The position numbers and the translations under genes are program-made. Positions 1-64,000 of a DNA stretch of 64,000 nucleotides are shown here, piece after piece. The notes beneath the pieces are model-generated. The model saw only the letters and a program-made list of their open reading frames with translations, was not told the origin of the DNA and did not search any database. Location: sequence record NC_061446.1; one strand, given 5' to 3'. The number at the start of each line of letters is the position of its first letter. Positions within the stretch are counted from its first letter, which is position 1.

Positions 1-2
1 AG

Positions 3-209
3 AAATCTTCGAAGGACAAAAAGTCCTCGAAGGTCAAGTCTAAGAAGTCCAAGAAGTCAGATGATGACGACGAAGACGACGAAGACGAAAAGCCTAAGAA
101 GAAGAAAAAGTCTTCTGACAAGGTGAAGTCCTCCGTTAAGAAGAAAAAGAAATCTTCTGACGACGATGACGACGACGCGCCGAAGAAAAAGAAGAAAAAG
201 AAAAAGTAA
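3..209 (+). CDS. 3' end of a Lys/Asp-rich low-complexity protein (partial, begins before the window)
   Basis: Open frame from nt 3 reads KSSKDKKSSKVKSKKSKKSDDDDEDDEDEKPKKKKK...APKKKKKKKK, TAA at 207-209, followed by a terminator. Confidence 0.8.
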   Translation, partial: KSSKDKKSSKVKSKKSKKSDDDDEDDEDEKPKKKKKSSDKVKSSVKKKKKSSDDDDDDAPKKKKKKKK

Positions 210-217
210 TGTGAAAC

Positions 218-245
218 AGGGTGGCTAACGCCACCCTTTCTTTTC
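218..245 (+). terminator. Rho-independent terminator
   Basis: AGGGTGGC-TAAC-GCCACCCT followed by TTCTTTTT. Confidence 0.8.
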
Positions 246-266
246 TCTAATCTGGACCACCAAACA

Positions 267-2792
267 ATGGCGAAAACGAACAACAAGGCTGAGAAGAAAG
301 CTGAGAAGAAAGCTAAAGTCAAAGCCGGTAAGACAAAAGGCAAAGCAGTCGCCTCTGATGATATTGGCGGCGTAGAAGTAGCAGGCTTTGACCTCGGTAG
401 TCTGATGGACGATGTGCTTGACGGCATCGAAAAGAAAACGAAAGTAAGCTCGCAGGACGCAGCGCGACACGCACCTCGTATCTCTACTGGTGTGCTGGCG
501 CTTGATATGTACCTTGACGGCGGCATCGTACCTGGTGGCTGGTACACCTTCAGCGGCGGTGAGCAGTCCTGTAAGTCAACAATGACCATGAGTATCATGG
601 CGAGTCTGATTCGTCTGAAATACTCTGGCATTAGCGTAGTGTTCGACTACGAAGGTTCTACCGATGCTGACTACGTTGCTGGCCAGCTCAAAACGTTTGG
701 CGTTACTGTTGACGCGAAGACTATCTTTGGTGTGCGTGACGGTGATGACGGCAACTGGATTATCAAACCGCGTATTCGCTACTACGCGCCGGACAACGGT
801 GAGCGCTTCTTCGATTATATGTCGATGCTGCGCCGTCGTCTGCCTGATAAGATCGTCGATAAAGACGGTAGCTCGTACTACATCTTTGAGAACAACAAAG
901 AGAACGCCAAGAAAGTCGCAGGCAAGTACGATAAGAAGTGGTTCAGCCGTAACAACCAGTTCAAAGTTCCTGCGTCTGACGGCCACATGCAGGCGATGGT
1001 TATCGTTGACTCATATCCTGCAATGATGCCGGATCAGGTAGATGATGACGATGGCTCAAAAGCAATGGCGCTGCAAGCGCGTATGTTCTCTGACGGCATC
1101 AAACGTTTCCGTGGCGGTATGCGTCGTAAGATGATGACTATCGTTGGCGTTAACCAGTTGCGTCAGAAGCCTGCTGTGATGTTCGGTAGCCCTGAGTATG
1201 AGCCTGGCGGTGATGCGTTGAAGTTCTATTGCTTCGACCGTGACACTCTGATTCGTACCGACCACGGTGTGATGACTGCACCTGAGATCGCGCAACTGCT
1301 GAAAGATGGCGTTAAAGTTTGCGTTGAATCGTTCGATGGTTATCAGCAAATCAATGGCGCGTGGAAAGTTGAAGACGCTCCGTTCCCAATCGAACTGACT
1401 GCTGGTGGCCATAGCTACATCGGTAGCGCAGAGCACCGTCAGTTTGTTCTGGTGCCGGGCGTAACTGCTGATGGCACGAACGTGTTTTATCCTGAGTGGC
1501 GTACTCTGAACGAGATGGCTACCGGTGGGCACGAAGGTGTATACGCTGGTCTGCGTGTACCGCCTGTCAAAGAACTGAAACAGAACGTACCTGATGCGTT
1601 CGATGATGCGAGCCAGCTGGTAAGTAGCTTGCTTGCTAACTGCGATCCTGTAAGCGTTCAACTGCCTCTGGCCGCGCAGGGTGATACTACCTATGCGGCG
1701 AACGTGCTGACCATTGACGTAGTTGGTGAGAGCACTGATTCTTCTGACTTCTCGTTCTGGGCCAAGAAGCTGCTGGACATTGGCGTATTCGCTTATGCTG
1801 ATGAACGTGGTATTCACATGCCTGGTCTGAACAAGCATGAGCTGGAAGAAGCTGTTGCGCAGAATGCTGATGGTGCGTTCCGCGGTCTGTCTTATGCAGC
1901 CACCTGTCGTCAACGTCAAACGCAGATGCTGATCGCTATCGCTGATCGCTTCCCGGAACTGACTCGCTATGTTCTGGACTATCAGTTACAGGCAGGCGAA
2001 GCTAAAATCTATCTGGCGCCGGAGAACGATTTTGCCGAAGCGCTCGACCTGATTTTGCATCGTGAGATTGACGGGTATGATGACCTGTATGATCTGCTGA
2101 TGCAGCAACTGGCTTACGTTGAAGACTGGTACAACTTCGATAGCTCTATCGTGCCTGTGTTGTTCTCGCTGAAAGTGCTGAACAAAGAAGTTGAGTTCTG
2201 GGACGTTAACGTTGCCGAGACTTCTGTGGTTATCACTAACGGCTTCGTATCGCATAACAGCGACGTGCGTGTTCGTCTGGCTTCTCGTGCAGTGCCCGAA
2301 GGTTGGCCGAAACTCAAAGACGCGCCTGGTGTTGTTGGTGAGAAGTCTGTTACTGTTGATGGAGGTACTGACCGCTATCGTTTCATCGCTGCTAAGACCA
2401 TCAAGAACAAGATGGGTGGCATCCCGAACCAGAGCACGTGGTTGCGTCTGTGGGAAGCTGACGGTAATGGTGAAGCGCGCGGCTTCGACCCGGTGTTCGA
2501 TACGTGGCACTATCTGAAAGTTCTCGGCCTGATCAACGGCACACGTAAGAGCTTTAAGATCAAAGCGCCGTGCCCTCTGGCTTCCGAAGTCAAGATGGAC
2601 TGGGACGACTTCCGTACTCTTATCAACGGCACCAAGACACAAGTTGTCGATGTGTGTAAGAAGTTGAAAGTCAAACCTGCCGGCCTGCGTCTGTGGTGCT
2701 TCAAGTTCGTGCAGTCTGCGAAAGGCAAAGAAATGTTGAAAGCGTCTATCAGTAAGTCTGCGAAGACTTCTGGTGATGAAGACGACGAGTAA
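267..2792 (+). CDS. recA: RecA/UvsX-family recombinase containing an intein (841 aa precursor, 498 aa spliced)
   Basis: RISTGVLALD, Walker A-like GGEQSCKST, Walker B VIVDS, MALQARMFS, VNQLRQK, PGGDALKFY, KTIKNK motifs. Confidence 0.93.
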   Translation: MAKTNNKAEKKAEKKAKVKAGKTKGKAVASDDIGGVEVAGFDLGSLMDDVLDGIEKKTKVSSQDAARHAPRISTGVLALDMYLDGGIVPGGWYTFSGGEQSCKSTMTMSIMASLIRLKYSGISVVFDYEGSTDADYVAGQLKTFGVTVDAKTIFGVRDGDDGNWIIKPRIRYYAPDNGERFFDYMSMLRRRLPDKIVDKDGSSYYIFENNKENAKKVAGKYDKKWFSRNNQFKVPASDGHMQAMVIVDSYPAMMPDQVDDDDGSKAMALQARMFSDGIKRFRGGMRRKMMTIVGVNQLRQKPAVMFGSPEYEPGGDALKFYCFDRDTLIRTDHGVMTAPEIAQLLKDGVKVCVESFDGYQQINGAWKVEDAPFPIELTAGGHSYIGSAEHRQFVLVPGVTADGTNVFYPEWRTLNEMATGGHEGVYAGLRVPPVKELKQNVPDAFDDASQLVSSLLANCDPVSVQLPLAAQGDTTYAANVLTIDVVGESTDSSDFSFWAKKLLDIGVFAYADERGIHMPGLNKHELEEAVAQNADGAFRGLSYAATCRQRQTQMLIAIADRFPELTRYVLDYQLQAGEAKIYLAPENDFAEALDLILHREIDGYDDLYDLLMQQLAYVEDWYNFDSSIVPVLFSLKVLNKEVEFWDVNVAETSVVITNGFVSHNSDVRVRLASRAVPEGWPKLKDAPGVVGEKSVTVDGGTDRYRFIAAKTIKNKMGGIPNQSTWLRLWEADGNGEARGFDPVFDTWHYLKVLGLINGTRKSFKIKAPCPLASEVKMDWDDFRTLINGTKTQVVDVCKKLKVKPAGLRLWCFKFVQSAKGKEMLKASISKSAKTSGDEDDE
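1230..2258 (+). mobile_element. Intein (343 aa) at the RecA-b-type site
   Basis: Insert starts CFDRDTLIRT right after ALKFY and ends WDVNV...VITNGFVSHN with Ser at +1 (SDVRVRL); removing it restores RecA GGxALKFY-SxVR. Confidence 0.92.
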
Positions 2793-2799
2793 TAAACGT

Positions 2800-2825
2800 G
2801 GGAGGGCTTCGGCTCTCCCTTTATT
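2800..2825 (+). terminator. Rho-independent terminator
   Basis: GGGAGGGC-TTCG-GCTCTCCC then TTTATT. Confidence 0.8.
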
Positions 2826-2841
2826 CGTGTAAGGAGAACCA

Positions 2842-3264
2842 ATGCGTACTCAAATCTTTACCGCTGATATTGTTAACCTGCAAACGACCACAACCAACGA
2901 AGAAACAGGCGAAGAGATTGTCACACAAACAATCGTGCCTAATGTCGAAGGTGAACTGACAATCAGTGTTGGTGAACTGTCTCGTCTGTCTGAAAGCCTG
3001 AGCGAGCCTACCGACTCTGACTGTCGCCTGATTGTTATCGTGTCTCCTGATGCAACGCCGGTCTTCTATGATGAAGCGCTGTCCAGCTACTTCGACCCAA
3101 TCGAGCGTATCGCTGATATCCAGGCAGGCAATATCGGTACCATCAACGGTCTGCAAGTCATTCGCGGCCTGCAAGGCGATCACCCTTACGTTGCAGTTGT
3201 CGAAGTACGTGACGCTGATACCGTAGAGATCGTTCGCTACAACGCGTCTGTAGTAAAACTGTAA
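2842..3264 (+). CDS. Hypothetical protein (140 aa)
   Basis: AAGGAG RBS, operon position. Confidence 0.8.
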   Translation: MRTQIFTADIVNLQTTTTNEETGEEIVTQTIVPNVEGELTISVGELSRLSESLSEPTDSDCRLIVIVSPDATPVFYDEALSSYFDPIERIADIQAGNIGTINGLQVIRGLQGDHPYVAVVEVRDADTVEIVRYNASVVKL

Positions 3265-3318
3265 ATACTGATCAACAACCGAACACATTGCTGTGTGTAG
3301 TCTCGCCCTATTTGGGCA

Positions 3319-3350
3319 GGGGAGAGCCGGATGGCCTCCCCATTTTTTTT
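3319..3350 (+). terminator. Rho-independent terminator
   Basis: GGGGAGAGCC-GGAT-GGCCTCCCC imperfect stem then A and T8. Confidence 0.75.
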
Positions 3351-3373
3351 GTCTGCGCCAGTAGGAGAACAGC

Positions 3374-4366
3374 ATGTCTCAATCAACACCACAAACGTTT
3401 CTCGATCTATTTCTGAAAGACGTTAGAAAGTTTCTGCCTATGTTTGACAAAGGCCTCGATGCTTACTTCTTGAAATGTAAAGGCAAGCCTGGTCAGTCTG
3501 GTGTGTCGTTGCATCAATATCTGAAATGGTTGAATCCTATAGCCAAACCACCAGAGAACGCGAGCAAACTGGCTGTAGTTATCTCTGGGTATCTGCATTA
3601 CTTCTGGCAGTTGTCTAAACCCAACTTCGTATTCGAACCGGTGCTTATGAATCACATGGCTGATTCAGAGCTGCCAGAGACGATACCCGCCGAGATACTG
3701 CAACGCCTCCCGTATTGGTGTCAGTGGATAACGTTGCCTATCAATCTTGCGACTGCTGGAAATACAATGCGGTTGGACTTTGATGGAGCTTTCGTAGGCT
3801 ATACTGAGATCGAAAGACGACCAGCGCTGGTTCTCGTCGCACCTTTTGTTTCTTCTGATGACAGCATCAAAACGAATGGCTTCACACCTTCGGTAACATC
3901 TTACGTCTATCTGGATGAACCTGTTAATCACCTATCGTTTGTGAAGAACAGCCATCTGCTCAACGTCAGTGACCGAATGCCTGACGTGTTCTTTCGTGAG
4001 TTGATGTTTGGCGCATATCACTACCTGACAAAGATTGTTAACTGTGTCATGTATATATGCTCACAGCAACAAGCGTTGTACCAAGAAGGTCATTCTCAAC
4101 CTAAGCCTCAACGTTTAGGCAAAAGCTATCGCATCATGCCACCGAAGACTGATCGCATGATCACGGTAGGTGCTGAGATGACCAAGATTCTCAAAGACTT
4201 TGAAGCAGAAGTCGAAGCATGTACTCGCGCTTTCAATGGACGCAAACCGCACATACGAAAAGCGCACTACCATCACTTTTGGACAGGACCGAGGGTAGGT
4301 CTTCGTAGCCTCGTCTGCAAGTGGTTGCCACCAAGTATTGTTCGCGGCACTATCGTAGAACAATAA
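3374..4366 (+). CDS. Hypothetical protein (330 aa) with C-terminal PHxRKAHYHHFWTG...KWLPP motif seen in phage proteins
   Basis: AGGAG RBS; motif recognised from memory of phage hypotheticals. Confidence 0.8.
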   Translation: MSQSTPQTFLDLFLKDVRKFLPMFDKGLDAYFLKCKGKPGQSGVSLHQYLKWLNPIAKPPENASKLAVVISGYLHYFWQLSKPNFVFEPVLMNHMADSELPETIPAEILQRLPYWCQWITLPINLATAGNTMRLDFDGAFVGYTEIERRPALVLVAPFVSSDDSIKTNGFTPSVTSYVYLDEPVNHLSFVKNSHLLNVSDRMPDVFFRELMFGAYHYLTKIVNCVMYICSQQQALYQEGHSQPKPQRLGKSYRIMPPKTDRMITVGAEMTKILKDFEAEVEACTRAFNGRKPHIRKAHYHHFWTGPRVGLRSLVCKWLPPSIVRGTIVEQ

Positions 4367-4410
4367 CTTTAACTCAACTCCACGTATGGGCGTTATGCCC
4401 GGAGGTCAAT

Positions 4411-5169
4411 ATGTCTCGTGTACAAACTCTATGGATTCCTGATATGGAATCGTATGAACCTTACATCCGCTCTCTGTGTCATATGGCGCGGGCGCTGGAA
4501 AACAATGGACTGAACTACGGCAAGATGAAGCGTGTCGTGTTCATCGGTCTGTCAAAGCGTAGTGTTGAGTCCTACGTTAAACAGCTTCTCAATTCAAACA
4601 CGTTGCCGAATACGCTCGTTTGCTTCGGCATCGACGAACCACCTGTTAGTCATCGTGAGTTCTCCTTCATCGGTTCGCATGTTGTGCTGATGCACGACCT
4701 GACATATGCAGGAGACAACGCGATGGGCCGCGTGTCGCAGCGTGTTCTCGAAATCATCCTGAGCCTGAAACAAAAGCCTGAGGATCGTGAACTTAAAAAC
4801 GGTGCGCTATCTCTTGTGTATCAGAACCCGATGCTGTGGTCCTATATCAGAGACAACGGCGCCAGCATGTACAACCACAACCCACGTATTCAATACGCAG
4901 AAGGTCTGGTATCGTCTATTGGCGTTGAGCAACTCATGTCCTGCAAAGACAACGAAGACTATCACAAGCTCCACGCACCTGTTATTACGATCGGCCTGGA
5001 GTTCTTCCACGTCAAGCCTGATGAATTGCTTGCGCGACTCTGCAACCTGATGTGGTCACTCGGATCAACCACCAGCGAGTTTAAGGACAATTATAAGATC
5101 GTGCTGCATGACGACTTCCGCCTCGCTTTCTTCGAAGAATTTCTGCTGAGAGAGTTTAAGGGGTTTTAA
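4411..5169 (+). CDS. Hypothetical protein (252 aa)
   Basis: GGAGG RBS before ATG 4411, in the frame of ORF 4321..5169. Confidence 0.8.
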   Translation: MSRVQTLWIPDMESYEPYIRSLCHMARALENNGLNYGKMKRVVFIGLSKRSVESYVKQLLNSNTLPNTLVCFGIDEPPVSHREFSFIGSHVVLMHDLTYAGDNAMGRVSQRVLEIILSLKQKPEDRELKNGALSLVYQNPMLWSYIRDNGASMYNHNPRIQYAEGLVSSIGVEQLMSCKDNEDYHKLHAPVITIGLEFFHVKPDELLARLCNLMWSLGSTTSEFKDNYKIVLHDDFRLAFFEEFLLREFKGF

Positions 5170-5245
5170 GACTATTCTGAGTTTCGTCATTAATTTCTCC
5201 AAGTTAGCAAGAAGTGCTGACTAAATAGTTATTTGGAGAAATAAC

Positions 5246-5506
5246 ATGTGCGAACGTAGCCTCGTACGGTTGAAGTACATCGCACGGTCATCGAACTGGT
5301 GCAATAATAAAGTAAACGCTTGTAGTAAGCGGAAGGCGACGAACGTACAATGCGAAGATTTTTTAGCAGTAACAAAAGATTGTCGCAGTGTGCAGGACTC
5401 GTCCAATGTTGTTTCCTTCTTCAAAGGCCAAGAGCTGGTGGGTCAAGCTGTTTGGCAAGAGAAGAAGGGAGAACACATACTTCAATTCCGACTACTACTC
5501 GCATAA
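5246..5506 (+). CDS. Hypothetical protein (86 aa)
   Basis: GGAG RBS. Confidence 0.65.
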   Translation: MCERSLVRLKYIARSSNWCNNKVNACSKRKATNVQCEDFLAVTKDCRSVQDSSNVVSFFKGQELVGQAVWQEKKGEHILQFRLLLA

Positions 5507-5565
5507 CTTTCCTAATAGGGCTATCAGAGCAATCTGGTGGCCCTTCTTCATTTCTAGGAGCTGTC

Positions 5566-5832
5566 ATGCCGTACCACCTGCAACTGCAAGAGAAACACTT
5601 TAGAGCTATTGAAGACCATGCAGATCAAATCATCGGTCTGTCTGCTTTGGTATCGAAGTTAGCTGAGGACGATATTGTCGTTGTCAATGTGTCCGTGTCG
5701 CGTCCACAAGACGCGGGTGTTCCCATTACCGTTGTTCGTGACGGCTGCGAGCGATACTTGGAGGTGCAAAGAGCGCCGTGGCCTATCTCACCTGATTCAC
5801 CTTCTATCGAAATAGCAATCGTTCAATACTGA
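5566..5832 (+). CDS. Hypothetical protein (88 aa)
   Basis: AGGAG RBS before ATG 5566. Confidence 0.7.
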   Translation: MPYHLQLQEKHFRAIEDHADQIIGLSALVSKLAEDDIVVVNVSVSRPQDAGVPITVVRDGCERYLEVQRAPWPISPDSPSIEIAIVQY

Positions 5833-5837
5833 CGCTT

Positions 5838-5862
5838 AGGCTGCCCTCGTTGGCGGCCTTTT
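5838..5862 (+). terminator. Rho-independent terminator
   Basis: AGGCTGCC-CTCGTT-GGCGGCCT then TTT. Confidence 0.6.
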
Positions 5863-5912
5863 CTATTTCTATGCTAATTTCATCTTGCATTCACTCGCAC
5901 TGGAGAGACACT

Positions 5913-6563
5913 ATGGAAATCTACGTTTCACTATCGAAGCAGGAAGAACCGCCGATAGTAACAGAGATCGACCAAAAGGCGCCTCGCATTAATGACAACA
6001 GCAAAGTGGGCCAAGTATTCGACGTTCACGTTCTACAGCAAATGAGTTACCTCGATATGAAGAACATTCGTGGTGACGCAGGAGCGAAGTACGCCAAAGC
6101 TATTGCTGATTGGCTCAATAGTCAGAGGTCGATCGACAATAAGTTTCGCGTATCAAACAGAAGTAAAATCTCGATTGCTGTAAAGAATACGCAACAGTTG
6201 GCTGCGCGTTATCGCAACATCTATCTGTTAAGTCCTGAAAGCAATAAAGATCGCTGCTGGTTGCTGGTGGGTGAAGGCCCGCACGACAACAAGCAGACTG
6301 TGGAGATTGGTCGGAGTCTTCAAATGGATGTGCTATATGCTTCCGTTCGTACTATGCTTGCGTCACACTTACCGACCGACGAGTGGCCAGGCGACAATAC
6401 ATACGAACATGTTCAATTGGAGTTGGACAAACGGGGCAAACATGGTGGTCGCGTGACTAAGCGTCATTACACGTTTGCAAAAGAAAATGAAAATACACTG
6501 ATCACGATGATGCAGGACGGGTTGTCCATTGCAGAAATCACCGATTGGGTTCTGAAACAGTAA
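5913..6563 (+). CDS. Hypothetical protein (216 aa)
   Basis: GGAG RBS before ATG 5913. Confidence 0.75.
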   Translation: MEIYVSLSKQEEPPIVTEIDQKAPRINDNSKVGQVFDVHVLQQMSYLDMKNIRGDAGAKYAKAIADWLNSQRSIDNKFRVSNRSKISIAVKNTQQLAARYRNIYLLSPESNKDRCWLLVGEGPHDNKQTVEIGRSLQMDVLYASVRTMLASHLPTDEWPGDNTYEHVQLELDKRGKHGGRVTKRHYTFAKENENTLITMMQDGLSIAEITDWVLKQ

Positions 6564-6572
6564 GAGGAATCT

Positions 6573-7823
6573 ATGTCCCTGATTAAAATCGAAGGCATTG
6601 CATCCACATCTGCTCCGACCAAGGCGCAGAAAGATGCTGCCGTTTATTTGTTTGGCTCCAAAGGTCATTCAATCGTTGCAGTGCTCGACAAATTCAGTCG
6701 CGCCAAAGAACTGCGTACAGCTCACCTTGACGGTCTGCTCAAGCTGATGAAAGAAGGCGAAGATGACGAGATCATCAAGTTCGCTGCGTCAACTCCAGGC
6801 AAGAAAACAATCGCTAACGCCAAGGCCTTTGCTGTGGCAAAGACTCTGACTGCTGCGATCAAAGCGCTGAAACTGATCCGTGTACCTGTTAAGTGGGTAG
6901 AAGGTCATTCTGATGCGGCTGCTGCTCGTGCTCAGGAGACTAAAGAGATTCGCGCACGTAAGACTGCGGGTAATAAGCCTGAGAAGCCTATCAAGCTCGA
7001 CAACCCAGGTGCACCGGAAGCGGAAGATGTAAGTCCGGCCGCATTGTTTGATGCCGCATTGAAAAACAAAAACAAAGCGCCGTTCGAGGCTGTCAACAAA
7101 GCAGTTGCAGCCTCCGTAAAACAGTTTGGTCTGAAAACTGAACTGGACCTAAGCAAGCGCGGTAAGGCGATGATTCTGATTAAGCTGGGTCGCGGTATCG
7201 AAGGCACAATCACCTTCCCATCAAATACGCGTAAGCTCGATTGGCCTCACGATGATCCGAACCAGTTCTATCTCTCTGCTCAGAATGCCGAAGAGATGGA
7301 TGTTGTTATGGACTACGTGCCGGCAACTTTCAAGAACGCGCCAAAGACTATTGCCAAAGCATTCGAATCTCTGTGGGAAAAAGCAATGCGCGGTGAGAAC
7401 GGTGACTTACCTGTATCTCGCCCTGGTAAGAAGGCTACTCGCACAAAAAAGTCTGAGCCCGCTGCTAATCCTAAGGCGCCTCTGCCCTACACGCCGTCTG
7501 GTAAATCCGACATCACTTTGGTGGACGAACTGGCAGAAGTTACAGCACGTAAAATCTCTGCTAAACCTTTGCAGGCGCGTGAGGAATATTTCAATGCCCT
7601 GCGTAACACTCTGCATTCCAATCTGCGCAATTCTGTAGTCAACACTACATCTGACGGTGTGACTGTAGCTATGGGCAGCAAGCTGTATACAATCCGTCTG
7701 GCCGACAATACGTGGACCATTCAGACTGGTGCTACAGGTAAGCCGAAGAAGATTGGTGCAACGTTCGATATTGTTGACGTGCTTGGCATGATCGATAAAA
7801 GCATTTTGCGCCCTAAAGGGTAA
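6573..7823 (+). CDS. Lys/Ala-rich hypothetical protein (416 aa)
   Basis: GAGGA RBS, highly-expressed-type codon usage, terminator downstream. Confidence 0.85.
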   Translation: MSLIKIEGIASTSAPTKAQKDAAVYLFGSKGHSIVAVLDKFSRAKELRTAHLDGLLKLMKEGEDDEIIKFAASTPGKKTIANAKAFAVAKTLTAAIKALKLIRVPVKWVEGHSDAAAARAQETKEIRARKTAGNKPEKPIKLDNPGAPEAEDVSPAALFDAALKNKNKAPFEAVNKAVAASVKQFGLKTELDLSKRGKAMILIKLGRGIEGTITFPSNTRKLDWPHDDPNQFYLSAQNAEEMDVVMDYVPATFKNAPKTIAKAFESLWEKAMRGENGDLPVSRPGKKATRTKKSEPAANPKAPLPYTPSGKSDITLVDELAEVTARKISAKPLQAREEYFNALRNTLHSNLRNSVVNTTSDGVTVAMGSKLYTIRLADNTWTIQTGATGKPKKIGATFDIVDVLGMIDKSILRPKG

Positions 7824-7825
7824 CC

Positions 7826-7853
7826 AAAAGGGTGGCTTCGGCCGCCCTTTTTC
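7826..7853 (+). terminator. Rho-independent terminator
   Basis: AAAAGGGTGGC-TTCG-GCCGCCCTTTTT. Confidence 0.85.
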
Positions 7854-8062
7854 ATTTATTTCTGTGCCATTCGTAAATAACCTATCTGCTTCCCTAGCCA
7901 GTTCTCCTCGACACACAATCTCCTATCCTGTCCTGTATCTCAAAACATCTCTATCTCCACTGGTACTACTCAAAAATGCACCAGCGCCTACAGTCATCCT
8001 GTTCTCTAATTCAACCTTGCAGACTCGGTCGTCTGTGTTGTACTTCTCAAGAGGAAAATGTG

Positions 8063-9910
8063 ATGATTGAAGTAAACTGCTTTGCTGATCTGCGTACAAC
8101 CAAACCTGAGAAAGCTGGCGCTCTGGCTTTACTCGCTCGCTACTACGACAAAGACAGTAAGTTCCGTGGTGGTGGTGGTTGGTTCATCGGTTACCCTCAG
8201 AAAGACGTTCCGGCAGACGATGGTGGTATTATCGCTGTAGGTAAAGACGACAAAGGCAACCCGTTTTTCTGGCAGCGCGTTGTCAATGACCCTGAAGAGA
8301 TCAACATTCTGCACTTCGGTGGTCGCTGTGACGGCAAGACAGATGACAGCGATGCGTATCGTCGCAACTTCATGTGGGTGTTCAACATGAAAGACGGAAG
8401 TGACACGCTGGGCGTCAAGTTGCCTTCGGGCACAACTGTTCTTAACCCTATGGACTTCACTGACCTGGGCGAGATTCCTGTGTTTGCTATGTATGGCGAT
8501 ACACGCTGTCTCAAAGGCTGGCGTCCTCGTGTCAAAGTCATTAGTAATCAGGGAGACAAGCAGGTAATCAAAGTCAAGGCGCGTCGTACCGTCATTCAGG
8601 GCATCAACTGGAACGGTCAGTGCTATCCAAAAGTTGACGGCAAGAAGGTTGAAGTGGCGACCATTGCTGGTGCAGTAATGCCTGAGCAACGTAGCAACAA
8701 CCAAATCTTCTTTGAGAACATCTGTGCTATGGGTCAGTACGTAGGTGTTCACTGTTTCCGCGCAGAGAACACGGGCGGCTCTGCACTCAAATTTCAGGAC
8801 ACTATCGACACGTCAATCACTGAGATCTATGGCTCGAAGATTTTCGGTGCTGTGATTGAAGCCAAGTGGTCGAACACGAAAGAAGCTGGCTGGAACCACT
8901 CTACTGCTGTGCGCCTTGAGAACGGTAACTTCCAGTATGGCTACGGTCCTGCTGTACTCGATATGCCGCGTATGACTCAAGCGTTCATGAAGAACATCTG
9001 GATTGAGCACACGCGCTTCCCCGGTAATCTGAATGACGGTCAGTGGGTATTCGAAGGCAACTCTATCGAAAGCTCTGACAACCCTCTGAATCTCGCCAAC
9101 ACTCGTTGCGTTATTAACGGCTTCTACTTCCAGGGCAAAGGCACCATGACTCTGGAACGCGCTAAGAGTCCTGATAACTGGCTGTCAGGCTACGAGCGCG
9201 GTAACATCCGCACTGAGACATACGGCATCATCATGACCGATGCGTGTTTCCGTCCGGGTTACTACACTGGCTATAAAGTAACGAACACAACTGATCAGGA
9301 TAAGTGGTTCTATATCGGTGACTTTTCGTTCCCTAAAGTCGGCCAGATTTGGCAGATTGAGTTCCTGTCCAATCACGGTGCTCAGGTGCCCAACGCCAAG
9401 CTGCAACAACCGGCAGACATGGAAGGTATGGGACGTCGTGTTATTACTATGCAACGCTGCACGGTACCTAATGCGAAGGTCTATGCCGATATGCACTGCA
9501 TGGGCAAAGATGCAATTGTCGATGTTGTGTACCAGCGCCTGTGGGATACTCACGGTAAGGTGTTTATCAAAGTCGCAGCCAAAGCAGGCGATGTGATTTT
9601 CAACTTGACTACTACAGGTCCGACTCGTTTCGAAGAAGGCGTCTGTACTCTCTACTCGGATGGTCCTGTTGAGTGCGTTGGTGATCTGCTGACAGAAATG
9701 ACCACCAGCGTTGAAAAGAACCTGAAAGACTATGCTCGACCACAATCTCGTTTCAGTCTTCATAATGGACTGGCTGGTATTGGTGCAAACGAGCAAGGCG
9801 TCATCACAATGCAGACTAAAGAAGGCTCTGCACCTAAAGACCCTACCAAGCCTACTGGCTATACGACGATCAACATCAACGGTGTTGATCGACTCGTTCC
9901 CTACTATTGA
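8063..9910 (+). CDS. AmsF-like / EPS-depolymerase-like right-handed beta-helix protein (615 aa)
   Basis: FADLRTTKP..YYDKD..GGGGWFIG..DDGGII and NILHFGGRCDGKTDDSDA (pectate-lyase-3-type signature); GAGG RBS before ATG 8063; family assignment from recall. Confidence 0.65.
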   Translation: MIEVNCFADLRTTKPEKAGALALLARYYDKDSKFRGGGGWFIGYPQKDVPADDGGIIAVGKDDKGNPFFWQRVVNDPEEINILHFGGRCDGKTDDSDAYRRNFMWVFNMKDGSDTLGVKLPSGTTVLNPMDFTDLGEIPVFAMYGDTRCLKGWRPRVKVISNQGDKQVIKVKARRTVIQGINWNGQCYPKVDGKKVEVATIAGAVMPEQRSNNQIFFENICAMGQYVGVHCFRAENTGGSALKFQDTIDTSITEIYGSKIFGAVIEAKWSNTKEAGWNHSTAVRLENGNFQYGYGPAVLDMPRMTQAFMKNIWIEHTRFPGNLNDGQWVFEGNSIESSDNPLNLANTRCVINGFYFQGKGTMTLERAKSPDNWLSGYERGNIRTETYGIIMTDACFRPGYYTGYKVTNTTDQDKWFYIGDFSFPKVGQIWQIEFLSNHGAQVPNAKLQQPADMEGMGRRVITMQRCTVPNAKVYADMHCMGKDAIVDVVYQRLWDTHGKVFIKVAAKAGDVIFNLTTTGPTRFEEGVCTLYSDGPVECVGDLLTEMTTSVEKNLKDYARPQSRFSLHNGLAGIGANEQGVITMQTKEGSAPKDPTKPTGYTTININGVDRLVPYY

Positions 9911-9916
9911 TCACAC

Positions 9917-9939
9917 GAGGGGCGCAATGCCCCTCTTTT
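9917..9939 (+). terminator. Rho-independent terminator
   Basis: GAGGGGC-GCAAT-GCCCCTC then TTTT. Confidence 0.8.
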
Positions 9940-9985
9940 CATTCTGTGACTTAACTCAAACGCAACGCTCCAGAGATGCAACTAT

Positions 9986-10038
9986 GCAAATAATAGGCTG
10001 AAATAGGTCTATATATGCACATGCGCCTGTGATACACT
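9986..10038 (+). promoter_or_regulatory. Phage promoter copy 1 (upstream box + extended -10)
   Basis: GCAAATAATAGGCTGAAA - 29 bp - (TGa)TACACT. Confidence 0.7.
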
Positions 10039-10091
10039 ATATGCAGACGCTACACGTCGTAGCGCATACAACTCATGCTAAGGGGCATACA

Positions 10092-10790
10092 ATGAAAGCA
10101 GCAAACTTTGATAAAGCATTCAACGCGAAAGACGAAGCAACCTTAAACGCATACGCTGATCGTATTCAGCAAGCGCTTAACGCTCTGGGCCGTTATGACC
10201 TGAAGATCAAAATCATCTTCGGTACCGACCCGTTCAGCGAGTTCCCTGATTTTGTGAATGACCCGAACGGTTTTCGTGTCGTCCAGAACAACGAAGAAGT
10301 TTTCGACATATACACGCCGACCGAGAAACAAATTGAAGGTGATTCGTCTGATGTTTTCGTCTACGCGGCAATCGGCGGCGTAGAAGCCTCCAAGTGGGGA
10401 AAAGAAGTTTCCGATAATGATGTAGAAGAAATTGCCGCTGACCTGAACGAAGAAATCGAACGTGCAGGCCGTGTGTTTTATGAAGAAGACCGCGCAATGC
10501 TGCAAGAGATTGCCGACAAGCTCAATTCTCAAATGCAGCGCACCGACGCTCGCGTGATCGTTACAAACGGTGCCGAAGACAATCTCATTCTTATGGTTGT
10601 CGGTTATGCTGAGGGTGAAGTCAGTGACGAGTACGGTTTCTTCTTAGACCTGCCGTACACTGATGAAGACGCCGCTGATACAAACTACGTCCTGCACTAT
10701 GCAGGTTACCCAGATATGAACGATCACACGTTCACTTCTGAGTCGCTTGATGAAATCTCAAAAGAGATCGAAACACTCGACCTGCTGTAA
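10092..10790 (+). CDS. Acidic hypothetical protein (232 aa)
   Basis: AAGGGG RBS before ATG 10092. Confidence 0.8.
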   Translation: MKAANFDKAFNAKDEATLNAYADRIQQALNALGRYDLKIKIIFGTDPFSEFPDFVNDPNGFRVVQNNEEVFDIYTPTEKQIEGDSSDVFVYAAIGGVEASKWGKEVSDNDVEEIAADLNEEIERAGRVFYEEDRAMLQEIADKLNSQMQRTDARVIVTNGAEDNLILMVVGYAEGEVSDEYGFFLDLPYTDEDAADTNYVLHYAGYPDMNDHTFTSESLDEISKEIETLDLL

Positions 10791-10851
10791 TCGCTAACAC
10801 TGACTGCGGGGTTACGGCCCCGCTTACTTATTTCTATAGAGAGACACGACC

Positions 10852-11472
10852 ATGACTATGCACATCACTACTTTCTTTGTTAAACGTTCTTACGCTTCTC
10901 TGGCTGCTGGTTCATTCACTATCGGCGCCAAGCAAGTGCAAGAGCTGGTGGAATCTGAAATCTTCATCGTGTACGCAAACACGGGACTGGGCAACGCATT
11001 CGCCGTACGCAACATCACTCTGACGCCTGTTGATGAAGCAAACGTGCGTGTTGAGTTCGACCCGCTGACCGACGTTCACGCAATGCCGTCTAGTGTTCTG
11101 CCCAAAGAGAGTCTGACTGAAAGCACACAGCAATATCTCATGGCGCCGGATGACGTGGCCGCTGCCCCTCGCTTCTGCGTATCTAACCACGCATCTGGCA
11201 ACGAGCCGAACATGTTGTGTCTGAATCATGACGTGCGTGAACGCCTGATTCAATATAAGGGCGGCATGATCAGCCTGACAGAGCTGGTACTTGTGCTTCA
11301 CGACCAAGATATTTCAGTGACCGACATTCATCAACATCGTCGCAACAAAGAGAAGTACGTGGCGCAGATCACAGAGCGCACCTCACACGTTATCGAACTG
11401 TCGAAAGACAACGGCGTTAAGCAGCACGATAGCGACTTCCCGTTGCTTGCTCGCCTGAACGTGTATCTCTAA
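10852..11472 (+). CDS. Hypothetical protein (206 aa)
   Basis: Long ORF in operon context. Confidence 0.75.
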   Translation: MTMHITTFFVKRSYASLAAGSFTIGAKQVQELVESEIFIVYANTGLGNAFAVRNITLTPVDEANVRVEFDPLTDVHAMPSSVLPKESLTESTQQYLMAPDDVAAAPRFCVSNHASGNEPNMLCLNHDVRERLIQYKGGMISLTELVLVLHDQDISVTDIHQHRRNKEKYVAQITERTSHVIELSKDNGVKQHDSDFPLLARLNVYL

Positions 11473-11475
11473 TCA

Positions 11476-11528
11476 ACATAGCTTTGGACAAAAGCGCCAT
11501 TGTGCTCTAACGTTCAATGGCGTACTAT
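11476..11528 (+). promoter_or_regulatory. Phage promoter copy 2
   Basis: ACATAGCTTTGGACAAAA - 29 bp - TACTAT; TTGTGC at the 17-bp -35 position. Confidence 0.65.
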
Positions 11529-11575
11529 GTAATCTCTAGCGCAATGACGCGCTCAATCAAGAAAGAGGCAATATC

Positions 11576-11821
11576 ATGTCAGAGAAACAAATCACACTCG
11601 ATCTTATCGCAGACGTAGCATCGCCGACTGAAATCATCTTTGAAGATGGTGAGTCTTCTAACGACTGGCTCAAGCCGTATGACCTGCGCCTGGCTGTTAC
11701 GCAGACTGTCGGCCCGAACGGCTATCCCGAAGTTGCAATCATCGGCCATGAAGATGATCTGCGTCGCTTCTTGGCTGAGAAGCTGCCTGACACTGACGGC
11801 GAACTCGAAGACGTGCGTTAA
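11576..11821 (+). CDS. Hypothetical protein (81 aa)
   Basis: GAGG RBS. Confidence 0.75.
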   Translation: MSEKQITLDLIADVASPTEIIFEDGESSNDWLKPYDLRLAVTQTVGPNGYPEVAIIGHEDDLRRFLAEKLPDTDGELEDVR

Positions 11822-11870
11822 TCTTATGGGGCCTCGTGCCCCATTTCTACTTTCTGCCTGAGATACGACT

Positions 11871-12359
11871 ATGAAAAACCAATATCTGATTCTTCGCATG
11901 AGCCCTGCTGATTTATACGACAATCAATTTCTGATGCGCGGCTTCAATCGCAAACGTATCGAAAACGTCATTGGCGTTATCGTTGTTGTTGATCACTCCG
12001 ACAGCATGTATCACCTGTCGCGTGTTCAAGTTGACCTGTTGCAGTCTGACACACAGCAGAACTGGGCAAGACTGAGTTGGTCTAGCATAGATCGTGAGAG
12101 CATTGACTTAGGCATGCGCAGCCTGCCGCCTGAGCTGGCTATTGCCATTCGTGCTATGCGAAACAATCGTATGTATCACACCGTCGATACAAAAATCCCT
12201 GTGGCGTTTCGTGATCGTCACACTAACTTCGCCTACACGCCGAGCGCCGTACGCAAGATTGCTAACAGAGAAACGAAGTCACTCGACGACTTCACTGTAG
12301 AAGAAATCGTAGCGCACCTGAAACAACGTCTTGGCGTTGAGATTGAAATCAAACTGTAA
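11871..12359 (+). CDS. Hypothetical protein (162 aa)
   Basis: ORF in operon context. Confidence 0.75.
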   Translation: MKNQYLILRMSPADLYDNQFLMRGFNRKRIENVIGVIVVVDHSDSMYHLSRVQVDLLQSDTQQNWARLSWSSIDRESIDLGMRSLPPELAIAIRAMRNNRMYHTVDTKIPVAFRDRHTNFAYTPSAVRKIANRETKSLDDFTVEEIVAHLKQRLGVEIEIKL

Positions 12360-12406
12360 ACACTTAAGGCTCACATTACGTGGGCCGTTTCTATTTGGAG
12401 AATGCT

Positions 12407-12667
12407 ATGATTTATGAACGCGAAGAACTCGCTGCAATGCCGCTTGACGTGCTGTACAATCTCGCTGGCGCTAAAGGTCTGTTAGACGATCTGACCGACG
12501 ATGACGATGCGCCTGATCGTGAAGCGCTGACTGAGATGATTCTCGAATCGCAGTCACTCGAACAGCAGGCAGACGAAGACGACGCAGCCAAGCGTCAGGC
12601 AGAAGATGATCGCGACCCGCGTATCAATCGTCGTGATGGTCAAGACGGCTCGGATGATTACTGCTAA
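12407..12667 (+). CDS. Acidic hypothetical protein (86 aa)
   Basis: GGAG RBS before ATG 12407. Confidence 0.75.
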   Translation: MIYEREELAAMPLDVLYNLAGAKGLLDDLTDDDDAPDREALTEMILESQSLEQQADEDDAAKRQAEDDRDPRINRRDGQDGSDDYC

Positions 12668-12885
12668 TGTCACCTACTGAACTGAACGAATATCTACATC
12701 TGGTGCTGACGCCTGTTGCTATGGCTTGGCGTGAACAGTTTCCCAAAAAGAAACAAGTGATCGCTTCGGTGAAAACGCCGTACTCTTGTCGCATCAAGTT
12801 CGTCGAAGACCAAGAGGTTGAAAAACAGTGGCAGGCATTCTGCCGTACTCACGGTCTCAAGAACGAAGAAACACTCGAAATCTAA
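12667..12885 (+). CDS. Hypothetical protein (72 aa)
   Basis: TAATG stop/start overlap. Confidence 0.7.
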   Translation: MSPTELNEYLHLVLTPVAMAWREQFPKKKQVIASVKTPYSCRIKFVEDQEVEKQWQAFCRTHGLKNEETLEI

Positions 12886-12888
12886 ATC

Positions 12889-12918
12889 AAAGGGCTGCCA
12901 TTGCTGGTGGCCCTTTTT
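12889..12918 (+). terminator. Rho-independent terminator
   Basis: AAAGGGCTGCCA-TTGC-TGGTGGCCCTTTTT. Confidence 0.75.
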
Positions 12919-12963
12919 CATTTCTGTAAATAACTCGTACAACAATCAACGCGAGTCACTACA

Positions 12964-13329
12964 ATGCGCCGCTTCATTCTCGTTCTCAATGTCACTCAGG
13001 CAGAGCTAGACGTCCGCCACTTCATGCAAATCAAACTCAACATCATAAGCACCCTGCGCCGAGCCGCCTGTGTTCTGCTTGTTGTGCGTGAGACGAAACA
13101 GGTCATGTGTGTTTCAGAGCTGACCTTTCAAACTGCGTCAGGCAATCTCAAGCGTGTTGACTTCGACGCACCTCGCGATGTTACTGCGCACGTAATCAAA
13201 TACAACGAACTGATGATGGCTATGGCAAACAACGCCAGAGACCTAAGCGTTCGTCACTTTGGCCGACAGGTCGAGCTAGATACAGCCGACACCAAACGCC
13301 TGTTCACTCAACTGGAGATTATTGCATGA
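12964..13329 (+). CDS. Hypothetical protein (121 aa)
   Basis: ORF coupled (ATGA) to the next gene. Confidence 0.65.
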   Translation: MRRFILVLNVTQAELDVRHFMQIKLNIISTLRRAACVLLVVRETKQVMCVSELTFQTASGNLKRVDFDAPRDVTAHVIKYNELMMAMANNARDLSVRHFGRQVELDTADTKRLFTQLEIIA

Positions 13330-13571
13330 GTCAGTCATTAGGCGCCTCGCTTGGCGCTCGCTTTGCTGTTAGCTCACAAGAGAATATCGAACGCCGTAAG
13401 AAGCGTGACCCGAAAAACAAAACGCTGACCTGCGCTGGCACAACGGCACAATACAACGCAATCGGAGTGCTGGCAAACAAACTTGATGTAAGCCGCTCGC
13501 GTGTTATTGAAATGGCCCTCGAAGAACTGTTGGCTAAACACAATATCAAAGTCGGCGGTGACAATGACTGA
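13326..13571 (+). CDS. Ribbon-helix-helix (CopG/Arc-like) DNA-binding protein (81 aa)
   Basis: KTLTCAGTTAQYNAIGVLANKLDVSRSRVIEMALEELL fits the strand-helix-helix pattern. Confidence 0.65.
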   Translation: MSQSLGASLGARFAVSSQENIERRKKRDPKNKTLTCAGTTAQYNAIGVLANKLDVSRSRVIEMALEELLAKHNIKVGGDND

Positions 13572-13926
13572 CACGCATATCTACTGCCGTCTGTATGGTG
13601 TGCAGCATCGTCTAAAGATTACCGCCTTCAACTTTATGAAGCAGCCGAACATGATCACTGTCGATTCGTCTGATGTTCTCAAGATGATGCCGCTGATTAA
13701 TGTTGGTGCAGCCTATGATACATACACGCCGTACGATGTACTCAAGGCAGGACAGGCTGACTTCAAGATTCGTCTGATCGAAAGAACTGATGCGCATGTC
13801 TGGCGCTATGTGTTCGAAGACTATCGTGGTCAGATGTTTGAAACGTTCTTGATTCGGAGACACTATGAAACGCCTAGGGATTGTAACGGTGTTGTCATTA
13901 AAGGACAAACAACCCAAATCATGTGA
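13564..13926 (+). CDS. Hypothetical protein (120 aa)
   Basis: ATG 13564 overlapping the previous stop. Confidence 0.7.
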   Translation: MTDTHIYCRLYGVQHRLKITAFNFMKQPNMITVDSSDVLKMMPLINVGAAYDTYTPYDVLKAGQADFKIRLIERTDAHVWRYVFEDYRGQMFETFLIRRHYETPRDCNGVVIKGQTTQIM

Positions 13927-14500
13927 TCTCGATATTGTGCCTGTGTCGAAAGACGAAGAATGGGGCTCGCTGAGTCCCTTTCATTTAGGGCCGTGTCGAA
14001 CGCCTGACGGTACGATGTTTCTCAACATGGAGAATCTCTGGCAGTACAGCAAAGTGTACGACGACCATGTTATCAATTCGAATGACCTGTTCCTTGGTGA
14101 GATCTCAAGTGACTGGTGGCAGTGGCATTTAAAGGGAAGTAAATCACAACAGGCGCATCGCTATCCTATGGGGAAAGGCCAGAAGGCTTTATTCTCCAAA
14201 TGGGGCGACTTGCGCCTTTCGTACATTTCGGCGCGTAAACAAATCTATGTGCCTGAATATGCGAAGCTGGTGGTGCAGCAGCCGAAATTTAGACGCTTGT
14301 TGAAAGAGTACAGGAAAGGTGCGCACATAGTTTTACGTGACTATGACACCTACGATATTCTTCGAGCCTACCCAGATGCGCGTAGCCCGTGGGTATCGGC
14401 AATCGAAAACGACAACGCAAAGTTCGGCCATGCTTTTGTTATCGCCCTGTGCCTGTTATTTCACGAAAGACCACTCTGGTACAATCAATGGATAATATGA
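13865..14500 (+). CDS. NADAR/YbiA-like (DUF6939-like) protein (211 aa)
   Basis: LSPF...DG..F.NMENLWQYSKV resembles the NADAR LSNF..dG..f.s.EhyyQa.K motif; YISARKQIYVPEY; GGAG RBS. Confidence 0.55.
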   Translation: MKRLGIVTVLSLKDKQPKSCDLDIVPVSKDEEWGSLSPFHLGPCRTPDGTMFLNMENLWQYSKVYDDHVINSNDLFLGEISSDWWQWHLKGSKSQQAHRYPMGKGQKALFSKWGDLRLSYISARKQIYVPEYAKLVVQQPKFRRLLKEYRKGAHIVLRDYDTYDILRAYPDARSPWVSAIENDNAKFGHAFVIALCLLFHERPLWYNQWII

Positions 14501-14805
14501 AATACGAAGCCTGCATCGATCTATTCACACGCGCCGGAAACATGAACCTCCCGATTCTGCCTAAGTGTGAACTACAGGCAACTCTATTCGATCAGTATAC
14601 GAAAAAGCGAATACCAGTTCGCTTTAATGCCACAAACGTAATCAAGGTCAATGGGGCTACGTGCGGCAGCCTGCAAATCTTCGACTGTGTTAATCTGATC
14701 ATCTGGTCATCGTTCGATGTTAGTCGCTTTACGCTGCATATAGAGCGAGTACACAAGGCAGACGTGTCGGAGAGCGCCCAGCAGTCTGTCGAACTCTGCA
14801 AATAA
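14497..14805 (+). CDS. Hypothetical protein (102 aa)
   Basis: ATGA overlap with the previous gene. Confidence 0.65.
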   Translation: MKYEACIDLFTRAGNMNLPILPKCELQATLFDQYTKKRIPVRFNATNVIKVNGATCGSLQIFDCVNLIIWSSFDVSRFTLHIERVHKADVSESAQQSVELCK

Positions 14806-14850
14806 CTGGTCAAAATAGCCGTTCTTTTCAGTACCAGTTTATGTTATACT
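14798..14850 (+). promoter_or_regulatory. Phage promoter copy 3
   Basis: GCAAATAACTGGTCAAAA - 29 bp - (TGt)TATACT. Confidence 0.8.
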
Positions 14851-14896
14851 GAGAGCAAGCGCTATTGCTCATAAAACTCAAGCTGAGGAACTTAAC

Positions 14897-15214
14897 ATGT
14901 CGTCTTCTACTACTCTGACTTTCATTTTCCCTGAAATGACTACTCTGGAAGTTTCTATCGGCAACGGCGTTGTGCCACAATATCTGGGTCTCGCGGAAAA
15001 CCGAGACATAACATTCAGCGACATTAAGGCGTTGCGCCTGATGCAAGACTCAAACGTTATCGGAGTAATGAGTCGCTTCGACCAGTCGATGCTGAATATG
15101 TTGATTGCTCGCCACGAAACGAACGAGCATATCCGCTGCCGTGAGGCTATTGATAATGGCAGCGAGTATTTCCCATCTACTTGTCTCTACCTGAAAGTAG
15201 CGCATCACCGCTAA
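14897..15214 (+). CDS. Hypothetical protein (105 aa)
   Basis: GAGGA RBS. Confidence 0.75.
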   Translation: MSSSTTLTFIFPEMTTLEVSIGNGVVPQYLGLAENRDITFSDIKALRLMQDSNVIGVMSRFDQSMLNMLIARHETNEHIRCREAIDNGSEYFPSTCLYLKVAHHR

Positions 15215-15277
15215 GATTTGTGAAGGGCATTTGCGAGTGCCCTTTGAAAATCAAACCCACGTTCTGAGGAGAACAAA

Positions 15278-15634
15278 ATGACTTCTACTGAAATGCCACG
15301 CGATGCCCGCGCTTTTGACGACCTCGACAACAACGGCTTCTTGCGTATCACTAACTGCCTGTCGATCATTCTTTCTCGTGGTGATTTAGAACTCGTTACT
15401 GATATTGCAGATCGCACCGTCACTGTTAAGTATCGCACGGGAGCTGTGAACAAACTCGGACATGGACACGTCGTTCTGCGTTTCCCGTCAGAAGTGCTTC
15501 AATCTGATATTCTCGAAGACTTCGAAGTGACTGTCGATAAAGATATTGTGATTCTTATCGAACGCCAGTACAGTTCAGCCGCAACGTTTCAGCGTATTGC
15601 AGGCGTGATTGAAGGTCTGATGTACAAACTGTGA
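15278..15634 (+). CDS. Hypothetical protein (118 aa)
   Basis: GAGGAG RBS. Confidence 0.75.
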   Translation: MTSTEMPRDARAFDDLDNNGFLRITNCLSIILSRGDLELVTDIADRTVTVKYRTGAVNKLGHGHVVLRFPSEVLQSDILEDFEVTVDKDIVILIERQYSSAATFQRIAGVIEGLMYKL

Positions 15635-15698
15635 TTGTTGCTCGCAGGTTCTTACGAGAGCCTGCTGTCAACATAACCCATAAGCTGAGGAGCTTAAC

Positions 15699-16106
15699 AT
15701 GAAACAGTACCCGCAGCGTTATCGCGTCTACACGTTGAAAGAAATCGAAACGGAACTGGAGCTGCGTGACAGCCCATTCTTGCAGTTCACGCCGCAGAAA
15801 GTTCGCTATGTCGGCCTCGAACCTACCCAGCAGGTGATTCAGCAATCGAACATTGCGGGCCCTCTATCTGATATTGAAGGCTGGGCAGATACTGAGTGGA
15901 CGTATCTGTATGAAACCGAAGAATGGATTCCAATCTTCGTCGCTGTGAACAATGCGCCTGTCGAAGCGCTATGTGTTATCGAGCCTGATACCTCTGAGTT
16001 CCGTACAGACGGTACCATGTTCGTTTATCCGAAAGGCACTGAGTGCAAACAGTACGTGCCTTACGATGAAGCAGTTCACGGCGATCTGCTTGAACGCGAC
16101 GAATAA
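15699..16106 (+). CDS. Hypothetical protein (135 aa)
   Basis: GAGGAG RBS. Confidence 0.75.
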   Translation: MKQYPQRYRVYTLKEIETELELRDSPFLQFTPQKVRYVGLEPTQQVIQQSNIAGPLSDIEGWADTEWTYLYETEEWIPIFVAVNNAPVEALCVIEPDTSEFRTDGTMFVYPKGTECKQYVPYDEAVHGDLLERDE

Positions 16107-16112
16107 CAAACA

Positions 16113-16144
16113 GGGATGCTCACGCTGGTGGGTGTCCCATTTTA
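16113..16144 (+). terminator. Rho-independent terminator
   Basis: GGGATGCTCAC-GCTG-GTGGGTGTCCC then ATTTT. Confidence 0.7.
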
Positions 16145-16162
16145 CGTTCAGGGAGGTTTCCG

Positions 16163-16615
16163 ATGGAAATATTCGATCGCTCAAATGTAGTAAGCGCAAT
16201 CATGCGCAACCTGAAAGACGTGCGGAAGATAAAAGACCTACGCACGTTCGACGACAAGGTATACTTTCAGCTTAACGATAAAGGCTACTTTGTTTCTGGC
16301 AAATATCCTGAGTTGAAAGTTATCTGTCAAGGTCAGTATGACTACGAGATGATGGCACAACTCAACTTTGTGTATCAGCGCAAAAAGAAGCCGAGCACGG
16401 ACACGCCTCTACGTTTGGCTCGCATGGCTATGGGCGTATCGCTTGTTGAGGTGGCCAAGCAGCTTGATATAGATGCAGGTAATCTAAGTCGAATTGAACG
16501 GGGCATTCAGATCCCAGCGATGGACTTAGCGGAGCGCATCGCCAAGTATTTCAACAACACAATAACTGCTATTCAAATTTGTCATCCAACTTATAAGGGG
16601 AAAACCAATGCTTGA
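16163..16615 (+). CDS. XRE/Cro-C1 helix-turn-helix protein with an extra N-terminal domain (150 aa)
   Basis: LRLARMAMGVSLVEVAKQLDIDAGNLSRIERGIQIP; GGAGG RBS. Confidence 0.85.
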   Translation: MEIFDRSNVVSAIMRNLKDVRKIKDLRTFDDKVYFQLNDKGYFVSGKYPELKVICQGQYDYEMMAQLNFVYQRKKKPSTDTPLRLARMAMGVSLVEVAKQLDIDAGNLSRIERGIQIPAMDLAERIAKYFNNTITAIQICHPTYKGKTNA

Positions 16616-17147
16616 TCAAATCACTCACATCATTCAAGTGATGATGACCAGTCTGAAAGATGTTCGTGCTGTCGAAGAAGTTCGCATCATCGGCAACATG
16701 GCAGTGCGCTTCCGTATGAACGGTAAAACGTTTGACGTGCGCGGTCACTGCCCGCTGTTCTCTGTACATGAGATTGAAGGCTCCTGCATGGCCGGCACTA
16801 AACTTGCCTATGAGATTGAGCGCCAATTGAATGGCGGCCCAATTGAAAGTCAAGACGAAGAAGACTTCGCGCCTGACTCGCATGAGGAAGCGGTTAACGA
16901 TCTGCTGTGTGCTCATGTTGACAGTATGGACGAGGAACGTGTTCGTGCGTACAACGAAGAATGCGGTGGTCCTGACTTAGACCCAATCAATGGTCAGCGC
17001 GTTTGGCTCAAGACGCATCTGATTCATCGCAGCGCTGAAATGTCCCGCATGTTTGAAGAGGTGCTGTTCATGGAAGGCAAAGAGCGTTACGAGCAACTGC
17101 GTAAAGCCATCAAAGCTGTTTACGACCCTAAACCAAAAGTAGCCTAA
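16608..17147 (+). CDS. Hypothetical protein (179 aa); N-terminus paralogous to that of the upstream HTH protein
   Basis: Shared LKDVR...F..N.K...V.G..P...V...YE...QLN pattern. Confidence 0.8.
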   Translation: MLDQITHIIQVMMTSLKDVRAVEEVRIIGNMAVRFRMNGKTFDVRGHCPLFSVHEIEGSCMAGTKLAYEIERQLNGGPIESQDEEDFAPDSHEEAVNDLLCAHVDSMDEERVRAYNEECGGPDLDPINGQRVWLKTHLIHRSAEMSRMFEEVLFMEGKERYEQLRKAIKAVYDPKPKVA

Positions 17148-17160
17148 GAGGAAGTTAGCA

Positions 17161-17598
17161 ATGAGCGAAATAGATATTCTGATCCGAGAGTTCGAGCGGG
17201 CGTATCTCAAGTCACTGGAATCACCTTGGGGTAACGTTGCATATCACGTTCACGACCTTCACCCTGAGATGAAGAACATCCAACTGTACTTGCGCTTTCG
17301 CACTCAGTTTCAATGTCTCTGGAATCGGCCTGTGTTAGTGCTGTCAACAATCAACGTGACAAATCCAGGGCAAGGCGAGTTCTCGAAGTTACTCGCACGT
17401 ACCAAAGAGATGTGTCGTCAACGTGACTGGATTCTGCAAGTCGAAAACGTATTGACGCCGAAGTTCAGAAAGTTTCTACAGCGTGGTGGATTCAAACCAT
17501 TCGGCATTGATAAAGATGTGCCAATCGGCAGCCTTTATTGGTTCCACGACGAAACAATCCCGCAGCAATGTGCGATGTACAGGGAGAGGGGCATATGA
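17161..17598 (+). CDS. GNAT-fold-like protein (145 aa)
   Basis: LSTINVTNPGQGEFSKLL...LQVENVLTPKFRKFLQRGGF resembles GNAT motifs A/B. Confidence 0.5.
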   Translation: MSEIDILIREFERAYLKSLESPWGNVAYHVHDLHPEMKNIQLYLRFRTQFQCLWNRPVLVLSTINVTNPGQGEFSKLLARTKEMCRQRDWILQVENVLTPKFRKFLQRGGFKPFGIDKDVPIGSLYWFHDETIPQQCAMYRERGI

Positions 17599-18038
17599 CA
17601 ATCTGGTGGCCAACTATCATATTCTGTCTAACGCCTCTGCTGGCTTGCTATGCAACTATCCCATGGTTCCGCGCTGCTGTTGATAGACGTTTGCGATTCA
17701 AGTCTATGGACTATGATGCCCTGACTGAGATCTTCGCCGACGGCATGCCTGAGCGTATGCGCATTGAATGTCTACAGGCAAAGTACAACGCGCATCAAGC
17801 GGACCATTCTCATGTGGACATTTACCCACACAAAGAGGGTGTCGCAACTATTCGCTTTCGCGTTGACCCTGAGTTTCCTATTGCGCGTATGTTTCATGAC
17901 GTGCTGGTGGGCAACTACAACGCGTTAGGGATCAAAACAAAGAAAGCACCTGTGATAAGCATCAACCAGTCAGTGTATCGTGTGCTTGATTTTGAGTATG
18001 ACGATCAGTACCTGTTGATTTACGTGAAGCACAACTAA
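17595..18038 (+). CDS. Membrane-anchored hypothetical protein (147 aa)
   Basis: N-terminal hydrophobic WWPTIIFCLTPLLACYATIPWF; ATGA overlap. Confidence 0.7.
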   Translation: MTIWWPTIIFCLTPLLACYATIPWFRAAVDRRLRFKSMDYDALTEIFADGMPERMRIECLQAKYNAHQADHSHVDIYPHKEGVATIRFRVDPEFPIARMFHDVLVGNYNALGIKTKKAPVISINQSVYRVLDFEYDDQYLLIYVKHN

Positions 18039-18047
18039 GGCATTATC

Positions 18048-18347
18048 ATGGTCACCCAACAACAACTCAAAGAGTTTTCTGCATTGCCTTCTTTGGACAG
18101 GAAAGTGTTTCTGCGTAGTAAGCAAGTAGAGATGTTGGGTGCCCTCCCTGAGGTCGAAGCGATAGTTCGTGAGATGTTGTGTCGCGCTGTCGTGGTAGAC
18201 GTAGCCCAAGCGGAGATGGCACTCCTAGCAGCACGTCAAATGTGTGAGAGCAAGGACGTCAAGCAAGCCATTGACGAATTACTTCAATTCGCGGCGAAGA
18301 TACATGATGCCGCAACTGATACCCTTTTTCTTGGAGATATAGCATGA
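18048..18347 (+). CDS. Hypothetical protein (99 aa)
   Basis: AAGG RBS. Confidence 0.7.
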   Translation: MVTQQQLKEFSALPSLDRKVFLRSKQVEMLGALPEVEAIVREMLCRAVVVDVAQAEMALLAARQMCESKDVKQAIDELLQFAAKIHDAATDTLFLGDIA

Positions 18348-19402
18348 ATACCATTTCTGGCGCAATGATTGACGAAGACGTTCTCGATTGGCTCGACAAT
18401 TTCAATATGCACAAGCAGAAGAATATCTGCGAAGCGATTAACCAGCTGGCTTATGCTAACCGCACCGAGCTGTCTATTCCCAATATGGACTCGGACGAAG
18501 ACATTGCGGCACTGTCTCACTCTGACCTCTTCAAAATCTTAACGCTGGCCAGCCCGAACTCAAAGTACGATCTCACTCTGTCCAACGTTCAACTGCTTGG
18601 TCTGGCAATGAGCGCGATGGGTGTCATTGAATACAGCATGCCTGAACTGAACAGCCCGATTATGATTGCTCGTAAGTTCGCAGACGCGCATCGCAAAAAC
18701 ATTATCGGCTCTACTGGTGACCGCGATAAGATCATCAAGGCGCTTAATGAGTGGCTGTGCGGTTTGCGTGATATTGATTTATCGAACGCAGGTACAGACG
18801 CAGCACCTGAAACTGCGGGTATGTATCTGTGTGTAGACGAACACGAACAGATTCGTTACGGCCGCCTGTACCCTAATAGCAGTGAGGGCTGGACGTTCTG
18901 TGAGTCGTATGAAGATGGCAGTTCGACTCTGTGGTATAGCGATAGCACTGAGCATACTGCCGAAGATGATCTGCCTATCACATTGTTGTCTCAATGGGTG
19001 CTGGTGGCTGAGTGGCATAGCCGTAACGTTAAAGCCGCGCAGAAAGCATTGCCTATGGAAGTGCGTGATACCCATCGTATCTTTATGTTCCTGCGCAGTC
19101 TCAGCCCGCATGTGAAAGCCGAGCTGGTGGCACACTTTGCAGGTGTGCTTGACTACAAAGACCCAACATCGGTAGACTCTATTGGTCGTCTGACTGAACA
19201 CGACTGGCAGATGGCTGCGACAAGTATTGCAGATGACAGCAAGCTGCCTGAAGGTGCCTCAACATGGAAAGAAGCTACCGCCTGGGTGTGCTTCGTAGCG
19301 ACGCTTGAATCCCTGGGTTTCAATTTCCAAACACGTCAGTTTGACCCGCAGTTCGACTATCAGGCAAATGACGACCATCTGGAGGAAGAAGAGGAAGAAT
19401 GA
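18344..19402 (+). CDS. Hypothetical protein (352 aa) with acidic C-terminal tail
   Basis: GGAG RBS, ATGA overlap. Confidence 0.8.
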   Translation: MNTISGAMIDEDVLDWLDNFNMHKQKNICEAINQLAYANRTELSIPNMDSDEDIAALSHSDLFKILTLASPNSKYDLTLSNVQLLGLAMSAMGVIEYSMPELNSPIMIARKFADAHRKNIIGSTGDRDKIIKALNEWLCGLRDIDLSNAGTDAAPETAGMYLCVDEHEQIRYGRLYPNSSEGWTFCESYEDGSSTLWYSDSTEHTAEDDLPITLLSQWVLVAEWHSRNVKAAQKALPMEVRDTHRIFMFLRSLSPHVKAELVAHFAGVLDYKDPTSVDSIGRLTEHDWQMAATSIADDSKLPEGASTWKEATAWVCFVATLESLGFNFQTRQFDPQFDYQANDDHLEEEEEE

Positions 19403-19605
19403 ACAGACGAATGATCGCTTTGCTTGCGCTGGTGATCTTCTGCTTGGTGGGAGCAGTTGCTTCCGCCGAAGCAGCAAACCACTACAACATTATGTTGTGC
19501 CTTGGCCTGACACTTATGTTTCTGGCAGGCTTCTTTATCTGTGTAGAATGTTTCCGTAAGACTTCATGGGAACAACAAAACAAAAAGGACAAAAAGAATG
19601 GCTAA
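19399..19605 (+). CDS. Small membrane protein with two hydrophobic helices (68 aa)
   Basis: MIALLALVIFCLVGAVASA and IMLCLGLTLMFLAGFFICV, basic tail. Confidence 0.7.
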   Translation: MNRRMIALLALVIFCLVGAVASAEAANHYNIMLCLGLTLMFLAGFFICVECFRKTSWEQQNKKDKKNG

Positions 19606-20131
19606 ATCACTCGGCGTTTACCTGACGTATATTCTGCGTCATAAGCCGCAGGACATTGGTATCGCTATGGACACGCAAGGCTGGGTGTCTGTCTCTGACC
19701 TGTTAGAGAAAGCGAAGTATGTTAAGCCGGTCACTCTCGATATGCTAATCGCAGAAGTAGACGCAGACGAGAAGGGTCGCTTTGAGTTCAATCGTGACCG
19801 GACAAAGATTCGCTGTGTTCAGGGGCACTCGGTCGAGCATGTTATCATCAACATGGAAGAATGGACTGAGCTGGCTCCGCTGTACCATGGCACGGCAGAA
19901 AAGAACGTGTCGTCAATCATGCACGAAGGTATTCTGAAACGCAAACGCAAGCACGTCCATATCAGCAACGACATTGAGACGGCACAACGTGTTGGTCAAC
20001 GTCATGGTGAGCCTGTTGTGTTTGAGATTGACGCTCAGGCCATGATCACTCACGGCTACAAGTTCTACCGCGCAGAAAACGGTGTCATCCTAACTGACCA
20101 CGTACCGTCCCGCTATATCAAGTTGGTGTAG
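19598..20131 (+). CDS. kptA: RNA 2'-phosphotransferase (Tpt1/KptA family)
   Basis: YILRHKP, GWV, KIRCVQGHS, LYHGT, RKHVHIS, ENGVILTDHVP motifs. Confidence 0.93.
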   Translation: MAKSLGVYLTYILRHKPQDIGIAMDTQGWVSVSDLLEKAKYVKPVTLDMLIAEVDADEKGRFEFNRDRTKIRCVQGHSVEHVIINMEEWTELAPLYHGTAEKNVSSIMHEGILKRKRKHVHISNDIETAQRVGQRHGEPVVFEIDAQAMITHGYKFYRAENGVILTDHVPSRYIKLV

Positions 20132-20133
20132 TT

Positions 20134-20535
20134 ATGGAAAAGACGTACATGAGTCATTGGGGATCGCGCTATGTGCGGTCGTCATCGGGCCGGTGGTTCT
20201 CAGTTCATGGGCGTGAAGGAACAATGGTGACCAATCGGTATGGAACTACGTTCTACCGTAGCGGTTCAGAAGTGTGGCGCGACATAACCAAAGGGTGGGA
20301 GATAGCTCTGGAGCGCGAACTGCATAGTCGAACTCGAAAGGACTTTGAGGCTATTAATGAGAAGTTCCTTCACTGGGGTAAGATAGTCAGAACGATGATT
20401 GAGCAGGGGATTACAGAGAACAACTCACATACTCAAGACTTAGCTGAGATGCTTGAGGCGCTGCGCATCAAATCTTACGGCCCCAAAATCGAGCAACTAC
20501 GCATAATACTGGATGAAACAGCCATTAAAAGCTGA
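20134..20535 (+). CDS. Hypothetical protein (133 aa)
   Basis: ORF in operon context. Confidence 0.65.
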   Translation: MEKTYMSHWGSRYVRSSSGRWFSVHGREGTMVTNRYGTTFYRSGSEVWRDITKGWEIALERELHSRTRKDFEAINEKFLHWGKIVRTMIEQGITENNSHTQDLAEMLEALRIKSYGPKIEQLRIILDETAIKS

Positions 20536-20553
20536 GTCTGATTGTGTTATAAT
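20501..20553 (+). promoter_or_regulatory. Phage promoter copy 4
   Basis: GCATAATACTGGATGAAA - 29 bp - (TGt)TATAAT. Confidence 0.75.
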
Positions 20554-20602
20554 AGAGATGAACGCTAGACATTCGTTTAGCTACTTACATGAGGATATGT
20601 AT

Positions 20603-20938
20603 ATGAAAAAGTCAAAAGTTAAAGCAGAAGCTGTGGCACCTACCATTGAAGGCCGCCCATTCACTTTGTACAACACCTCGCCTATTCCTGATGAATCGAC
20701 AACACCATTCGCTGATCGTGATACATTTCTTCCTATGCTGCGTAAAGTTCAGGACGCTGCTCAACTGGAACGCATTCGTGGTTTATCCTGCTGTCCGTAT
20801 TGCCGTGAGACAATGATGCTTGGTGAATACACCAAAGACAACTGGCTCTGGTCATACTGCTATCAGCACATGATTGAACACCACAACGTAACGCCGTCCG
20901 CAGAATTTATTGCTTACGTCGAAGCTGCTTCCAAGTAA
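20603..20938 (+). CDS. Hypothetical protein with possible Cys/His metal site (111 aa)
   Basis: RGLSCCPYC...W...HMIEHHNV; GAGGA RBS. Confidence 0.7.
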   Translation: MKKSKVKAEAVAPTIEGRPFTLYNTSPIPDESTTPFADRDTFLPMLRKVQDAAQLERIRGLSCCPYCRETMMLGEYTKDNWLWSYCYQHMIEHHNVTPSAEFIAYVEAASK

Positions 20939-20964
20939 CCTGAAATTTAGCTGAGGATATGTAC

Positions 20965-22371
20965 ATGAAAAAGATTAAACACACCTTCCGCCTGACTGAC
21001 TTGGTTCGTATTACCGATGAACTTCCTTCGACCAAGAGCGCTTTCACTTCTGGTGAAGATGCAATTGTTGTTGGTCGTGATGAAACAGAAGATAAGTATA
21101 AACTTCACATCAAGCATGAAGGCGAATGTGCTTGGTATCACGCCGAGCACCTGACGCTTATCAAACACAACCAGAGCGAATTGCTCGACAAGTGGGAAGC
21201 TGGTAAGTATGGCAAGAAGAAAAAGAAAGAGCGCAAGATTCCTGACGAACTGCGCAACTTCACTGCTATTCTGCCTGTGACCTGTAACGCTGATTGCTCT
21301 TTCTGTCCTGAGAAAGAGATGGAGAATAAGGCTGATCAGAAAGCATGGTTAAACAATCTGATTGCGGCAATCAAGGCACACGGCCATCGCGTTGATCACG
21401 TATCAATCTCTGGTGGTGAGCCTACACTTCGCATGAAGTACCTGTTCGAAACGGTCGACCGCATTCGTAAAGAGACAGGTATGCGTAAAGTGGGTCTGAC
21501 GTCTAACGGTCAGTTCCTTGAGAAGCACAACCAGACGATGACGTTCCTTGATCTTAACACGGACGAGATGCTGGAAAGCAAACTGTCGCATTTGAATATC
21601 AGTATGCACTCGTTTGATCGTGAGAAAGCAAACAAGATCATGGGCGTCAAGTATACGTGGACGATTGAAGACCTCGTTCGCTTCCGTCGTCAGTTAGGCC
21701 GCAAGCTGAGTTTTCACATCAACTTCGTTATCAACAAAGAGAACATCGACAACATCGAGTGGGAGTTCCATCAGGCAAACGAACTGATGAAAGCAAACCC
21801 GTGGATTGATGTTGTGTTTCGTGTAGATTACGACAACAAGAAGCTGAGTAAAGAATTGCGCAAGTACGGTATGGCCCACGAAGAATACCGTAATGCCACG
21901 CGTGGATCAATCGGGGAGGCTAAAGAAGCAGAGAAGAAGTTGAAGAAGAAACCAAAGCTGGTGGAGTTGTTTGACTCCATATTCGACGGCAGTTTCTACG
22001 ATGACCTGACCGAAGAAACTATGCCTGGCTTTGACGACACGTTCACTACTGGCTGCCCGTCATGCTTCACGCACCGTAGCACCGACCTCAATAATAGCTT
22101 CGCTTACCTGAAAGCATCTTCATATGAACCGAATGAAGATGAAGAAGAATATACCGAGATGGTGTTTCATATGGACGGCAACCTTTACTTCGACTGGTCA
22201 CGCAAAGAGCCTGTGCCAGAAGTGAAAGTGAAGAAAGCCAAACCCGTCAAAGTGAAGAAAGCGAAGAAAGCGGAGCCACAAGGCTATCCAGATAGCTGTA
22301 ACTTCGGTTCTTCTCGTTGTGGATTTACTGGCGGTAACGGACGTTGTGGTTTCGGTAGTGGTATGTGCTGA
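20965..22371 (+). CDS. Radical SAM protein with N-terminal SH3-like domain and Cys/Gly-rich C-terminal tail (~468 aa)
   Basis: CNADCSFC (CxxxCxxC), SISGGEPT, LTSNG, LNISMHS; tail SCNFGSSRCGFTGGNGRCGFGSGMC; start at 20959 or 20965. Confidence 0.9.
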   Translation: MKKIKHTFRLTDLVRITDELPSTKSAFTSGEDAIVVGRDETEDKYKLHIKHEGECAWYHAEHLTLIKHNQSELLDKWEAGKYGKKKKKERKIPDELRNFTAILPVTCNADCSFCPEKEMENKADQKAWLNNLIAAIKAHGHRVDHVSISGGEPTLRMKYLFETVDRIRKETGMRKVGLTSNGQFLEKHNQTMTFLDLNTDEMLESKLSHLNISMHSFDREKANKIMGVKYTWTIEDLVRFRRQLGRKLSFHINFVINKENIDNIEWEFHQANELMKANPWIDVVFRVDYDNKKLSKELRKYGMAHEEYRNATRGSIGEAKEAEKKLKKKPKLVELFDSIFDGSFYDDLTEETMPGFDDTFTTGCPSCFTHRSTDLNNSFAYLKASSYEPNEDEEEYTEMVFHMDGNLYFDWSRKEPVPEVKVKKAKPVKVKKAKKAEPQGYPDSCNFGSSRCGFTGGNGRCGFGSGMC

Positions 22372-22384
22372 TAAGGAAAACTAA

Positions 22385-22990
22385 ATGGCCACTCAATTAG
22401 AAGTAAACAAGTTTATGGCCGAGTTTGAAAAGAAATTCGGTCTGTCTATCCCGTTGCTTGCTCAAGACGAGTTCTTTGAGGATGTTCTTGAACGTGCAAA
22501 TCTCGCCAACTTCATTGATTGCTTAAACGATGAATCTCTTCTTGAGATGTTCGTTGAGGAAGACGAGCCTGACCCGCTCAGCGGTGTTGAGTTCGTCGAA
22601 AAAGAACTTGATCGAATCGCAGAGGAACTAGACTCGGATCATGGCTTCCGTGTTTTGCGTGTTGCATTTGCCAACTGGCCTGGTACAATCAAGGATATTG
22701 AAACTTTGATGATCTCAGTTATGGACGACATGGATCTTCTCGATGATCACCCTGACGTTATCGTTGAGCCTACTGTGGATATTGCACTGAAAGCCGACGA
22801 ACTGAAAACACTGTTCTCTGTAGTTCAAGAGTATACCGGTTCAGAATCGCTTCGTCTGTACTCGATGCTTATCGTTCGCAAGCTGGAACGTTTTGCTACG
22901 GGCCGTCCGGTGCCTGAGAAGTTTGCGCGACTCGATCAGACCAGCAGCGAGCATGAACTCAAGGCAGCACTTGCCGAGCTTGGAGAATAA
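22385..22990 (+). CDS. Acidic hypothetical protein (201 aa)
   Basis: AAGGA RBS. Confidence 0.8.
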   Translation: MATQLEVNKFMAEFEKKFGLSIPLLAQDEFFEDVLERANLANFIDCLNDESLLEMFVEEDEPDPLSGVEFVEKELDRIAEELDSDHGFRVLRVAFANWPGTIKDIETLMISVMDDMDLLDDHPDVIVEPTVDIALKADELKTLFSVVQEYTGSESLRLYSMLIVRKLERFATGRPVPEKFARLDQTSSEHELKAALAELGE

Positions 22991-22991
22991 C

Positions 22992-23348
22992 ATGACGCGT
23001 AACTATTACTATGACAGCCCTTTCTTCTACGGGCTTATCGTGTGGCGTAGACGCCTAGCTGTTGTCTGCGCAATGCTGATTGCTATTCTCGTCATTCATG
23101 GACGTACACCACCTGCTGTAGAAGATATGTGGTTCTGGACAGGCATCATCTTCGGTATCGTTGGCGGCATCTGCTATATTCGCATGTGGTCTTATGAACA
23201 ATATCTGCTTGCTGCGATGGGCCCGCTTGATAACAACACTGTTGTCGGTTCATTGAACTTCGATAAGATCGAGCGCAAACATGCAATCTGGTACGAGAAG
23301 AAATTTGGCCACAAGCCGCCTAAAACTAACACATGGAGTATCGACTAA
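22992..23348 (+). CDS. Two-TM membrane protein (118 aa)
   Basis: GGAG RBS; hydrophobic segments LAVVCAMLIAILVI and WFWTGIIFGIVGGICYI. Confidence 0.75.
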   Translation: MTRNYYYDSPFFYGLIVWRRRLAVVCAMLIAILVIHGRTPPAVEDMWFWTGIIFGIVGGICYIRMWSYEQYLLAAMGPLDNNTVVGSLNFDKIERKHAIWYEKKFGHKPPKTNTWSID

Positions 23349-23815
23349 TGCCACGCATGTTTACTGATACACACCGCAAGAAATACTTTCGTCGCGCTGA
23401 GGACCCGCAGTATCACGGACATAAGTGCGAGGGAATCTATCGTGAAGCGATGGACACGCTACAGAAGTTGCACTACTACAAGCAGGCTATCGGTGCGATG
23501 CGTATGCGCGAGCGTATGACTGTAAATACGTCTCGAAAGTTTCAAGAGTGGGAACGTCTCGGTACTTTGATTAAGGGCAACCCGAGTTACGAGGAGTTGC
23601 GTTCAGAGGTCAACCTGTGTGCGTTCAGACTCAAGCGTCTTCGCATTGAATATACCGAAGAGCATTCACGACGACACAATCAACCATTGAGTTTTGAAGT
23701 GAGAGATGCGGACAACAATCGCGTTGATGTGTTCGTAACCCACGAAGCAGCGAGATACTGCAAACTGCATTCCGGTCTCGGTGCAAACATCATTCGTTAT
23801 GAGGAACAGAAATAA
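23348..23815 (+). CDS. Hypothetical protein (155 aa)
   Basis: TAATG coupling. Confidence 0.7.
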   Translation: MPRMFTDTHRKKYFRRAEDPQYHGHKCEGIYREAMDTLQKLHYYKQAIGAMRMRERMTVNTSRKFQEWERLGTLIKGNPSYEELRSEVNLCAFRLKRLRIEYTEEHSRRHNQPLSFEVRDADNNRVDVFVTHEAARYCKLHSGLGANIIRYEEQK

Positions 23816-23816
23816 A

Positions 23817-24080
23817 ATGGCCGTAGGCTTTGTGAAAGATGATGGCGTAAACGATACCATCGAAACAAACGTAATGAACGAGATTGACCGCGCTCGTTCT
23901 GAACTTCAAGGCGTAGGTTCTGATTACTGCGTCAACCCTGACTGCGGTGAAAAGATTCCTGTGATGCGCAAGCTCGCTATGCCGAATGCGCGTTACTGCA
24001 TTAACTGTCAGGCAAGTCATGATGGTTCTGCCCATGCAGGCTATAATCGTCGCGGCTCCAAAGATTCTCAACTGAGGTAG
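23817..24080 (+). CDS. ybiI: DksA/TraR C4 zinc-finger protein, YbiI-like (87 aa)
   Basis: MAVGFVKDDGVN...IDRARSEL...CVNPDCGEKIP...CINCQ...YNRRGSKDSQLR; C-terminus matches E. coli YbiI as recalled. Confidence 0.9.
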   Translation: MAVGFVKDDGVNDTIETNVMNEIDRARSELQGVGSDYCVNPDCGEKIPVMRKLAMPNARYCINCQASHDGSAHAGYNRRGSKDSQLR

Positions 24081-24082
24081 TT

Positions 24083-24307
24083 ATGGATATTAAAGCTAAC
24101 CCGGAAGTGACATACACGCTCGAAGCATTCCTTCCTGCTTCGGGCAACTGGTCGTCTATTAAGTCTGGCATTAAAGAAGAGATTGAGATCTCTGAACTGT
24201 TAGGCCAGTTGAAGATTGATCCGAAGTGCCCACGCAGTCCCGCCACTGCGTTTCGTATGGTGAAAGTGACGCGTGACGTCGTTCAATTCATGGGGATAGA
24301 CAAATGA
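24083..24307 (+). CDS. Hypothetical protein (74 aa)
   Basis: GAGG RBS. Confidence 0.7.
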   Translation: MDIKANPEVTYTLEAFLPASGNWSSIKSGIKEEIEISELLGQLKIDPKCPRSPATAFRMVKVTRDVVQFMGIDK

Positions 24308-24444
24308 GCGATGAATGCAAAGAACCGTACTCGCGCTGCTCTGATTGCCGTACACCTCTAGCAGAAGATGAAGTGTATGGCGAATGGGATGACCTGTGTG
24401 AAAATTGCTCCGCTGATCGTGAAGACGAAGGCGAATCAACCTAA
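24304..24444 (+). CDS. Small CxxC...CxxC zinc-finger peptide (46 aa, absent from the ORF track)
   Basis: MSDECKEPYSRCSDCRTPLAEDEVYGEWDDLCENCSADREDEGEST; ATGA overlap with the upstream gene. Confidence 0.6.
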   Translation: MSDECKEPYSRCSDCRTPLAEDEVYGEWDDLCENCSADREDEGEST

Positions 24445-24457
24445 ATAGGAGAGCACT

Positions 24458-25099
24458 GTGGATAGTATCATTCAATTCCTCATGGACGAGGACGAAGTGC
24501 AAGACGCACTTACTGCATATCGCACTGACCCTACTGACGAGAGCAAGCGTCGTGTGATTGAAACGATTCTTGCTGAACGCAAAACAGCAAAACGTATTGA
24601 GCCTGATTCTCCTGTAGTTAAGCCTAAGCCTGTTCATCGGTATGTGCTTATACCGAACGTCACAACAATACACAAAGAAAATGTGACGAGAAACACTGGC
24701 AAAGGCGTTTCTACTCTTTCGCGCAACATAGACCCAGAACGCAAGTCAATTGCGGCACTTGCTCGACGCGCTGCTGATCGCATTCATGAGCTTGGCGGAT
24801 CTGCTGTCTACGTTCGCTTTGACTTTGACGAATGGCAGGCGCTGTTTGAGAACGAAGGTCATGTTGGCACAGTCAACATGTTCAACAATATCCAAGAGTA
24901 CGATGACTTGGATAAGATTGCCGATGTGCTAAATACTTTTATTGCGCGTGTGGGTAATGTAGATAGCCCTGAGTATGCTGCAAAACTTTTGCGTAAGATG
25001 TACGCTGTAGCGCAAGGCAAGATTGACGATACTATCGGTAAGTCAATCATTCGCATGGTAGATACGTCAGGCACCAAGAACGTGCCCAGCGTACTGTAA
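24458..25099 (+). CDS. Hypothetical protein (213 aa)
   Basis: AGGAG RBS, GTG start. Confidence 0.8.
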   Translation: MDSIIQFLMDEDEVQDALTAYRTDPTDESKRRVIETILAERKTAKRIEPDSPVVKPKPVHRYVLIPNVTTIHKENVTRNTGKGVSTLSRNIDPERKSIAALARRAADRIHELGGSAVYVRFDFDEWQALFENEGHVGTVNMFNNIQEYDDLDKIADVLNTFIARVGNVDSPEYAAKLLRKMYAVAQGKIDDTIGKSIIRMVDTSGTKNVPSVL

Positions 25100-25132
25100 A
25101 GAACAAACAGTCGAATAACGAGGACAATAAAA

Positions 25133-25492
25133 ATGATCAGACAAGTTCCTATCAGAATCTCCAGCAAAGAGCCTAACACTTCAATCGAAGAAGTTGCTCT
25201 TGTTCGCGGCTTCAAAAACTACACCGTTGTTGTTCGCGGTCCGTGGCGTCTTATTCGTTGTACCGATACTGTTGACCTCAAAGTCGTGCTTATCGGTCCT
25301 TACGACGTAATGCCAAACATTACAGGCTACGAGATTCTGACCTCTGCCGGTTTCTCGTCAGTCGATGCTGCGTTAGCTCTTGGTGCAAAACACTATGAAG
25401 TTAAGACGTGGCAGAAGCAACAACGCGCTCGCCTGAAAGCAGCAAAAGCACAACCGCGCCTCGGCCGTACTAACGCACTCGATGATCTTTAA
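25133..25492 (+). CDS. Hypothetical protein (119 aa)
   Basis: GAGGA RBS. Confidence 0.7.
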   Translation: MIRQVPIRISSKEPNTSIEEVALVRGFKNYTVVVRGPWRLIRCTDTVDLKVVLIGPYDVMPNITGYEILTSAGFSSVDAALALGAKHYEVKTWQKQQRARLKAAKAQPRLGRTNALDDL

Positions 25493-25502
25493 GGAGCAAA
25501 CA

Positions 25503-26273
25503 ATGAAACAGTTATTCGTAGGCAGTCACCCGAACACCGTGAAATTCTCTGACCTCGATGGACGTGATCGCGTCTGTGAGATTCGTGTCATGATCGCCAA
25601 CGCGTACACTACTCTGCGTGATGCTATCGGCGAACAGGCCAAAAACGAAACGAATACCTTCCACGGACCGTGGTTAGTGTTTCGCAATCTCATGAACGAA
25701 CACCCGGCAGCGTGTCTGGAAGAATATCGTCATGCTGCAATCTACTTCGACGCAGACACTGAAGGCCAGATTACTGAAATCTGCGATCTGATTGAACAGC
25801 ACATCGAACTGACCCGTCAGGCTCTTAGTCTGAAAGGCGTTCATCAACATCAGGCCGATGTAATGATCGGTATCTCAAGCACTGCCGGTAAGATGGAAAC
25901 AACTGTGATGCGGGGCCTGGGTAAAACGCGCGGCAACAACCCGCATCTGATCATGGCCGATAGCGTTCGCAAGTATATCGAGCTGACCGCTGAGAAAGAA
26001 TCAGTGTTTGCTTTCTGCGTTCTGCTGACCAAGAAGTTGAAGTCAGATTGCTATGACCGTTACGAAGATATGACTCAGGAAGAAATGATTGAGTGTGTAC
26101 ACGGTCTTATTCTCGCTTCGTCCCAGAGCGTGAAGTGCATCCGCGAACACGTCGAGTCTGCCGCTAACGAACTCTCTATGACGTATGCGCAGTTCGTTGC
26201 CGACGTTAACTCTGACTTCGACGCAGAAGATGATCAGGCGGCTGACGATGAAAACTACGCTCTCCGCAATTAA
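25503..26273 (+). CDS. Hypothetical protein (256 aa)
   Basis: AAGGAG RBS before ATG 25503. Confidence 0.8.
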   Translation: MKQLFVGSHPNTVKFSDLDGRDRVCEIRVMIANAYTTLRDAIGEQAKNETNTFHGPWLVFRNLMNEHPAACLEEYRHAAIYFDADTEGQITEICDLIEQHIELTRQALSLKGVHQHQADVMIGISSTAGKMETTVMRGLGKTRGNNPHLIMADSVRKYIELTAEKESVFAFCVLLTKKLKSDCYDRYEDMTQEEMIECVHGLILASSQSVKCIREHVESAANELSMTYAQFVADVNSDFDAEDDQAADDENYALRN

Positions 26274-26451
26274 ACGTTACTGGCGCGAAGCCCTGATACT
26301 TGTCACGTTGCTTGTCATTGCTATCGCGCTTCCTTATTTCGAAGTACGCAGTCCTGCATTAACCATGCTGGTGACTGTTATTGTTGCTGCGTACTTCTTT
26401 GCTACTTGGGCATGTAAACCGCGTTACGGAGATAACAGTGAAAAAGAATGA
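26248..26451 (+). CDS. Small two-TM membrane protein (67 aa)
   Basis: ALILVTLLVIAIALPYF and LTMLVTVIVAAYFFATW. Confidence 0.6.
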   Translation: MKTTLSAIKRYWREALILVTLLVIAIALPYFEVRSPALTMLVTVIVAAYFFATWACKPRYGDNSEKE

Positions 26452-26989
26452 AGTGGTACTGAGTGCAAGCGAAGTCGCTGACGGCGTGGACAAAATCAAT
26501 CAGGCGCTGCTGGAGGTTGGTCTGCGTTGTAACATCGGTGATGTTGGGTACGAGCCGACATATACTGATGACCTCGGTGAAACACAGGGTGGTTGGTACG
26601 CGCAGTTTGATAAGAAGTCCCGCGACAAGCTGCGTCAATCAAAGCAGGTATCGTGGCACAACACGGGAATGATTGGCGGTGATACACTTGAGGAGATTCT
26701 CAAAGTGATTGCCTGTCTGAAATTCCGTAATCACAAGAAAGAACCGACTCTGGTTCAAGTTGAAAAGATAATGTACACGATGACTAAAGAAGGCGCCACA
26801 AAGAAAGCTCTTGAAGTCTACAACTCAGCCGCACCTTTGTCTGACGAAGACCTCAAGTTGTGTATTGATCACTTCCGCACACTGGAAGAGTTAATCAAAG
26901 TTGACCCGATGTTGAAGCTGGCGCAGCCTTATGTTGTAAACAACCTCTATCAACTCGAAAACTATCTACACGCTCGTAAGAGCAAGTAA
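26438..26989 (+). CDS. Hypothetical protein (183 aa)
   Basis: GGAG RBS, GTG start at 26438. Confidence 0.7.
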   Translation: MKKNEVVLSASEVADGVDKINQALLEVGLRCNIGDVGYEPTYTDDLGETQGGWYAQFDKKSRDKLRQSKQVSWHNTGMIGGDTLEEILKVIACLKFRNHKKEPTLVQVEKIMYTMTKEGATKKALEVYNSAAPLSDEDLKLCIDHFRTLEELIKVDPMLKLAQPYVVNNLYQLENYLHARKSK

Positions 26990-26996
26990 TAATCAT

Positions 26997-27024
26997 GGGA
27001 GGCCCTTAGCGGGGTTTCCCTTTT
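26997..27024 (+). terminator. Rho-independent terminator
   Basis: GGGAGGCCC-TTAGCG-GGGTTTCCC then TTTT. Confidence 0.65.
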
Positions 27025-27046
27025 GTCATTTCTGGAGCATTTTCGC

Positions 27047-28027
27047 ATGAGATTCGGATTCGCCTGCAAGCTGATTGACGCAAACGGCAAACAGCCTTAC
27101 CCAAACAAAAGCATTAGCTACGCCCACTTCTCTAAACTTGACCTCGACGCACAACGTCAACGCCTGCGTGAGATAGTCACGGTCAACCTGACCTCGCTTT
27201 ACGATATGATCGCACACGTTGCAATGTTGCGTACTGACATGCGCATGTTCCGTATCACAAGCGAATTACTCCCGCTCTACACTCACCCGAAGGTATCTCA
27301 CCTGTACGATGAACTTGAACTCGCCTCGTACATTGAACACTGGCTGTGGAAGTGCGGTAGCCTTGCTCGTAACTCTGGCGTTCGTCTTTCGTTTCACCCA
27401 GGCCAGTTCACGGTACTTGCATCTGATCGTCCTGATGTTGTTGTCAACTCGATACGCGAACTTGAGTACCACGCCTACTGTGCCTATCACATGGGTTACG
27501 GTCGTCGCTTTCAGGACTTCAAGATCAACATTCACCTCAGCGGTAGACTCGGAGCGAAAGGCTTCCGTGCTGCTCACTCAAAACTTTCTGACCATTGCCG
27601 TAAGATGCTCACAGTGGAGAACGACGAGATCACTTCGAGCGTAGAAGATTGCTTGGAGCTGGCGGACCTATGTCCGATTGTACTCGACATTCACCATCAC
27701 TGGGTAATGACAAACGAATACATTCAACCAGACGATGATCGTGTTCAACGTGTCATTGAGTCTTGGCGCGGCATTACTCCCGTTGCTCACTACTCAGTTT
27801 CAAAGCCAGAGTTCGTGCCGTCTCGTGGTCTGCCTGATCAAAACAAGCTGACTGCTAATCGTATGCAGTTACGCGCCCACGCAGATTACTATCACAACGA
27901 AGACGTGAACGACTGGGCCCTCAGTTTCTCTGAATTTGACCTGATGTGCGAGTCAAAAGCGAAGAATAGAGCGCGAATGAAATTGGCATGTTTTACGCTC
28001 AACTCAGCAAATAACTGGACAAAATAA
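27047..28027 (+). CDS. uvsE: UV DNA damage endonuclease (UvsE/UVDE family)
   Basis: RFGFACK, MFRITSELLP, RLSFHPGQF, KINIHLSG, TVENDE, VLDIHHHW, HYS, AHADY, MCESKAK. Confidence 0.93.
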   Translation: MRFGFACKLIDANGKQPYPNKSISYAHFSKLDLDAQRQRLREIVTVNLTSLYDMIAHVAMLRTDMRMFRITSELLPLYTHPKVSHLYDELELASYIEHWLWKCGSLARNSGVRLSFHPGQFTVLASDRPDVVVNSIRELEYHAYCAYHMGYGRRFQDFKINIHLSGRLGAKGFRAAHSKLSDHCRKMLTVENDEITSSVEDCLELADLCPIVLDIHHHWVMTNEYIQPDDDRVQRVIESWRGITPVAHYSVSKPEFVPSRGLPDQNKLTANRMQLRAHADYYHNEDVNDWALSFSEFDLMCESKAKNRARMKLACFTLNSANNWTK

Positions 28028-28060
28028 GGCTTGTTTTCGAAGGTTGCCCTATGATACACT
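28007..28060 (+). promoter_or_regulatory. Phage promoter copy 5
   Basis: GCAAATAACTGGACAAAA - 30 bp - (TGa)TACACT. Confidence 0.75.
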
Positions 28061-28116
28061 GTTTATGAGCGCTATCGCTCGTTTTTCTCATATAAGAAGA
28101 CAGAGGAAATAAGACA

Positions 28117-28419
28117 ATGTTCAATACGACAACTATCGCAACGAAAGCAAGCATTGCACCGACCGTTAAACACTCTTTTGGCATCGAGGGTATCGCACCT
28201 ACAAATCGTATCTCCTGTGTTTGGCCTGGCGCTCTGGAAGTTCCGTTGCACATTAAACGTTGGTGCCGTGCCAACGAAATCATGAATGACCTTGACGCTT
28301 ACATGCGTGTTCGCTTTAAAGGTCGTCGCGCGGATATTCTGAATTTGGTTGCTGTTCATCTGGCACCAAATAACCCTGAACTTGCGGTTCGCATTCTCGC
28401 AACTATCACTGAGGCCTAA
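28117..28419 (+). CDS. Hypothetical protein (100 aa)
   Basis: GAGGA RBS. Confidence 0.7.
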   Translation: MFNTTTIATKASIAPTVKHSFGIEGIAPTNRISCVWPGALEVPLHIKRWCRANEIMNDLDAYMRVRFKGRRADILNLVAVHLAPNNPELAVRILATITEA

Positions 28420-28420
28420 A

Positions 28421-28684
28421 ATGAAAGTCCAACCACTGGAAGCTATGTACGGTGCTACGAACACCAATACTCCGCTAATAGAAAAGCGCGGCTTCCGTCC
28501 TGTCGAATCAAAATATGTCGATGGCACGGAGGTTAGATTACAACGGCTATCACACGATGTACATGAACGTGTGGTTGTTGGTTACGATCAATTTGGTCGT
28601 GCTGTGTATGGAACACGGACACCGCAATCAACGTTCGAAGTGCGTGACAGCAAGGAAAGCGAACCGAATAAAACGGCGCCCTAG
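28421..28684 (+). CDS. Hypothetical protein (87 aa)
   Basis: GAGG RBS before ATG 28421. Confidence 0.65.
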   Translation: MKVQPLEAMYGATNTNTPLIEKRGFRPVESKYVDGTEVRLQRLSHDVHERVVVGYDQFGRAVYGTRTPQSTFEVRDSKESEPNKTAP

Positions 28685-28759
28685 CAAGCTCACAACCAGA
28701 AGCCATAGAATAACCCAAACTATAAATTCATGCGCTGACCTATCGTGGGGTGTCTTAAA

Positions 28760-29137
28760 ATGATCGTCATTTGTAATAGTTCAAAACAGTTTTGTGCGGA
28801 TCGCCTAGCACACGGGGATGCTTTTGTTTTTGGGAAGACGCGCATGTTACTACGCGCTGACTTCATCGTCCTGACCGACAAGAACAATAGCTTCTATGTA
28901 GTACGCAAATCTGATGTTGTTTGGTCGCCTGAGCTTACAGGTGCTACGCATGTGATTAAAATCCGGGCGTATGCCCAGATTAAGCCGTTCGAACTCAACG
29001 CAGCATGTCCACAATTCAATAGCCGCGTATTCGGAACAATCGCGTTCCGTAATCCGCACTTTGAGCATAGACTCTCGGGTCTTAAATATGTAGAGACAAA
29101 CTTCGGAGGTTTACATGGCACGGTATCATGTGTTTAG
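28760..29137 (+). CDS. Hypothetical protein (125 aa)
   Basis: GGGG RBS before ATG 28760. Confidence 0.55.
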   Translation: MIVICNSSKQFCADRLAHGDAFVFGKTRMLLRADFIVLTDKNNSFYVVRKSDVVWSPELTGATHVIKIRAYAQIKPFELNAACPQFNSRVFGTIAFRNPHFEHRLSGLKYVETNFGGLHGTVSCV

Positions 29138-29366
29138 TGCGACCCATAAGTATTACGGCGAAGCATATGAAGGTACGTGGCTGAAAGAGATCGCTCTCAA
29201 CGGCCAACAAGTTACCATCGCTGAGTTTCCAAACTTCAACGCTGCCAAAGAGTGCGCTGACAAGCTGCATGAGGTTTGCGATATAGGGTGGATCGTCTAC
29301 AACGCTTTTTCCGAAAGAGCGATGTACGACACCCGTACAGAGCAAGGCGAGTCTGTAAATACATAG
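29115..29366 (+). CDS. Hypothetical protein (83 aa)
   Basis: GGAGG RBS. Confidence 0.7.
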   Translation: MARYHVFSATHKYYGEAYEGTWLKEIALNGQQVTIAEFPNFNAAKECADKLHEVCDIGWIVYNAFSERAMYDTRTEQGESVNT

Positions 29367-29438
29367 CAGCCTCGCCTGCACCTTTTCTTACCGTGAGGCT
29401 TACGGGCTTCACATAAATTCATATCAATGAGGTTCAAA

Positions 29439-29951
29439 ATGAAATTCACTTCAATCGCTATCGCACTGGTTCTGGCTGCTTCTTCCGCTAACGCTGCAAA
29501 CTACAAGGCACCAGCTCCGGCCGCAGGTATGCAGTCGTCTGGCATGACTATTTCTGATCAGCTGGATGATAGCTGCCTGAGTAAACTCGCTGCTGCGAGT
29601 GACCTGCGCGATGCTGTTGTTGACTTCGCTGTGTCGCGTGATGCTATCGACACTGTTGCACTTTGGCCTCTGGTCTGTTCGCCGACTGTTGAAGCCAAGT
29701 CTATCGACGTTGAGCGTATGGGCTCCGACCTGACGATCACTTACGTTAACAAAGACGCGTCCGTTCCTAAACTCACGTTGGTTCTGCAACGCGTCCGCTC
29801 CGAGAACGAAGACGATGCTCCTGCATATCAGATCGTTCAGGTTGGTGATATGAATGCTATGGGCTACGAAGAACAGTCTGCTGTTAAAGACTGGCTGCTC
29901 GAATGCTACGCGCTCACCGTTCAAGATAGTATGGCGGTGGTGCTGAACTGA
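29439..29951 (+). CDS. Exported (Sec signal peptide) hypothetical protein (170 aa)
   Basis: MKFTSIAIALVLAASSANA-A signal peptide; GAGG RBS. Confidence 0.8.
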   Translation: MKFTSIAIALVLAASSANAANYKAPAPAAGMQSSGMTISDQLDDSCLSKLAAASDLRDAVVDFAVSRDAIDTVALWPLVCSPTVEAKSIDVERMGSDLTITYVNKDASVPKLTLVLQRVRSENEDDAPAYQIVQVGDMNAMGYEEQSAVKDWLLECYALTVQDSMAVVLN

Positions 29952-30256
29952 TGAAAGGAAAGAAGTTAGACATATTCCTGCAACAACGCACGGCAATAAA
30001 CAAGGTTGCATCCAGTCCACAAGACTGGGAGACCTATAAAGAAATGCTGCTGAACATAAGGCTCGCCGTTGCCGTTGACCCACGACCTGATGCTGCTGTA
30101 CGTCACTTGGCTCGTACATGGCATGCAGAAAAGAAATATGCGCTCCCTGTCTGTCAGGCTACGCTTCTGAAACTTATGACGTTGAAGAAAGCGAACCAAA
30201 CGCTTGAAGAAATGATCGCGTTATACATTGACCTTGAGGAAGGAACTCAGAAATGA
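29951..30256 (+). CDS. Hypothetical protein (101 aa)
   Basis: TGATG coupling. Confidence 0.7.
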   Translation: MKGKKLDIFLQQRTAINKVASSPQDWETYKEMLLNIRLAVAVDPRPDAAVRHLARTWHAEKKYALPVCQATLLKLMTLKKANQTLEEMIALYIDLEEGTQK

Positions 30257-31437
30257 CCGAAAAGAATGAACAACTGGCCGATGCCGTGCGTCGTCTGTTT
30301 AACTCAGGTAGCGTTGAAGTGCGTGATGCGTTACGCGCAGTAGCAAACACCGTGCTCGCTAAAGACGTTGCTCTGCCTTATGAAGGTGACGAGCCGTCTG
30401 TAGAGACAACGTATCGTCTGCTGGAAGGTATTCACTTCTCCGGTGACGGTAAAACGCTTCTGCCGTCAGATGAAATCTACGCGCTGGATAAACTGCTGTC
30501 GAAGAAGTGGCGCGATACGTTCTTCTCCGCCGTGTCGAACATGGCTCTGACTATGCACTGCACCGACCCGCGCACCGCAGACAAAGGCTACTGGCCACCG
30601 AATAACAGTTCCTGCTGTGAGCTGGTTACTCGCGCATTCATCTGGTGTGTAGCGCAATACGGTCTGGAGAATCTTCTCGAAAAAGACACCTCAGTTGTTA
30701 GTCACACGCGCCTGCCTCAGTTCATCATCGCATTGCAGACCGAAGGCAAAGACGAAGGCTATGCGCGTCACTTTAGTCTGTATCATCCTCATAACGATAC
30801 AGGCAATATCGACACAACCAACTATTGGCCGGACGAGTACAAAGCCCAGCAGGAAGAAAAACGCATCGCAAGTCGTCCTGCTGAATACGAGTCCGTTCGC
30901 TATATGGGATTCGACGAACTGGCCGACCTGTGTACTCGTCTGAATCTCATTGGACCAAACTCCAAAGTTCGCTGTGATTGCGATGAAGACGAAGAGGAGA
31001 TCGATTGCGATTGCCAGCCTATGATGGTGGAAGACTTCGATAAGGACCTCGACGAGCTGCAACAAGTCTTCTATGAAAAGTACGGTGACCCGGACGACGA
31101 CATTGAAGAAGATGAAAGCGACTGGATTACTGGTGTGTCGGTTATGGAAGTCACTGTCGATCTTCCTGTTGTGCGTCTGCCTGAGCCTGCGCGAAACAAT
31201 CGCTCGCATCTGCCTCGTCGTGGTCAGAAGAAAGCACTGCCCAAGTCAGTATCACGCAAAGTCACACTGACTCACGATCAGCAAATCTGGCATGAGCTGG
31301 ACAGCAAACAAGAGTTCGGTGATCGCCGCTTCGCTATCACTCTCGTATCTCGCCACACGTGCGGTGTTGATCGAGCTATCGCTACTAACCGCGAAGCGCT
31401 GGCAGTCGCGTACACTCTTATCAACATCGACAAATAA
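30253..31437 (+). CDS. Hypothetical multi-segment protein (394 aa)
   Basis: AAGGA RBS, ATGA overlap. Confidence 0.8.
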   Translation: MTEKNEQLADAVRRLFNSGSVEVRDALRAVANTVLAKDVALPYEGDEPSVETTYRLLEGIHFSGDGKTLLPSDEIYALDKLLSKKWRDTFFSAVSNMALTMHCTDPRTADKGYWPPNNSSCCELVTRAFIWCVAQYGLENLLEKDTSVVSHTRLPQFIIALQTEGKDEGYARHFSLYHPHNDTGNIDTTNYWPDEYKAQQEEKRIASRPAEYESVRYMGFDELADLCTRLNLIGPNSKVRCDCDEDEEEIDCDCQPMMVEDFDKDLDELQQVFYEKYGDPDDDIEEDESDWITGVSVMEVTVDLPVVRLPEPARNNRSHLPRRGQKKALPKSVSRKVTLTHDQQIWHELDSKQEFGDRRFAITLVSRHTCGVDRAIATNREALAVAYTLINIDK

Positions 31438-31482
31438 CTGGTCAAAATAGCGCTTCTTCGCGGGGCGCTTTTCTGCTATAAT
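31430..31482 (+). promoter_or_regulatory. Phage promoter copy 6
   Basis: ACAAATAACTGGTCAAAA - 29 bp - (TGc)TATAAT. Confidence 0.8.
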
Positions 31483-31588
31483 AGCAGCTAGAGCAACATC
31501 GCTCTCAACGTCACTTTTAACTATACGTTTATAACGGGAATTGTCATTTATGTCACGCACTATTTCACGCAAGAAAGCAGTAAGCCTT

Positions 31589-31852
31589 ATGTCCACAACT
31601 TACAACGCAAAACATCCTGAGTATCTTCCGCGCCTGCTGGCCGAAGATATGGACTCGACTCACCTGTTCGAGTTTCGTGAGATGGTCGTTGCTAAGATTC
31701 AGGCTGGCGAAGACCCGACTAAAGTTGTCGATGATATGATCGACACGGCGATTCGCGTTACTCAGGTTCGTCGTCGCACCAGCAACGATTACAACCCGAA
31801 GATTGCCGACGTGCTTACTGATGAACTGCGTGATATGCTCCGTAAACTCTAA
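31589..31852 (+). CDS. Hypothetical protein (87 aa; start uncertain)
   Basis: ORF downstream of promoter copy 6. Confidence 0.65.
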   Translation: MSTTYNAKHPEYLPRLLAEDMDSTHLFEFREMVVAKIQAGEDPTKVVDDMIDTAIRVTQVRRRTSNDYNPKIADVLTDELRDMLRKL

Positions 31853-31860
31853 GGATAAAA

Positions 31861-32415
31861 ATGAAAAGCTACGGTTACTTTTATATTCTGAATCACATCG
31901 CTATGGCCGTAGATGCACCCAACAAGGAAGTTGGGTTTAAAGCTCTGGTAGAACTGGACATGTTCAATCGCGCATCTATTCTGACTCGCCCTGACGCTAA
32001 CCCGCGCGCTGCAAAGATTGTGCGTGATCTGACCGAGGCGCTTTATCCCTCTGCAACGGATATTCATCCGACTGTCGCGCAACGCATGATGCTGGTGCAA
32101 GCGCTGCACGATCAAGAACTCGAATCTATCGTTGGCAGTATTCGTTTCTTTGTGCCTTTCGCATATACGAAAGAACAACTGACTGACCAGTTCGGTTTCT
32201 TTGATAACGGTGACGGCTTGAATGTGCCGTACTTCTTGCGTCATCTGTTCATGGAAGATCAAGCAGTCTTCCTTGACGGCAAGCTGACCAGCTTCGCTAA
32301 TTCGTGTATTCACGGAGAAGTGTCGCAAACTGCTCGGCAGTATGGTCTGCTTCCTGCTCAGGCTTACGGCAAGAACGATATTCCTGAGCGCTTCAAACAT
32401 CTGCCTCTGTTTTAG
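31861..32415 (+). CDS. Hypothetical protein (184 aa)
   Basis: AAGGA RBS. Confidence 0.75.
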   Translation: MKSYGYFYILNHIAMAVDAPNKEVGFKALVELDMFNRASILTRPDANPRAAKIVRDLTEALYPSATDIHPTVAQRMMLVQALHDQELESIVGSIRFFVPFAYTKEQLTDQFGFFDNGDGLNVPYFLRHLFMEDQAVFLDGKLTSFANSCIHGEVSQTARQYGLLPAQAYGKNDIPERFKHLPLF

Positions 32416-32424
32416 GAGACACCC

Positions 32425-32883
32425 ATGGGAGTTGTTAAAGGCATAACCGCCACCACGTTCCCTTCTCGTGGACGTGACGAGGGCCAGAAGATTGCTCTCA
32501 AGTGTCGCTGGGGAATCTACCCAGCAACTGTCGTTCGTCAAGACAACGATCAGCCGTATAACGAAATCTGGAAGATCGATGCAAAGAATCTTCCACGTCG
32601 TTACTTCTCAACGACTGACGACCTGTTCGTGTCTCGACACTTCCTCGATAACTTCGCAAAGCACTCGCCTATCTGTCCGAAGGGCGAGTACGAAGACCAA
32701 TTCGTCGATGTTGTGTTTGACCGCGACACGGAGAATAAATGCGAAGGCGTTGTTATGACGCATCGTGATTTGCTTGTAGTGATTCTGATTACTACAGGCC
32801 CTCACGCAGGCCGCTACGTCACTGACAAAGAGTGTCAGTACGCGCCGAAGCCTCGCAAAGTAAAAGAACTAATCGACAATTAA
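32425..32883 (+). CDS. Hypothetical protein with two SH3-like beta-barrel repeats (152 aa)
   Basis: FP..G...G...VVR.D..P...I.KID...RYF and P.G...VDVVFD.D...GVV...VVILI...GRYVTDKECQY; AGGAG RBS. Confidence 0.7.
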   Translation: MGVVKGITATTFPSRGRDEGQKIALKCRWGIYPATVVRQDNDQPYNEIWKIDAKNLPRRYFSTTDDLFVSRHFLDNFAKHSPICPKGEYEDQFVDVVFDRDTENKCEGVVMTHRDLLVVILITTGPHAGRYVTDKECQYAPKPRKVKELIDN

Positions 32884-32893
32884 GGATATAAGA

Positions 32894-33430
32894 ATGCAAT
32901 TCAAAGTAATGCCTGACCTCAATCGCTTCCCTGAATTTAAAATGCCAGAGCGCGCCTCTGGGCAGGCTGCCGGTGTTGACCTGTTCGCTCAGGAAGACAT
33001 GATCATTACTGAACAGACAACTCTGTTTGAGCTGGGATTCAAAGCTGCTGTGCCTGAAGGTTACGTGGGCATCATCTTCCCTCGCAGCGGTCTGGGTGCT
33101 AAGTTCAACTGTGAACTGTCTAACACTCTGGGCGTCATTGATAGCGACTATCGCGGTCAGTGGATGGCTGCTCTGCATCTCGGCGGTAAAGGTACGAAAG
33201 GCAACGCACTCGAAGATGTGCGCACTATTCTGCGTGGTGTTGCGCCCGCTGTTGCTTCTCTCGTCGAAGGTCCCGATACACAACTCGGTCTGCTGATCAA
33301 ACGCGGAGAAGCGTATGCTCAGGTGTTGTTCTTTGAAGTGCCTTTGATGGAAATCGCACAGGTAGATTCATTGGACGACACTGAACGTGGTGAGGGTGGC
33401 TTCGGTTCAACCACACCTGCTCGTGGCTAA
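32894..33430 (+). CDS. dut: Trimeric dUTPase with an insertion (178 aa)
   Basis: AAGVDL, PRSGLG, GVIDSDYRG, AQVLF, RGEGGFGST (motifs I-V). Confidence 0.95.
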   Translation: MQFKVMPDLNRFPEFKMPERASGQAAGVDLFAQEDMIITEQTTLFELGFKAAVPEGYVGIIFPRSGLGAKFNCELSNTLGVIDSDYRGQWMAALHLGGKGTKGNALEDVRTILRGVAPAVASLVEGPDTQLGLLIKRGEAYAQVLFFEVPLMEIAQVDSLDDTERGEGGFGSTTPARG

Positions 33431-33638
33431 TCTGCTGTACGTGCTAATCGCCTACTATCTGGTGGGCGTTATTCAGTTCTTTCGTGAACTGCGTTCCATT
33501 CCAAACGACGATCCCGTAGTCACTCAGTTTAATCGCAGTATGGATAATGAGTCCAACCTGCAGGTACTTTGGATAGGGATCAAACTCGCTGTTACTGTGA
33601 TATTCATTCACATTCCGTGCTGGATATTTCGTATATAG
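33423..33638 (+). CDS. Putative small two-TM membrane protein (~71 aa)
   Basis: LLYVLIAYYLVGVIQFF and LWIGIKLAVTVIFIHIPCWIF; weak RBS, start uncertain. Confidence 0.5.
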   Translation: MANLLYVLIAYYLVGVIQFFRELRSIPNDDPVVTQFNRSMDNESNLQVLWIGIKLAVTVIFIHIPCWIFRI

Positions 33639-33653
33639 TGATGCTACTCACAC

Positions 33654-33676
33654 GAGGAGCCTTACGTGGGCTCCTC
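33654..33676 (+). terminator. Stem-loop, possible terminator
   Basis: GAGGAGCC-TTACGT-G-GGCTCCTC, weak U-tail. Confidence 0.5.
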
Positions 33677-33696
33677 ATTATCGTAATATAAACACT

Positions 33697-34011
33697 ATGG
33701 CAAAGAAAACTTATCTGCTACCTCGTGAGCGACCAAGCCCGCTGCCTAACTTACGAGCCTATCTCGCGTTCCTCGCTAGGAAGCCTAATGCTAATCGCGC
33801 AGTATTAGAATCGTATTGCAAAGCAAGTCTGGCCCAAATGGCTCGCAGCCGTTTCTTTGTAGGTAAGCTCTTTGGCTACAAAGTGTATACGAAATCGAAC
33901 AAGCTCGCATACACGGTTGTGTGGATTGACCCCTACAACTATGACTGTCTTGTTCTGAACCATCAAAGGAGAGAAGTAGAGTTCAAAAACCTTTACGGCC
34001 TGCTTTTATAG
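33697..34011 (+). CDS. Hypothetical protein (104 aa)
   Basis: ORF; weak RBS. Confidence 0.6.
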   Translation: MAKKTYLLPRERPSPLPNLRAYLAFLARKPNANRAVLESYCKASLAQMARSRFFVGKLFGYKVYTKSNKLAYTVVWIDPYNYDCLVLNHQRREVEFKNLYGLLL

Positions 34012-34049
34012 TTAGGTCCTAGCGCCTTCACACTAGGGGAAAACTTCCG

Positions 34050-34727
34050 ATGATAACTGTTCTTAACAATCGTACCGACGAGGTAATTAAACGCCTGAAC
34101 GTAGCAGTATGGGCTTGTGTGGCCGTTATGTTTGCTGTGTATATCGCAGTAACGAGCAACGCAAACGCCAGTATGTCTACAGGCCCTGACAACGCCATTG
34201 ATATGTCTTCCGCCGTGTCACTTGATCCCTCCAATCGAGTGGCTACTAAATATAAGGAGATAGAAAAGGCAGTAGCAGTAAAAGACGAACGAAGGCCCAA
34301 ACGTTATGTAACGAGAGAGCGCCTCCGGCAACTCTATGCTCACTTGCCCCATCCGTCTGACTTAGGCAAGCAGATTGATTTGGCCGCAGAGAAGTACAAC
34401 GTAGATGCAAAACTGCTTCTATCAATCTGCGTGTCCGAGTCGCATCTCCGTGCAAAGGTCAGGAACAAGTCTGGAGCTACAGGTCTGTGTCAAATCATGC
34501 CTGATATGCACGGACGTTCTACACGGGAACTCATGGACTACCGAATCAATGTTGATCAGGCAGCCCAGATTGTTGCGTTACTAAACAAGCAGTGTAAAGG
34601 CAAACGCGCTTGCGTCATTCAAAGCTACAACACTGGTTGGGGAGCATATTTGAGAGGGGTACGTGCCCCACAATATTTAGCGAAAGTCCAGACTGAGTAT
34701 CGCCGCAAGCATACTCCTTCTTCCTAA
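34050..34727 (+). CDS. SLT-family lytic transglycosylase with N-terminal signal/anchor (225 aa)
   Basis: ICVSESH (catalytic Glu), SGATGLCQIMP, NVDQAAQIV, SYNTGWG, YLAKV; hydrophobic VAVWACVAVMFAVYIAVTSNANA. Confidence 0.88.
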   Translation: MITVLNNRTDEVIKRLNVAVWACVAVMFAVYIAVTSNANASMSTGPDNAIDMSSAVSLDPSNRVATKYKEIEKAVAVKDERRPKRYVTRERLRQLYAHLPHPSDLGKQIDLAAEKYNVDAKLLLSICVSESHLRAKVRNKSGATGLCQIMPDMHGRSTRELMDYRINVDQAAQIVALLNKQCKGKRACVIQSYNTGWGAYLRGVRAPQYLAKVQTEYRRKHTPSS

Positions 34728-34741
34728 TAGAGGATATAATA

Positions 34742-35428
34742 ATGAACATCAATATCACCGCGCTGTACAAAATGCAATTCCAGTTGCTGAAACCTTTATC
34801 GCCTCGTCAGGAGTATGCGCTCGTTGTCCTGCTCTGCGAGAACATCAATGAAGGTGATGTGGCTGCACTGGCAGAAGTAATCGTTCGTGACTATCCGCAT
34901 GTAGCGCGTCTGTATGATGCGTTCGCTGCCGCCAACCAGTACGACAACGCCGTGCCGTTTATCGTTCCTGTGTTGAACTCGGAAGAAGTTACCGAAGAGA
35001 TCTTCTGCATTCGTGATCATGCGCTTGTCGTTGCACCTGACCTGCGCGAATCTCTGTGTCAGGCTCTGACTCGCGTTGTGTTGATGCGCGAAACGCCTGA
35101 TGAATTGCTCATGCGCGAAGGCGCCGAAGTGATTCTGGTTACAGATGCTATACCGTATCTGCTTGGCCAGTTCATGGATTGTATGCTCGATGCGTACAAT
35201 TGCGGCGTGCTGCCTATGGTTGTTCGTCCTACGAAAGACCAGCAGGCCATGCGTGATGATCGTCTGTTGTCGTTTGAAATGTTACGCGACAATAACATGT
35301 TCTCTGGAAGTCTGGACTTCACTAAAGCTCTACAGCCGAGCGAGAAAGCGAAAGCAATTGCTGCCCAGCTTATCTCTCGACTGCGTACTGTCAAGCCAGC
35401 ACGTGGCTTCGACGCGGTAACACAATAA
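34742..35428 (+). CDS. Hypothetical protein (228 aa)
   Basis: GAGGA RBS. Confidence 0.8.
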   Translation: MNINITALYKMQFQLLKPLSPRQEYALVVLLCENINEGDVAALAEVIVRDYPHVARLYDAFAAANQYDNAVPFIVPVLNSEEVTEEIFCIRDHALVVAPDLRESLCQALTRVVLMRETPDELLMREGAEVILVTDAIPYLLGQFMDCMLDAYNCGVLPMVVRPTKDQQAMRDDRLLSFEMLRDNNMFSGSLDFTKALQPSEKAKAIAAQLISRLRTVKPARGFDAVTQ

Positions 35429-35432
35429 ATCC

Positions 35433-35463
35433 AACGGGAGACCTTAACTGGTTTCCCGTTTTT
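35433..35463 (+). terminator. Rho-independent terminator
   Basis: AACGGGAGACC-TTAACT-GGTTTCCCGTT then TTT. Confidence 0.8.
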
Positions 35464-35494
35464 CATTTCTGCGCAAATTTTTGAGACTACGACA

Positions 35495-36463
35495 ATGAAC
35501 GAACAATTCGAATCAATCCCTGCTGATAAAACCTGTCTGCCATTCTATTCTTCCGTTGCACTGAACACTTACTTCAACGACCGTATCAAGCGTCTCAGTC
35601 TGACTAAGGTGTGGGCATACGTTGAGCGTAACAACTGCCCTGCTTTTGGTGATGATCAGATAATGGAAGCTCTGCACTATCACTCAACGGTGCATATGAA
35701 GCATGTAACTGCTCTCGCTCTTTGGTTGCTTGACTGCGAAGCCGTTCATGATTGGCAGTACAGCAACGGCGCAGTACCGTTAGCTATCGCCTGTATGTTC
35801 CACGACATGAACCATTCGCTTGGTCAGAAAGATGATGCGTACAATGTTCAGCAAGCTATTGCTGCTCTGGAGAAAGCTGCGCACCACGAACTGGCCGACG
35901 CCGTGCTGATTGATAACTGCGACATTGCCTCTGACCTGATTCGTGTTACGCAATTCCCGTACTCGGATGATCGCAAGCCGAAGAACATGATTGAACGTTG
36001 CATTCGTGACGCGGACATTCTTTACGGTATGCAGCCGTTCGTTATCGACTACGTTATGTATGGTCTGCGTGACGAAGTGAATAGCAATCCTGACATGCCC
36101 TATACCTTCACGCAGAAAGAATGGGCTGCCGGCCGTGTCAACTTCCTGCGTAGCGTTGAGATGTTTACGCAGACCGGCAAAGACGCGATGGACTGGTTGC
36201 TTGACAAAGAAAACGATCACAACCATCAGGCGAAGATTGAAAGCTGGATGACCGACAGTATTGATTTTGTCGTCACCAGTGCGCGACACGTCAAAGCGAA
36301 CGATGTTCTGTTTATCGACACGCCCGAAGATACGTTGAAAGCTCGTCGCTTGGTCGAGCGTATCACAGACATGGGTGTGGGCTTCAACGTCTATTTCAAT
36401 GACGGCACTTCGGTTCATCTGCGTAACGGCGAGCACTGCATTCGCGTTGAAAGACGCAAATAA
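35495..36463 (+). CDS. HD-domain phosphohydrolase (PDEase-like HD) (322 aa)
   Basis: YHSTVH...ACMFHDMNHS...TQFPY...IRDADIL. Confidence 0.8.
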   Translation: MNEQFESIPADKTCLPFYSSVALNTYFNDRIKRLSLTKVWAYVERNNCPAFGDDQIMEALHYHSTVHMKHVTALALWLLDCEAVHDWQYSNGAVPLAIACMFHDMNHSLGQKDDAYNVQQAIAALEKAAHHELADAVLIDNCDIASDLIRVTQFPYSDDRKPKNMIERCIRDADILYGMQPFVIDYVMYGLRDEVNSNPDMPYTFTQKEWAAGRVNFLRSVEMFTQTGKDAMDWLLDKENDHNHQAKIESWMTDSIDFVVTSARHVKANDVLFIDTPEDTLKARRLVERITDMGVGFNVYFNDGTSVHLRNGEHCIRVERRK

Positions 36464-36508
36464 TCGGCTGAAATAACCATGCTGTCTAAAGTGCGCCTAT
36501 GCTACAAT
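36456..36508 (+). promoter_or_regulatory. Phage promoter copy 7
   Basis: GCAAATAATCGGCTGAAA - 29 bp - (TGc)TACAAT. Confidence 0.75.
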
Positions 36509-36540
36509 ATGCGTAGACGCACTAACAAAGAGAAAACGAT

Positions 36541-37245
36541 ATGAAGCCATTAAAACGAATCCCTTTGAGTTCCGATACAAATCTGTTTGCTATTAACGCC
36601 ATAGTCCACATGACTGCATTTCTATATTTGGACGTTACTGTGCATTCCGAACATTTCGGAGACAGAGAAATAATGCTGCCAGTTCGGGTCAATCACAATG
36701 TGTCACCTCATGAGCGTCTGGCGGGTGTACAGTATGCCGCTTATATACCTGTGTTGGCGTGTCATCCGATATCCGACACCGAGTTTCATACAGAGCTTGG
36801 TTACACGGAGGTGAATGTCAAACACTTATCCATGGACTATACCAAATGCAGTCACTGGGCATACATCGGCCTTTTGCCTGACGTAGCTGAGTCTGATATG
36901 CGGGACAAGCGTTACGTCGCACCTCTGCGCGTATATACAGTCCCGCATGAAAAGGGTATGCCTGATATATACAAACGGCACATTGCTCGCGGTGCAGCGA
37001 TACGTCCTGACTATCTGCGCACTTCGGCCCTGGACAATATTGACAATGAAACCTGGGAACAACTGCGGGTCCGTCCAGATCGCGGTACCTCGTGGTCGGA
37101 CTTCTTGGACGCAATAACTAACGGACGCCTGACTCCTAAAGACAATCTATCCGAATGTCTTGAAAGCATAGATCAGGAGTTCATGCCGGAGAGTGTAGTT
37201 AAACGTCTGCGTCAGGCTCAGATTCAAAGACGCATGAGAGGTTAA
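36541..37245 (+). CDS. Hypothetical protein (234 aa)
   Basis: ORF downstream of promoter copy 7. Confidence 0.7.
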   Translation: MKPLKRIPLSSDTNLFAINAIVHMTAFLYLDVTVHSEHFGDREIMLPVRVNHNVSPHERLAGVQYAAYIPVLACHPISDTEFHTELGYTEVNVKHLSMDYTKCSHWAYIGLLPDVAESDMRDKRYVAPLRVYTVPHEKGMPDIYKRHIARGAAIRPDYLRTSALDNIDNETWEQLRVRPDRGTSWSDFLDAITNGRLTPKDNLSECLESIDQEFMPESVVKRLRQAQIQRRMRG

Positions 37246-37247
37246 TC

Positions 37248-37478
37248 ATGATGCACGATATATACAAGGTGAGTGCTGTCCTGTTTTACCTGCTTGGCGC
37301 TATGGCTTTCCTTGCACATATCGTCGGCTTCGTGAAGAACTGGATGAAGATAAAAGAGATGCGGCAGAAAGCTAAGGCGAAGATCGATAAAGTGAAAACG
37401 CCGCACGAACTCATTAAACGCCGTTTGCGTAAAGCAGAAGAACGCGCACGGTATCGCCCACGTAAACTGAGAGACTGA
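37248..37478 (+). CDS. Single-TM basic small protein (76 aa)
   Basis: VSAVLFYLLGAMAFLAHIVGFV then a Lys/Arg-rich tail; GAGG RBS. Confidence 0.7.
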   Translation: MMHDIYKVSAVLFYLLGAMAFLAHIVGFVKNWMKIKEMRQKAKAKIDKVKTPHELIKRRLRKAEERARYRPRKLRD

Positions 37479-37480
37479 CA

Positions 37481-37789
37481 ATGCCTACTATTACTCGTAA
37501 CGACACACTGGAAAAGAAAGTACAACGCGCACTGGAAATCTGCTGGAACGAAACAGCAAAGAACAATTCGGGGCCGACGACTTATGCTTTTCTCGCTTCT
37601 TCATTTGCTGCTGATGGTCGCAGCCTGTTCGAAAATGAATTGAAGATGATCGGCGTCATGCTACGTGACGGTCTTAACATCAACCTGTATGGTCGCTATG
37701 CAGCAACTACCTACACAAGCAACAAGGGAATCATGATCGCATTCCAGCCTGTTGCTGACCTCGAAGATATTGTGGAGATGACTCTATAA
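37481..37789 (+). CDS. Hypothetical protein (102 aa)
   Basis: Operon context. Confidence 0.7.
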   Translation: MPTITRNDTLEKKVQRALEICWNETAKNNSGPTTYAFLASSFAADGRSLFENELKMIGVMLRDGLNINLYGRYAATTYTSNKGIMIAFQPVADLEDIVEMTL

Positions 37790-38337
37790 TGAAACAGATT
37801 GATTTGTTTGCGTGGCCCGACTGTGGCCGTACAATGTATGAAGCGTACACGCTGCTGGAGCCTGAGATTCGAACGCCTGACTTCGCAGCACGCCAGATGC
37901 GCTACACACATGCGGCGTTTGGCAATAGCGGCGCAATTGGCGGCGCACTCTTTCCGCAGAAGCTGAACAAGAAGATTGTCAGCCTGCACGAATTTATCAT
38001 CGGACCGAGTCCTGCGTTTCAGCGTGAGATAACTGCTGGCTCTGGTGATGTGGCAAACATGATGGACCCTCAGTATCTGTACAACCTGTATCTGCATACA
38101 GAGACCGTTGCAATTCGTGTGTCTGAGTTCTACAACTTCACCGAGCAGGGCCCGCTGTCTGCATTACACCTGTTCACTGTAGCGACGGTCTATGAGATGC
38201 GCCTGATAGTTTACTTTGCCGATGACGGCATCGAAACAGATCGTGGCCGTGAAGATTGGTTGCAGAGTATTCGCGGCTATTTCTCTAACCGCAGTAAGTT
38301 CCGCATCAAAGCAGAAAAAACTTTATTCACTAAATAA
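37789..38337 (+). CDS. Hypothetical protein (182 aa)
   Basis: TAATG coupling, GGAG RBS. Confidence 0.75.
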   Translation: MKQIDLFAWPDCGRTMYEAYTLLEPEIRTPDFAARQMRYTHAAFGNSGAIGGALFPQKLNKKIVSLHEFIIGPSPAFQREITAGSGDVANMMDPQYLYNLYLHTETVAIRVSEFYNFTEQGPLSALHLFTVATVYEMRLIVYFADDGIETDRGREDWLQSIRGYFSNRSKFRIKAEKTLFTK

Positions 38338-38373
38338 CCGCAGCGCTTACGGGCGTCGCACAGGAGAAACATT

Positions 38374-39639
38374 ATGTCATTCGATATGCGCCAGAACGTA
38401 CTCATGGTTCGCTCTTTGATCAACGGCCAACCGTTCTATTATTTCTACAACGCAGAGGGCTTGGAGTTCAGCCTGTCTGGTTACCAGCTCAAAGAGATTT
38501 ACGCCTGCCACTTCGAGGGTCGTATGTCTGCTGTCACTACTTACTGGGGCTTCACAAACAAACCGAACTATGAATCTTTCGAGTTTGCGGATAACGGTGA
38601 CTTGCTGTGGCATGTTTCTCTGAATGCTGTGTGCCACACGTATCTGCCTCTTGAGATGGTTATCGGTCATGAAGGCTTCAACGTGATTAACGGATTCATG
38701 ATCGAAGATCACAAACGCATGGTGATGAAGATTCATCAAAAGGCAGTGGGTCGTAGCGTTGAAAAACTTACATGGTTCCATGATATGTCCGAAGAGCGTA
38801 TGCGTGAAATGCTGAATGCTCTTGGTCACGGTCCGATGCGTATTGAACGTGCTGATCGTGAAGAACTGATTAGGATTCATCGGGACTGGCAGCGTAAGCA
38901 CGACGAAGAATTTAAATACACGCACAACGCCTGTGGTATTGACCCGGATGACAAACTCCCTGCTGACCTGTACGACGATCACGGCAAGTGGTTGCGCCAG
39001 CGACACATGGCAAAAGGCAAAACGCTTGAGATGATGGCCAGCGAACTTGCGAACATCGTCCGCATCTTTGATCTGTACATCGGCGATGATGACTTCGACC
39101 ACATGAATCCTGATTGGGACGAAGGTCTGCGTCGTGTTGCCCAAGCATTCATCTACGGACCTAATGCCAAAGAGCGTTTCGATGAAGTGAAGTATAATCC
39201 GCAGTTCGTTATCAATGGTATCTATGCGTTGGCGAAAGACTTGAACTGGATTCATGTTAACGAAGAAACTCAGGACTATAAAGAGTCGTTGATTCGTCGC
39301 CTGATGCAAGAACTGAAAAACGAAGTTGAACGTCCTGATGGTGTGTTCGTTCTTGAAGAAGGAAAAGTCTATTTGAAAGCCGTGTCCGCCACTGCCGATG
39401 ATGTGGATGACGAAGAGGACGAAGAAGAGGACGATGATTCTTCCGCTCGCGCAGAAGTGCGTACCTACCTCGAAGGTCTCAGTGAAGAAAAGCTGCGTAC
39501 AGTGGCAATCGATCACAAGCTGGCCAAGAAAATGAAGATAGCTAAAATGGCCAAGAGCGAGCTTGTGGATGTGTGTGCTGACTATTTTGGCTCAGACTTT
39601 CCTGAGGACGAAGAAGAGGAAGAAGAAGAACACGAATAG
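38374..39639 (+). CDS. Hypothetical protein (421 aa) with C-terminal HEH-like module flanked by acidic tracts
   Basis: AGGAG RBS; LEGLSEEKLRTVAIDHKLAKKMKIAKMAKSELVDVC. Confidence 0.85.
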   Translation: MSFDMRQNVLMVRSLINGQPFYYFYNAEGLEFSLSGYQLKEIYACHFEGRMSAVTTYWGFTNKPNYESFEFADNGDLLWHVSLNAVCHTYLPLEMVIGHEGFNVINGFMIEDHKRMVMKIHQKAVGRSVEKLTWFHDMSEERMREMLNALGHGPMRIERADREELIRIHRDWQRKHDEEFKYTHNACGIDPDDKLPADLYDDHGKWLRQRHMAKGKTLEMMASELANIVRIFDLYIGDDDFDHMNPDWDEGLRRVAQAFIYGPNAKERFDEVKYNPQFVINGIYALAKDLNWIHVNEETQDYKESLIRRLMQELKNEVERPDGVFVLEEGKVYLKAVSATADDVDDEEDEEEDDDSSARAEVRTYLEGLSEEKLRTVAIDHKLAKKMKIAKMAKSELVDVCADYFGSDFPEDEEEEEEEHE

Positions 39640-39708
39640 ACTGAAAGAACTAATTAAACACGCAACACGTTAATCGTCCAACCATACCTAACATTGTAGG
39701 GAACAAAA

Positions 39709-40131
39709 ATGAAATTCGAACAAAACATTCTGGTAGTAAACCGCATCGGCCTTATCATGAACGACGAGCTTGTTCAGAAGTGGGGAGATGCAGCAAACGC
39801 TGATCGTAACGCTGCTGCTTATGCGACTGCAATCATTCTCGCTAAACTCCAGCAGCGCGTGTCCGTCGCTCTGCATACCGAGAATCCTGAGGCGTGTGCT
39901 CGTCCTGAGTTGCTTTGGACAGACTATGGCTCTATCTCGGTGAGCGGCCTGTTTATCATCGCCTCTACTTCGGATAAAGAGGTGCTCAATCACTACGAAG
40001 ACCACGACTATCTTAACCATCTGCACACAATCAAGCGTGTTGCCGAAGAGAACGGGTTCAAGTTAACGGTCGTTCCAGTGAAAGCAAACTTCCCGTTCTC
40101 TAACACCGAAATCCCGGCCAGTATGAAGTGA
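39709..40131 (+). CDS. Hypothetical protein (140 aa)
   Basis: AGGGA RBS. Confidence 0.75.
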   Translation: MKFEQNILVVNRIGLIMNDELVQKWGDAANADRNAAAYATAIILAKLQQRVSVALHTENPEACARPELLWTDYGSISVSGLFIIASTSDKEVLNHYEDHDYLNHLHTIKRVAEENGFKLTVVPVKANFPFSNTEIPASMK

Positions 40132-40139
40132 GGTGATCT

Positions 40140-40439
40140 ATGAAGCGTGAACACATTCCGATGATCGATGCCGCTATCGTTTTAACGATGGAAGAAAGTC
40201 GTAGCTTTATGGGTCAACGCCCGGACGGCTTTGTCTATCTGCCGAGCAAGGAAGCACTGGAGAAGTTCGAAGCGCATATTCAGAAGCACCGAAGCTACGA
40301 CAGCTACAGCACTATCTTGCACCGCGAGCTTCACGCTATCAGCGCTGAGGGCATTGAGGCGCTTGTTGCTGATATTGAGCGAGACGTAGACAAGCCGTGG
40401 ATGTGGTCAGACGTAGACTACCGCATCAAGCTGTGGTAA
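40140..40439 (+). CDS. Hypothetical protein (99 aa)
   Basis: GAGGTG RBS. Confidence 0.75.
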   Translation: MKREHIPMIDAAIVLTMEESRSFMGQRPDGFVYLPSKEALEKFEAHIQKHRSYDSYSTILHRELHAISAEGIEALVADIERDVDKPWMWSDVDYRIKLW

Positions 40440-40492
40440 GCAAATAACTGGTCAAAATGACGGTAGTATCTGAAACCGCATTGTGATATACT
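40440..40492 (+). promoter_or_regulatory. Phage promoter copy 8
   Basis: GCAAATAACTGGTCAAAA - 29 bp - (TGa)TATACT. Confidence 0.8.
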
Positions 40493-40544
40493 AGAAGCGT
40501 AGCGAATGCTGCGCTTTTTAACTTATGTCTGAGGAGACAATCAA

Positions 40545-41009
40545 ATGCTGCAAGAAACTCAAGCCACCCTGTCCGATATCGAACTGCAAGACCGCATGGT
40601 AGATGCTGCCGCTCAGAAACTTATCGAACTGAAACCTGAGTGGGTTGACGTTTGCGCTGCGGCACTTCGCTTATACCTGACCGTGTGTGAACAACTCGGC
40701 GGTGAAATTCCTGAACTGCGTTTCGTTCATAACAGCCGTCCAACTCGTTTGCAGTTCCGTCTGGCGGAGAGTGTTGAAGGTGAGGAGTTTGTTGCCAACG
40801 AAATCAACAAAGAACACCAGATGGCTATGGCCGAAGCAATTCTCGATGTTGCCGAAGCAAACGAAGACGGCCACTCGCTGATGGATTTAGCTATCGCCTC
40901 TGGTCGCCTGTTCATGATCGGCTATGACGGGCTTGCAGGTACGCTTGATAAGATTTGCTTCCGTAGTCATAAAAAGAACTACACCATGAATCTGGTCAAA
41001 GGGGCTTAA
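40545..41009 (+). CDS. Hypothetical protein (154 aa)
   Basis: GAGGAG RBS. Confidence 0.8.
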   Translation: MLQETQATLSDIELQDRMVDAAAQKLIELKPEWVDVCAAALRLYLTVCEQLGGEIPELRFVHNSRPTRLQFRLAESVEGEEFVANEINKEHQMAMAEAILDVAEANEDGHSLMDLAIASGRLFMIGYDGLAGTLDKICFRSHKKNYTMNLVKGA

Positions 41010-41010
41010 C

Positions 41011-41670
41011 ATGAAACCTGACTACACTCTGCTGAAACGTAGTAAGATGCACGAAGATGTTTTTGCTTTCGTGTTCGACGGCGAATTGCTTACTCAATTC
41101 AAAACTGTCCAGTTGTATAAAGCTCTGGCCGAAACGCTTAAAGCAAACTGCATCAATGAAGTCGATATTCTGTGGCGCGACGGCACTCGTACGGTTCAAC
41201 AACTGGTTGTTCATCACACCCGAGAGTTCGTACAGTTCGACACAATCGTTCATGATTATAGCGTGTGCTTAATGCTTCGCGCTCAAGGCGTTGGCCACTC
41301 GCTTGCTGTACCTGTCGATGTTCGTTCTATGTATGATGCTGATGGTCCGATGATCAGTGAGATTCGCATTGATTGTGACACTGCTGCCGATCTTATGCGT
41401 CATATTAAAGTCACGCCGTACATCGACCCGGACGATATAGATGAAGACGCCGACTGGGATGACGATCTTGATCAGACCGAGTTCCATGACATAGAAACAG
41501 AATCTATCGCCGATAGCAAATTGCAGATAGGTGATTGGGGTTATCGCGCACACGATTGGGCGGTTACTCTGGCTGACGAACAGGTAGACCGCATTCACTT
41601 CCTAGAAGTTGGCGTCGATTCCGATATTGAACTTCCTCGTGCGGCTGACGCGAAGGACGAATTTTTCTAA
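41011..41670 (+). CDS. Hypothetical protein (219 aa)
   Basis: AAAGGGG RBS. Confidence 0.75.
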   Translation: MKPDYTLLKRSKMHEDVFAFVFDGELLTQFKTVQLYKALAETLKANCINEVDILWRDGTRTVQQLVVHHTREFVQFDTIVHDYSVCLMLRAQGVGHSLAVPVDVRSMYDADGPMISEIRIDCDTAADLMRHIKVTPYIDPDDIDEDADWDDDLDQTEFHDIETESIADSKLQIGDWGYRAHDWAVTLADEQVDRIHFLEVGVDSDIELPRAADAKDEFF

Positions 41671-41861
41671 TGAAAAGCACAAACGATTTGGTCAAAGAGT
41701 TACGCAGACACGGCCAGCTTACTATTGACGAGCGCGAGAAGCACTTGCTGCCAGATTTAACGTTCACGCTTGATTGCATGTGTATAACGTACAAGAAGCG
41801 GGAAGTAGAGACTACCAAGCGTGGTCGTGTCATAACAATAAAGTTGACCAACGTTCATTAA
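41670..41861 (+). CDS. Hypothetical protein (63 aa)
   Basis: TAATG coupling. Confidence 0.6.
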   Translation: MKSTNDLVKELRRHGQLTIDEREKHLLPDLTFTLDCMCITYKKREVETTKRGRVITIKLTNVH

Positions 41862-42006
41862 CAATCCAGAGTTTGGCTCGCCCGTCCAGAAATGCTCAAT
41901 TCCCCAAGTGAGGTGTCTCGCGCAGAGGCATGACGGTGCGGGTCCTTTTTGAAGCGTACCGATCAAGTGTGTTTCACAAAGAACCCAAAACAAACAGGAG
42001 GCTGTT

Positions 42007-42405
42007 ATGAAATTTTTAGAAACGCGTAAAGAGACTCAGGTCGTTCTTATGGCAGGTGCTCTGGCTGGTGTGATTGAGGCGTTCGGTCGTGATGACGAAG
42101 ACGAAGGTAAGAAGTTGATTGTAACGGCTCTGCATCAGGTAGGTCTGACATTCGACGAGTTTCGTAAAATGATGACCGAAGTCTCACCTGAGGTAGAAGC
42201 GGAGATCAACGCTGTGACCGACGCTGTTATTGATTCGGACATTGACTTTGATGACCCTCAGCCTGTATGTTGCTCTGAATGCGATTCGCCAGTAGGCGAT
42301 TGTGACTGTGAGCAGGAAGACGAAGACCTCGACACAATGGAAGAACGTCCAGGCAATCGCAATGAAGACGGGCAGACTGACGAAAATGGCTGGAGCAAAG
42401 AATGA
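42007..42405 (+). CDS. Acidic hypothetical protein with CxxC..CxC motif (132 aa)
   Basis: AGGAGG RBS; CCSECDSPVGDCDC. Confidence 0.8.
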   Translation: MKFLETRKETQVVLMAGALAGVIEAFGRDDEDEGKKLIVTALHQVGLTFDEFRKMMTEVSPEVEAEINAVTDAVIDSDIDFDDPQPVCCSECDSPVGDCDCEQEDEDLDTMEERPGNRNEDGQTDENGWSKE

Positions 42406-42614
42406 GCCGACGCCCAACGCAAGATGAAGTAGACGGCCAGATAGCTGCCTCAGAAGAACAACGCTATAGCGAGCGTGAGGCACAATACGCTGATTGGTCA
42501 GATGACGATTTGCGTAATGCACTGCTGGAGAACGGTCTAGTCTTTGATGACGATGACTTAGACGACTACAGCCGACAAGACTGTCTCAGACTGCTTCTGG
42601 GCAGTGGCTACTAA
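42402..42614 (+). CDS. Small acidic protein with HEH-like module (70 aa)
   Basis: ATGA overlap; WSDDDLRNALLENGL...YSRQDCLRLLL. Confidence 0.7.
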   Translation: MSRRPTQDEVDGQIAASEEQRYSEREAQYADWSDDDLRNALLENGLVFDDDDLDDYSRQDCLRLLLGSGY

Positions 42615-42667
42615 GCATAAAACTGGACAAAATGACGGTTGTGTCGAAACAGCGTCCGTGATAGAAT
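42615..42667 (+). promoter_or_regulatory. Phage promoter copy 9
   Basis: GCATAAAACTGGACAAAA - 29 bp - (TGa)TAGAAT; TTGTGT at the -35 position. Confidence 0.8.
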
Positions 42668-42671
42668 ATAG

Positions 42672-42784
42672 ATGTAGGGCGCATATCGTGAGGAGTGCGC
42701 TCTATATGCGAATGACGCGATTCGCAGTACGAGAGAAGTTTTTGACCGTGTGTTTTCGTTTTTCCCGGACACACGGTCCTTTTT
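42672..42784 (+). ncRNA. Candidate ~113-nt three-hairpin small RNA
   Basis: Own promoter; stems 42672-84/42695-707, 42707-13/42720-26 and 42744-53/42769-78 followed by a U-run; next gene has its own promoter. Confidence 0.55.
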
Positions 42785-42861
42785 CAAGTGCCTTCGAAGT
42801 TTGAGGGTGCTTGCGAAAGGGTTCTATACTCTTTGAACACTGCCAGCTATCTGGGAAGTAT

Positions 42862-42915
42862 GCAGAAAACTGGACAAAATCGTGGTTGTTATCTGACGGC
42901 CACCTGAGCTATACT
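42862..42915 (+). promoter_or_regulatory. Phage promoter copy 10
   Basis: GCAGAAAACTGGACAAAA - 30 bp - TATACT. Confidence 0.75.
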
Positions 42916-42974
42916 ATATGCAGACGCATTGAGCGTCGCAAACAACATATCACTTATACTGAGGAGTATTAAAC

Positions 42975-44618
<1,644 letters not shown>

Positions 44619-44706
44619 GTTCGACCTGTAATACAAAACACTGATGGTAGATGCGGTTCAGACAGAGCCGCATCTCTGACAACTAAGCTGATTGAGGAAT
44701 CACACT

Positions 44707-45966
44707 ATGTCAAACGCAAACAAAATCCTGTTAAACGCTCGTGTTCGTCGTCTGGACGGTACTGTAACTTTCATCAACAAAGTAAACGCGAACGGTTATA
44801 GCACCGACGCGAAGGGACCTCAGATCCCGGTCAAGCGTCTTGTAGTCGCAGGCAAAACTCTGAAAGAGATTGAGTCGCCGTTCTCGAAAGAGGAGCACGT
44901 AATCGTGCAGGGCGTATCAGTCAAACTGAACAAGCGCCAGCAGCGTGAACTTGCTGATGGCTCGCTCGATGTTAAGTCTCTGAACCCTGACTTCGGTAAG
45001 CTGGTCTTCATCGACCCCGAAACAGGCAAAGCGACGGACGGTAAAGCCGTGAAGTCGAAAGCGAAAGATAAAGACGGTGTGAAAGCGGGTGTGAAAGCTA
45101 CTCGCCAGCGCAACAAAGATATGCGCACTAAGAAAGAACGTAAGGCAGAAGTCGCTGCGTCGAATGACGAGCTGGACATGTTGCCGTCTGATAAGATTGA
45201 TCGTAAAGCAGAGCTGGCCGGTATCATCGACGCGACTGTGGCTGATGCGACAACTAAAGAACGTCGCAAGCTGTTGTCCGAAGCATTCGATATGGACTGG
45301 AAAGATGTGAAGAAGCATGGCGGTAAAGGCGTCATCAAACATCTGGGTCGCAAAGCCGCGCAGTCTGCTGTGAATAAACTGAGCGCGTGCGTAACGCAGG
45401 ATGCTTTCATTAAGCAGATGCCTGTTGCGTTGAAGCGCCTGATTCAGGACGGTACGTTGACGCTTAACAAAGCGCAGATTGAGCGCGTACTAAGTGCGCT
45501 TGACCTTGACGTGAAGTTCTACAACATTGCTATGCAAACATTGCTGGGCAATCTCAAGCTGACTCTCGATCAGTCTGCTGCCGCTCCGAAAGCTGATAAG
45601 AAAGTGAAGAAGGCGAAGAAAGCAAAAGCTACTTACGCCTCGGAGAAAGAGCAAAAGCGCCGTGTTAAGAAAATGAAACACTCGCTGATCGCCCCGCCGA
45701 AGAAAATGCTGAAAGAAGCGAAGGCGCATATGAAAGCTGCCAAAGCGGCTATCGCACAAAAGCTGGGTATCTCTTCAAAAGAAGTTCAGCGGGGCCTGCT
45801 GGTGTATCGCGCAAACGGCGATGAACTGATGTTTGTTGCCTGTGATATGACAGGCCCTGTGTTCATCGGTAACGATGGTGAAGTGGTGGTGATTGCCTAC
45901 GCAAACGTAGAGACCGCCTTCGACTTCACTCTGAGCAAAACTTCTGAACTGGACGCCACTGTATGA
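44707..45966 (+). CDS. Lys/Ala-rich basic protein (419 aa)
   Basis: GAGGA RBS before ATG 44707; C-terminal domain similar to the repeats in the upstream gene. Confidence 0.85.
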   Translation: MSNANKILLNARVRRLDGTVTFINKVNANGYSTDAKGPQIPVKRLVVAGKTLKEIESPFSKEEHVIVQGVSVKLNKRQQRELADGSLDVKSLNPDFGKLVFIDPETGKATDGKAVKSKAKDKDGVKAGVKATRQRNKDMRTKKERKAEVAASNDELDMLPSDKIDRKAELAGIIDATVADATTKERRKLLSEAFDMDWKDVKKHGGKGVIKHLGRKAAQSAVNKLSACVTQDAFIKQMPVALKRLIQDGTLTLNKAQIERVLSALDLDVKFYNIAMQTLLGNLKLTLDQSAAAPKADKKVKKAKKAKATYASEKEQKRRVKKMKHSLIAPPKKMLKEAKAHMKAAKAAIAQKLGISSKEVQRGLLVYRANGDELMFVACDMTGPVFIGNDGEVVVIAYANVETAFDFTLSKTSELDATV

Positions 45967-46346
45967 CAAACAATGAAATTCTTTTGTCAGGTATGTTTGC
46001 TCAACTGTATGCGCGGCTGATGACGGCCGCCGTACTAAAGACCTACGTGTATTACTCAGACTTGGCGCCGATTGTGTTCGGCGTTCAACTGTCGGTAATT
46101 AGCAGTGCGCAGTACGACGCTCTTTGGTCACTGGTTAAAGAAACCATGAACGTCGATATAGCACACGGCAGGCCACCGCTTGCCGCGCTGTATGTGTCAA
46201 GGGCATCTGATAGCAAGCTGCCCGCTAAGAAGTTCTTTCGTGAGTACCACAAGCTCACGGGCAAGAATTTGTCAGAAGCTGAATGGCAAGCACTCGTCGA
46301 AAATGTGTGGGAACACTATCAACCAAATCTTCGGGGTCTTGTATGA
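45963..46346 (+). CDS. Hypothetical protein, possible winged-helix-type DNA-binding domain (127 aa)
   Basis: YYSDLA...L...GRPPLAALYVS...P..KFF...W...VW pattern; ATGA overlap. Confidence 0.6.
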   Translation: MTNNEILLSGMFAQLYARLMTAAVLKTYVYYSDLAPIVFGVQLSVISSAQYDALWSLVKETMNVDIAHGRPPLAALYVSRASDSKLPAKKFFREYHKLTGKNLSEAEWQALVENVWEHYQPNLRGLV

Positions 46347-46804
46347 AAAAGTCAAAGGTAAGAATCAGCCGTGGAGGGTATCGACCCTCATCTCCAGAAG
46401 AGGCACAAAAGCTGGTGGCCGAGTTTATTCTCGGTACCATCGGAGTTAACCCGACTGTTATCAGTCAGCAAATGCTGTTGAACGTTGCGAACTACAATTA
46501 CCTGACGTCTATCCCAGATACAGGTAAGGCTAATCAAGCGAACCAGAGCGCATTGCATAAAACTGTAAAAGAACTTAATGCGTTCTGTAGACTACACAAG
46601 ATTCAACTGGGATTGCTAATTATGCCGCATACGTCTGCCAGCGATTATGTTGGTGACGAGGTTGTAGCGATTCCGTGGGAGCATGTGCAGAAAAACGCAT
46701 TGAGCCAGTCGGCCATCACATCTCTGTTTGAAACAGTTGAAGCTGATGGTTATCCGCAGTTTGTGACTGATGCGAAAACAGTAGAGGGATACAATGTTCT
46801 ATGA
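46343..46804 (+). CDS. Hypothetical protein (153 aa)
   Basis: ATGA overlap at 46343. Confidence 0.7.
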   Translation: MKKSKVRISRGGYRPSSPEEAQKLVAEFILGTIGVNPTVISQQMLLNVANYNYLTSIPDTGKANQANQSALHKTVKELNAFCRLHKIQLGLLIMPHTSASDYVGDEVVAIPWEHVQKNALSQSAITSLFETVEADGYPQFVTDAKTVEGYNVL

Positions 46805-48074
46805 TCACGTATTCAACCACGACGAAAAGCAATTGCTTCTGTCGGTGGCTGAGTCTAAGTATCTGGTGCGGTTAGACTGCCCAGATTATTTGAAGAAGTC
46901 GAAACACGCAATTGAAGTTCGTCATACCGTAACCAACCGCGGCGAGCAACGCCGTAGCGGAACAATAACAACTGCGTTTGTGCCTCGTATTCATTCAGCA
47001 ACCGTACAGCGTTTGGTGCGTGAAGTGCGCGACACTCAAAGCAAAAGCGCGTCGTCCAGTCTCGCTGCATTATTCGAGCTTGGACTTGGTGTACCGAAGC
47101 AGCACGATATTGCGGTATACCTGAAAGACTACTGCCAGGAAAATGATAAGAAGGGTGTGGGTATCAAGTATATCCGCAAACTGATTAACGAGTACCACCG
47201 CAAGCACCGCCATAGTTTTGCAGGTAGTCGCTGGCTGATGCCTGCTGCATATACAGCGAACATGCTGAACATGCAGTCCTTCATTCATCTGAAAGAAGGT
47301 GGTTACTCGAAGAAAGTGAAGGTACCTGACGGCATTCCCGTTGTGTTCATCTATCAGAACACCAACCACGAGAAAGCGACCTTTACTTTGTGTGACGCAT
47401 TCACGATAAGCCCGCTCGGCTATCCGATGCCGTTCGCACAGATAGCTTTACGACCTGAGTTCAAAGCTGCACCGAAAGAGTTCAAGTCGAAAGCACTTCG
47501 TGGCAGAAGCATGTACGCGATGGTCATGGGCATTGTCTACTGGGAAGAAGGTGATGCGCTTGATAACTTCCGTGAGCTACAGGAAATTGACGACGACCCG
47601 TACCTGACGCTATTGACTAACGACAAGTATGCTGATCGCCGTAGCCCTGAGTATCAGGAACTGCTGGACCAGCGCATTGCGTTAAACGAACAGGCGCCGA
47701 AGTGGAACGAGATTATTGCTAAGTACGGCAATACAACTCGCGTACTCAAGCCTGAGCAGGCAGAAAAGCTGGAACAAGCAAATGAGTTCTTCCAGCAGCG
47801 TAAAGAGTTCATGGACGCTTTCGACAAGTTCGAAAAGAAAGAGAACCATCACGCTGCGAAGCAATTTGCTGCGGCCAAAGCGCTGTTTGCTGCCGTTGAT
47901 TGTGGCACTATCATGGACCGCACAACGTACATGTCAGTGTCGTCCGGTCTTGACGATGTGAACAACATTCTCACCAAGTGGGGATTCACTACAGTCAACA
48001 CTGTTAATAGTAGTTTGAAGAAGTCTATCCTTACTTACGACCGCAAAGGCGCAAGTCGCGTCTGGTCCCTGTAG
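46794..48074 (+). CDS. Hypothetical protein (426 aa)
   Basis: GAGGGA RBS; long ORF. Confidence 0.8.
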   Translation: MFYDHVFNHDEKQLLLSVAESKYLVRLDCPDYLKKSKHAIEVRHTVTNRGEQRRSGTITTAFVPRIHSATVQRLVREVRDTQSKSASSSLAALFELGLGVPKQHDIAVYLKDYCQENDKKGVGIKYIRKLINEYHRKHRHSFAGSRWLMPAAYTANMLNMQSFIHLKEGGYSKKVKVPDGIPVVFIYQNTNHEKATFTLCDAFTISPLGYPMPFAQIALRPEFKAAPKEFKSKALRGRSMYAMVMGIVYWEEGDALDNFRELQEIDDDPYLTLLTNDKYADRRSPEYQELLDQRIALNEQAPKWNEIIAKYGNTTRVLKPEQAEKLEQANEFFQQRKEFMDAFDKFEKKENHHAAKQFAAAKALFAAVDCGTIMDRTTYMSVSSGLDDVNNILTKWGFTTVNTVNSSLKKSILTYDRKGASRVWSL

Positions 48075-48101
48075 ACAACATATCTGAGGAGATAATACAA
48101 C

Positions 48102-51100
48102 ATGTCTAATAATAATCTGGGCGCTGCTGCATCATTTGGTACCGAGACGCAAAAGCAAATCGCTAACGAACAGCGCCGCGCTAATTCGTCTGAAAGCGGT
48201 CATGTGAACAAATGCACCATCGTTGTTCTGACTGCGTTGAACGCGCATAACCGTTTCTCGTATCTGAGCGCGGACGAACAACTCTGTGAAAAGCCGATTG
48301 AAGGCAAAGTAATGGACCGTCTGCCGAACCTGATCGAACGTGCATCCGGCGCGTCAACCGACCAGAACAGCGCGTACTACATTCTGCATCCGAACAACGG
48401 CGTACCGACTCGCATTGACGAGCGTATCAAAGTGGGTGAAGGTGACGCGGTCATTATTTCGTATACTGTAAATAAAGCAGTGTCAGAGATGCACGGCAGT
48501 TTGTCTCTCGCATTGTTTAGTGCGGGCGAAAGCGACCTTGCAGACCTGGCCGCCGAGTTTGGTATTCACGCCATCTCGATTGTTGAAGAAAGCAAAGCTG
48601 GTGGTTATATTCAAGCGCTTGCCGCACAGGTAGAAGCTCTGAATATTGTAAATATCACAAGCATTGATGAAACTGACGGCGCTCTCGATAAAGCAGTAAT
48701 CGACTACAGCGCGTTGCCGGCCAATCCTGTTACTGTGCTGTCCGGCGCTGTGCGTACTTTCATCATGCAAACTATTAGCAGCGAAATCGTTGCTGCAATT
48801 CCAAATAACGGAGAAATGAACGTGAAACAACCTACCAACTCAACGCCTGTCGATCTGAACGAAGACTTCGACGCAGAAGACGAAGTTGTTGATCAGCAGG
48901 ACGGCGGTGAAGACGAAGCTGCGGTCGGCACGGACCTGTTTGGCTACAAGGCTGAAACGCTGAGTGTTGAGCAAATGTCCGAAGCGCTCGAAGCTATCGA
49001 CTACGATCTGTCTGCTATGGACGAAGACGGCATCCGCGAATCGTTCGAAACTGAGCAGGCCATCTGGCTGGCAAAATCTGATGACGCCGCTGCTGATGAA
49101 GCAGACGACGCCGAAGACGAGGAAGAAGAAGAGGACGACGAAGACGAAGAAGGCTTCGACGCTGTTCAGTTCCTCGCTTCTCTGCTGATGGCCGAAGACT
49201 TCGACCGCGATGCGCTGAAAGTCCTGATCCGCACTCAAGACCTGAAGGTAATGAAGTCGGACACTGTTGAAACGCTGTCTGCTAAACTGCTGGAGCTGGT
49301 CGAAGGCGCAACCGAAGAAGAGATGTTTGAACTGATCAACACCTTCATCGACGCGCTGCAAGAGCGTGAAATCGGATGCCCGAACATGCTGGCAACCATC
49401 GCTGAGGAAGAAGACAGCGAAGAAGATGCCGATGAAGAAGACGGCGACGAAGAAGAAGAGGAAGATTCTGAGGAGGAGGAAGATGAAGACTCCGAAGAAG
49501 AAACCGAAGAAGACAGCGAAGAAGAAGACGCTGACGAACTGCAAGACCAGATCGAAGCTGTTACCGACCCGCTTGACTACTTCCAGTTCCCAGGTGGCGC
49601 CCTGTCTGCTGAACAGCGCATGGCTGCTGTCGAAGCGATGGGCGAAAACGTTGAAGGTCTGACTATCGTTCAGGTAATGAAAGCGTTCACTCGCATTCAG
49701 GGCCAGACGAACGAAATCGCGGTAGAAGAAGATGCCGAGCTGTCTAACGTCGAACAACTGACAGCGCTGCTGGGCCAGTACGACGAAGCGACCGTGCAGC
49801 ATGTCGCTGAAAGCCTGGGCATCCTCGTTGACGAATGCGAAACCGTTGACGAAATGATCGAAGCGATTGCAAACGGCGGTAACGAAGACGACTTCGCTGC
49901 TGTTGAAGAAATCGCAACCAACTACGGTGTTGACCTGTCCGAAGTTGCCGACGGCGAGGAGCTGGACTTTGTTGACGCTCTGCTGGCTGTGCTGCCTTCG
50001 TTCCTGAACGACGATGAAGTTGACGAGCAGGACGAAGACGAAGAAGACAGCGAAGAAGAAGACGCTGACGACGAAGAAGAAGACGCTGACGACGAAGATG
50101 AAGTCGAAGTCGAAGTCGAAGCTGAGAGCGACGCCACTGCTGAAAACGATCATCTGAAATTCGTTAAGTCTGTTGACACCTCCAATCGCGTCGGCCCGAT
50201 GCTGACTGTCGATATGGACCAAACGCTGATCATCAACTTCACTCTGACCGACGGTGACACCTACTCGCCGATTGAAAGCGAACTGTCTGACATTAACGGC
50301 TTCAACTACCGCTACCCGTTCAACCTGGGCAAAGCTGGTAAAGCACCGGGTGCGATGCATCTGCCGGCGCAGTCTCTGCTGGATATCATTGAGCGCACCA
50401 GCACTACGCGCTTCATGGCTAACCCGTCAACGTTCGATGTTGCTGCGTGGGCTGAAAGCCTTGAAGCAACTCTGGAAGATGAAATCGCTTCCTCACTGTA
50501 CGCCGGCCGCATCGAAGAAGGTCTGGACCCGAGCGAAGCTGGTCTGATTGTTGGTGACTTCATCGACGACGAAGAAATGCAGCAGGCGAGCGAACTCGGT
50601 TACATCGACGCTGACCAGTTCGACGAGCTGCAAGGTGATCATCTGCCGATTGCTGGTCTGTACAGTGCTAAGTCTCGCGTTCGTCCTGTGCAGGTTGATA
50701 CTGCCCACGTCGCGCTGCACACCACTGTGATGAACGTCGCTGTTCCTGGCTTCTGGGGTGACTCTGATGTTTCTCTGCTGGTGCAGGCTGCTGTTAACCG
50801 CGTTATCGCGCTGGCCGGTACTGTTGAAAACATCCGTGTGTACGCTGGCTTCACGTTCGAATCTGCCGCACTGCTGAACAACGACCGCCTGTTTGCGGCG
50901 CTGACTGCTCTGCGCACTATGGAAGGCGTACAGTCTTACTCTGCGGCTGACGCTGCAAACTTCGACGACGCCGAAGACGTGATCGAAGTAGCTAGTGCGC
51001 TCGACACCCGTGACCTGCCACTGTCTATTCTGTCTGGCGGTCTGGCTGCTGCAACGTTCGATAACGGTGGCGACCTGACTGTGCTGGTACAGTGTTCTCC

Positions 51101-51146
51101 GGAAGACGAAGAGTCCGAAGAAGAAGACGAAGGCGACGACGAGTAA
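48102..51146 (+). CDS. Very large Asp/Glu-rich protein with short helical repeats between acidic tracts (1014 aa)
   Basis: GAGGAG RBS; several poly-D/E tracts; terminator downstream. Confidence 0.9.
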   Translation: MSNNNLGAAASFGTETQKQIANEQRRANSSESGHVNKCTIVVLTALNAHNRFSYLSADEQLCEKPIEGKVMDRLPNLIERASGASTDQNSAYYILHPNNGVPTRIDERIKVGEGDAVIISYTVNKAVSEMHGSLSLALFSAGESDLADLAAEFGIHAISIVEESKAGGYIQALAAQVEALNIVNITSIDETDGALDKAVIDYSALPANPVTVLSGAVRTFIMQTISSEIVAAIPNNGEMNVKQPTNSTPVDLNEDFDAEDEVVDQQDGGEDEAAVGTDLFGYKAETLSVEQMSEALEAIDYDLSAMDEDGIRESFETEQAIWLAKSDDAAADEADDAEDEEEEEDDEDEEGFDAVQFLASLLMAEDFDRDALKVLIRTQDLKVMKSDTVETLSAKLLELVEGATEEEMFELINTFIDALQEREIGCPNMLATIAEEEDSEEDADEEDGDEEEEEDSEEEEDEDSEEETEEDSEEEDADELQDQIEAVTDPLDYFQFPGGALSAEQRMAAVEAMGENVEGLTIVQVMKAFTRIQGQTNEIAVEEDAELSNVEQLTALLGQYDEATVQHVAESLGILVDECETVDEMIEAIANGGNEDDFAAVEEIATNYGVDLSEVADGEELDFVDALLAVLPSFLNDDEVDEQDEDEEDSEEEDADDEEEDADDEDEVEVEVEAESDATAENDHLKFVKSVDTSNRVGPMLTVDMDQTLIINFTLTDGDTYSPIESELSDINGFNYRYPFNLGKAGKAPGAMHLPAQSLLDIIERTSTTRFMANPSTFDVAAWAESLEATLEDEIASSLYAGRIEEGLDPSEAGLIVGDFIDDEEMQQASELGYIDADQFDELQGDHLPIAGLYSAKSRVRPVQVDTAHVALHTTVMNVAVPGFWGDSDVSLLVQAAVNRVIALAGTVENIRVYAGFTFESAALLNNDRLFAALTALRTMEGVQSYSAADAANFDDAEDVIEVASALDTRDLPLSILSGGLAAATFDNGGDLTVLVQCSPEDEESEEEDEGDDE

Positions 51147-51158
51147 TATCGTCTGATT

Positions 51159-51187
51159 GAGTGGCTCGAAAGGGCCACTCGCTTTTC
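51159..51187 (+). terminator. Rho-independent terminator
   Basis: GAGTGGC-TCGAAAGG-GCCACTC then GCTTTT. Confidence 0.7.
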
Positions 51188-51203
51188 TTGGGGATCTGTA
51201 AAC

Positions 51204-52031
51204 ATGACACAAGAAGTAGACCACGGAGCTAACATCGTTCGGATGATTGGTGAGCGTGACGAAAAAATCCACACGCTTACTAACGAGCTTGCAGAAGCCG
51301 TAGGTGATAAGAAAGACGTGGAACACGTTTTAGAGGATGAGGTTCACAGCAACACAGTGTTGCGTGTCGCCCTTCAACGTAAGGTTCGCCAACACGCCAC
51401 TGAAATCGCTCTGCGTGATGAACGCATTCGTGAAGTTACTGGATTCTGCAACGAGCAGACCGAAGAAGTTCGCGCTCTGAAAGCTGAACTCGAATCTGTA
51501 AAGAGTAAGCAAGAAGCGGCAAACCCGCTGCCTTTTGCTCTGCATATGATAATGTGTGCTGGCATCAACCACTACTACACAATCGTTATGCAACTCGCAC
51601 ACGGTACTGTAAATCGTGAAACGAATCGGGTGGCGCGAGACCTTGCCGAGCAGAACAAGTTGGACACGGTAGGTAAACAGCCTTCGCTTTATCGCTCTGT
51701 TGCAATGTATTGCTCTGCTGCTGGCACTGACGTACCGCCGGGCGCAACGTTACGTGAATCGCTTAAAGCTCACATCGAAGCAAATATTGACCTGTTCCTG
51801 AAAGACCCGCAATTCGAAATCGCTCGCTCGATGTTACGCCTTGTGTGGGCAGCGAATAAGAAAGCGGCACATATGGGTTTCGGTGCGGGTAACATCTGCC
51901 GCTCATTCAACTGGATGCCTGCCGCAGAAGTTGGCAGTCTTGAAACACTGGATGATGAAGACGACTACGAAGAATTGTTCTGCGAGTCGCTTCAAACAAT
52001 TTGTTTCGATTTGATTAATCATAGCTTTTAA
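51204..52031 (+). CDS. Coiled-coil hypothetical protein (275 aa)
   Basis: Heptad-like N-terminal half (IHTLTNELAEAV...VRALKAELESV). Confidence 0.8.
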   Translation: MTQEVDHGANIVRMIGERDEKIHTLTNELAEAVGDKKDVEHVLEDEVHSNTVLRVALQRKVRQHATEIALRDERIREVTGFCNEQTEEVRALKAELESVKSKQEAANPLPFALHMIMCAGINHYYTIVMQLAHGTVNRETNRVARDLAEQNKLDTVGKQPSLYRSVAMYCSAAGTDVPPGATLRESLKAHIEANIDLFLKDPQFEIARSMLRLVWAANKKAAHMGFGAGNICRSFNWMPAAEVGSLETLDDEDDYEELFCESLQTICFDLINHSF

Positions 52032-52126
52032 TAATCTGTAAAAGTTACCTGTAATCGAAACTGTAAACACTAATTGAAGTTCGAACCGAGCGACAAGCTC
52101 ACATTTATAAATACCGGAGCATTACA

Positions 52127-52672
52127 ATGGCTAAAGCATCAAAGAGCACCTCACTGACACCTACCCTGGTATCTCGCATCGCTAAGAAATCTGGTTCTAT
52201 CAGCACTTCTAAAGTTAAGCCGACTGACCTGCCGCATGACATCCTGATCGAAGCTGTTCAGGCTGTTGAGCTGATTGGCTTTATCACTGACCGCACCGAG
52301 AACAGCGTAACCATCCGTCACAAACGCGGCCACGGTTCTTCTGCTCAGATCGTTTCTACCTTCGGCCCGAACCAGTTGCTGTCTGTGCTGGGCGAAGCTG
52401 GTTCTCACGGTAGCGTAGTTGCTCAAATCAATGCGCCGGTTCGTGAGTACAAAGGCTTCAAAGTTAAATATGTCGGCGCGATGATTCACGCGACCTCTGT
52501 TGAAACAGGCGAAGTGGTTCACATCAACACCGCACTGCCGGGCTTCACCGTTCGCGCAACTGTAAACGAAAACGCGGCCGCTAAGAAGTACGGCATCGCT
52601 GCTCCGGCAAAAGCAAAGAAAGCTGAAAAAGGCGACAAGCCTGCGAAGCTGGTAAAGAAAGTAAAAAAGTAA
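52127..52672 (+). CDS. Basic protein with Lys-rich termini and probable beta-barrel core (181 aa)
   Basis: GGAG RBS; AKASKS N-terminus and AKAKKAEKGDKPAKLVKKVKK C-terminus. Confidence 0.85.
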   Translation: MAKASKSTSLTPTLVSRIAKKSGSISTSKVKPTDLPHDILIEAVQAVELIGFITDRTENSVTIRHKRGHGSSAQIVSTFGPNQLLSVLGEAGSHGSVVAQINAPVREYKGFKVKYVGAMIHATSVETGEVVHINTALPGFTVRATVNENAAAKKYGIAAPAKAKKAEKGDKPAKLVKKVKK

Positions 52673-52820
52673 TAAAGTCTGACGAAGACTTTTAACTGAC
52701 TTTCTGAAATCTGTAAACATTAAGTATGCAGCGAGATAAAATGTTCTCGCTGCCTGTATCTCGAATCTGTAAATCTTAATTGAAGCAACATCGCTTCTAC
52801 TCAAACAGGAAAAACAAATC

Positions 52821-53621
52821 ATGGCTAAAGCTGCTAAAGCAACCGTAAACACCGCATCTCTGGTTCTGGCTAAAATGCTGGGTGTTGTAGTGGAAAACGC
52901 GACTGATAAAGAAATCGCTGCGCTGCTCGCATCTGCCGGTCTGACCGTGTCTGGTGGCAAAGTTGTTAAAGCTGACAAGGGCGGTAAAGCTGCTAAAGGC
53001 AAAAAGGCCAAGGCACCTACCGTCGCTGAAATCGTCGCTGCTGTGAAGGACGAAGAAGAACTGGACATCTCCGGCGTCGATGAAGACACTCTGCGCGAAG
53101 CAGTTGTCAAAGCCAAACTGTCTACCGCTAAGAAAGCTAAAGCGCTGGACGAAGACGACCTGCGCGATCTGCTGAACGAAAAGCTGGGCGGCGAGTCCGA
53201 TGAGGACGAAGACGAAGAAGAAGAAGAGGAAGACGAAGACGAGGACGAAGAGTCCGACGACGAAGATGAAGACGGCGACGACGAAGAGGACGAAGACGAC
53301 GACTCTGATGATGAAGAAGAGGACGAAGACGACGAAGACGAAGACGGCGACGATGAAGACGAAGAGGACGACGAAGACGAGGAAGATGAAGACGAAGACG
53401 AGGATGAAGACCTCGACCTCGACTCCCTCGACGAAGACGAACTCCGCGCGCTGGTAATCGAACACAAGCTGGCGACTGCCAAGAAAGCGAAAAAGATGGA
53501 CGAAGATGAACTGCGCGAACTCTGCGAAGAACACTTCGGCGGTGAAGACGACGAAGACGAAGAAGAAGACGAAGACGACGAAGACTTCGACGATGAAGAC
53601 GAAGACGAAGACGACGAGTAA
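52821..53621 (+). CDS. Polyacidic protein with two HEH-like repeats (266 aa)
   Basis: AGGA RBS; long uninterrupted D/E tract between the repeats VDEDTLREAVVKAKLSTAKKAKALDEDDLRDLL and LDEDELRALVIEHKLATAKKAKKMDEDELRELC. Confidence 0.9.
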   Translation: MAKAAKATVNTASLVLAKMLGVVVENATDKEIAALLASAGLTVSGGKVVKADKGGKAAKGKKAKAPTVAEIVAAVKDEEELDISGVDEDTLREAVVKAKLSTAKKAKALDEDDLRDLLNEKLGGESDEDEDEEEEEEDEDEDEESDDEDEDGDDEEDEDDDSDDEEEDEDDEDEDGDDEDEEDDEDEEDEDEDEDEDLDLDSLDEDELRALVIEHKLATAKKAKKMDEDELRELCEEHFGGEDDEDEEEDEDDEDFDDEDEDEDDE

Positions 53622-53836
53622 TAACTTCTGATCCGGCGCGCCCCTCTAGTTCTGCTGAATGAGCGAGGGGCAAATATTCGATAAAACTTTCGAATATTTT
53701 TGTAAAAAGTTTTAAAAATCCTTGTAGACCTATGTTGAATATAATAATGTACGTCTACAGGGAAACAAACCTGAACAAATTTATCTTTCATCCAGCGGTG
53801 AAAAACGCCGCATCAAATATAAAGTAAGGATATCGT

Positions 53837-54388
53837 ATGTCTAAGAAAATCATCAGCGGCCTGAACAAAGAAATCAAAGCCCTGGACAAATCTGAAAAAG
53901 CCCTGGTTAAAACTGCTGCCGGTCTGAACAAAGAAGCCGAAGCGATTGCTGCACGTCGCGAAGGCCTGGCTGCTCAGGTTGAAGCGCTGGCGAGCGGTGG
54001 TGAAGCTGCTCCGGCTAAAGCAAAAGGCAAAGCGGCTAAAGCTGAGAAAGCTGCTAAGCCTGCTAAAGCAGAAAAAGCTGGTAAGAAAGCAAAAGCTGAA
54101 AAGCCGGCCAAAGCTGAAAAAGCTGGCAAGAAAGCTAAAGCAGAAAAACCTGCTAAAGCTGAGAAAGCCGCAAAAGCTGAAAAGCCTGCTAAAGCAGACA
54201 AAAAAGCAAAAGCTGAAAAGCCGGCGAAAGCTGACAAGAAAGCTAAAGCTGAAAAAGCTGCTAAGCCTGCCAAAGCTGAAAAAGCTGGCAAAAAAGTAAA
54301 AGCTGAAAAGCCGGCCAAAGCTGATAAAAAAGCTAAAGGCGCGAAAGCGAAGAAGCAGGAAGAAGACTTCGACTTCGAAATGGAATAA
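53837..54388 (+). CDS. Histone H1-like / AlgP-like Lys-Ala-Pro repeat protein (183 aa)
   Basis: AAGGA RBS; about 10 (P)AKA(E/D)K repeats; acidic tail QEEDFDFEME. Confidence 0.85.
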   Translation: MSKKIISGLNKEIKALDKSEKALVKTAAGLNKEAEAIAARREGLAAQVEALASGGEAAPAKAKGKAAKAEKAAKPAKAEKAGKKAKAEKPAKAEKAGKKAKAEKPAKAEKAAKAEKPAKADKKAKAEKPAKADKKAKAEKAAKPAKAEKAGKKVKAEKPAKADKKAKGAKAKKQEEDFDFEME

Positions 54389-54421
54389 GCAAGTAATCGC
54401 GCACTAGCGGTCACTTGATCG

Positions 54422-54456
54422 AAAGGGCAGCGCTGACGAGCGTTTGCCCTTTTGTT
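54422..54456 (+). terminator. Rho-independent terminator
   Basis: AAAGGGCA-GCGCT-GACG-AGCGT-TTGCCCTTTT. Confidence 0.7.
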
Positions 54457-54487
54457 GTATCTGTATCAATTTTCGAGGTATTTGCCA

Positions 54488-54982
54488 ATGTCTGCTGAAC
54501 ACCTGCTTAACGACGACCTGCCTGACGATACTCGCCCACTGAAACCCACTCCTGATTCTGCCAAGCCTTCTTACTTCGACCTCGTGTCTCTACGTTTAGA
54601 GGCTGCGGGCCGTCTTGCACGTTCTCTCAAAACTCTCAAAGACGCTAACGTATTCGGTGACGACAACACCGTCGCCAGAGATCTTATGTTGAAAAAGGCT
54701 CTGGAGATCGCAGAGAACTACTGGGCAGAGATTTGCATGGGTCTAGTCCCTGTTAAAGACTCTAGTGGTGGAGATTCACTGCGCGACAATCTGCCTGCGT
54801 GTGTCGAAGCCTTCCGAATCGTAGTGATGGAACATGCTCAACGTGAAGCATTGGAGCGTGAGTGTCGTAACAAGATTGACCACACAGGTGGCTTCAAGAT
54901 TCTCACTCAGCCTCAAGTGCTGCACCTCGAAAGCAAACACGTCTGCAATGGAGATTGCGATCATGGCCCAGAAGCTGTCTGA
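54488..54982 (+). CDS. Hypothetical protein (164 aa)
   Basis: GAGG RBS before ATG 54488. Confidence 0.75.
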   Translation: MSAEHLLNDDLPDDTRPLKPTPDSAKPSYFDLVSLRLEAAGRLARSLKTLKDANVFGDDNTVARDLMLKKALEIAENYWAEICMGLVPVKDSSGGDSLRDNLPACVEAFRIVVMEHAQREALERECRNKIDHTGGFKILTQPQVLHLESKHVCNGDCDHGPEAV

Positions 54983-55307
54983 GCAAATCAACCGCTATTT
55001 CAATCTCATGGAGAAAATCCGTGAGCAACTGTTTCGCGTTATGCCTGTATCTGATCGCTATTTGTGTATTGTCAGTTTCAGCACAAACCATCAGGCGATG
55101 ATGTGCGATCTCGTTAGCAAAGAAAGCCTCATGCCCGCAAAGCTGCTTGATGGACTGACTGGACAAGAGCTTGTGACGTATGGCAGTATCAAGCAATCTA
55201 TCGAAGATTGGGTATCTGGTGGTATGCAAGCTGACTTCCCTCTCAGTCAGAGCGATGACGTATACGCTGAATACAAGAGCTTAACACGCGAACCTGACAT
55301 AAACTAA
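54963..55307 (+). CDS. Hypothetical protein (114 aa)
   Basis: GGAG RBS before ATG 54963. Confidence 0.65.
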   Translation: MAQKLSEQINRYFNLMEKIREQLFRVMPVSDRYLCIVSFSTNHQAMMCDLVSKESLMPAKLLDGLTGQELVTYGSIKQSIEDWVSGGMQADFPLSQSDDVYAEYKSLTREPDIN

Positions 55308-55312
55308 ACTCA

Positions 55313-55365
55313 GCAAATAGCTGGACGAAATGCGGGTATATAAGAATAATCTTATGTGATATAAT
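55313..55365 (+). promoter_or_regulatory. Phage promoter copy 11 (topoisomerase operon)
   Basis: GCAAATAGCTGGACGAAA - 29 bp - (TGa)TATAAT. Confidence 0.8.
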
Positions 55366-55437
55366 AGCGTCAGACAAGTAGTGTCTGAACTTGCTAATAT
55401 CGAGTAGTCTACGCTACTCACTCAGGAGAATACCAAA

Positions 55438-57468
55438 ATGGCCAAAGAGCCGAAAGCTGCCAAGGTTAAAAAGAAAACGGGAGATGGGTCCGCTCAAGAG
55501 GGATTCATGATCGCAGAAGGGCTTGATGGTATCAGGCTCAATCCCGGGATGTACATGGGTGAACGCGGTGCCGATATGGCTTACCGTGCTGTTAAAGAAC
55601 CTGTCGATAACGTCTATGACGAATTGATGGCAGGCCGCAACAAAGTTCTGGAAGTTGTGATTGACTACGACAACGACCTGAACATCGTCGCAGATATGGC
55701 GAAAGGTATTCCCACCGACTTCAAGAAATTGAAAGACGGTTCGAAAGAAACGATCATGACCGCAGCATTTAGCCGCGCACATGCTGGTGGTAAGTTTAAC
55801 GATCAGGCATATAAGACCTCTGCCGGTACTCACGGCGTTGGCGTTGCGGCACTGAACGCAATCTCAAGCCAGCTTCGCGTATGGTCAATGTACAAAGGTG
55901 GCTGTGCGTATCAGATGTGGGAATGCGGTGTTGCTAAAAGCGGCAAAGACCCGAAACAGGTTAAAACAGTAGACAAGGATGTTATGAGTCTGCTGCGTGA
56001 AAAGAAACACAGCAAGTACGGTACGATTGTCGCATGGACTCTCGACCAGACTGTTGTGTCCGCTGATGTACAGCGTGGTAAGAAGCTGACGAAAGGCTAT
56101 CGTCACGCTGCGCCCGACCCAGCACGTATCGGCGAGTGGCTGCGCAATATGTCGCTGCTTAACCCAGGCTTTGAGATTCGTCTCAGTCTGATTAAGAAAG
56201 GCAAGCGCAAAGACTTCACCTTCCACAACAAGAAAGACCTCGCGCACGTTGTGAAGACAATGATCGACGAGCGTGAGCTGGGTATCGTCGGTAAGCCGTT
56301 CGTGTTCCAGAACGACAACATTACGGCAGCGCTTGCATGGACAGATCATGCAGACACTGACAACTTCCTCAGTTTCGTTAACACTAGCCCGACTGTTGAC
56401 GGCGGGTGGCATGTTGTAGGTTTTCGAGACGCGCTGTTCGAAGCAATCAAACCTTTCATGAAAGAGTCGAAAGGCAAAGGTAAGAAGAAGCAGAACTTCA
56501 AACAAGAAGACTTGCTTATCGGCCTGACAGGTATGTTCGACTGGCGTATGCACGGTGCTCAGTACACCTCGCAGGTTAAAGACAAGCTGGCGAGCCGTGT
56601 CGAAAAAGAAGTATACGAGATGCTGAAAGAAGCGTTCGTGAAATACTTCAAGGACAATAAGAAAGTCGCAACGACGATCATCAAACGCGCCGAAGCGATG
56701 AACAAGGGACGCGAAGAACTCAGTGCTGTCGTGAAGTCTATGGCAGACACGAAGAAGAAGCTGAAAGGTAACTCGCTTCCTGCTGACCTGATCTCTGCGC
56801 TCAAGTGTAAGCCGCACGAACGTGAGCTTATCGTTGTAGAAGGTGACTCTGCTGGTGGTACTGCGAAACACGCACGTAACCCTGACTATCAGGAAGTTAT
56901 GCTTGCAGGTGGTAAGCCGCTTAATGGCCTGAAAGCAAGTCTGGCTGATGTGCTCAAGCACAAAGAAGTGCAGGGCATGTTAGTGTCTGTCGGTGCTGAC
57001 CTGAAATCGTTAGACCCGAAAGCAGAAGCGCCGAAGCTGAGTACAAAGAACCTGCGTATCGGTAACCTGCTGTTCCTGATGGATGCTGACCCGGACGGCT
57101 TCCACATCGCAACGTTGTTCCTCGGTGTTATCTATCGTCTGCTGCCTGACCTCATGAAAGAGGGTCGTGTGTGGATTGTCGATGCACCTCTGTATAACGT
57201 GATGCACAAGGGCATTCACTACGGTGGCATGACGTTTGAAGAATGCCGAGCGAAAGCACCGTCTGCTGTAAAAGATAAAGAAATCGTTCGTGCTAAAGGC
57301 TGGGGTGAAGTAGAGCCCGAAGTTCTCGAAGCGATCTCATTCAATCCGAAGACGCGTCGCTTGATTCGTGTGAACCCGTTCACTAGCGTTGAGCAGGAGC
57401 GTTTCTTCCGCGGTGTGCTGGCAGAAGATGCAGTTCATCGCCGTCGTCTGTTGGGCCTGGAGGATTAA
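55438..57468 (+). CDS. gyrB: Type IIA topoisomerase B subunit (GyrB/ParE-like, 676 aa)
   Basis: IRLNPGMY, EPVDNVYDE, HAGGKF, GTHGVGVAALNA, VEGDSAGG, GKPLN, DADPDG.HI, KGWGE. Confidence 0.93.
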   Translation: MAKEPKAAKVKKKTGDGSAQEGFMIAEGLDGIRLNPGMYMGERGADMAYRAVKEPVDNVYDELMAGRNKVLEVVIDYDNDLNIVADMAKGIPTDFKKLKDGSKETIMTAAFSRAHAGGKFNDQAYKTSAGTHGVGVAALNAISSQLRVWSMYKGGCAYQMWECGVAKSGKDPKQVKTVDKDVMSLLREKKHSKYGTIVAWTLDQTVVSADVQRGKKLTKGYRHAAPDPARIGEWLRNMSLLNPGFEIRLSLIKKGKRKDFTFHNKKDLAHVVKTMIDERELGIVGKPFVFQNDNITAALAWTDHADTDNFLSFVNTSPTVDGGWHVVGFRDALFEAIKPFMKESKGKGKKKQNFKQEDLLIGLTGMFDWRMHGAQYTSQVKDKLASRVEKEVYEMLKEAFVKYFKDNKKVATTIIKRAEAMNKGREELSAVVKSMADTKKKLKGNSLPADLISALKCKPHERELIVVEGDSAGGTAKHARNPDYQEVMLAGGKPLNGLKASLADVLKHKEVQGMLVSVGADLKSLDPKAEAPKLSTKNLRIGNLLFLMDADPDGFHIATLFLGVIYRLLPDLMKEGRVWIVDAPLYNVMHKGIHYGGMTFEECRAKAPSAVKDKEIVRAKGWGEVEPEVLEAISFNPKTRRLIRVNPFTSVEQERFFRGVLAEDAVHRRRLLGLED

Positions 57469-57469
57469 G

Positions 57470-57727
57470 ATGGACTTCAATATAGCTAATCTCCCTGATG
57501 GAACTCAGATTCGTTTTCTGGACATGCCGTCTATTCAACATGCGCCGATGACTGCCGAGCAGCAGGCTGAATATGACAGACTGATTCCGAAGCTGCGTGA
57601 AATGTCAAAGAACTGTGTTGTATCTGCGCACACTGTAGTTGACGGCCAGCCGCGTGAGCGTGTGCTGGTGCAGATGAAGCGAACTATTCTCGCTAAGATT
57701 AACGCGATTGCCAAAGGGGAACAGTAA
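57470..57727 (+). CDS. Hypothetical protein between topoisomerase subunits (85 aa)
   Basis: GGAGG RBS before ATG 57470; TAATG coupling to the A subunit. Confidence 0.75.
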   Translation: MDFNIANLPDGTQIRFLDMPSIQHAPMTAEQQAEYDRLIPKLREMSKNCVVSAHTVVDGQPRERVLVQMKRTILAKINAIAKGEQ

Positions 57728-59382
57728 TGGCAGTTAAGCCGAAGAAAGTTAAAGTCGAAAAGAAATCGACTGCGGTAGCGAAGCCTACAAAGGTTAAGTT
57801 GAAGTCGAAGTCGAAAGCTGTTGCTGCCGATGACCTGCCGAAAAAGAAAAAGAAGAAAGGCGAAGTAGTTGAGACAAGCACAGGTACTTCACTGTACCCG
57901 ATGCTGGGTCAAGACGAGTCTCTCATTCGTGACGAGAACCTCGCTGACTATACACGACGCGCTCTCTTCCAGTACGGCTCATACGTTGTTGAAGACCGTG
58001 CTATCGCTGACTATCGTGACGGTCTCAAGCCTGTGCATCGTGCGTTACTCTGGTCGCTGTCTGACTTGGGCTTACGTCCGGGCGGTGCGTTCAAGAAAGC
58101 TGCGCGTACCGTAGGTGATGCGTTAGGTAAGTATCACCCCCACGGCGATGCTGCCTGTTACGGCGCGATGGTAACGATTGCAAACACAGTACCGCCTGCG
58201 GTAGCCGGTCAAGGTAACTGGGGCGACCCAGTAGCGCCTGCCGCTGCGATGCGTTATACCGAAGCGAAAATGAGTAAGTTCGCGGGTAGCTTCTTGCTGG
58301 ACCCGGACTATCTCGAAGTAACGCCGATGGTGGATAACTTCTCGAACGATATGAAGCTGCCACTGTATCTGCCTGCGCTGCTGCCGTACATGCTGTTCAA
58401 CGGTAGTGTGCCTGCGCCAGCATATGGCGTTAAGTGCGGTAACCCATCGTTCAGCTTCACGTCCGTTGCGAAAGTCGTGTGTGATATGCTTAACGGCAAA
58501 GAGTACACGGCTAAGAAGCTCGCTGAGACACTCAAAGTCAATCATGAGTATGGCTGTCTCGATGTAAGCTCTGATGAAGACTTCCTCGCGCTGATGACGA
58601 CAGGCAAGGGTAAAGTCACATACGAACCGCAGATGAAGGTCGACGAGAAGACGAAGACCATCACAATTCAAACGTATGTGCCTGGCGGTATGTCGAACAA
58701 CGCAGCGATAACCAAGAAGCTGGAGAAGATTGCAGAGTGGTCTGGTGTTGTGTCTGCATCGAACGCCAGTTCGAAGAAGAACAAAGATGCAGGCCCATGG
58801 GGTGCAGCGTTTGCTATCAAGTGTCGTGGTAGCGAAGACCAGTTGTATGAGATTGCCTCGAAGGTGCAACGTGAAGTAACCTCGTCAATCAACTACGCGC
58901 TGGGTGTGACAGTTCGCCGTGCTGACGCATCGAACAAGTTTATGTACCTGTCGTATGTGAACTATTTCAAAGCGTGGGTTGCGTATCGCGTCAAGCTGGA
59001 AGTGGCGATGCTCAAGAACAAGATGGCCAAAGCAGAGAAAGCCTTACATCTGCAACAGGTCTACTTGTGGGCAGTGGACAACATGGACAAGTTGCTCAAA
59101 GCTCTGCCTAAAGCGCTGGTAGCGAAAGACCCTGACGAGACGCTTGCGAAGCTGTGTAAGATTCCTCAGGAAGATGCGAAAATCATCCTCGATCGTCAGG
59201 TGCGTAAGCTGGCAAAACTGGAACGTGCTGGGCTGGTGGCCAAGATTAAAGAAATCAAGGCCGAGATTGCCGAGTATAAAGCCGGTCTGAAAGAGCCGGG
59301 TAAATATGCAGCAAACGGTACAGCGGCTAAAGTTAAAGCGTATCTCAAGTCACCCGACGACAAGATGCCTGTAAGTCTCTGA
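57727..59382 (+). CDS. gyrA: Type IIA topoisomerase A subunit (GyrA/ParC-like, 551 aa, no C-terminal beta-pinwheel)
   Basis: RAIADYRDGLKPVHR, KKAAR.VG..LGKYHPHGD, GQGNWG, AAMRYTE (catalytic Tyr). Confidence 0.93.
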   Translation: MAVKPKKVKVEKKSTAVAKPTKVKLKSKSKAVAADDLPKKKKKKGEVVETSTGTSLYPMLGQDESLIRDENLADYTRRALFQYGSYVVEDRAIADYRDGLKPVHRALLWSLSDLGLRPGGAFKKAARTVGDALGKYHPHGDAACYGAMVTIANTVPPAVAGQGNWGDPVAPAAAMRYTEAKMSKFAGSFLLDPDYLEVTPMVDNFSNDMKLPLYLPALLPYMLFNGSVPAPAYGVKCGNPSFSFTSVAKVVCDMLNGKEYTAKKLAETLKVNHEYGCLDVSSDEDFLALMTTGKGKVTYEPQMKVDEKTKTITIQTYVPGGMSNNAAITKKLEKIAEWSGVVSASNASSKKNKDAGPWGAAFAIKCRGSEDQLYEIASKVQREVTSSINYALGVTVRRADASNKFMYLSYVNYFKAWVAYRVKLEVAMLKNKMAKAEKALHLQQVYLWAVDNMDKLLKALPKALVAKDPDETLAKLCKIPQEDAKIILDRQVRKLAKLERAGLVAKIKEIKAEIAEYKAGLKEPGKYAANGTAAKVKAYLKSPDDKMPVSL

Positions 59383-59403
59383 TTAATCTGTAAATACAAC
59401 TCA

Positions 59404-59456
59404 GCATATTCTTGGATGAAACGCGGTTGTATCAGATTAATCTTATATGATATAAT
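59404..59456 (+). promoter_or_regulatory. Phage promoter copy 12
   Basis: GCATATTCTTGGATGAAA - 29 bp - (TGa)TATAAT. Confidence 0.75.
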
Positions 59457-59462
59457 GGTACT

Positions 59463-59741
59463 GTTGAGTAGCGCTACTTAGTGGGAAATAGGTGGTGCTA
59501 CTCGAAATCATAAGAGGAGGGTAAGGTAGCGCAGCACAAACCAATTCGGAAACTCAAGGGTAAAATAATCCGAGCCTAAAAGGCCAACTCTGGCGAGGTA
59601 TTCTCTGGGAGAGCCCCTCGACCTATACTATAATCGACCCATGAAAATACTAATATGCACAAGCAGCATTTGGTATTTCGAAGTGTCGCTAGGACTGGTA
59701 ACAATGGTCCTCAACTCTTAATGAAGTTTGGAAATCCATAG
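59463..59741 (+). ncRNA. Long structured leader or ncRNA candidate
   Basis: About 280 nt between promoter 12 and the next ATG; 15-bp stem 59466-80/59489-503; second stem at about 59603-59633. Confidence 0.4.
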
Positions 59742-61016
59742 ATGAAAAATCAGGTAAGCAACCTTAAGGCTGGGTTAGAGCAAGTTAACACACTGTTGAC
59801 CACGCTCCGTTCAGGAACTAACTTGAAACGCCAGCACGTTGTTGATTCATTAGGTCAGCCTTCCTCAATTTTAGCTGATCTGACCAAGGCATTAAAGAGT
59901 AATACCTACAAATCGTACCCCGATGTACTGCAACTGCGTGACTCTGTACGCGCAACTTGCACCACCTGCCTCAGCCTGTCAGAACAAGTGGCCGCTAAAC
60001 GCATCAAGCCACGCGATCTGATGGAAAAGCTCGGTGAGATTGTGAAGTCGTTTCAAGCTGACGTATCGTTAGCTAAGTCCTGTTTGGGTTATCTGCCTGA
60101 GTCTCGCAAAGTCGTAACGCTCGACGATGTGAAGACGAATGCGGACGGTAGCACCGACTTGGATTCATTCCAGAAAGTTGCGGAAGAGATCTACGAACAG
60201 GAAACGAATGACAAAGCTGTACGCCGTGAGCAACGCGAAGATGCTGCGACTGCTAAAACAAGTCGTGTGCTCAAGCGTCTCAAGGACACGTACGGACACA
60301 AGGTCCCGAGAACGTTCAAACACGCTATTCAAATAGTCCAACTTCCTGTGATGGCTCGATTCGGTACACTCGCCATGAGTCCTGAATCGCTTTCTCGCAT
60401 GGGTTTCAAAATCGAAACTGCCGGTCTCCACTCAACCCCAAGCTCAGACTTAGGCATCATTTTTGAAAACCAGCTCCTGCTTTTCTTCCGCATGTCCGAC
60501 GCGAAAGGAATGGCAGAAGAAGCCGTGAAAGATCACAAGATGCTTGATGGTACTCTCGTAGAACGCAAACGCCTCCAGAAAGAACGCAACGCAGAACGCC
60601 GTGACCTCAAGAAGCTCAATCAGCTTCTGGACCAGGCAAAGTCTCTGAAAGCTCGTCGTGCGCTTCGTGAACAAATCGCGGAAGCCCAGGAAACGATTGA
60701 CGAGATCACTGCGAAGCTCGACGCGATGGACAGCAAAGTGCGTGAGAGTAATTCCAAAGAGCGCGTATATCGCCAGATGAAGACCTCCAGCGATCATGCG
60801 ATGTTAGACTATCTTAACCCCATTGTCGATATGCTCAACGAGAAGGGTAGTTCCACGCTCGGTCTGTTCACCACCATGCCGTTACGCGGTGTGATGAAGG
60901 ACAGCGATGTGCATTGTGCTTGGCTTATGGAGAAATCAGCTATCAACCTGTTGCTGCGCCACACTGGCGGTGACATGAAGTTGCAGAACTGGTTCCTGCC
61001 TTGGACTAATGGCTAA
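59742..61016 (+). CDS. Hypothetical protein with central coiled coil (424 aa)
   Basis: Long ORF; heptads LVERKRLQKE...LDAMDSKV. Confidence 0.8.
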   Translation: MKNQVSNLKAGLEQVNTLLTTLRSGTNLKRQHVVDSLGQPSSILADLTKALKSNTYKSYPDVLQLRDSVRATCTTCLSLSEQVAAKRIKPRDLMEKLGEIVKSFQADVSLAKSCLGYLPESRKVVTLDDVKTNADGSTDLDSFQKVAEEIYEQETNDKAVRREQREDAATAKTSRVLKRLKDTYGHKVPRTFKHAIQIVQLPVMARFGTLAMSPESLSRMGFKIETAGLHSTPSSDLGIIFENQLLLFFRMSDAKGMAEEAVKDHKMLDGTLVERKRLQKERNAERRDLKKLNQLLDQAKSLKARRALREQIAEAQETIDEITAKLDAMDSKVRESNSKERVYRQMKTSSDHAMLDYLNPIVDMLNEKGSSTLGLFTTMPLRGVMKDSDVHCAWLMEKSAINLLLRHTGGDMKLQNWFLPWTNG

Positions 61017-61551
61017 CAACGATAACCGACTGCCGGCGGCAACGAAAGGTGACTTGTCACAGTGTATCATTTGCTTGAAGTTTAGCAGATCGATTCACTA
61101 TCACCATACCGTGCCCCGCTCACTGGGAGGCGAGCTTTCGCTTCAAATCCCAATAGACGGTGACTGCCACACAACGCTTCACGCAAAAGCAGAAGCAGTG
61201 GTAGCGAAGTTAGCAGGTAACCGTAAGCAACCTATCGGTACGTTCTGGGACGACCCAGATGCGGAACGTAGGGCACAAACGTGGCTAGACATTCTGGTAG
61301 ATGCTATGATTAACCCACCGGTTCAGCCTGGACAGAAAGAAGTCCTGCTGCCGATGATTAAGGTTGACATGGAAACCAGACATGCTCTCGAACTCTTAAA
61401 GCGCGACACGCCTGGCATTACTAATATGAGCCAAGTGTTGCGTCTCTGCATTGAGACAACATTAAAATCAAAGGGGTTAAAAAATGGCGAATCAAAAAGT
61501 ACGCACTCTGGACATCAAAGCACTCGTAAAAAGCGAACTGACCTGTGGTGA
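61009..61551 (+). CDS. HNH-endonuclease-like protein with possible C-terminal RHH (180 aa)
   Basis: CIIC...HYHHTVPRSLGG...IPIDGDCHTTLH; IKVDMETRHALELLK...NMSQVLRLCI. Confidence 0.65.
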   Translation: MANNDNRLPAATKGDLSQCIICLKFSRSIHYHHTVPRSLGGELSLQIPIDGDCHTTLHAKAEAVVAKLAGNRKQPIGTFWDDPDAERRAQTWLDILVDAMINPPVQPGQKEVLLPMIKVDMETRHALELLKRDTPGITNMSQVLRLCIETTLKSKGLKNGESKSTHSGHQSTRKKRTDLW

Positions 61552-62353
61552 TTGCCGTGGTCTGACGCGCGATGCTCTGTTACCGACTGCTGAAAAGCCG
61601 TGTGCCACACAAGGTCAGTTGGCTGATTCTAAGATCTGCAAACACTATCGTTCTGACAGTCAATCGCTGACTGAACTGATGACCGAGCACGGCGATACGC
61701 TGGTGGCTCTTTTCAATACGTTCCGTAAATTCTCTGACAAAGACCTGCGCGTTGTTGCTGGCATGTTGCTGTCTGAGTCTAAAACACGTCGTCATGGCGT
61801 GAAGATGGGACAAGCTGTATTTGTGCGTTACCAAGGTCGTGAGACTCGCAACTACCTGAACAACTTCATGGCAGCGCGTGTGCTCGACGTAGACGACGAT
61901 TCGATTCGCCTTATCTCCGAGAAAGGTGACATTGTGTTGACGTATGCGAACAACGGCTTTAACGGTCCGTCCGTATATACGAAGAAGCAATTTGCTAAGT
62001 TGCGCACTGAGATGATCAAAGCTGGTAAGCTGATTGATCCTGAGCGCGAGATCAAAACTGCGAAGCGTAATCTTCCGCAAGAAGATAACGTTAACTTCTC
62101 TGCACCAAGTTCACTCGATGGCTTCACTGTTCCGCTGATGGAAGATGTGACTAAGGGCCGTGGCGGTAAGCGTAAGGGCCGTAAGACTCAGACGCTGGTG
62201 GACATTGTGTCGATGATCGAGAACGGTCACGACATGGGCGCAGAGCAAGACGAGTCTGGTGTAATGAGCCTCGGCGGTAACTCCTACAAGTCGAAACAGA
62301 AGAAGAAGATTCGTGTCGGTAAGAACGGCGCTATCGAACTCGGCGACCTGTAA
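61484..62353 (+). CDS. Hypothetical protein with N-terminal Cys4 zinc-binding motif (289 aa)
   Basis: CGDC...C...ICKHY; AAGGGG RBS. Confidence 0.8.
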   Translation: MANQKVRTLDIKALVKSELTCGDCRGLTRDALLPTAEKPCATQGQLADSKICKHYRSDSQSLTELMTEHGDTLVALFNTFRKFSDKDLRVVAGMLLSESKTRRHGVKMGQAVFVRYQGRETRNYLNNFMAARVLDVDDDSIRLISEKGDIVLTYANNGFNGPSVYTKKQFAKLRTEMIKAGKLIDPEREIKTAKRNLPQEDNVNFSAPSSLDGFTVPLMEDVTKGRGGKRKGRKTQTLVDIVSMIENGHDMGAEQDESGVMSLGGNSYKSKQKKKIRVGKNGAIELGDL

Positions 62354-62409
62354 TTAAGATCTAGTACCAAGCAATAACTTCAAACTATACGAACAGGATC
62401 TCGGAAAAC

Positions 62410-63549
62410 ATGATCACAGAAGAATTAGGTCTTAATGCTTATCTGGCACAGCGTCTGGGAATTGAGGAAACCTCAGAAGCGTTCCAACGAGTATACGCTG
62501 CGACAATTCGGTATATCGGCAGCGGGTATAAATCTATTGCGGGTTATCACCGCGATTTGCAAGCAGCAATCGACTTTAAGCAGTACGAGTTTACTGCACC
62601 GGACTTGCGTATTGAGCTATCTTCTATTTGTCGTTTCACGTTGAAGATGCGTTTCTTTGTGTTGGCTGTTTGCCTGCACAAGAACCCGAAAGAAACAGTT
62701 TTGAAGTACGCTGCGTATGGACTGTCTAAGCGCGAAGCCGTGTTAGCCTGGAACTTAGTGTTGAAAGACGAAACGAAGCGTACACAGATTCGTCGTTGTG
62801 CGAAAGCGCGAGCGAAGTCCAAAGGTGGTTTGGATATCACTATGGTCAGTAGCAATGAATTGCGCCTTCGTCTCGATCAGTCGGCCAGCCTGTTCGGTGA
62901 GATTCACCGCAGTGCGAAGCGTCTGGTCAGAAAGAAATTGCAGTGGGTGTCAGTGAGCCATAACATTCCTATCGCAGACCTTACTTGCGATATTATGTGC
63001 AAGGTGTTGCTGTCGTATTATCAGTCTCTGCCAAATCGTTTTAGCGAGGGCCACCAGCTTAACTATCTTCGTGCATCACTGACGAACCGCATTAACAACA
63101 TGAACAACTACTACGGCGCTGAGAAGCGCAAGCGTATGAAGAAAGTTGGCGAAGACAAGTATGAGATCGTGGTCATGTCTGATAATCAGATGTGGCACAA
63201 TCCAGAAGACGACTCGTCCAACTCATACGAGGACATGTTGGGTGAGGGTGCTCGCGTACACACCGAGCAGATGGAGAATACTCTGACCATCAATCGTCTG
63301 CTGGAAGATTCAGAGGGAACGAAACGCCACAAACTGTATCAGACAGTGCTTGGTCGGGATTGCGCCGAGTTCACTGACTATCTACGTGAGAACGGGATGC
63401 TCAAACAGACCATGACGTGTGCCACACAATGGCTCATGGCTAAGCCTACGAAGTTCATACGCAAGACGTTGGCCAAGTGGTTAGACGTTAGCGTTGATGC
63501 TGTGTCGGGTGGTCTGGAAACATTACGTGGTTCATTACAGGTAGCATGA
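62410..63549 (+). CDS. Divergent sigma70-family-like factor (379 aa)
   Basis: Region-2-like ADLTCDIMCKVLLSYY...LNYLRASLTNRINNM...AEKRK and region-4-like TLAKWLDVSVDAVSGGLETLR. Confidence 0.5.
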   Translation: MITEELGLNAYLAQRLGIEETSEAFQRVYAATIRYIGSGYKSIAGYHRDLQAAIDFKQYEFTAPDLRIELSSICRFTLKMRFFVLAVCLHKNPKETVLKYAAYGLSKREAVLAWNLVLKDETKRTQIRRCAKARAKSKGGLDITMVSSNELRLRLDQSASLFGEIHRSAKRLVRKKLQWVSVSHNIPIADLTCDIMCKVLLSYYQSLPNRFSEGHQLNYLRASLTNRINNMNNYYGAEKRKRMKKVGEDKYEIVVMSDNQMWHNPEDDSSNSYEDMLGEGARVHTEQMENTLTINRLLEDSEGTKRHKLYQTVLGRDCAEFTDYLRENGMLKQTMTCATQWLMAKPTKFIRKTLAKWLDVSVDAVSGGLETLRGSLQVA

Positions 63550-63938
63550 GAGGTCACCATATAGTTATGCAAGCAGCAATCATTAACACTGACGTAGAGC
63601 GTTGTGCTCTCGCCCTGTTCACTCGCCCGCAGCTGGACGAGGACTATAAGCGTACCGTGTTGTATCTCGTGTATAAGACTGTAAATCGTAATGGCATGAT
63701 GCAAGTTAATCGTCTGGTGTTTGAACTGACCCAGAAGTATGGACTGAACAAAGAGGACGTGAAGTCTGCTATCGGTGCGCTCAAAGCTCCGTCGGCATTC
63801 AACTCGCTTTCAGTGTTCGTGCCTCGTGCAGATTTGAAGGCTAACCGTGTATGTCGAGTGAACTCGAATGCAGCCATTGAAAACTGGATTGCAGAAGTAG
63901 AGACGACTCGACCTCATATCACTCGCTTGTTGCAGTAG
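63546..63938 (+). CDS. Hypothetical protein (130 aa; start may be 63567)
   Basis: ATGA overlap; GAGG upstream of the second ATG. Confidence 0.7.
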   Translation: MRGHHIVMQAAIINTDVERCALALFTRPQLDEDYKRTVLYLVYKTVNRNGMMQVNRLVFELTQKYGLNKEDVKSAIGALKAPSAFNSLSVFVPRADLKANRVCRVNSNAAIENWIAEVETTRPHITRLLQ

Positions 63939-64000
63939 GGGCGTAAATGGAAATGTTTTCGCTTGGCCTGGAAGTTCGGGCCATTCGAACAGTAACGAAC

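Follow-up and report, generated by a model that had tools for sequence, protein, structure and literature searches.

A family of twelve probable early promoters with a conserved upstream box in the Erwinia jumbo phage pEa_SNUABM_30

Introduction

What reads an 18-bp box that recurs twelve times in one part of a jumbo phage genome, each time at nearly the same distance from a -10 hexamer? The window analysed here, a stretch of 64,000 nucleotides, forms the last 64 kb of the Erwinia jumbo phage pEa_SNUABM_30 (Alexandravirus). The phage belongs to a clade with genomes of roughly 260 kb, whose members infect Erwinia, Dickeya or Pseudomonas; no transcription map has been published for it and most of its gene functions are unknown; some members of the clade have been used in fire-blight phage cocktails. 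An original prediction, made from the letters of the window alone, described a twelve-copy promoter family and suggested that its box is a sequence-specific variant of the UP element, or else the site of a phage activator or sigma-like factor that defines an early or middle regulon. Full-text searches for the motif strings, and for the phages themselves, turned up no account of the promoters.

Results

The proposed family was borne out. A matrix scan of the whole 259,771-bp genome returned exactly the same twelve boxes, at 16.3-27.9 bits, and no others. Because the matrix was derived from the same twelve boxes that it scored, these matches arise by construction and the scan shows only the absence of further copies from the genome; the next-best site reached 14.0 bits, is intragenic and lacks a -10. 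A search with the consensus GCAWATAAYTGGWCRAAA, allowing up to three mismatches, gave 11 sites, all on the + strand, with 0.55 expected from shuffled sequences, while the twelfth, at 11476, is more diverged (16.3 bits with the matrix). All twelve boxes lie on the + strand in intergenic positions, confined to one 50-kb gene block, and a start codon follows 32-72 nt downstream in ten, the exceptions being p59404, with a 285-nt leader, and p42615, with no ORF downstream. The promoters, named after the first base of the box, are as follows.

p9986: 9980..10038, + strand; AAsTmw and box (9986-10003), N29, TG and TACACT; upstream of gp246 (ATG 10092)
p11476: 11470..11528, + strand; diverged box ACATAGCTTTGGACAAAA, N29, TACTAT, no TG; upstream of gp248 (ATG 11576)
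p14798: 14792..14850, + strand; consensus box, N29, TG and TATACT; upstream of gp257 (ATG 14897)
p20501: 20495..20553, + strand; box, -35 TTAAAA, N29, TG and TATAAT; upstream of gp269 (ATG 20603)
p28007: 28001..28060, + strand; consensus box, N30 (18-bp -35/-10 spacer), TG and TACACT; upstream of gp283 (ATG 28117)
p31430: 31424..31482, + strand; box, N29, TG and TATAAT; upstream of gp290 (ATG 31550)
p36456: 36450..36508, + strand; box GCAAATAATCGGCTGAAA, N29, TG and TACAAT; upstream of gp299 (ATG 36541)
p40440: 40434..40492, + strand; consensus box, N29, TG and TATACT; upstream of gp306 (ATG 40545)
p42615: 42609..42667, + strand; box, N29, TG and TAGAAT; no ORF downstream
p42862: 42856..42915, + strand; box, N30, TATACT, no TG; upstream of gp311 (ATG 42975)
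p55313: 55307..55365, + strand; box, N29, TG and TATAAT; upstream of the topoisomerase II large subunit gene gp323 (ATG 55438)
p59404: 59398..59456, + strand; box GCATATTCTTGGATGAAA, N29, TG and TATAAT; 285-nt leader, then gp326 (ATG 59742)

When the motif scan was extended to relatives, the family was found at orthologous sites in six of them, giving, with pEa_SNUABM_30, 76 curated copies from seven phages of three genera. The core promoter is of the host sigma-70 type, TRTGnTAtAaT with a partial -35 (T, then T/A, then G) and a 17-18 bp spacer. The -10 hexamer TAnnnT is present in 12/12 promoters of the window and in all 76 curated copies, for which it was a selection criterion. As the original prediction stated, box and -10 are separated by N29 in ten copies and N30 in two (28007 and 42862), TGn precedes the -10 in all except 11476 and 42862, and the -35 always starts with T. 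This T stands 7 nt after the box in 12/12. Across the curated copies the box-to--10 spacing is 29 +/- 1 nt, and the extended -10 is defined by T-15 (69/76), G-14 (68/76) and T-17 (59/76), the last of which makes it TRTG-type and had escaped the earlier description. The -35 begins with T in 75/76, followed by T/A and then by G in 41/76, and the spacer measures 17 bp, or 18 bp in the N30 copies. Only two of the ten box promoters in the scanned range were recovered by a generic -35/-10 scan, which gave no enrichment of canonical -35/-10 promoters in the region.

The conserved region extends beyond the box to about 25 bp, AAsTmw-GCAwATAAyTGGnYRAAAT, where AAsTmw, conserved directly 5' of the box, is an addition to the original prediction. 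In the logo of the 76 copies C2, A3, G11, G12 and A17 are invariant, G1 is found in 66/76 and C/T14 in 74/76. The box is asymmetric and can be read loosely as a direct repeat of 12-13 bp (AAyTnnnCAAAT); its A-tracts, CAAAT and YRAAAT, are separated by about 12 bp. The -35 begins 6 bp past the end of the box in a fixed register. In the N30 copies it is the -35/-10 spacer that is longer, at 18 bp, so that the box keeps its distance from the -35 and not from the -10, a further point absent from the original prediction. Its predicted position, -59 to -42 in the UP window, holds if transcription starts about 7 nt after the -10, the start that this numbering assumes; on the same numbering the A-tracts would lie at -57..-52 and -45..-42. 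The logo also agrees with the prediction that the A-tracts align with the UP subsites and that the central GG lies outside the AT-only UP consensus.

Comparison of orthologous promoters demonstrates purifying selection on the box and not on the spacer, with mean pairwise identities of 0.82 for the box, 0.77 for AAsTmw, 0.50 for the spacer and 0.45 upstream. Between paralogous copies, spacer sequences are unrelated and their lengths are kept. A scan of IMG/VR with the composite pattern matched jumbo contigs of 210-268 kb from this clade and hardly anything else. The box is of the GG type in Alexandravirus, Yoloswagvirus and Sasquatchvirus, of a GT type in Salmondvirus and of another type in Baikalvirus. 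The Erwinia phages and AD1, which infects Dickeya, have an identical box, with TGGWC in all AD1 copies, whereas JA29 has about ten copies in the same register with TGTCC in place of TGGWC, so that GT replaces the otherwise invariant GG in all of them. JA29 and AD1 were both isolated on Dickeya solani MK10. PaBG has a different, unrelated box at about the same place.

A stem of at least 5 bp begins within 15 nt (mostly within 10 nt) after the -10 in 61/76 copies, compared with 51% of random 36-mers. At p11476 (orthologue group 2) a hairpin lies within the spacer, as does a terminator-like hairpin at p31430 (31449-31469), and p42615 precedes about 115 nt of structured sequence (about 42674-42791), with a terminator-like hairpin at its end. 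Another terminator-like hairpin, at 9917-9935, is found immediately upstream of p9986. Rfam and tRNA scans of the window gave no matches.

Two other motifs, CTGTAAAT and CTAATTT, both without a sigma-70 -10, precede the replication and structural genes, and for this reason the box family is, judged from sequence, probably the early, host-polymerase class. The original prediction of an early or middle regulon can therefore be narrowed: early fits better than middle, as the replication genes have a separate motif, CTGTAAAT. Sites of the latter also occur elsewhere without any box, and one lies 16 nt upstream of p59404. Among the 330 annotated genes no RNA polymerase subunit was found, only a sigma factor, gp235 (deposited annotation and PMC7412058), which matches phrog_17569 'sigma factor' alone and has no Pfam match and no PDB match.

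A protein that might read the box was sought with Pfam and PHROGs among about 40 proteins of the phage and its relatives, about 34 of which are encoded in the window; these included ten of the 11 genes directly downstream of box promoters, the eleventh, gp323, being the annotated topoisomerase. No conserved DNA-binding reader was found among the roughly 40 proteins, in which the only DNA-binding signals were a non-conserved XRE HTH, a weak RHH and a DksA/TraR zinc finger. Within this set, Pfam gave no DNA-binding domain in ten proteins, mostly from the core early region and common to Yoloswag, Y3 and JA29, and there were no matches for the proteins in synteny with the 'putative DNA-binding protein' that PaBG encodes beside topoisomerase II.

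The three ORFs put forward by the original prediction are poor candidates for the reader. ORF 16163 (gp260, XRE HTH) was clearly detected only in pEa_SNUABM_30 and AD1; ORF 13326 (gp253), with a weak RHH (E 5e-4, below the Pfam cut-off), was undetected in the examined parts of Yoloswag and JA29, which both carry boxes; and ORF 62410 (gp329) is conserved but has no DNA-binding signature and no Pfam, PDB or informative PHROG match. Recognition of the AmrZ RHH type was also considered, given the likeness of the amrZ1 site CTGGCAAAACGCC (PMC3325190) to CTGGTCAAAAT-AGCC, but the two do not share the same half-site spacing. In a comparison of consensuses by eye, none of Fis, IHF, CRP, the MarA/SoxS/Rob marbox, CpxR, PhoB, the sigma-54 -24/-12 element or a reverse MotA box fits the register.

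Discussion

Several features give good support to a promoter family defining a regulon: where the copies lie and how they are oriented, their sigma-70 core elements, their conservation at orthologous sites and the selection that acts on the box. We consider it likely that the twelve are early promoters of pEa_SNUABM_30, read by the host sigma-70 polymerase, with the box as a functional docking site. In our model, the host sigma-70 RNA polymerase would read TRTGnTAtAaT and the partial -35 (TTG), 17-18 bp apart, and would start transcription about 7 nt past the -10, so that most transcripts open with a short 5' stem-loop. The transcripts would cover 12 units, mostly small genes of unknown function together with the topoisomerase II genes. 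The docking site would be the conserved stretch of about 25 bp that ends 6 bp before the -35, and it would always act on the polymerase from the same side of the helix.

Our tentative first choice for what docks there is a phage-encoded, sequence-specific protein, which may be delivered with the DNA or may be an early product that acts as a feedback activator or shut-off factor. The more specific proposal, held more tentatively still, is that the box is the operator of an unrecognised phage protein that contacts RNA polymerase in a sequence-specific manner and has co-evolved with its site across the 'hairy' jumbo myoviruses; this protein would arrive with the virion DNA or be an early product that serves as a feedback switch. 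If the factor is required at time zero, the virion would have to carry it. JA29 has TGTCC where AD1 has TGGWC although both come from one Dickeya strain, a difference that speaks for a reader encoded by the phage and against the host alpha-CTD. However, this argument draws on about ten copies in one lineage, and the difference may also be due to founder effects under a host reader that tolerates both sequences. Of the options in the original prediction, the pure UP variant is weakened and a sigma-like reader is geometrically implausible, as a -35/-10 pair with normal spacing already stands downstream of the box, while the evidence favours a putative phage activator or regulator.

A phage protein would be superfluous if the box were a sequence-specialised, unusual UP-like element that the host alpha-CTD reads directly, two alpha-CTDs binding the two A-tracts, and the extended -10 promoters would thereby be very strong from the first moment of infection; we regard this as possible but rather doubtful. 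The box is locked to the -35 and, at its inferred -59 to -42, lies directly upstream of it, and AAA at -57..-55 and RAAA at -45..-42 fall on the distal and proximal UP subsites, which makes direct contact by alpha-CTD plausible. Such an element would also function at time zero without a phage protein, and the same box occurs in AD1, with its Dickeya host, and in the Erwinia phages, across whose hosts alpha-CTD is highly conserved. Nevertheless, alpha-CTD reads a narrow A/T minor groove, and the UP consensus, with its distal and proximal subsites, is reportedly A/T only (nnAAAWWTWTTTTnnnAAAnnn), so that the two A-tracts alone match it, whereas G1, C2, G11, G12 and C/T14 are invariant or nearly so. 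These G/C positions argue that the box is not a plain UP element, as do the GT that replaces GG in every copy of JA29, from the same host strain as AD1, and the unrelated box of PaBG. A host protein of another kind, namely a conserved Enterobacterales transcription factor or nucleoid protein whose site the phage exploits for its early genes, seems improbable to us. The identity of the box in Erwinia and Dickeya phages speaks for it, and its asymmetric form, in which about one helical turn separates the conserved blocks, would fit a factor that binds as a monomer or in tandem. On the other hand, the consensuses from Fis to sigma-54 named above gave no match by eye, the composite pattern is almost entirely restricted to this phage clade in IMG/VR, and the boxes of JA29 and AD1 differ on one host strain. 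In a scan of bacterial genomes, the matches listed were scattered singletons in unrelated AT-rich taxa and gave no sign of enterobacterial use of the pattern.

The box could instead be a -10-like element of a phage-modified polymerase, related to CTGTAAAT, such that each locus holds two tandem promoters. CTGGTCAAAAT is indeed loosely like the CTGTAAAT motif, and two boxes of JA29 are followed at N29 by CTGTAAA(A/C)T, but CTGGTCAAAAT and CTGTAAAT differ in length, independent promoters would not need a strict distance of 6 bp between box and -35, and CTGTAAAT occurs without a box elsewhere; we therefore consider this very improbable. Least credible of all, and disfavoured, is the view that the box has no function and that the repeats were left behind as relics when a promoter cassette was duplicated. 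Cassettes do seem to be exchanged, as the Y3 group 10 promoter bears the downstream hairpin typical of group 2 and the gene content between p42615 and p42862 varies among phages. Yet paralogous spacers have kept their length with unrelated sequences, orthologues are 82% identical in the box against 45-50% in the flanks, and the invariant positions hold over three genera. A reader of some kind beyond the phage protein, alpha-CTD and the host transcription factor we judge to be quite unlikely, although less so than the last of these.

If a phage factor exists, it would represent a new route by which a jumbo phage without its own polymerase takes over the host enzyme, and a co-evolving operator would amount to private control of the host sigma-70 polymerase. 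The sharpness of the cis-element, with its invariant bases, fixed register and lineage-specific variant, makes the choice between alpha-CTD and a private phage factor directly testable. The family can serve directly as a map of 12 probable early transcription units and, together with CTGTAAAT and CTAATTT, suggests a testable three-stage programme. Furthermore, the box promoters may serve as strong, compact parts for enterobacterial expression.

Among known systems, the family shares TGn, TAnnnT, T-17 and a partial -35 at 17-18 bp with sigma-70 promoters that combine an extended -10 (TRTGn) and an UP element, such as rrnB P1 and the T4 early promoters (A-rich at -42/-52). Like these, it has an upstream region, at about -60 to -40, with A-tracts on the UP subsites, and like the T4 early promoters it has a phage-specific and unusually long consensus. 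In contrast to UP promoters, the box has invariant G/C (GC at the 5' end, GG at the centre), is conserved as sequence and not as A/T richness, and differs among phage lineages isolated on the same host strain. In T4 middle promoters a MotA box (TGCTT) centred at -30 replaces the -35, whereas the family logo contains no MotA box, has its conserved box at an inferred -59..-42 and keeps a TTG-type -35.

The sites of Mu Mor/C, of P2/P4 Ogr/Delta (about -55) and of phi29 p4, and class I bacterial activator sites, are similar in being about 18-25 bp long and placed in fixed helical phase upstream of a weak -35, an arrangement that suggests contact with alpha-CTD. However, Mu Mor/C, P2 Ogr-type and phi29 p4 sites are dyad-symmetric and belong to middle or late promoters with poor core elements; compared with the Mor/C and Ogr types, our box is asymmetric and its -10 is near consensus with TG, and no homologous activator was found among the proteins scanned.

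The PeSL cassettes of T4-like phages (PMC2839356, PMC4122927) offer a partial parallel, as repeated early sigma-70 promoters with stem-loops, set among small variable genes, and in both cases the adjacent gene content differs between relatives. PeSLs are composite terminator/promoter elements with near-consensus -35/-10 and no upstream box (PMC2839356, PMC4122927), whereas pEa_SNUABM_30 is not T4-like and the hairpin of its box promoters mostly follows the -10, lying inside the promoter in only two copies. With the early promoters of phiKZ-like and AR9-like phages the family has in common a bioinformatically obvious motif upstream of jumbo-phage early operons (PMC7598289). Those motifs are AT-rich, about 10 nt long, centred at -10 and read by a phage multisubunit virion polymerase (PMC7598289); in contrast, the present clade has no annotated multisubunit polymerase, and its promoters look like those of host sigma-70.

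Results

The window is a 100% match to Erwinia phage pEa_SNUABM_30 (NC_061446.1, 259,771 bp), an Erwinia amylovora jumbo myovirus in the genus Alexandravirus, and spans 195,772-259,771 of that record, the final 64 kb; the remaining genome was also fetched. All annotated genes in the window lie on the + strand, and the majority are labelled 'hypothetical'. Plus-strand gene blocks occupy genome 181-260 kb and 0-43 kb; the structural and many replication genes are encoded on the minus strand, in a block at 43-181 kb. The genome annotation contains no multisubunit RNA polymerase, and it places a sigma factor, gp235, immediately before the window; for the wider phage group, the same picture is given in the PaBG paper (PMC7412058).

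A family of twelve promoters confined to one block

The original prediction described twelve promoters, named here by the window position at which their 18-bp upstream box starts. Its box consensus, with up to three mismatches allowed, recovers 11 sites, on the + strand only, against 0.55 expected, and its statements on the box-to--10 spacing, on how many copies have TG and on the T that opens the -35 all hold. The whole-genome motif check that it proposed returned the same 12 sites and no extra copy: in a scan of both strands with a matrix built from these boxes, they score 16.3-27.9 bits and no other genome site exceeds 14.0 bits, although the 12 fit their own matrix by construction and the scan is informative only on the absence of further copies. 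Lower-scoring matches fall within coding sequence and have no -10. All 12 boxes are intergenic and restricted to one 50-kb block (genome 205,757-255,175), and in ten promoters the -10 lies 32-72 nt ahead of a start codon.

Promoter anatomy and conservation

The homologous 50 kb was taken from AD1, Alexandra, SNUABM_32, SNUABM_22, Yoloswag and Y3. In the Alexandravirus genomes and Y3, both the order of the copies and the intergenic sites they occupy are unchanged, and Yoloswag also has about 10 copies. The logo of 76 curated copies reads AAsTmw, a conserved 5' extension, then G C A w A T A A y T G G n Y R A A A T, in which C2, A3, G11, G12 and A17 are invariant. Six weakly conserved G/C-rich bases follow, then T (75/76), T/A and G, the beginning of a -35 hexamer 17 bp from a -10 region of consensus T-17 R T-15 G-14 n T A t A a T. 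This is a textbook core for a sigma-70 extended -10 promoter. Box and -10 are separated by 29 nt in about 55 copies, 30 nt in 15 and 28 nt in about five; in the 30-nt copies the additional base falls between -35 and -10, meaning that the box keeps its register with the -35 rather than with the -10. Read by eye, box and extension appear to form a loose 12-13 bp direct repeat (AACTCTGCAAAT / AACTGGTCAAAAT).

Mean pairwise identity among orthologous promoters of six phages
Box: 0.82
AAsTmw extension: 0.77
Six bases after the box: 0.70
-35 hexamer: 0.69
Spacer: 0.50
Upstream flank: 0.45

Paralogous copies within one genome keep the spacer length but have unrelated spacer sequences. Together with the higher identity of the box than of spacer or flank, this rules out a duplication relic and indicates that the box is under a constraint of its own. 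The family is real and, judged by this conservation, functional.

Hairpins associated with the promoters

A short G+C-rich stem-loop follows most promoters, beginning 0-10 nt past the -10; examples are:
Window 10042-10063: stem-loop after the -10
Window 40493-40512: stem-loop after the -10
Window 55367-55386: stem-loop after the -10

A stem of at least 5 bp occurs in the 36 nt after the -10 in 61 of the 76 copies, against 51% of random 36-mers, and the hairpin is retained between orthologues despite differing sequence. The hairpin lies at or near the likely transcript 5' end and may have a role in stabilising that end of the mRNA.

In p31430 (window 31449-31469, terminator-like) and p11476 (about 11494-11522), a G+C-rich hairpin lies inside the 29-nt spacer between box and -10. 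Both structures persist in orthologues although their sequences differ, suggesting that terminator and promoter form a composite unit. The Y3 orthologue of p42862 has a downstream hairpin of the p11476-group type (positions 34958 vs 2760 in the fetched Y3 sequence, L012), which suggests exchange between promoter cassettes.

No ORF lies downstream of p42615. The stretch of about 120 nt that follows it (window 42668-42795) folds into three hairpins (-50.1 kcal/mol, z -4.7), the last of which resembles a terminator, with a U-run after its stem. This terminator part shows 84-94% conservation in 27 further related-phage records, where it falls in unannotated DNA. We consider this stretch a candidate small non-coding RNA or leader/attenuator. 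The genes that follow such a stretch in relatives, AD1 gp309-311, are absent from pEa_SNUABM_30.

Other motif classes

Across 40 kb of the region, generic -35/-10 promoters are not in excess over shuffled sequence (18 vs 23.8 expected, and 21 vs 19.5). Two other short motifs recur genome-wide, both with a strand bias that follows the genes, and a sigma-70 -10 or -35 is absent from both. The motif aatCTGTAAAT/Ca has 29 copies on the + strand and 21 on the - strand; in many cases it stands 25-60 nt ahead of the start codon of a replication or nucleotide-metabolism gene, among them the SSB gene and the sigma gene gp235, both immediately before the window. The motif cgCTAATTTnA has 25 copies on the - strand vs six on the +, upstream of structural genes, mostly on the minus strand of genome 43-181 kb and often directly after a terminator hairpin.

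Motif sites in the window
3259, 12354, 12924, 29353, 51196, 52061, 52711, 52767, 59388: aatCTGTAAAT/Ca
5190 and 5874: cgCTAATTTnA, preceding gp243 (ATG 5913)

The former is a candidate middle-promoter class and the latter a candidate late-promoter class. We infer a three-class transcription programme in which the box family would be the early class, read by host polymerase.

At 285 nt (window 59457-59741), the leader between p59404 and the start of gp326 is unusually long, and no convincing ORF is present in it. A CTGTAAAT motif precedes the p59404 box by 16 nt, and gp326 may therefore have two promoters of different classes. Two boxes of Dickeya phage JA29 (25248 and 28690 in its fetched sequence, L079) are followed, at 29 nt, by CTGTAAA(A/C)T, a putative middle motif, instead of the TAnnnT -10 with its spaced TG.

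Discussion

What reads the box? The original prediction offered a UP-element variant, and the position of the box and both of its A-tracts do match UP subsites, as it noted. A plain UP element is disfavoured on three counts. The UP consensus is A/T only, whereas five G/C positions are invariant or nearly so in the 76-copy logo. In IMG/VR, a pattern combining box core, -35 T, TGnTAnnnT and N29 spacing is almost confined to 210-268 kb jumbo contigs of the clade, the other matches being about 15 singletons, roughly chance level; the matches listed from bacterial genomes are scattered singletons in unrelated AT-rich taxa. Finally, JA29 (Salmondvirus) has TGTCC in place of the TGGWC of the others, with the same -35 T, N29 spacing and AACTCY extension.

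This last substitution is suggestive of a co-evolving phage-encoded reader. A position invariant in 76 copies of one lineage carries another base in all JA29 copies, and Dickeya solani MK10 is the recorded isolation host of both JA29 and AD1; a lineage-fixed base switch on a shared host is the pattern expected of such a protein. The JA29 sample is small, however (about 10 copies), and a tolerant host reader is possible. In Pseudomonas phage PaBG a different conserved box, CTAWAAACATAACCNCTA, stands upstream of TRTGnTAtAaT with about the same spacing; an upstream box may be a clade-wide design with lineage-specific sequence.

PaBG promoters with the CTAWAAACATAACCNCTA box (fetched PaBG sequence, L080)
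18692-18744
25392-25444
29095-29147

Among the scanned proteins, a phage-encoded reader has no nameable candidate. Ten of the 11 genes directly downstream of box promoters yielded no informative Pfam domain; the eleventh, gp323, was outside that scan and is annotated as the large subunit of topoisomerase II. The early block also encodes three small putative regulators:
Window 13326-13571, + strand: gp253, weak ribbon-helix-helix, below the Pfam cut-off
Window 16163-16615, + strand: gp260, XRE helix-turn-helix
Window 23817-24080, + strand: gp274, DksA/TraR zinc finger

The original prediction had singled out gp260, gp253 and gp329 (ORFs 16163, 13326 and 62410), and none held up: gp260 is clearly detected in pEa_SNUABM_30 and AD1 only, gp253 is undetected in the fetched parts of Yoloswag or JA29, and gp329 is conserved but uninformative. 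Of the three small regulators only gp274 is conserved in all genera, including JA29; the DksA/TraR family binds polymerase, not DNA. A further 10 proteins, the majority of them from the early region and common to Yoloswag, Y3 and JA29, showed no DNA-binding domain. The product of gp320 (window 53837-54388), conserved in Yoloswag and JA29, consists mostly of AKKAEKPAKA-type Lys/Ala repeats resembling histone H1 or AlgP tails, and is possibly a nucleoid-associated DNA-binding protein.

We did not find a description of box-family promoters in the searchable literature. The family is best read as a host-polymerase early promoter class of this jumbo-phage clade, and it carries an unusual, lineage-specific upstream element. 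It is not of the type of the virion-polymerase early promoters of phiKZ-like jumbo phages (PMC7598289). The box family has its nearest counterparts in three kinds of element and differs from each of them: sigma-70 extended -10 promoters that carry UP elements, the long T4 early consensus among them; sites for phage activators that lie upstream of the -35, as for Mu Mor/C, P2 Ogr and phi29 p4; and the PeSL cassettes of T4-like phages (PMC4122927).

Follow-up and report, generated by a model that had tools for sequence, protein, structure and literature searches.

Phage radical SAM proteins with a tethered or adjoining cysteine tail that may be their own peptide substrate

A gene of the Erwinia jumbo phage pEa_SNUABM_30 (20965-22371, plus strand, as are all features given below), located in the 64,000-nucleotide stretch of NC_061446.1 analyzed here (hereafter, the window), encodes a 468-amino-acid protein that appears to be a two-part machine, a radical SAM enzyme joined to a flexible module of basic linker and cysteines through a tether of at least 30 residues predicted to be disordered. 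The interpretation that we favor, tentatively and short of considering it probable, on the basis of sequence, distribution and a predicted structure, is that the tail, whether fused to the enzyme or encoded next to it, is the enzyme's own peptide substrate, the cysteines of which would dock at a CxxC site of the enzyme and be cross-linked by radical chemistry. An earlier note on this DNA had put forward a RiPP-like substrate in cis; a tail substrate is favored here because the tail motif is kept while the tail sequence drifts, the tail is apparently under purifying selection and predicted to be disordered, and split partner genes exist. The tail is more likely to be acted upon by a neighboring copy of the enzyme than in cis.

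The reading frame is unbroken and closes with a double stop, TGA TAA (22369-22374). We place the start at 20965 rather than at the in-frame ATG at 20959 because a Shine-Dalgarno-like GAGGA (20953-20957) lies 7 nt before the former; this start is also backed by the GenBank CDS pEaSNUABM30_00270, annotated as a hypothetical protein, and by the same beginning in all orthologs. Thus, the translation, the GAGGA sequence and the GenBank record agree with the open reading frame as initially delineated. In the full-length AlphaFold model, residues 1-80 (20965-21204) form a small beta domain with five strands (residues 13-67) and one helix, at pLDDT of about 70-92; when this domain was modeled alone from a single sequence, pLDDT was only 56. 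The SH3-like fold first suggested for this region is compatible with these strands and helix, which could form a small beta barrel, but Pfam and PDB sequence and profile searches gave no match. The domain is confined to the Alexandravirus/Sasquatchvirus/fHe-Yen9-02 clade, and Rivsvirus (386-aa form) and most of the family lack it. A short poly-Lys connector (residues 81-95; 21205-21249), where pLDDT dips to 75-72, leads into the enzyme core.

The core (residues about 96-345; 21250-21999), a partial TIM barrel modeled at pLDDT above 95, matches PF04055 (Radical_SAM) over residues 105-265 (E 6.8e-15; 56 bits, above the cutoff of 29.5). The CxxxCxxC motif noticed at the outset corresponds to C107, C111 and C114 (21283-21306), the ligands of the SAM-binding 4Fe-4S cluster, and this CX3CX2C pattern was found in 148 of the 149 aligned family sequences; the SAM-binding GGE motif (G150, G151 and E152; 21412-21420) is invariant or near-invariant across the same alignment. 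With both motifs and the predicted partial TIM-barrel fold all present, the protein can be assigned to the radical SAM superfamily. The best structural match identified by Foldseek is viperin (E 1e-9, about 200 core residues aligned), the YydG/EpeE epimerase is among the nearest structures, and CteB and SuiB were also matched. The likeness of the core to viperin, MoaA and HxsC is generic only.

The core is followed by a family-specific domain (residues about 346-415; 22000-22209) that closes with an invariant D410-W411 and has no Pfam, PDB or Foldseek match. The second motif pointed out previously, GCPSC, falls in this domain as C364-P-S-C367 (22054-22065), which is kept in all 149 sequences and placed by the model at the tip of a beta hairpin (strands E360-364/E367-371); in 108 of the 149, this domain contains no cysteine besides this pair. 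In the model, the pair looks like an incomplete metal or cluster site. The framing of the protein as a SPASM/twitch enzyme did not hold: a Pfam scan of the protein detected no SPASM domain, the score of the twitch model NF033640 was 19 bits (cutoff 170), and no PqqD-like RRE was matched by Pfam in the protein or in ten neighboring gene products; the C-terminal domain contributes two CxxC cysteines only. To our knowledge, SPASM or twitch domains and an RRE are found in nearly all characterized peptide-modifying radical SAM maturases, and the lack of these modules counts against a peptide substrate. A glycyl-radical-type tail was considered, on visual comparison of the R-C-G-F/Y units with the glycyl-radical signature, and rejected: Pfam detected no glycyl-radical domain in the protein, activase models (NrdG and PflA) scored far below cutoff, and the position of Gly in the tail is not conserved, with Gly following the tail cysteine in 44 of 121 cases in this clade.

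Beyond D410-W411, the protein continues into a Lys-rich linker (residues 416-442; 22210-22290), along which pLDDT falls from 73 to 45, and then into the tail, DSCNFGSSRCGFTGGNGRCGFGSGMC (residues 443-468; 22291-22368; pLDDT below 50), both exactly as quoted in the earlier note. The tail and linker are predicted to be disordered (pLDDT 35-56), and the AlphaFold model leaves the tail undocked, an observation that speaks against the substrate reading. The four tail cysteines had been described as C-x-F type repeats; this description applies to three of them, which lie in [S/R]-C-x-F units (C445, C452 and C461), but the fourth, C468, is the C-terminal residue of this 26-residue tail. No second open reading frame with such a tail is present in the window.

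All 15 orthologs that were fetched carry the tail, and hence the proposed refutation, absence of the tail from close orthologs, fails. Among 61 relatives, about 50, with identities down to about 35%, have at least two C-x-[FYW] units at their very C-terminal end, whereas tail sequence, the number of units (2-5) and their spacing vary. In 40 related tails, which come from kin sequences but are themselves strongly diverged, F, Y or W occupies the +2 position of 110 of the 121 cysteines; in a shuffle control, the mean was 8.5-12.5 and the maximum 26, so the motif is not due to chance. Position -1 in these tails is S, R or G, and C-x-Aro-COOH is the exact end of 30 of the 40 proteins. On the evidence of codon changes, the tail is under purifying selection: in five phages, 12 of the last 18 tail codons show synonymous changes only, four show conservative replacements and two are invariant, and the Cys codons alternate between TGT and TGC from phage to phage. 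A recent DNA duplication or a low-complexity artifact can be dismissed, given that the two R-C-G-F units differ in synonymous codons and the relatives drift synonymously. In the Alexandra-type proteins, equivalent units are repeated and entire modules of linker plus unit are duplicated.

An exhaustive profile search yielded 185 proteins with the full domain signature, from phage metagenomes. At least two cysteines, mostly in a G-C-G context, are present within the last 25 residues of 164 of these proteins, and in 151 of the 164, the final Cys is followed by 0-2 residues. The number of cysteines in these tails ranges from 2 to 10, odd numbers included, and their spacing from 3 to 12; the usual ending in the wider family is Cys or Cys-Gly rather than an aromatic residue. 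The C-x-F tail is a clade-specific version of a general terminal Cys-Gly tail. The linker of family members is 30-219 residues long (median 50 aa), never shorter than 30, and 19% of its residues are K or R; a basic linker of 30-200 residues is unlike a typical RiPP leader, another observation that does not favor a substrate. The family profile has 2618 hits in all, and 344 clusters at 50% identity match it below E 1e-10. Of 80 loci drawn from 185,579 species genomes of cellular organisms, none carried the family signature, and among cultured phages, there are essentially no second-tier relatives beyond the Erwinia, Dickeya and Yersinia jumbo phages. Literature searches found no account of this family.

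Members that lack the tail typically have an adjoining small gene, coding for 57-101 aa, with a basic or coiled-coil part and a Cys/Gly-rich terminus (loci L016, L022, L024, L026, L094, L102 and L021, the last with the Cys motif at the N-terminus of the partner). Under a strict criterion, such a partner is present at five of the nine tail-less loci, against a background of 9 among 1123 ORF segments (binomial P=3.5e-4), and under a looser criterion, at seven of the nine; the remaining two, both on short contigs, are without a partner, which counts against the substrate reading. By analogy, an enzyme with an adjoining small gene is the classic layout of a maturase and its precursor. The only tail-less protein in the first tier, P0059, has a partner gene, and its K-x-S-x-x-E-P segment contains an additional Cys. 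This Cys hinted that the tail cysteines stand in for the third ligand of MoaA, but a rule by which tail-less members regain a third Cys was abandoned, given that a Cys at this place coexists with a tail in second-tier proteins, for example P0069 and P0084, and that P0059 has a partner.

Gene neighborhoods change from phage to phage. The neighbors in the window are orphan genes, Tpt1 and a DksA-like protein, and there is no conserved gene partner in the window: the genes directly before (111 aa) and after it (201 aa) are found in some relatives only. The reported lack of QueC, QueD, DpdA and NrdD neighbors holds for the neighbors that were scanned and for the annotated syntenic 50 kb of phage phB78. 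Elsewhere in the family, Thg1 and phosphatases are among the neighbors at L024, one member lies within a T4-type head-assembly module and another adjoins a tail sheath gene. No conserved gene for a protease, transporter or exporter was found near the gene at any locus examined; with no protease or exporter gene associated, nothing points to peptide release, which also weighs against the substrate reading. If modified, the peptide may remain attached to the enzyme.

If the tail is indeed the substrate, the reaction could proceed along the following lines. The cluster held by C107, C111 and C114 would cleave SAM reductively, as expected from superfamily membership and the observed motifs, and a tail cysteine would dock at the incomplete C364-x-x-C367 site, by analogy with thioether-forming maturases. 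The 5'-deoxyadenosyl radical would then take a hydrogen from a residue close to the Cys within its unit, possibly at the +1 or +2 position (aromatic in this clade), or from the C-terminal residue, which bears the free carboxylate. Quenching of the resulting radical by the bound thiolate would leave a thioether-type, intramolecular cross-link, and each C-x-F/Y unit would go through the same cycle. Alternatively, the C-terminal residue might undergo oxidative decarboxylation, as it does with the mycofactocin maturase. Because the number and spacing of the cysteines vary while their local context is constant, the tail resembles a repeat-type substrate rather than a fixed set of ligands. At the level of sequence, one feature of RiPP-type systems, a fused or adjoining peptide with a C-terminal core motif, is found in this family (164 of 185 fused; 5-7 of the nine split).

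A minimum of two Cys placed near the terminus fits a ligand or redox role equally well, and this too detracts from the substrate reading. Under one alternative, which we consider rather unlikely, the tail is a permanent part of the enzyme, with its two or more terminal cysteines and the CxxC hairpin together forming a Cys4 metal site or holding a second Fe-S cluster; the real substrate would be a separate small molecule or nucleotide, as in MoaA and viperin, and the split partner a cluster-bridging subunit. The C-terminal domain indeed provides just two conserved cysteines at a hairpin tip, a typical half metal site, to which the family minimum of two tail cysteines would add up to four ligands, and cluster-binding loops often have a Gly after the Cys. 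Viperin and MoaA, the nearest folds and profiles of the core, both act on nucleotides, which is in line with this alternative and at odds with a peptide substrate. In MoaA (P0061), moreover, the auxiliary-cluster CxxC aligns with the CxxC of the family, and the third Cys, 13 residues on, is missing from the family, where the segment reads K-A-S-S and S385 is kept in 118 of the 149 sequences. The phage protein itself does not qualify as MoaA by sequence: MoaA models score 52-55 bits against cutoffs of 231-325, and PF06463 (Mob_synth_C) is absent. The annotation of the ortholog Y3_274 as MoaA / GTP 3',8-cyclase is very probably wrong. Likewise, the viperin model scores 50.6 bits against a cutoff of 180, and the PADLOC pVip models match at positions 9-152 of 257 only, leaving the substrate-binding C-terminal half unmatched. 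A permanent ligand set is difficult to reconcile with a number and spacing of cysteines that are not fixed, and with ligands that would be carried by 30-219 disordered, basic linker residues on a tail left undocked in the model. Nor is it easily squared with the repeated units and duplicated linker-plus-unit modules of the Alexandra-type proteins, or with a module that can be a separate protein, once with the motif at the N-terminus of that partner; the aromatic residue at +2, the residue at -1 and the nearness to the free C-terminus are left unexplained. A ligand role may also form part of the substrate mechanism, by analogy with the substrate Cys that has been proposed to bind an open cluster site in thioether-forming enzymes (see below).

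Still less likely, in our assessment, is a redox shuttle, in which a dithiol tail would swing in to bring reducing equivalents or a hydrogen atom, in the manner of the C-terminal Cys pair in the large subunit of class I ribonucleotide reductase (RNR), for example re-reducing the CxxC pair after turnover and being itself re-reduced by host thioredoxin or glutaredoxin. The phage family shares with the redox tail of RNR a Cys pair near the end of a flexible extension, and the enzyme has an invariant CxxC pair; several radical SAM reactions require an extra electron or a hydrogen-atom donor cysteine, and the presence of the YydG/EpeE epimerase among the nearest structures would fit. The sole candidates for an RNR-like active-site redox pair, however, are C364 and C367, which resemble a metal site and are predicted to lie at the tip of a beta hairpin, whereas redox CxxC pairs are usually found at a helix N-terminus. 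Up to ten cysteines, odd counts and a conserved aromatic residue would be superfluous in a shuttle, and a stand-alone gene for a disordered dithiol peptide would be an unusual redox partner; the only TSCPD-domain neighbor seen, at L023, was considered for this role and discarded since the protein has no Cys. We regard as very improbable a non-catalytic tail for targeting or packaging, with the Lys-rich stretch binding nucleic acid or the virion interior, the cysteines engaged in disulfides or metal binding, and the enzyme acting elsewhere, for instance, on RNA or DNA. The basic composition of the linker, the RNA-repair-type neighbors (Tpt1 in the window, Thg1 and phosphatases at L024) and the two members located at head-assembly and tail sheath genes are compatible with such a function, but the neighborhoods vary between phages, and such a function would explain neither why the module persists with the enzyme through fusion and fission nor why so precise a Cys motif is found at the free C-terminus.

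Returning to the tail as a substrate, a more far-reaching version, which we consider doubtful, holds that these proteins are a phage-wide class of self-modifying radical SAM enzymes in which a minimal CxxC replaces SPASM, and that the cross-linked, basic, knotted tail is itself the functional product. Such a tail could be, for example, a nucleic-acid- or metal-binding effector of infection and, conceivably, by analogy, a viral mirror of HXS defense. The borosin principle would then have its first counterpart among radical SAM enzymes. If the tail is a substrate, the 344 clusters would represent a large unexplored phage reservoir of radical SAM peptide chemistry. The enzymes would lack both SPASM and RRE, the modules used in genome mining, and would therefore be missed by the current tools for RiPP mining. 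The design in which an enzyme is fused to its substrate would prove to have a second, independent origin, in another enzyme superfamily, and the handling of a tethered peptide by a radical enzyme could be studied in a compact single-gene system. A modified protein or peptide with a part in infection would then be shared by phages as different as the jumbo phages that infect plant pathogens and the T4-like phages of metagenomes. Even under the ligand or the redox alternative, it would be unusual for radical SAM enzymes to leave half of a metal site, or the supply of reductant, to a disordered tail or to a separate protein of 60-100 aa.

Among known systems, the thioether-forming maturases (sactipeptide/ranthipeptide synthases, among them CteB and PapB, and CrpC acting on CrpA) resemble the phage family in that a radical SAM enzyme is coupled to an adjoining substrate with C-terminal Cys-rich repeats. 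The Cys-rich CrpA is cross-linked by a neighboring radical SAM enzyme; the Cys comes before the acceptor residue, and binding of the substrate Cys to an open auxiliary iron has been proposed (PMC13692751). PapB joins Cys to the carbon beside a carboxylate, including the C-terminal one (PMC12373016). These maturases, however, have a 7-Cys SPASM or twitch domain and an RRE, whereas the phage family has only the CxxC pair and none of these; furthermore, the phage tail is usually fused, via a long basic linker, and the family is restricted to phages. MftC acts on the C-terminal tyrosine of MftA, and in 30 of the 40 tails of the phage clade, the last residue is aromatic and follows a Cys by two positions, but MftC, unlike the phage protein, is a SPASM enzyme that requires an RRE partner, and its model gave a weak match in only one of 48 members.

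The autocatalytic borosin precursors of the OphMA type offer an architectural parallel: the core peptide on which the enzyme acts is the C-terminal part of the same polypeptide, as the tail is in the phage protein. Borosins are known in both fused and split forms (SonM/SonA) (PMC8429565), and they act iteratively on several positions, as would be expected, by analogy, for the phage tail. The borosin enzymes are SAM-dependent N-methyltransferases with a different fold and chemistry, so that the likeness is architectural only. By profile, the best NCBIfam match of the core is HxsC (E 1.4e-16; 60 bits, where the family cutoff is 268; aligned over positions 33-184 of the 292 in the model), and all 48 members tested matched this model. 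HxsC is viperin-like, contains a second, C-terminal CxxC and no SPASM, and, in the HXS antiphage system, matures HxsA, a protein with tripeptide repeats rich in basic residues (PMC13128918). The HxsC pair is C342/C345 according to that paper, and it may be the counterpart of C364/C367. A tblastn search of plasmids turned up weak MoaA core hits only. HXS is, however, a four-gene bacterial defense locus with H-x-S repeats, whereas the phage gene has no HxsA, HxsB or HxsD neighbors, and the repeats of its family are C-x-F/Y or C-G.

The window covers the final 64 kb of record MZ443778.1 (195772-259771) of Erwinia phage pEa_SNUABM_30, an Alexandravirus and jumbo myovirus with a 259.8-kb genome that infects Erwinia amylovora. 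The radical SAM protein is encoded by pEaSNUABM30_00270, labeled 'hypothetical protein' in GenBank, an intact ORF of 468 codons at 20965-22371 (+) followed by a double stop; the start was set at 20965 because GAGGA is located 7 nt upstream. The protein consists of an N-terminal domain (residues 1-80; five predicted beta strands and one helix), a poly-Lys connector, the radical SAM core (C107-x3-C111-x2-C114 and G150-G151-E152; Pfam Radical_SAM, E 6.8e-15), a family-specific C-terminal domain containing C364-P-S-C367, a Lys-rich linker, and the Cys-rich tail. The ORF, the core, the second Cys pair and the linker are all as described in the earlier note. The tail, DSCNFGSSRCGFTGGNGRCGFGSGMC, also reads as quoted there, with four Cys, but only three of these belong to repeat units, of the form [S/R]-C-x-F, the fourth being the terminal residue. 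The SH3-like label proposed for the N-terminal domain is compatible with its predicted structure; no sequence match to this domain was found in Pfam or PDB. The same domain (20965-21204) aligns over 79-96 residues, with 31-33% identity, with two small uncharacterized viral proteins from BFVD, A0A873WCX2 of Klebsiella phage Miami (186 aa) and UPI001E715067 (141 aa), which probably share the N-terminal beta domain; if so, it would be a mobile module among jumbo phages.

In the AlphaFold2 model, built with 149 sequences (mean pLDDT 87, above 95 in the core), the CxxC is located at the tip of a beta-hairpin, and disorder is predicted for the linker and tail (pLDDT 35-56). The top Foldseek matches are viperin and viperin-like enzymes (E 1e-9, about 200 core residues, TM about 0.5), followed by GDGT-MAS, SuiB, BlsE, EpeE/YydG, NifB, and CteB; the C-terminal domain has no Foldseek match. 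The best PDB profile matches are viperin, YydG, and MoaA. All 48 members compared with NCBIfam match MoaA, HxsC, and viperin at 1e-15 to 1e-17, but over the core only and far under the family cutoffs, and the PADLOC pVip model is matched only at positions 9-152 of 257. No SPASM, twitch, or RRE signal is present in the enzyme. Outside the SAM motifs, N211, S213, H215, C364, C367, E398, and D410 are invariant across the 149 sequences, and R286, K383, E388, P389, and W411 nearly so; in 108 of these sequences, the C-terminal domain contains no Cys beyond the CxxC pair. The auxiliary CxxC of a genuine MoaA aligns with that of the family, whereas the third auxiliary Cys of MoaA has no counterpart, so that the enzyme appears to present half a metal site. 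Given that the family also lacks the C-terminal domain of MoaA and scores 52-55 bits against cutoffs of 231-325, the annotation of the Erwinia phage Y3 member Y3_274 (L008, 1501-2844) as 'GTP 3',8-cyclase MoaA' is probably wrong.

The tail is a non-random feature of the close family. A Lys/Arg-rich stretch followed by C-x-F/Y units terminates all 15 orthologues read, from Alexandravirus, Sasquatchvirus (Y3), Rivsvirus (SNUABM_5), and Yersinia phage fHe-Yen9-02, even though these tails are barely alignable with one another, and at least two such units are retained in about 50 of 61 database relatives, down to about 35% identity. In 40 tails of the C-x-aromatic type, from related sequences, 110 of 121 Cys are followed at +2 by F, Y, or W, compared to 8.5-12.5 on average, and at most 26, in composition-preserving shuffles; S, R, or G occupies -1, and G, S, N, or R occupies +1. 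C-x-aromatic is the exact end of the protein in 30 of the 40. Among close phages, 12 of the final 18 codons vary only synonymously, 4 carry conservative replacements, and the other 2 do not vary; the Cys codons switch between TGT and TGC, and the two R-C-G-F units of the window tail differ in their codons. This pattern points to selection on the tail peptide rather than recent repeat expansion. The longer Alexandra-type orthologues (L010, 1501-3096; L014, 1501-3078; L015, 1501-2991) contain an internal second pair of C-x-F/Y units, then a second Lys-rich stretch and the terminal pair, which, judging from the sequences, is a duplication of the entire linker-plus-units module.

A profile derived from 48 members and scored against 1.84 billion representative proteins yielded 2618 matches at E<1e-3 and 344 at E<1e-10, comprising about 14 close clusters and a broad second tier, whose membership is based on a regular-expression signature together with profile scores. 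Second-tier proteins likewise end in cysteine tails, mainly G-C-G, which makes the Cys-x-Phe tail of the window a local version of a more general trait. The full signature (CX3CX2C ... CxxC ... EP ... DW) is present in 185 retrieved proteins, 164 of which carry at least two Cys within the final 25 residues; in 151 of these 164, only 0-2 residues follow the last Cys. The tails contain 2 to 10 Cys at spacings of 3 to 12, and the extension past the folded domain ranges from 30 to 219 residues (median 66), with basic linkers (19% K+R) and a Cys part composed of 43% Gly+Ser and 18.5% Cys. A basic-aromatic-acidic motif of the [KR][KR]-F-D-F-[DE] type, missing from the window protein, occurs in the linkers of 13 of 149 family proteins (P0011, P0012, P0014-P0016, P0018-P0020, P0026-P0028, P0032, and P0034) and in no enzyme body; it could be a docking motif.

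About one-tenth of the family ends directly after the DW motif. Among nine tail-less loci examined, all with DNA, five (L022, L024, L026, L094, and L102) contain, within 1.2 kb, a co-directional small gene for a 57-82 aa product with a basic or coiled-coil segment followed by a Cys/Gly/Ser-rich terminus; four of these small genes directly follow the enzyme gene. Applied to the other ORF segments of family loci, the same criterion selected 9 of 1123 (P=3.5e-4 for 5 of 9, a value that rests on the nine tail-less loci). Next to L016, the sole tail-less member of the close family, is a gene for a 101-aa product with two Cys among its final eight residues, and at L021, a Cys motif is at the N-terminus of the upstream gene product. 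The 38 distinct family loci from IMG/VR comprise 36 fused and two split forms. The linker-plus-Cys module thus appears to be separable from the enzyme yet to remain linked to it genetically.

Nearly all genes of the window are on the + strand, and the radical SAM gene lies in an extended run of small orphan genes with the same orientation. No promoter or terminator enrichment was seen, and ARAGORN detected no tRNA genes in 1-64000. Immediate neighbors differ among relatives. The 111-aa ORF directly upstream (20603-20938, +), whose C-terminal half is rich in Cys and His (CC-x-x-C ... C ... H ... HH), is found in only some relatives and so is not a conserved partner. A Tpt1/KptA RNA 2'-phosphotransferase (19598-20131, +; PF01885, E 3e-45; PHROG 5470, E 5e-68) is kept two or three genes upstream in Alexandravirus, Y3, and fHe-Yen9-02; together with the location of tail-less L024 between two phosphatases and a Thg1-like gene, this suggests a loose RNA-repair neighborhood. 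Downstream is a DksA/TraR-type C4 zinc-finger protein (23817-24080, +; PF01258, E 4e-9; PHROG 54), which also adjoins the radical SAM gene in Rivsvirus SNUABM_5 (L013), and a very acidic 46-aa ORF with two CxxC pairs (pEaSNUABM30_00276, 24304-24444, +) that resembles a minimal zinc ribbon. In phB78, the syntenic region additionally encodes a UvsX-like recombinase, EPS depolymerase, endonucleases, dUTPase, and transglycosylase, and it lacks Que, Dpd, and NrdD genes. The only cultured phages with family members are Erwinia/Dickeya/Yersinia jumbo phages; distant members occur in clear phage contexts, with sheath and baseplate, SLT, or T4-type head genes. Tail-less L021 is directly upstream of a tail sheath gene, and tail-less P0199 (JGI 3300072015) sits between two 74-aa genes of a T4-type head-assembly module, with portal and prohead protease genes on one side and, further along on the other, scaffold and major capsid protein genes. 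None of 80 candidate loci from 185,579 species-representative cellular genomes, searched with patterns specific to the close family, is a member, and plasmids gave only weak MoaA core matches.

We favor the interpretation of the terminal Cys module as a tethered or adjacent substrate of the enzyme, in line with the RiPP-like proposal of the earlier note, because it alone covers four features together: the repeated, locally similar units of variable number and spacing; the conservation of the residues around each Cys and of the nearness to the free C-terminus; the long disordered tether; and the enzyme-plus-small-gene layout of the split forms. The tail might instead be a permanent ligand of an enzyme with a separate, perhaps nucleotide, substrate, or an RNR-like dithiol shuttle; the core is nearest to nucleotide enzymes, which keeps both plausible, but neither accounts as well for the differing numbers of Cys, the conserved aromatic residues, the module duplications, or the partners encoded as separate proteins. 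Under the substrate interpretation, the substrate thiolate would complete the incomplete CxxC site during catalysis, in which case the ligand idea merges with it; the reaction could form a thioether to the +1, +2, or terminal residue, or could involve decarboxylation of the C-terminus.

No published description of this family was found in the literature searched, no curated family model claims it, and GenBank labels of the orthologues are 'hypothetical', 'radical SAM superfamily', or 'MoaA'. The substrate interpretation has good precedents. CrpC introduces cross-links into CrpA, a Cys-rich protein encoded by a neighboring gene; a Cys precedes each acceptor, and an open auxiliary iron has been proposed to hold the substrate Cys (PMC13692751). 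PapB joins Cys to the carbon adjoining a carboxylate, the C-terminal one included (PMC12373016). HxsC, the best named match of the family core, has a second CxxC, and the protein it matures contains basic tripeptide repeats (PMC13128918). In borosins, the enzyme and its core peptide form a single fused protein, and split relatives exist (PMC8429565). We see the family as a variation on a known theme, the radical SAM enzyme paired with a Cys-rich peptide that is itself genetically encoded, apparently set apart by fusion to the putative substrate, the lack of SPASM and RRE, and restriction to phages.

Follow-up and report, generated by a model that had tools for sequence, protein, structure and literature searches.

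A promoter, hairpins and a U-run without a gene in the Erwinia jumbo phage pEa_SNUABM_30: probably the orphaned 5' part of a conserved mRNA leader

What does a phage promoter serve when it is followed by three hairpins and a run of uridines, and by no gene? The unit at issue lies at 42672-42784 of the stretch of DNA analysed here (64 kb in all, and referred to as the window) and was initially annotated as a self-contained small RNA gene. The window comprises the final 64 kb of the record of the Erwinia jumbo phage pEa_SNUABM_30 (MZ443778.1, Alexandravirus, 259,771 bp), to which the 700 bases around the unit are 100% identical. The hairpins occupy a 360-bp gap without an annotated gene (42615-42974), and the genes nearby are all on the + strand. 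Taken in order, the features of the locus are as follows.

42402-42614, + strand: upstream gene, 70 aa, pEaSNUABM30_00310 (from the annotation and the list of open reading frames)
42620-42667, + strand: promoter copy 9, predicted sigma-70-type and early
42672-42707, + strand: hairpin P1 (stem 1)
42708-42725, + strand: hairpin P2 (stem 2)
42744-42784, + strand: hairpin P3 (stem 3) with its U-run, a module resembling an intrinsic terminator
42779-42819, + strand: P4, a long hairpin
42816-42834, + strand: P5, a short hairpin (from the fold and a covariance model)
42835-42862, + strand: spacer between P5 and promoter copy 10, with a deletion scar
42870-42915, + strand: predicted promoter copy 10, the seventh copy, serving the next gene (motif at 42870-42880, -35 TTGTTA, -10 TATACT)
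42975-44618, + strand: downstream gene, 547 aa, acidic, PHROG 33433, with no function assigned (from the annotation)

To judge by this order, the 70-aa gene would be the last of its operon, and its transcripts must cross promoter copy 9 and meet P3, while any read-through from copy 9 would reach the 547-aa gene. The products of 42975-44618 and of 44692-45966 (PHROGs 33433 and 32501) are large, early proteins without an assigned function, and they carry long acidic or Lys-rich low-complexity stretches.

A promoter does precede the unit, as had been proposed, with its elements at 42620-42667 and as one of a repeated family. Copy 9 combines the upstream motif CTGGACAAAAT (42623-42633), a -35-like TTGTGT (42639-42644), a spacer of 17 nt and a TG-extended -10 element, TAGAAT (42662-42667), and the same promoter is found in the same place in all of the relatives that we read. 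Six matches to the pattern of its family (motif, fixed spacing, TGnTAnAnT) are present in the window, all of them on the + strand, where shuffled sequences lead one to expect no occurrence at all. The family motif can be written as (GCAAATAA)CTGGWCAAAAT, with the TG-extended -10 element about 35 nt downstream, and it is found on the + strand at 14806, 28015, 31438, 40448, 42623, 42870 and 55321. Downstream of each copy in the window come a short 5' hairpin, a ribosome-binding site and a gene, except that copy 9 has no gene. The family's 5' hairpins at about 40497-40519 and about 28067-28086 also have a U-run and resemble promoter-proximal terminators. The next gene has a promoter of its own, again as proposed, in copy 10, whose transcript would carry its 5' hairpin at 42923-42937.

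The three consecutive stems of the initial annotation are likewise all there, the third of them with its U-tail. P1 pairs 13 bp around a 10-nt loop, AUCGUGAGGA (42685-42694), and folds at -19.0 kcal/mol (z = -5.0); its loop motif, CGUGAGG, is retained on three different stems, in SNUABM_30, SNUABM_13 and SNUABM_5, and AD1-type leaders carry another 5' hairpin in place of a P1 with this conserved loop. P2, with 6-7 bp, is present but weak (-6.3 kcal/mol, z = -2.0) and has no counterpart in most relatives: it is not clearly beyond chance, 10 of 200 shuffles folding equally well, and it is exclusive to SNUABM_30 and phB78, where it sits in an insertion relative to all other leaders. The P3 hairpin proper (42744-42778) has 10 bp, or 12 with weak pairs, and a 15-nt loop whose 3' half is the conserved UUUUCCCGG; it folds at -16.6 kcal/mol (z = -4.4), and its stem is followed by a C and then by U5 at 42780-42784. 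The full 115-nt stretch folds at -46.5 kcal/mol (z = -4.7).

The 3' end that had been placed at 42784 does not stand, however, as the conserved structured RNA continues through P4 and P5 to 42834. P4 folds at -20.3 kcal/mol (z = -4.9), and at its base the U-run that follows P3 serves as the 5' strand, paired with an A-run downstream. P5 has a loop that is altered in SNUABM_30 and phB78. Searched with a covariance model of P3-P5, the window gives its best match at 42739-42842, with 98.6 bits, and its next best with 17.6 bits. A dispersed repeat was considered and rejected, the pattern search and the covariance model each giving one copy in 64 kb. An exact-pattern scan of IMG/VR finds the arrangement once per related genome, plus in a few unrelated contigs.

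Could the unit instead encode a small protein? A 32-codon open reading frame runs from 42706 to 42804, its ATG is preceded at 10 nt by the Shine-Dalgarno-like GAGGAG of the P1 loop, which could be taken for a ribosome-binding site, and the frame is intact in phB78. Yet both the start codon and the Shine-Dalgarno-like sequence lie inside the 13-bp P1 hairpin; AD1-type leaders run into a stop directly after the U-run or have no ATG-initiated frame; the frame of SNUABM_5 is a different one, and that of SNUABM_1 stops after 19 codons. Among 11 relatives, neither strand has an open reading frame whose frame, start or length is kept. Since the frames vary in all three respects and several are cut short, the 32-codon frame is not a gene, and a protein product here is barely credible. 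That the unit makes only RNA, as first claimed, thus agrees with the comparison.

What this RNA belongs to becomes apparent from the relatives. A similarity search gave 57 related phage records, and we read the corresponding regions of phB78, AD1, Alexandra, pEa_SNUABM_1, 2, 3, 5, 13, 17, 22, 28, 32, 33, 34 and 35 and of one metagenomic relative. In all of these except phB78, the RNA runs past the U-run, through P4 and P5, into a further hairpin, P6, a pseudoknot in which the P6 loop pairs with bases just 5' of the Shine-Dalgarno sequence, the Shine-Dalgarno sequence itself and a gene. The unit in the window is the homologue of the 5' part of this structured leader, which is about 200 nt long. 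The gene behind it encodes 190-273 aa with a strongly conserved core, and by tblastn this core gene is present in 51 phage records that fall into five groups (Alexandravirus, Yoloswagvirus, Rivsvirus, Salmondvirus and a Yersinia phage). In every relative with the core gene that was fetched, the homologous unit leads into the ribosome-binding site and that gene; by group, a promoter-P3-P4-P5 leader with its gene is found in Alexandraviruses other than pEa_SNUABM_30, in Rivsvirus, in Yoloswagvirus and in the SNUABM_13 group. It is here that the idea of a self-contained small RNA gene fails, the homologous unit being the front of an mRNA leader in 51 records.

Searches of Pfam, PHROGs, NCBIfam and PDB sequences returned nothing that bears on the function of the core gene, and the proteins encoded next to it are without a family assignment as well. 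The C-terminus of its homologue in pEa_SNUABM_13 gives a weak, sub-threshold Pfam match to the Ish1 (HeH/SAP-like) motif, and so does the 70-aa protein encoded upstream of copy 9 in the window. Leaders with P6 and the pseudoknot can be seen at L004:2400-2474 (AD1), L029:820-895 (JA13) and L030:805-880 (JA29). The Salmondvirus phages keep only the P6 and pseudoknot part of the leader, and in them the helix that the P6 loop forms with the bases before the Shine-Dalgarno sequence carries a compensatory change. P6 and the pseudoknot are likely to be a translational operator of a widely conserved early gene, one that is absent from the window. In Yoloswag, a 65-aa coding sequence (gp311, L028:738-935) is annotated over the leader RNA, running across the third terminator module, P5 and P6 and into the start of the core gene; gp311 is probably not a gene.

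Covariation in relatives had been suggested as a check on the unit, and once run it speaks clearly, with helices P3-P6 covarying strongly. In an alignment of 17 leaders, scored for a structure that comprises P3, P4, P5, P6 and the pseudoknot, standard pairs fill 98.5% of cells, and compensatory changes occur in 12 pairs. Shifted controls reach at most 57.5% paired cells and at most 5 compensatory pairs, and column shuffles never attain the observed values. RNAalifold recovers P3-P6 independently from the same 17-leader alignment. Compensatory changes affect 5 of the 9 pairs of P3 and 3 of the 10 pairs of P4, in which 97% of cells are paired. The leader structure is genuine and selected, and stem 3 of the initial annotation is one of its helices. 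Searching Rfam with the window region and with the loci of four relatives gave no relevant match at E <= 10; on this evidence the leaders would make up an undescribed, strongly covarying RNA family of Erwinia, Dickeya and Yersinia jumbo phages.

The same helices admit a quite different drawing, in which P3, P4 and P5 together with an outer helix, P0, form a cloverleaf-like four-way junction, as a tRNA-like element or a degenerate tRNA gene would. Both ARAGORN and GenBank call a 95-nt tRNA-Glu on the corresponding stretch of pEa_SNUABM_13, with P5 as the T arm of the ARAGORN call, and P0 can be drawn in the window as well, where one of its pairs has a compensatory change. Against this, ARAGORN calls no gene in the window, nor in 6 of 7 loci; the hairpin that would hold the anticodon has a loop that varies between 3, 4 and 7 nt; and SNUABM_34, a phage that has the gene, shows something else in place of the supposed T loop. 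The closing helix P0 was itself rejected as weakly supported: no more than 80% of its cells are paired, and the better-supported P6 competes with it. A tRNA or its remnant is therefore a very improbable reading of the locus. The annotated tRNA-Glu(ttc) of pEa_SNUABM_13, which lies on P3-P5 (95 nt, L005:1474-1568, corresponding to MZ475891.1 241695-241789), is probably false.

If the unit is the front of a leader, where is the rest? By tblastn, the core gene is found neither in pEa_SNUABM_30 nor in phB78, and the window holds no paralogue of it. Homology to the relatives breaks off immediately past P5 and is taken up again where the cassette-closing hairpin ends, before copy 10, so that the right part of the spacer at 42835-42862 matches the end of that hairpin in the relatives. 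A single deletion, shared by the Korean and the Chinese isolate, thus took the gene and the 3' portion of its leader. The missing length comes to 0.8-1.45 kb and varies with the phage used for comparison. P6, the pseudoknot, the ribosome-binding site and the gene went with it, the promoter and P1-P5 remained, and relative to AD1 the deletion also took two further small genes. The apparent self-containedness of the unit is thus owed to the loss, in this phage, of what had followed it.

The remaining question for the 5' part is what P3 and its U-run would do. With its U5, P3 folds at -17.4 kcal/mol, compared with about -12 to -19 kcal/mol for the ordinary terminators of the window, and to this extent the proposal that stem 3 and its U-tail end the unit is borne out. 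The P3 loop has 15 nt, unusual for an intrinsic terminator, as against 4-6 nt in the window's canonical terminators and the 3-8 nt that count as short for this phage, and a simple terminator scan does not list it; the U-run, moreover, can also be read as a strand of P4. P3 is the first terminator-like site after the gene that ends at 42614, the + strand from 41946 to 42780 having none. Elsewhere in the window, an Ala/Lys-rich repetitive coding stretch at about 53880-54320 (+) gives many spurious hairpin-plus-U-run matches on the opposite strand.

Similar modules recur in the relatives. The leader family has one to four copies of the terminator-like module per locus, and in Yoloswag the combination of a variable hairpin with a U-run/A-run hairpin occurs up to four times, one of the modules standing directly after a gene and before the promoter, which is to say in the position of an operon terminator. 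In the Yersinia phage, too, a gene is followed by such a module. The same design is seen after a gene on an apparently unrelated IMG/VR contig, 3300045789_000617 (L033:1565-1638), in the order G+C hairpin, CCTTTTTAAAG, small hairpin, CTTTAAAAAG. A module made of a terminator and a U/A helix may therefore be more widespread.

Given the energy of P3, its position after a gene and the presence of like modules after genes, we take P3 for an intrinsic terminator. An element of this kind, set between promoter and gene, would be an attenuator; the order promoter, terminator, gene is found in the relatives, and in the window the gene is gone. Inspection by eye showed no alternative pairing that would make an antiterminator, the sole alternative pairing seen being that of P0 versus P6, and attenuation would therefore need a factor or be merely partial. 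The literature yielded no transcript data for these phages.

The unit has the leader's homology and its covarying helices, it has no coding potential, and it ends at a deletion. We consider it probable, if well short of certain, that what remains here is the 5' portion of a conserved, structured mRNA leader, orphaned by the loss of its gene and furnished with a terminator of the attenuator type. In the relatives, a host-type early promoter would make an RNA that passes through P1, P3 with its U-run, P4 and P5 and then P6 and the pseudoknot before it enters an early gene, and P3 would be the promoter-proximal attenuator of that core gene. In pEa_SNUABM_30, copy 9 would still fire early, and most transcripts would end at the U-run after P3 (42780-42786), giving an RNA of about 110 nt, while the remaining ones would fold P4 and P5 and enter the next transcription unit. 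P3 would also end the upstream operon, and the short RNA of pEa_SNUABM_30 would be a by-product without a purpose of its own. Where transcription starts, how efficiently it terminates and that a discrete RNA results are points that we infer from the sequence. The first reading, then, is kept in so far as the unit is non-coding, structured and probably transcribed, and given up in so far as it was held to be self-contained.

Two further findings count against the orphaned-leader interpretation. The SNUABM_13 group and Yoloswag keep a promoter, a P3-like hairpin and a U-run without an open reading frame at the same position, and the P3 loop motif is more conserved than termination would require. 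Both hint that the short RNA has a function of its own. The gene-less units concerned, second units of their genomes, are those at L005:2455-2632 and L007:2463-2633 (SNUABM_13 group) and at L028:1960-2160 (Yoloswag); they sit directly upstream of the promoter of the 547-aa gene's homologue, as the orphan unit does in the window.

It is accordingly possible, but on balance doubtful, that the unit is a genuine trans-acting small RNA, in which the terminated P1-P3 with its U-tail acts alone, pairing with host or phage RNA or binding a protein through the P3 loop UUUUCCCGG or the P1 loop CGUGAGGA. A function in trans, if real, would explain why the unit was retained after its gene was lost in cis. 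The promoter of its own and the hairpin with a U-tail that an independent small RNA gene should have are indeed present. All Alexandravirus leaders agree in the 3' half of the P3 loop, whose motif the gene-less unit of the SNUABM_13 group preserves almost intact and the Yersinia phage, in similar form, on another stem; three different stems carry the motif of the P1 loop; and gene-less units of promoter, hairpin and U-run occupy the same position in three lineages. On the other hand, the unit is physically the leader of a gene in 51 records, the full leaders of SNUABM_13 and SNUABM_5 lack the P3 loop motif, and the P1 with its conserved loop is absent from AD1-type leaders. The pyrimidine-rich loop may be a seed, as had been proposed: UUUUCCCGG is conserved. 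Within the window, the only complement of the P3 loop is the loop's own DNA. A comparison of SNUABM_30 with phB78 is uninformative as a test of selection: the two differ at 1 position in the 113 nt of the unit and by about 2% in the flanking kilobase, which is equally similar, and the low divergence of the unit therefore says nothing about purifying selection.

Somewhat less probable than a purely trans-acting RNA, in our estimation, is a dual function across the Alexandravirus-like phages, with attenuation of the core gene in cis and an action in trans through UUUUCCCGG or the P1 loop. Were it true, pEa_SNUABM_30 and phB78 would be natural cases that keep the trans function only. The more specific suggestion of a sponge for CsrA/RsmA was rejected. 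There are only two GGA triplets in 42672-42784, of which only that of P1 is clearly in a loop, and GGA is not conserved, the P1 of AD1-type leaders being without it and many of these leaders having GGG instead in the P3 loop; nor did Rfam give a match.

One further reading starts from what lies downstream. Copy 9 might be an extra, attenuated upstream promoter for the 547-aa gene, its read-through adding to expression from copy 10 in a tandem arrangement with a regulated or partial terminator between the two. From P3 to copy 10 is only about 90 nt, with no further terminator between them, and the same layout is found upstream of the homologous gene's promoter in the SNUABM_13 group and in Yoloswag. 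The AD1-type Alexandraviruses, however, express the homologue from copy 10 alone, with a plain hairpin before it, and the phage offers no evidence of an antitermination factor or site. We regard a tandem promoter as improbable, and return to the orphaned leader as the preferred account.

That account carries a caution and a prospect. A neat unit of promoter, hairpins and terminator can be the relic of a deletion, and only comparison with relatives reveals it as such. If the promoter-proximal terminator is regulated, it would add an antitermination or attenuation step to the early programme of these phages, which are in use as fire-blight biocontrol agents; and in pEa_SNUABM_30 and phB78 the short leader RNA should be observable without its gene.

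Several known systems bear comparison with this locus, to differing degrees. With tRNA it shares the four-helix layout and, in one relative, a T arm that ARAGORN accepts; unlike those of a tRNA, its arms vary and are too large, SNUABM_34 does without the loop, and the element goes unrecognised here and in most relatives. With the CsrB/RsmZ sponges it has in common one GGA in a hairpin loop (P1), whereas those RNAs present many GGA loops, and here there are two GGA, unconserved, in a sequence that the Rfam models do not match. Terminated riboswitch and leader transcripts that double as small RNAs, and small RNAs derived from 5' UTRs, are closer, for here, too, an RNA made by premature termination could act elsewhere; unlike them, the present unit has no aptamer of a known class (no Rfam match) and no target site in the window. 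In the operators of autoregulated leaders, a pseudoknot forms by the Shine-Dalgarno sequence, much as the P6 loop of the relatives pairs just 5' of theirs, although the pseudoknot part is missing from the window. The final parallel is with the late promoter of phage lambda, where a promoter-proximal terminator in the leader gives the short '6S' transcript. In contrast to lambda 6S, the dependent gene is gone from the present phage, and there are further covarying hairpins and, in the relatives, a pseudoknot at the ribosome-binding site. Like lambda 6S, it sets a predicted intrinsic terminator within about 100-200 nt of a presumably constitutive promoter, an arrangement in which the short RNA would be the default product and genes beyond it would need read-through.
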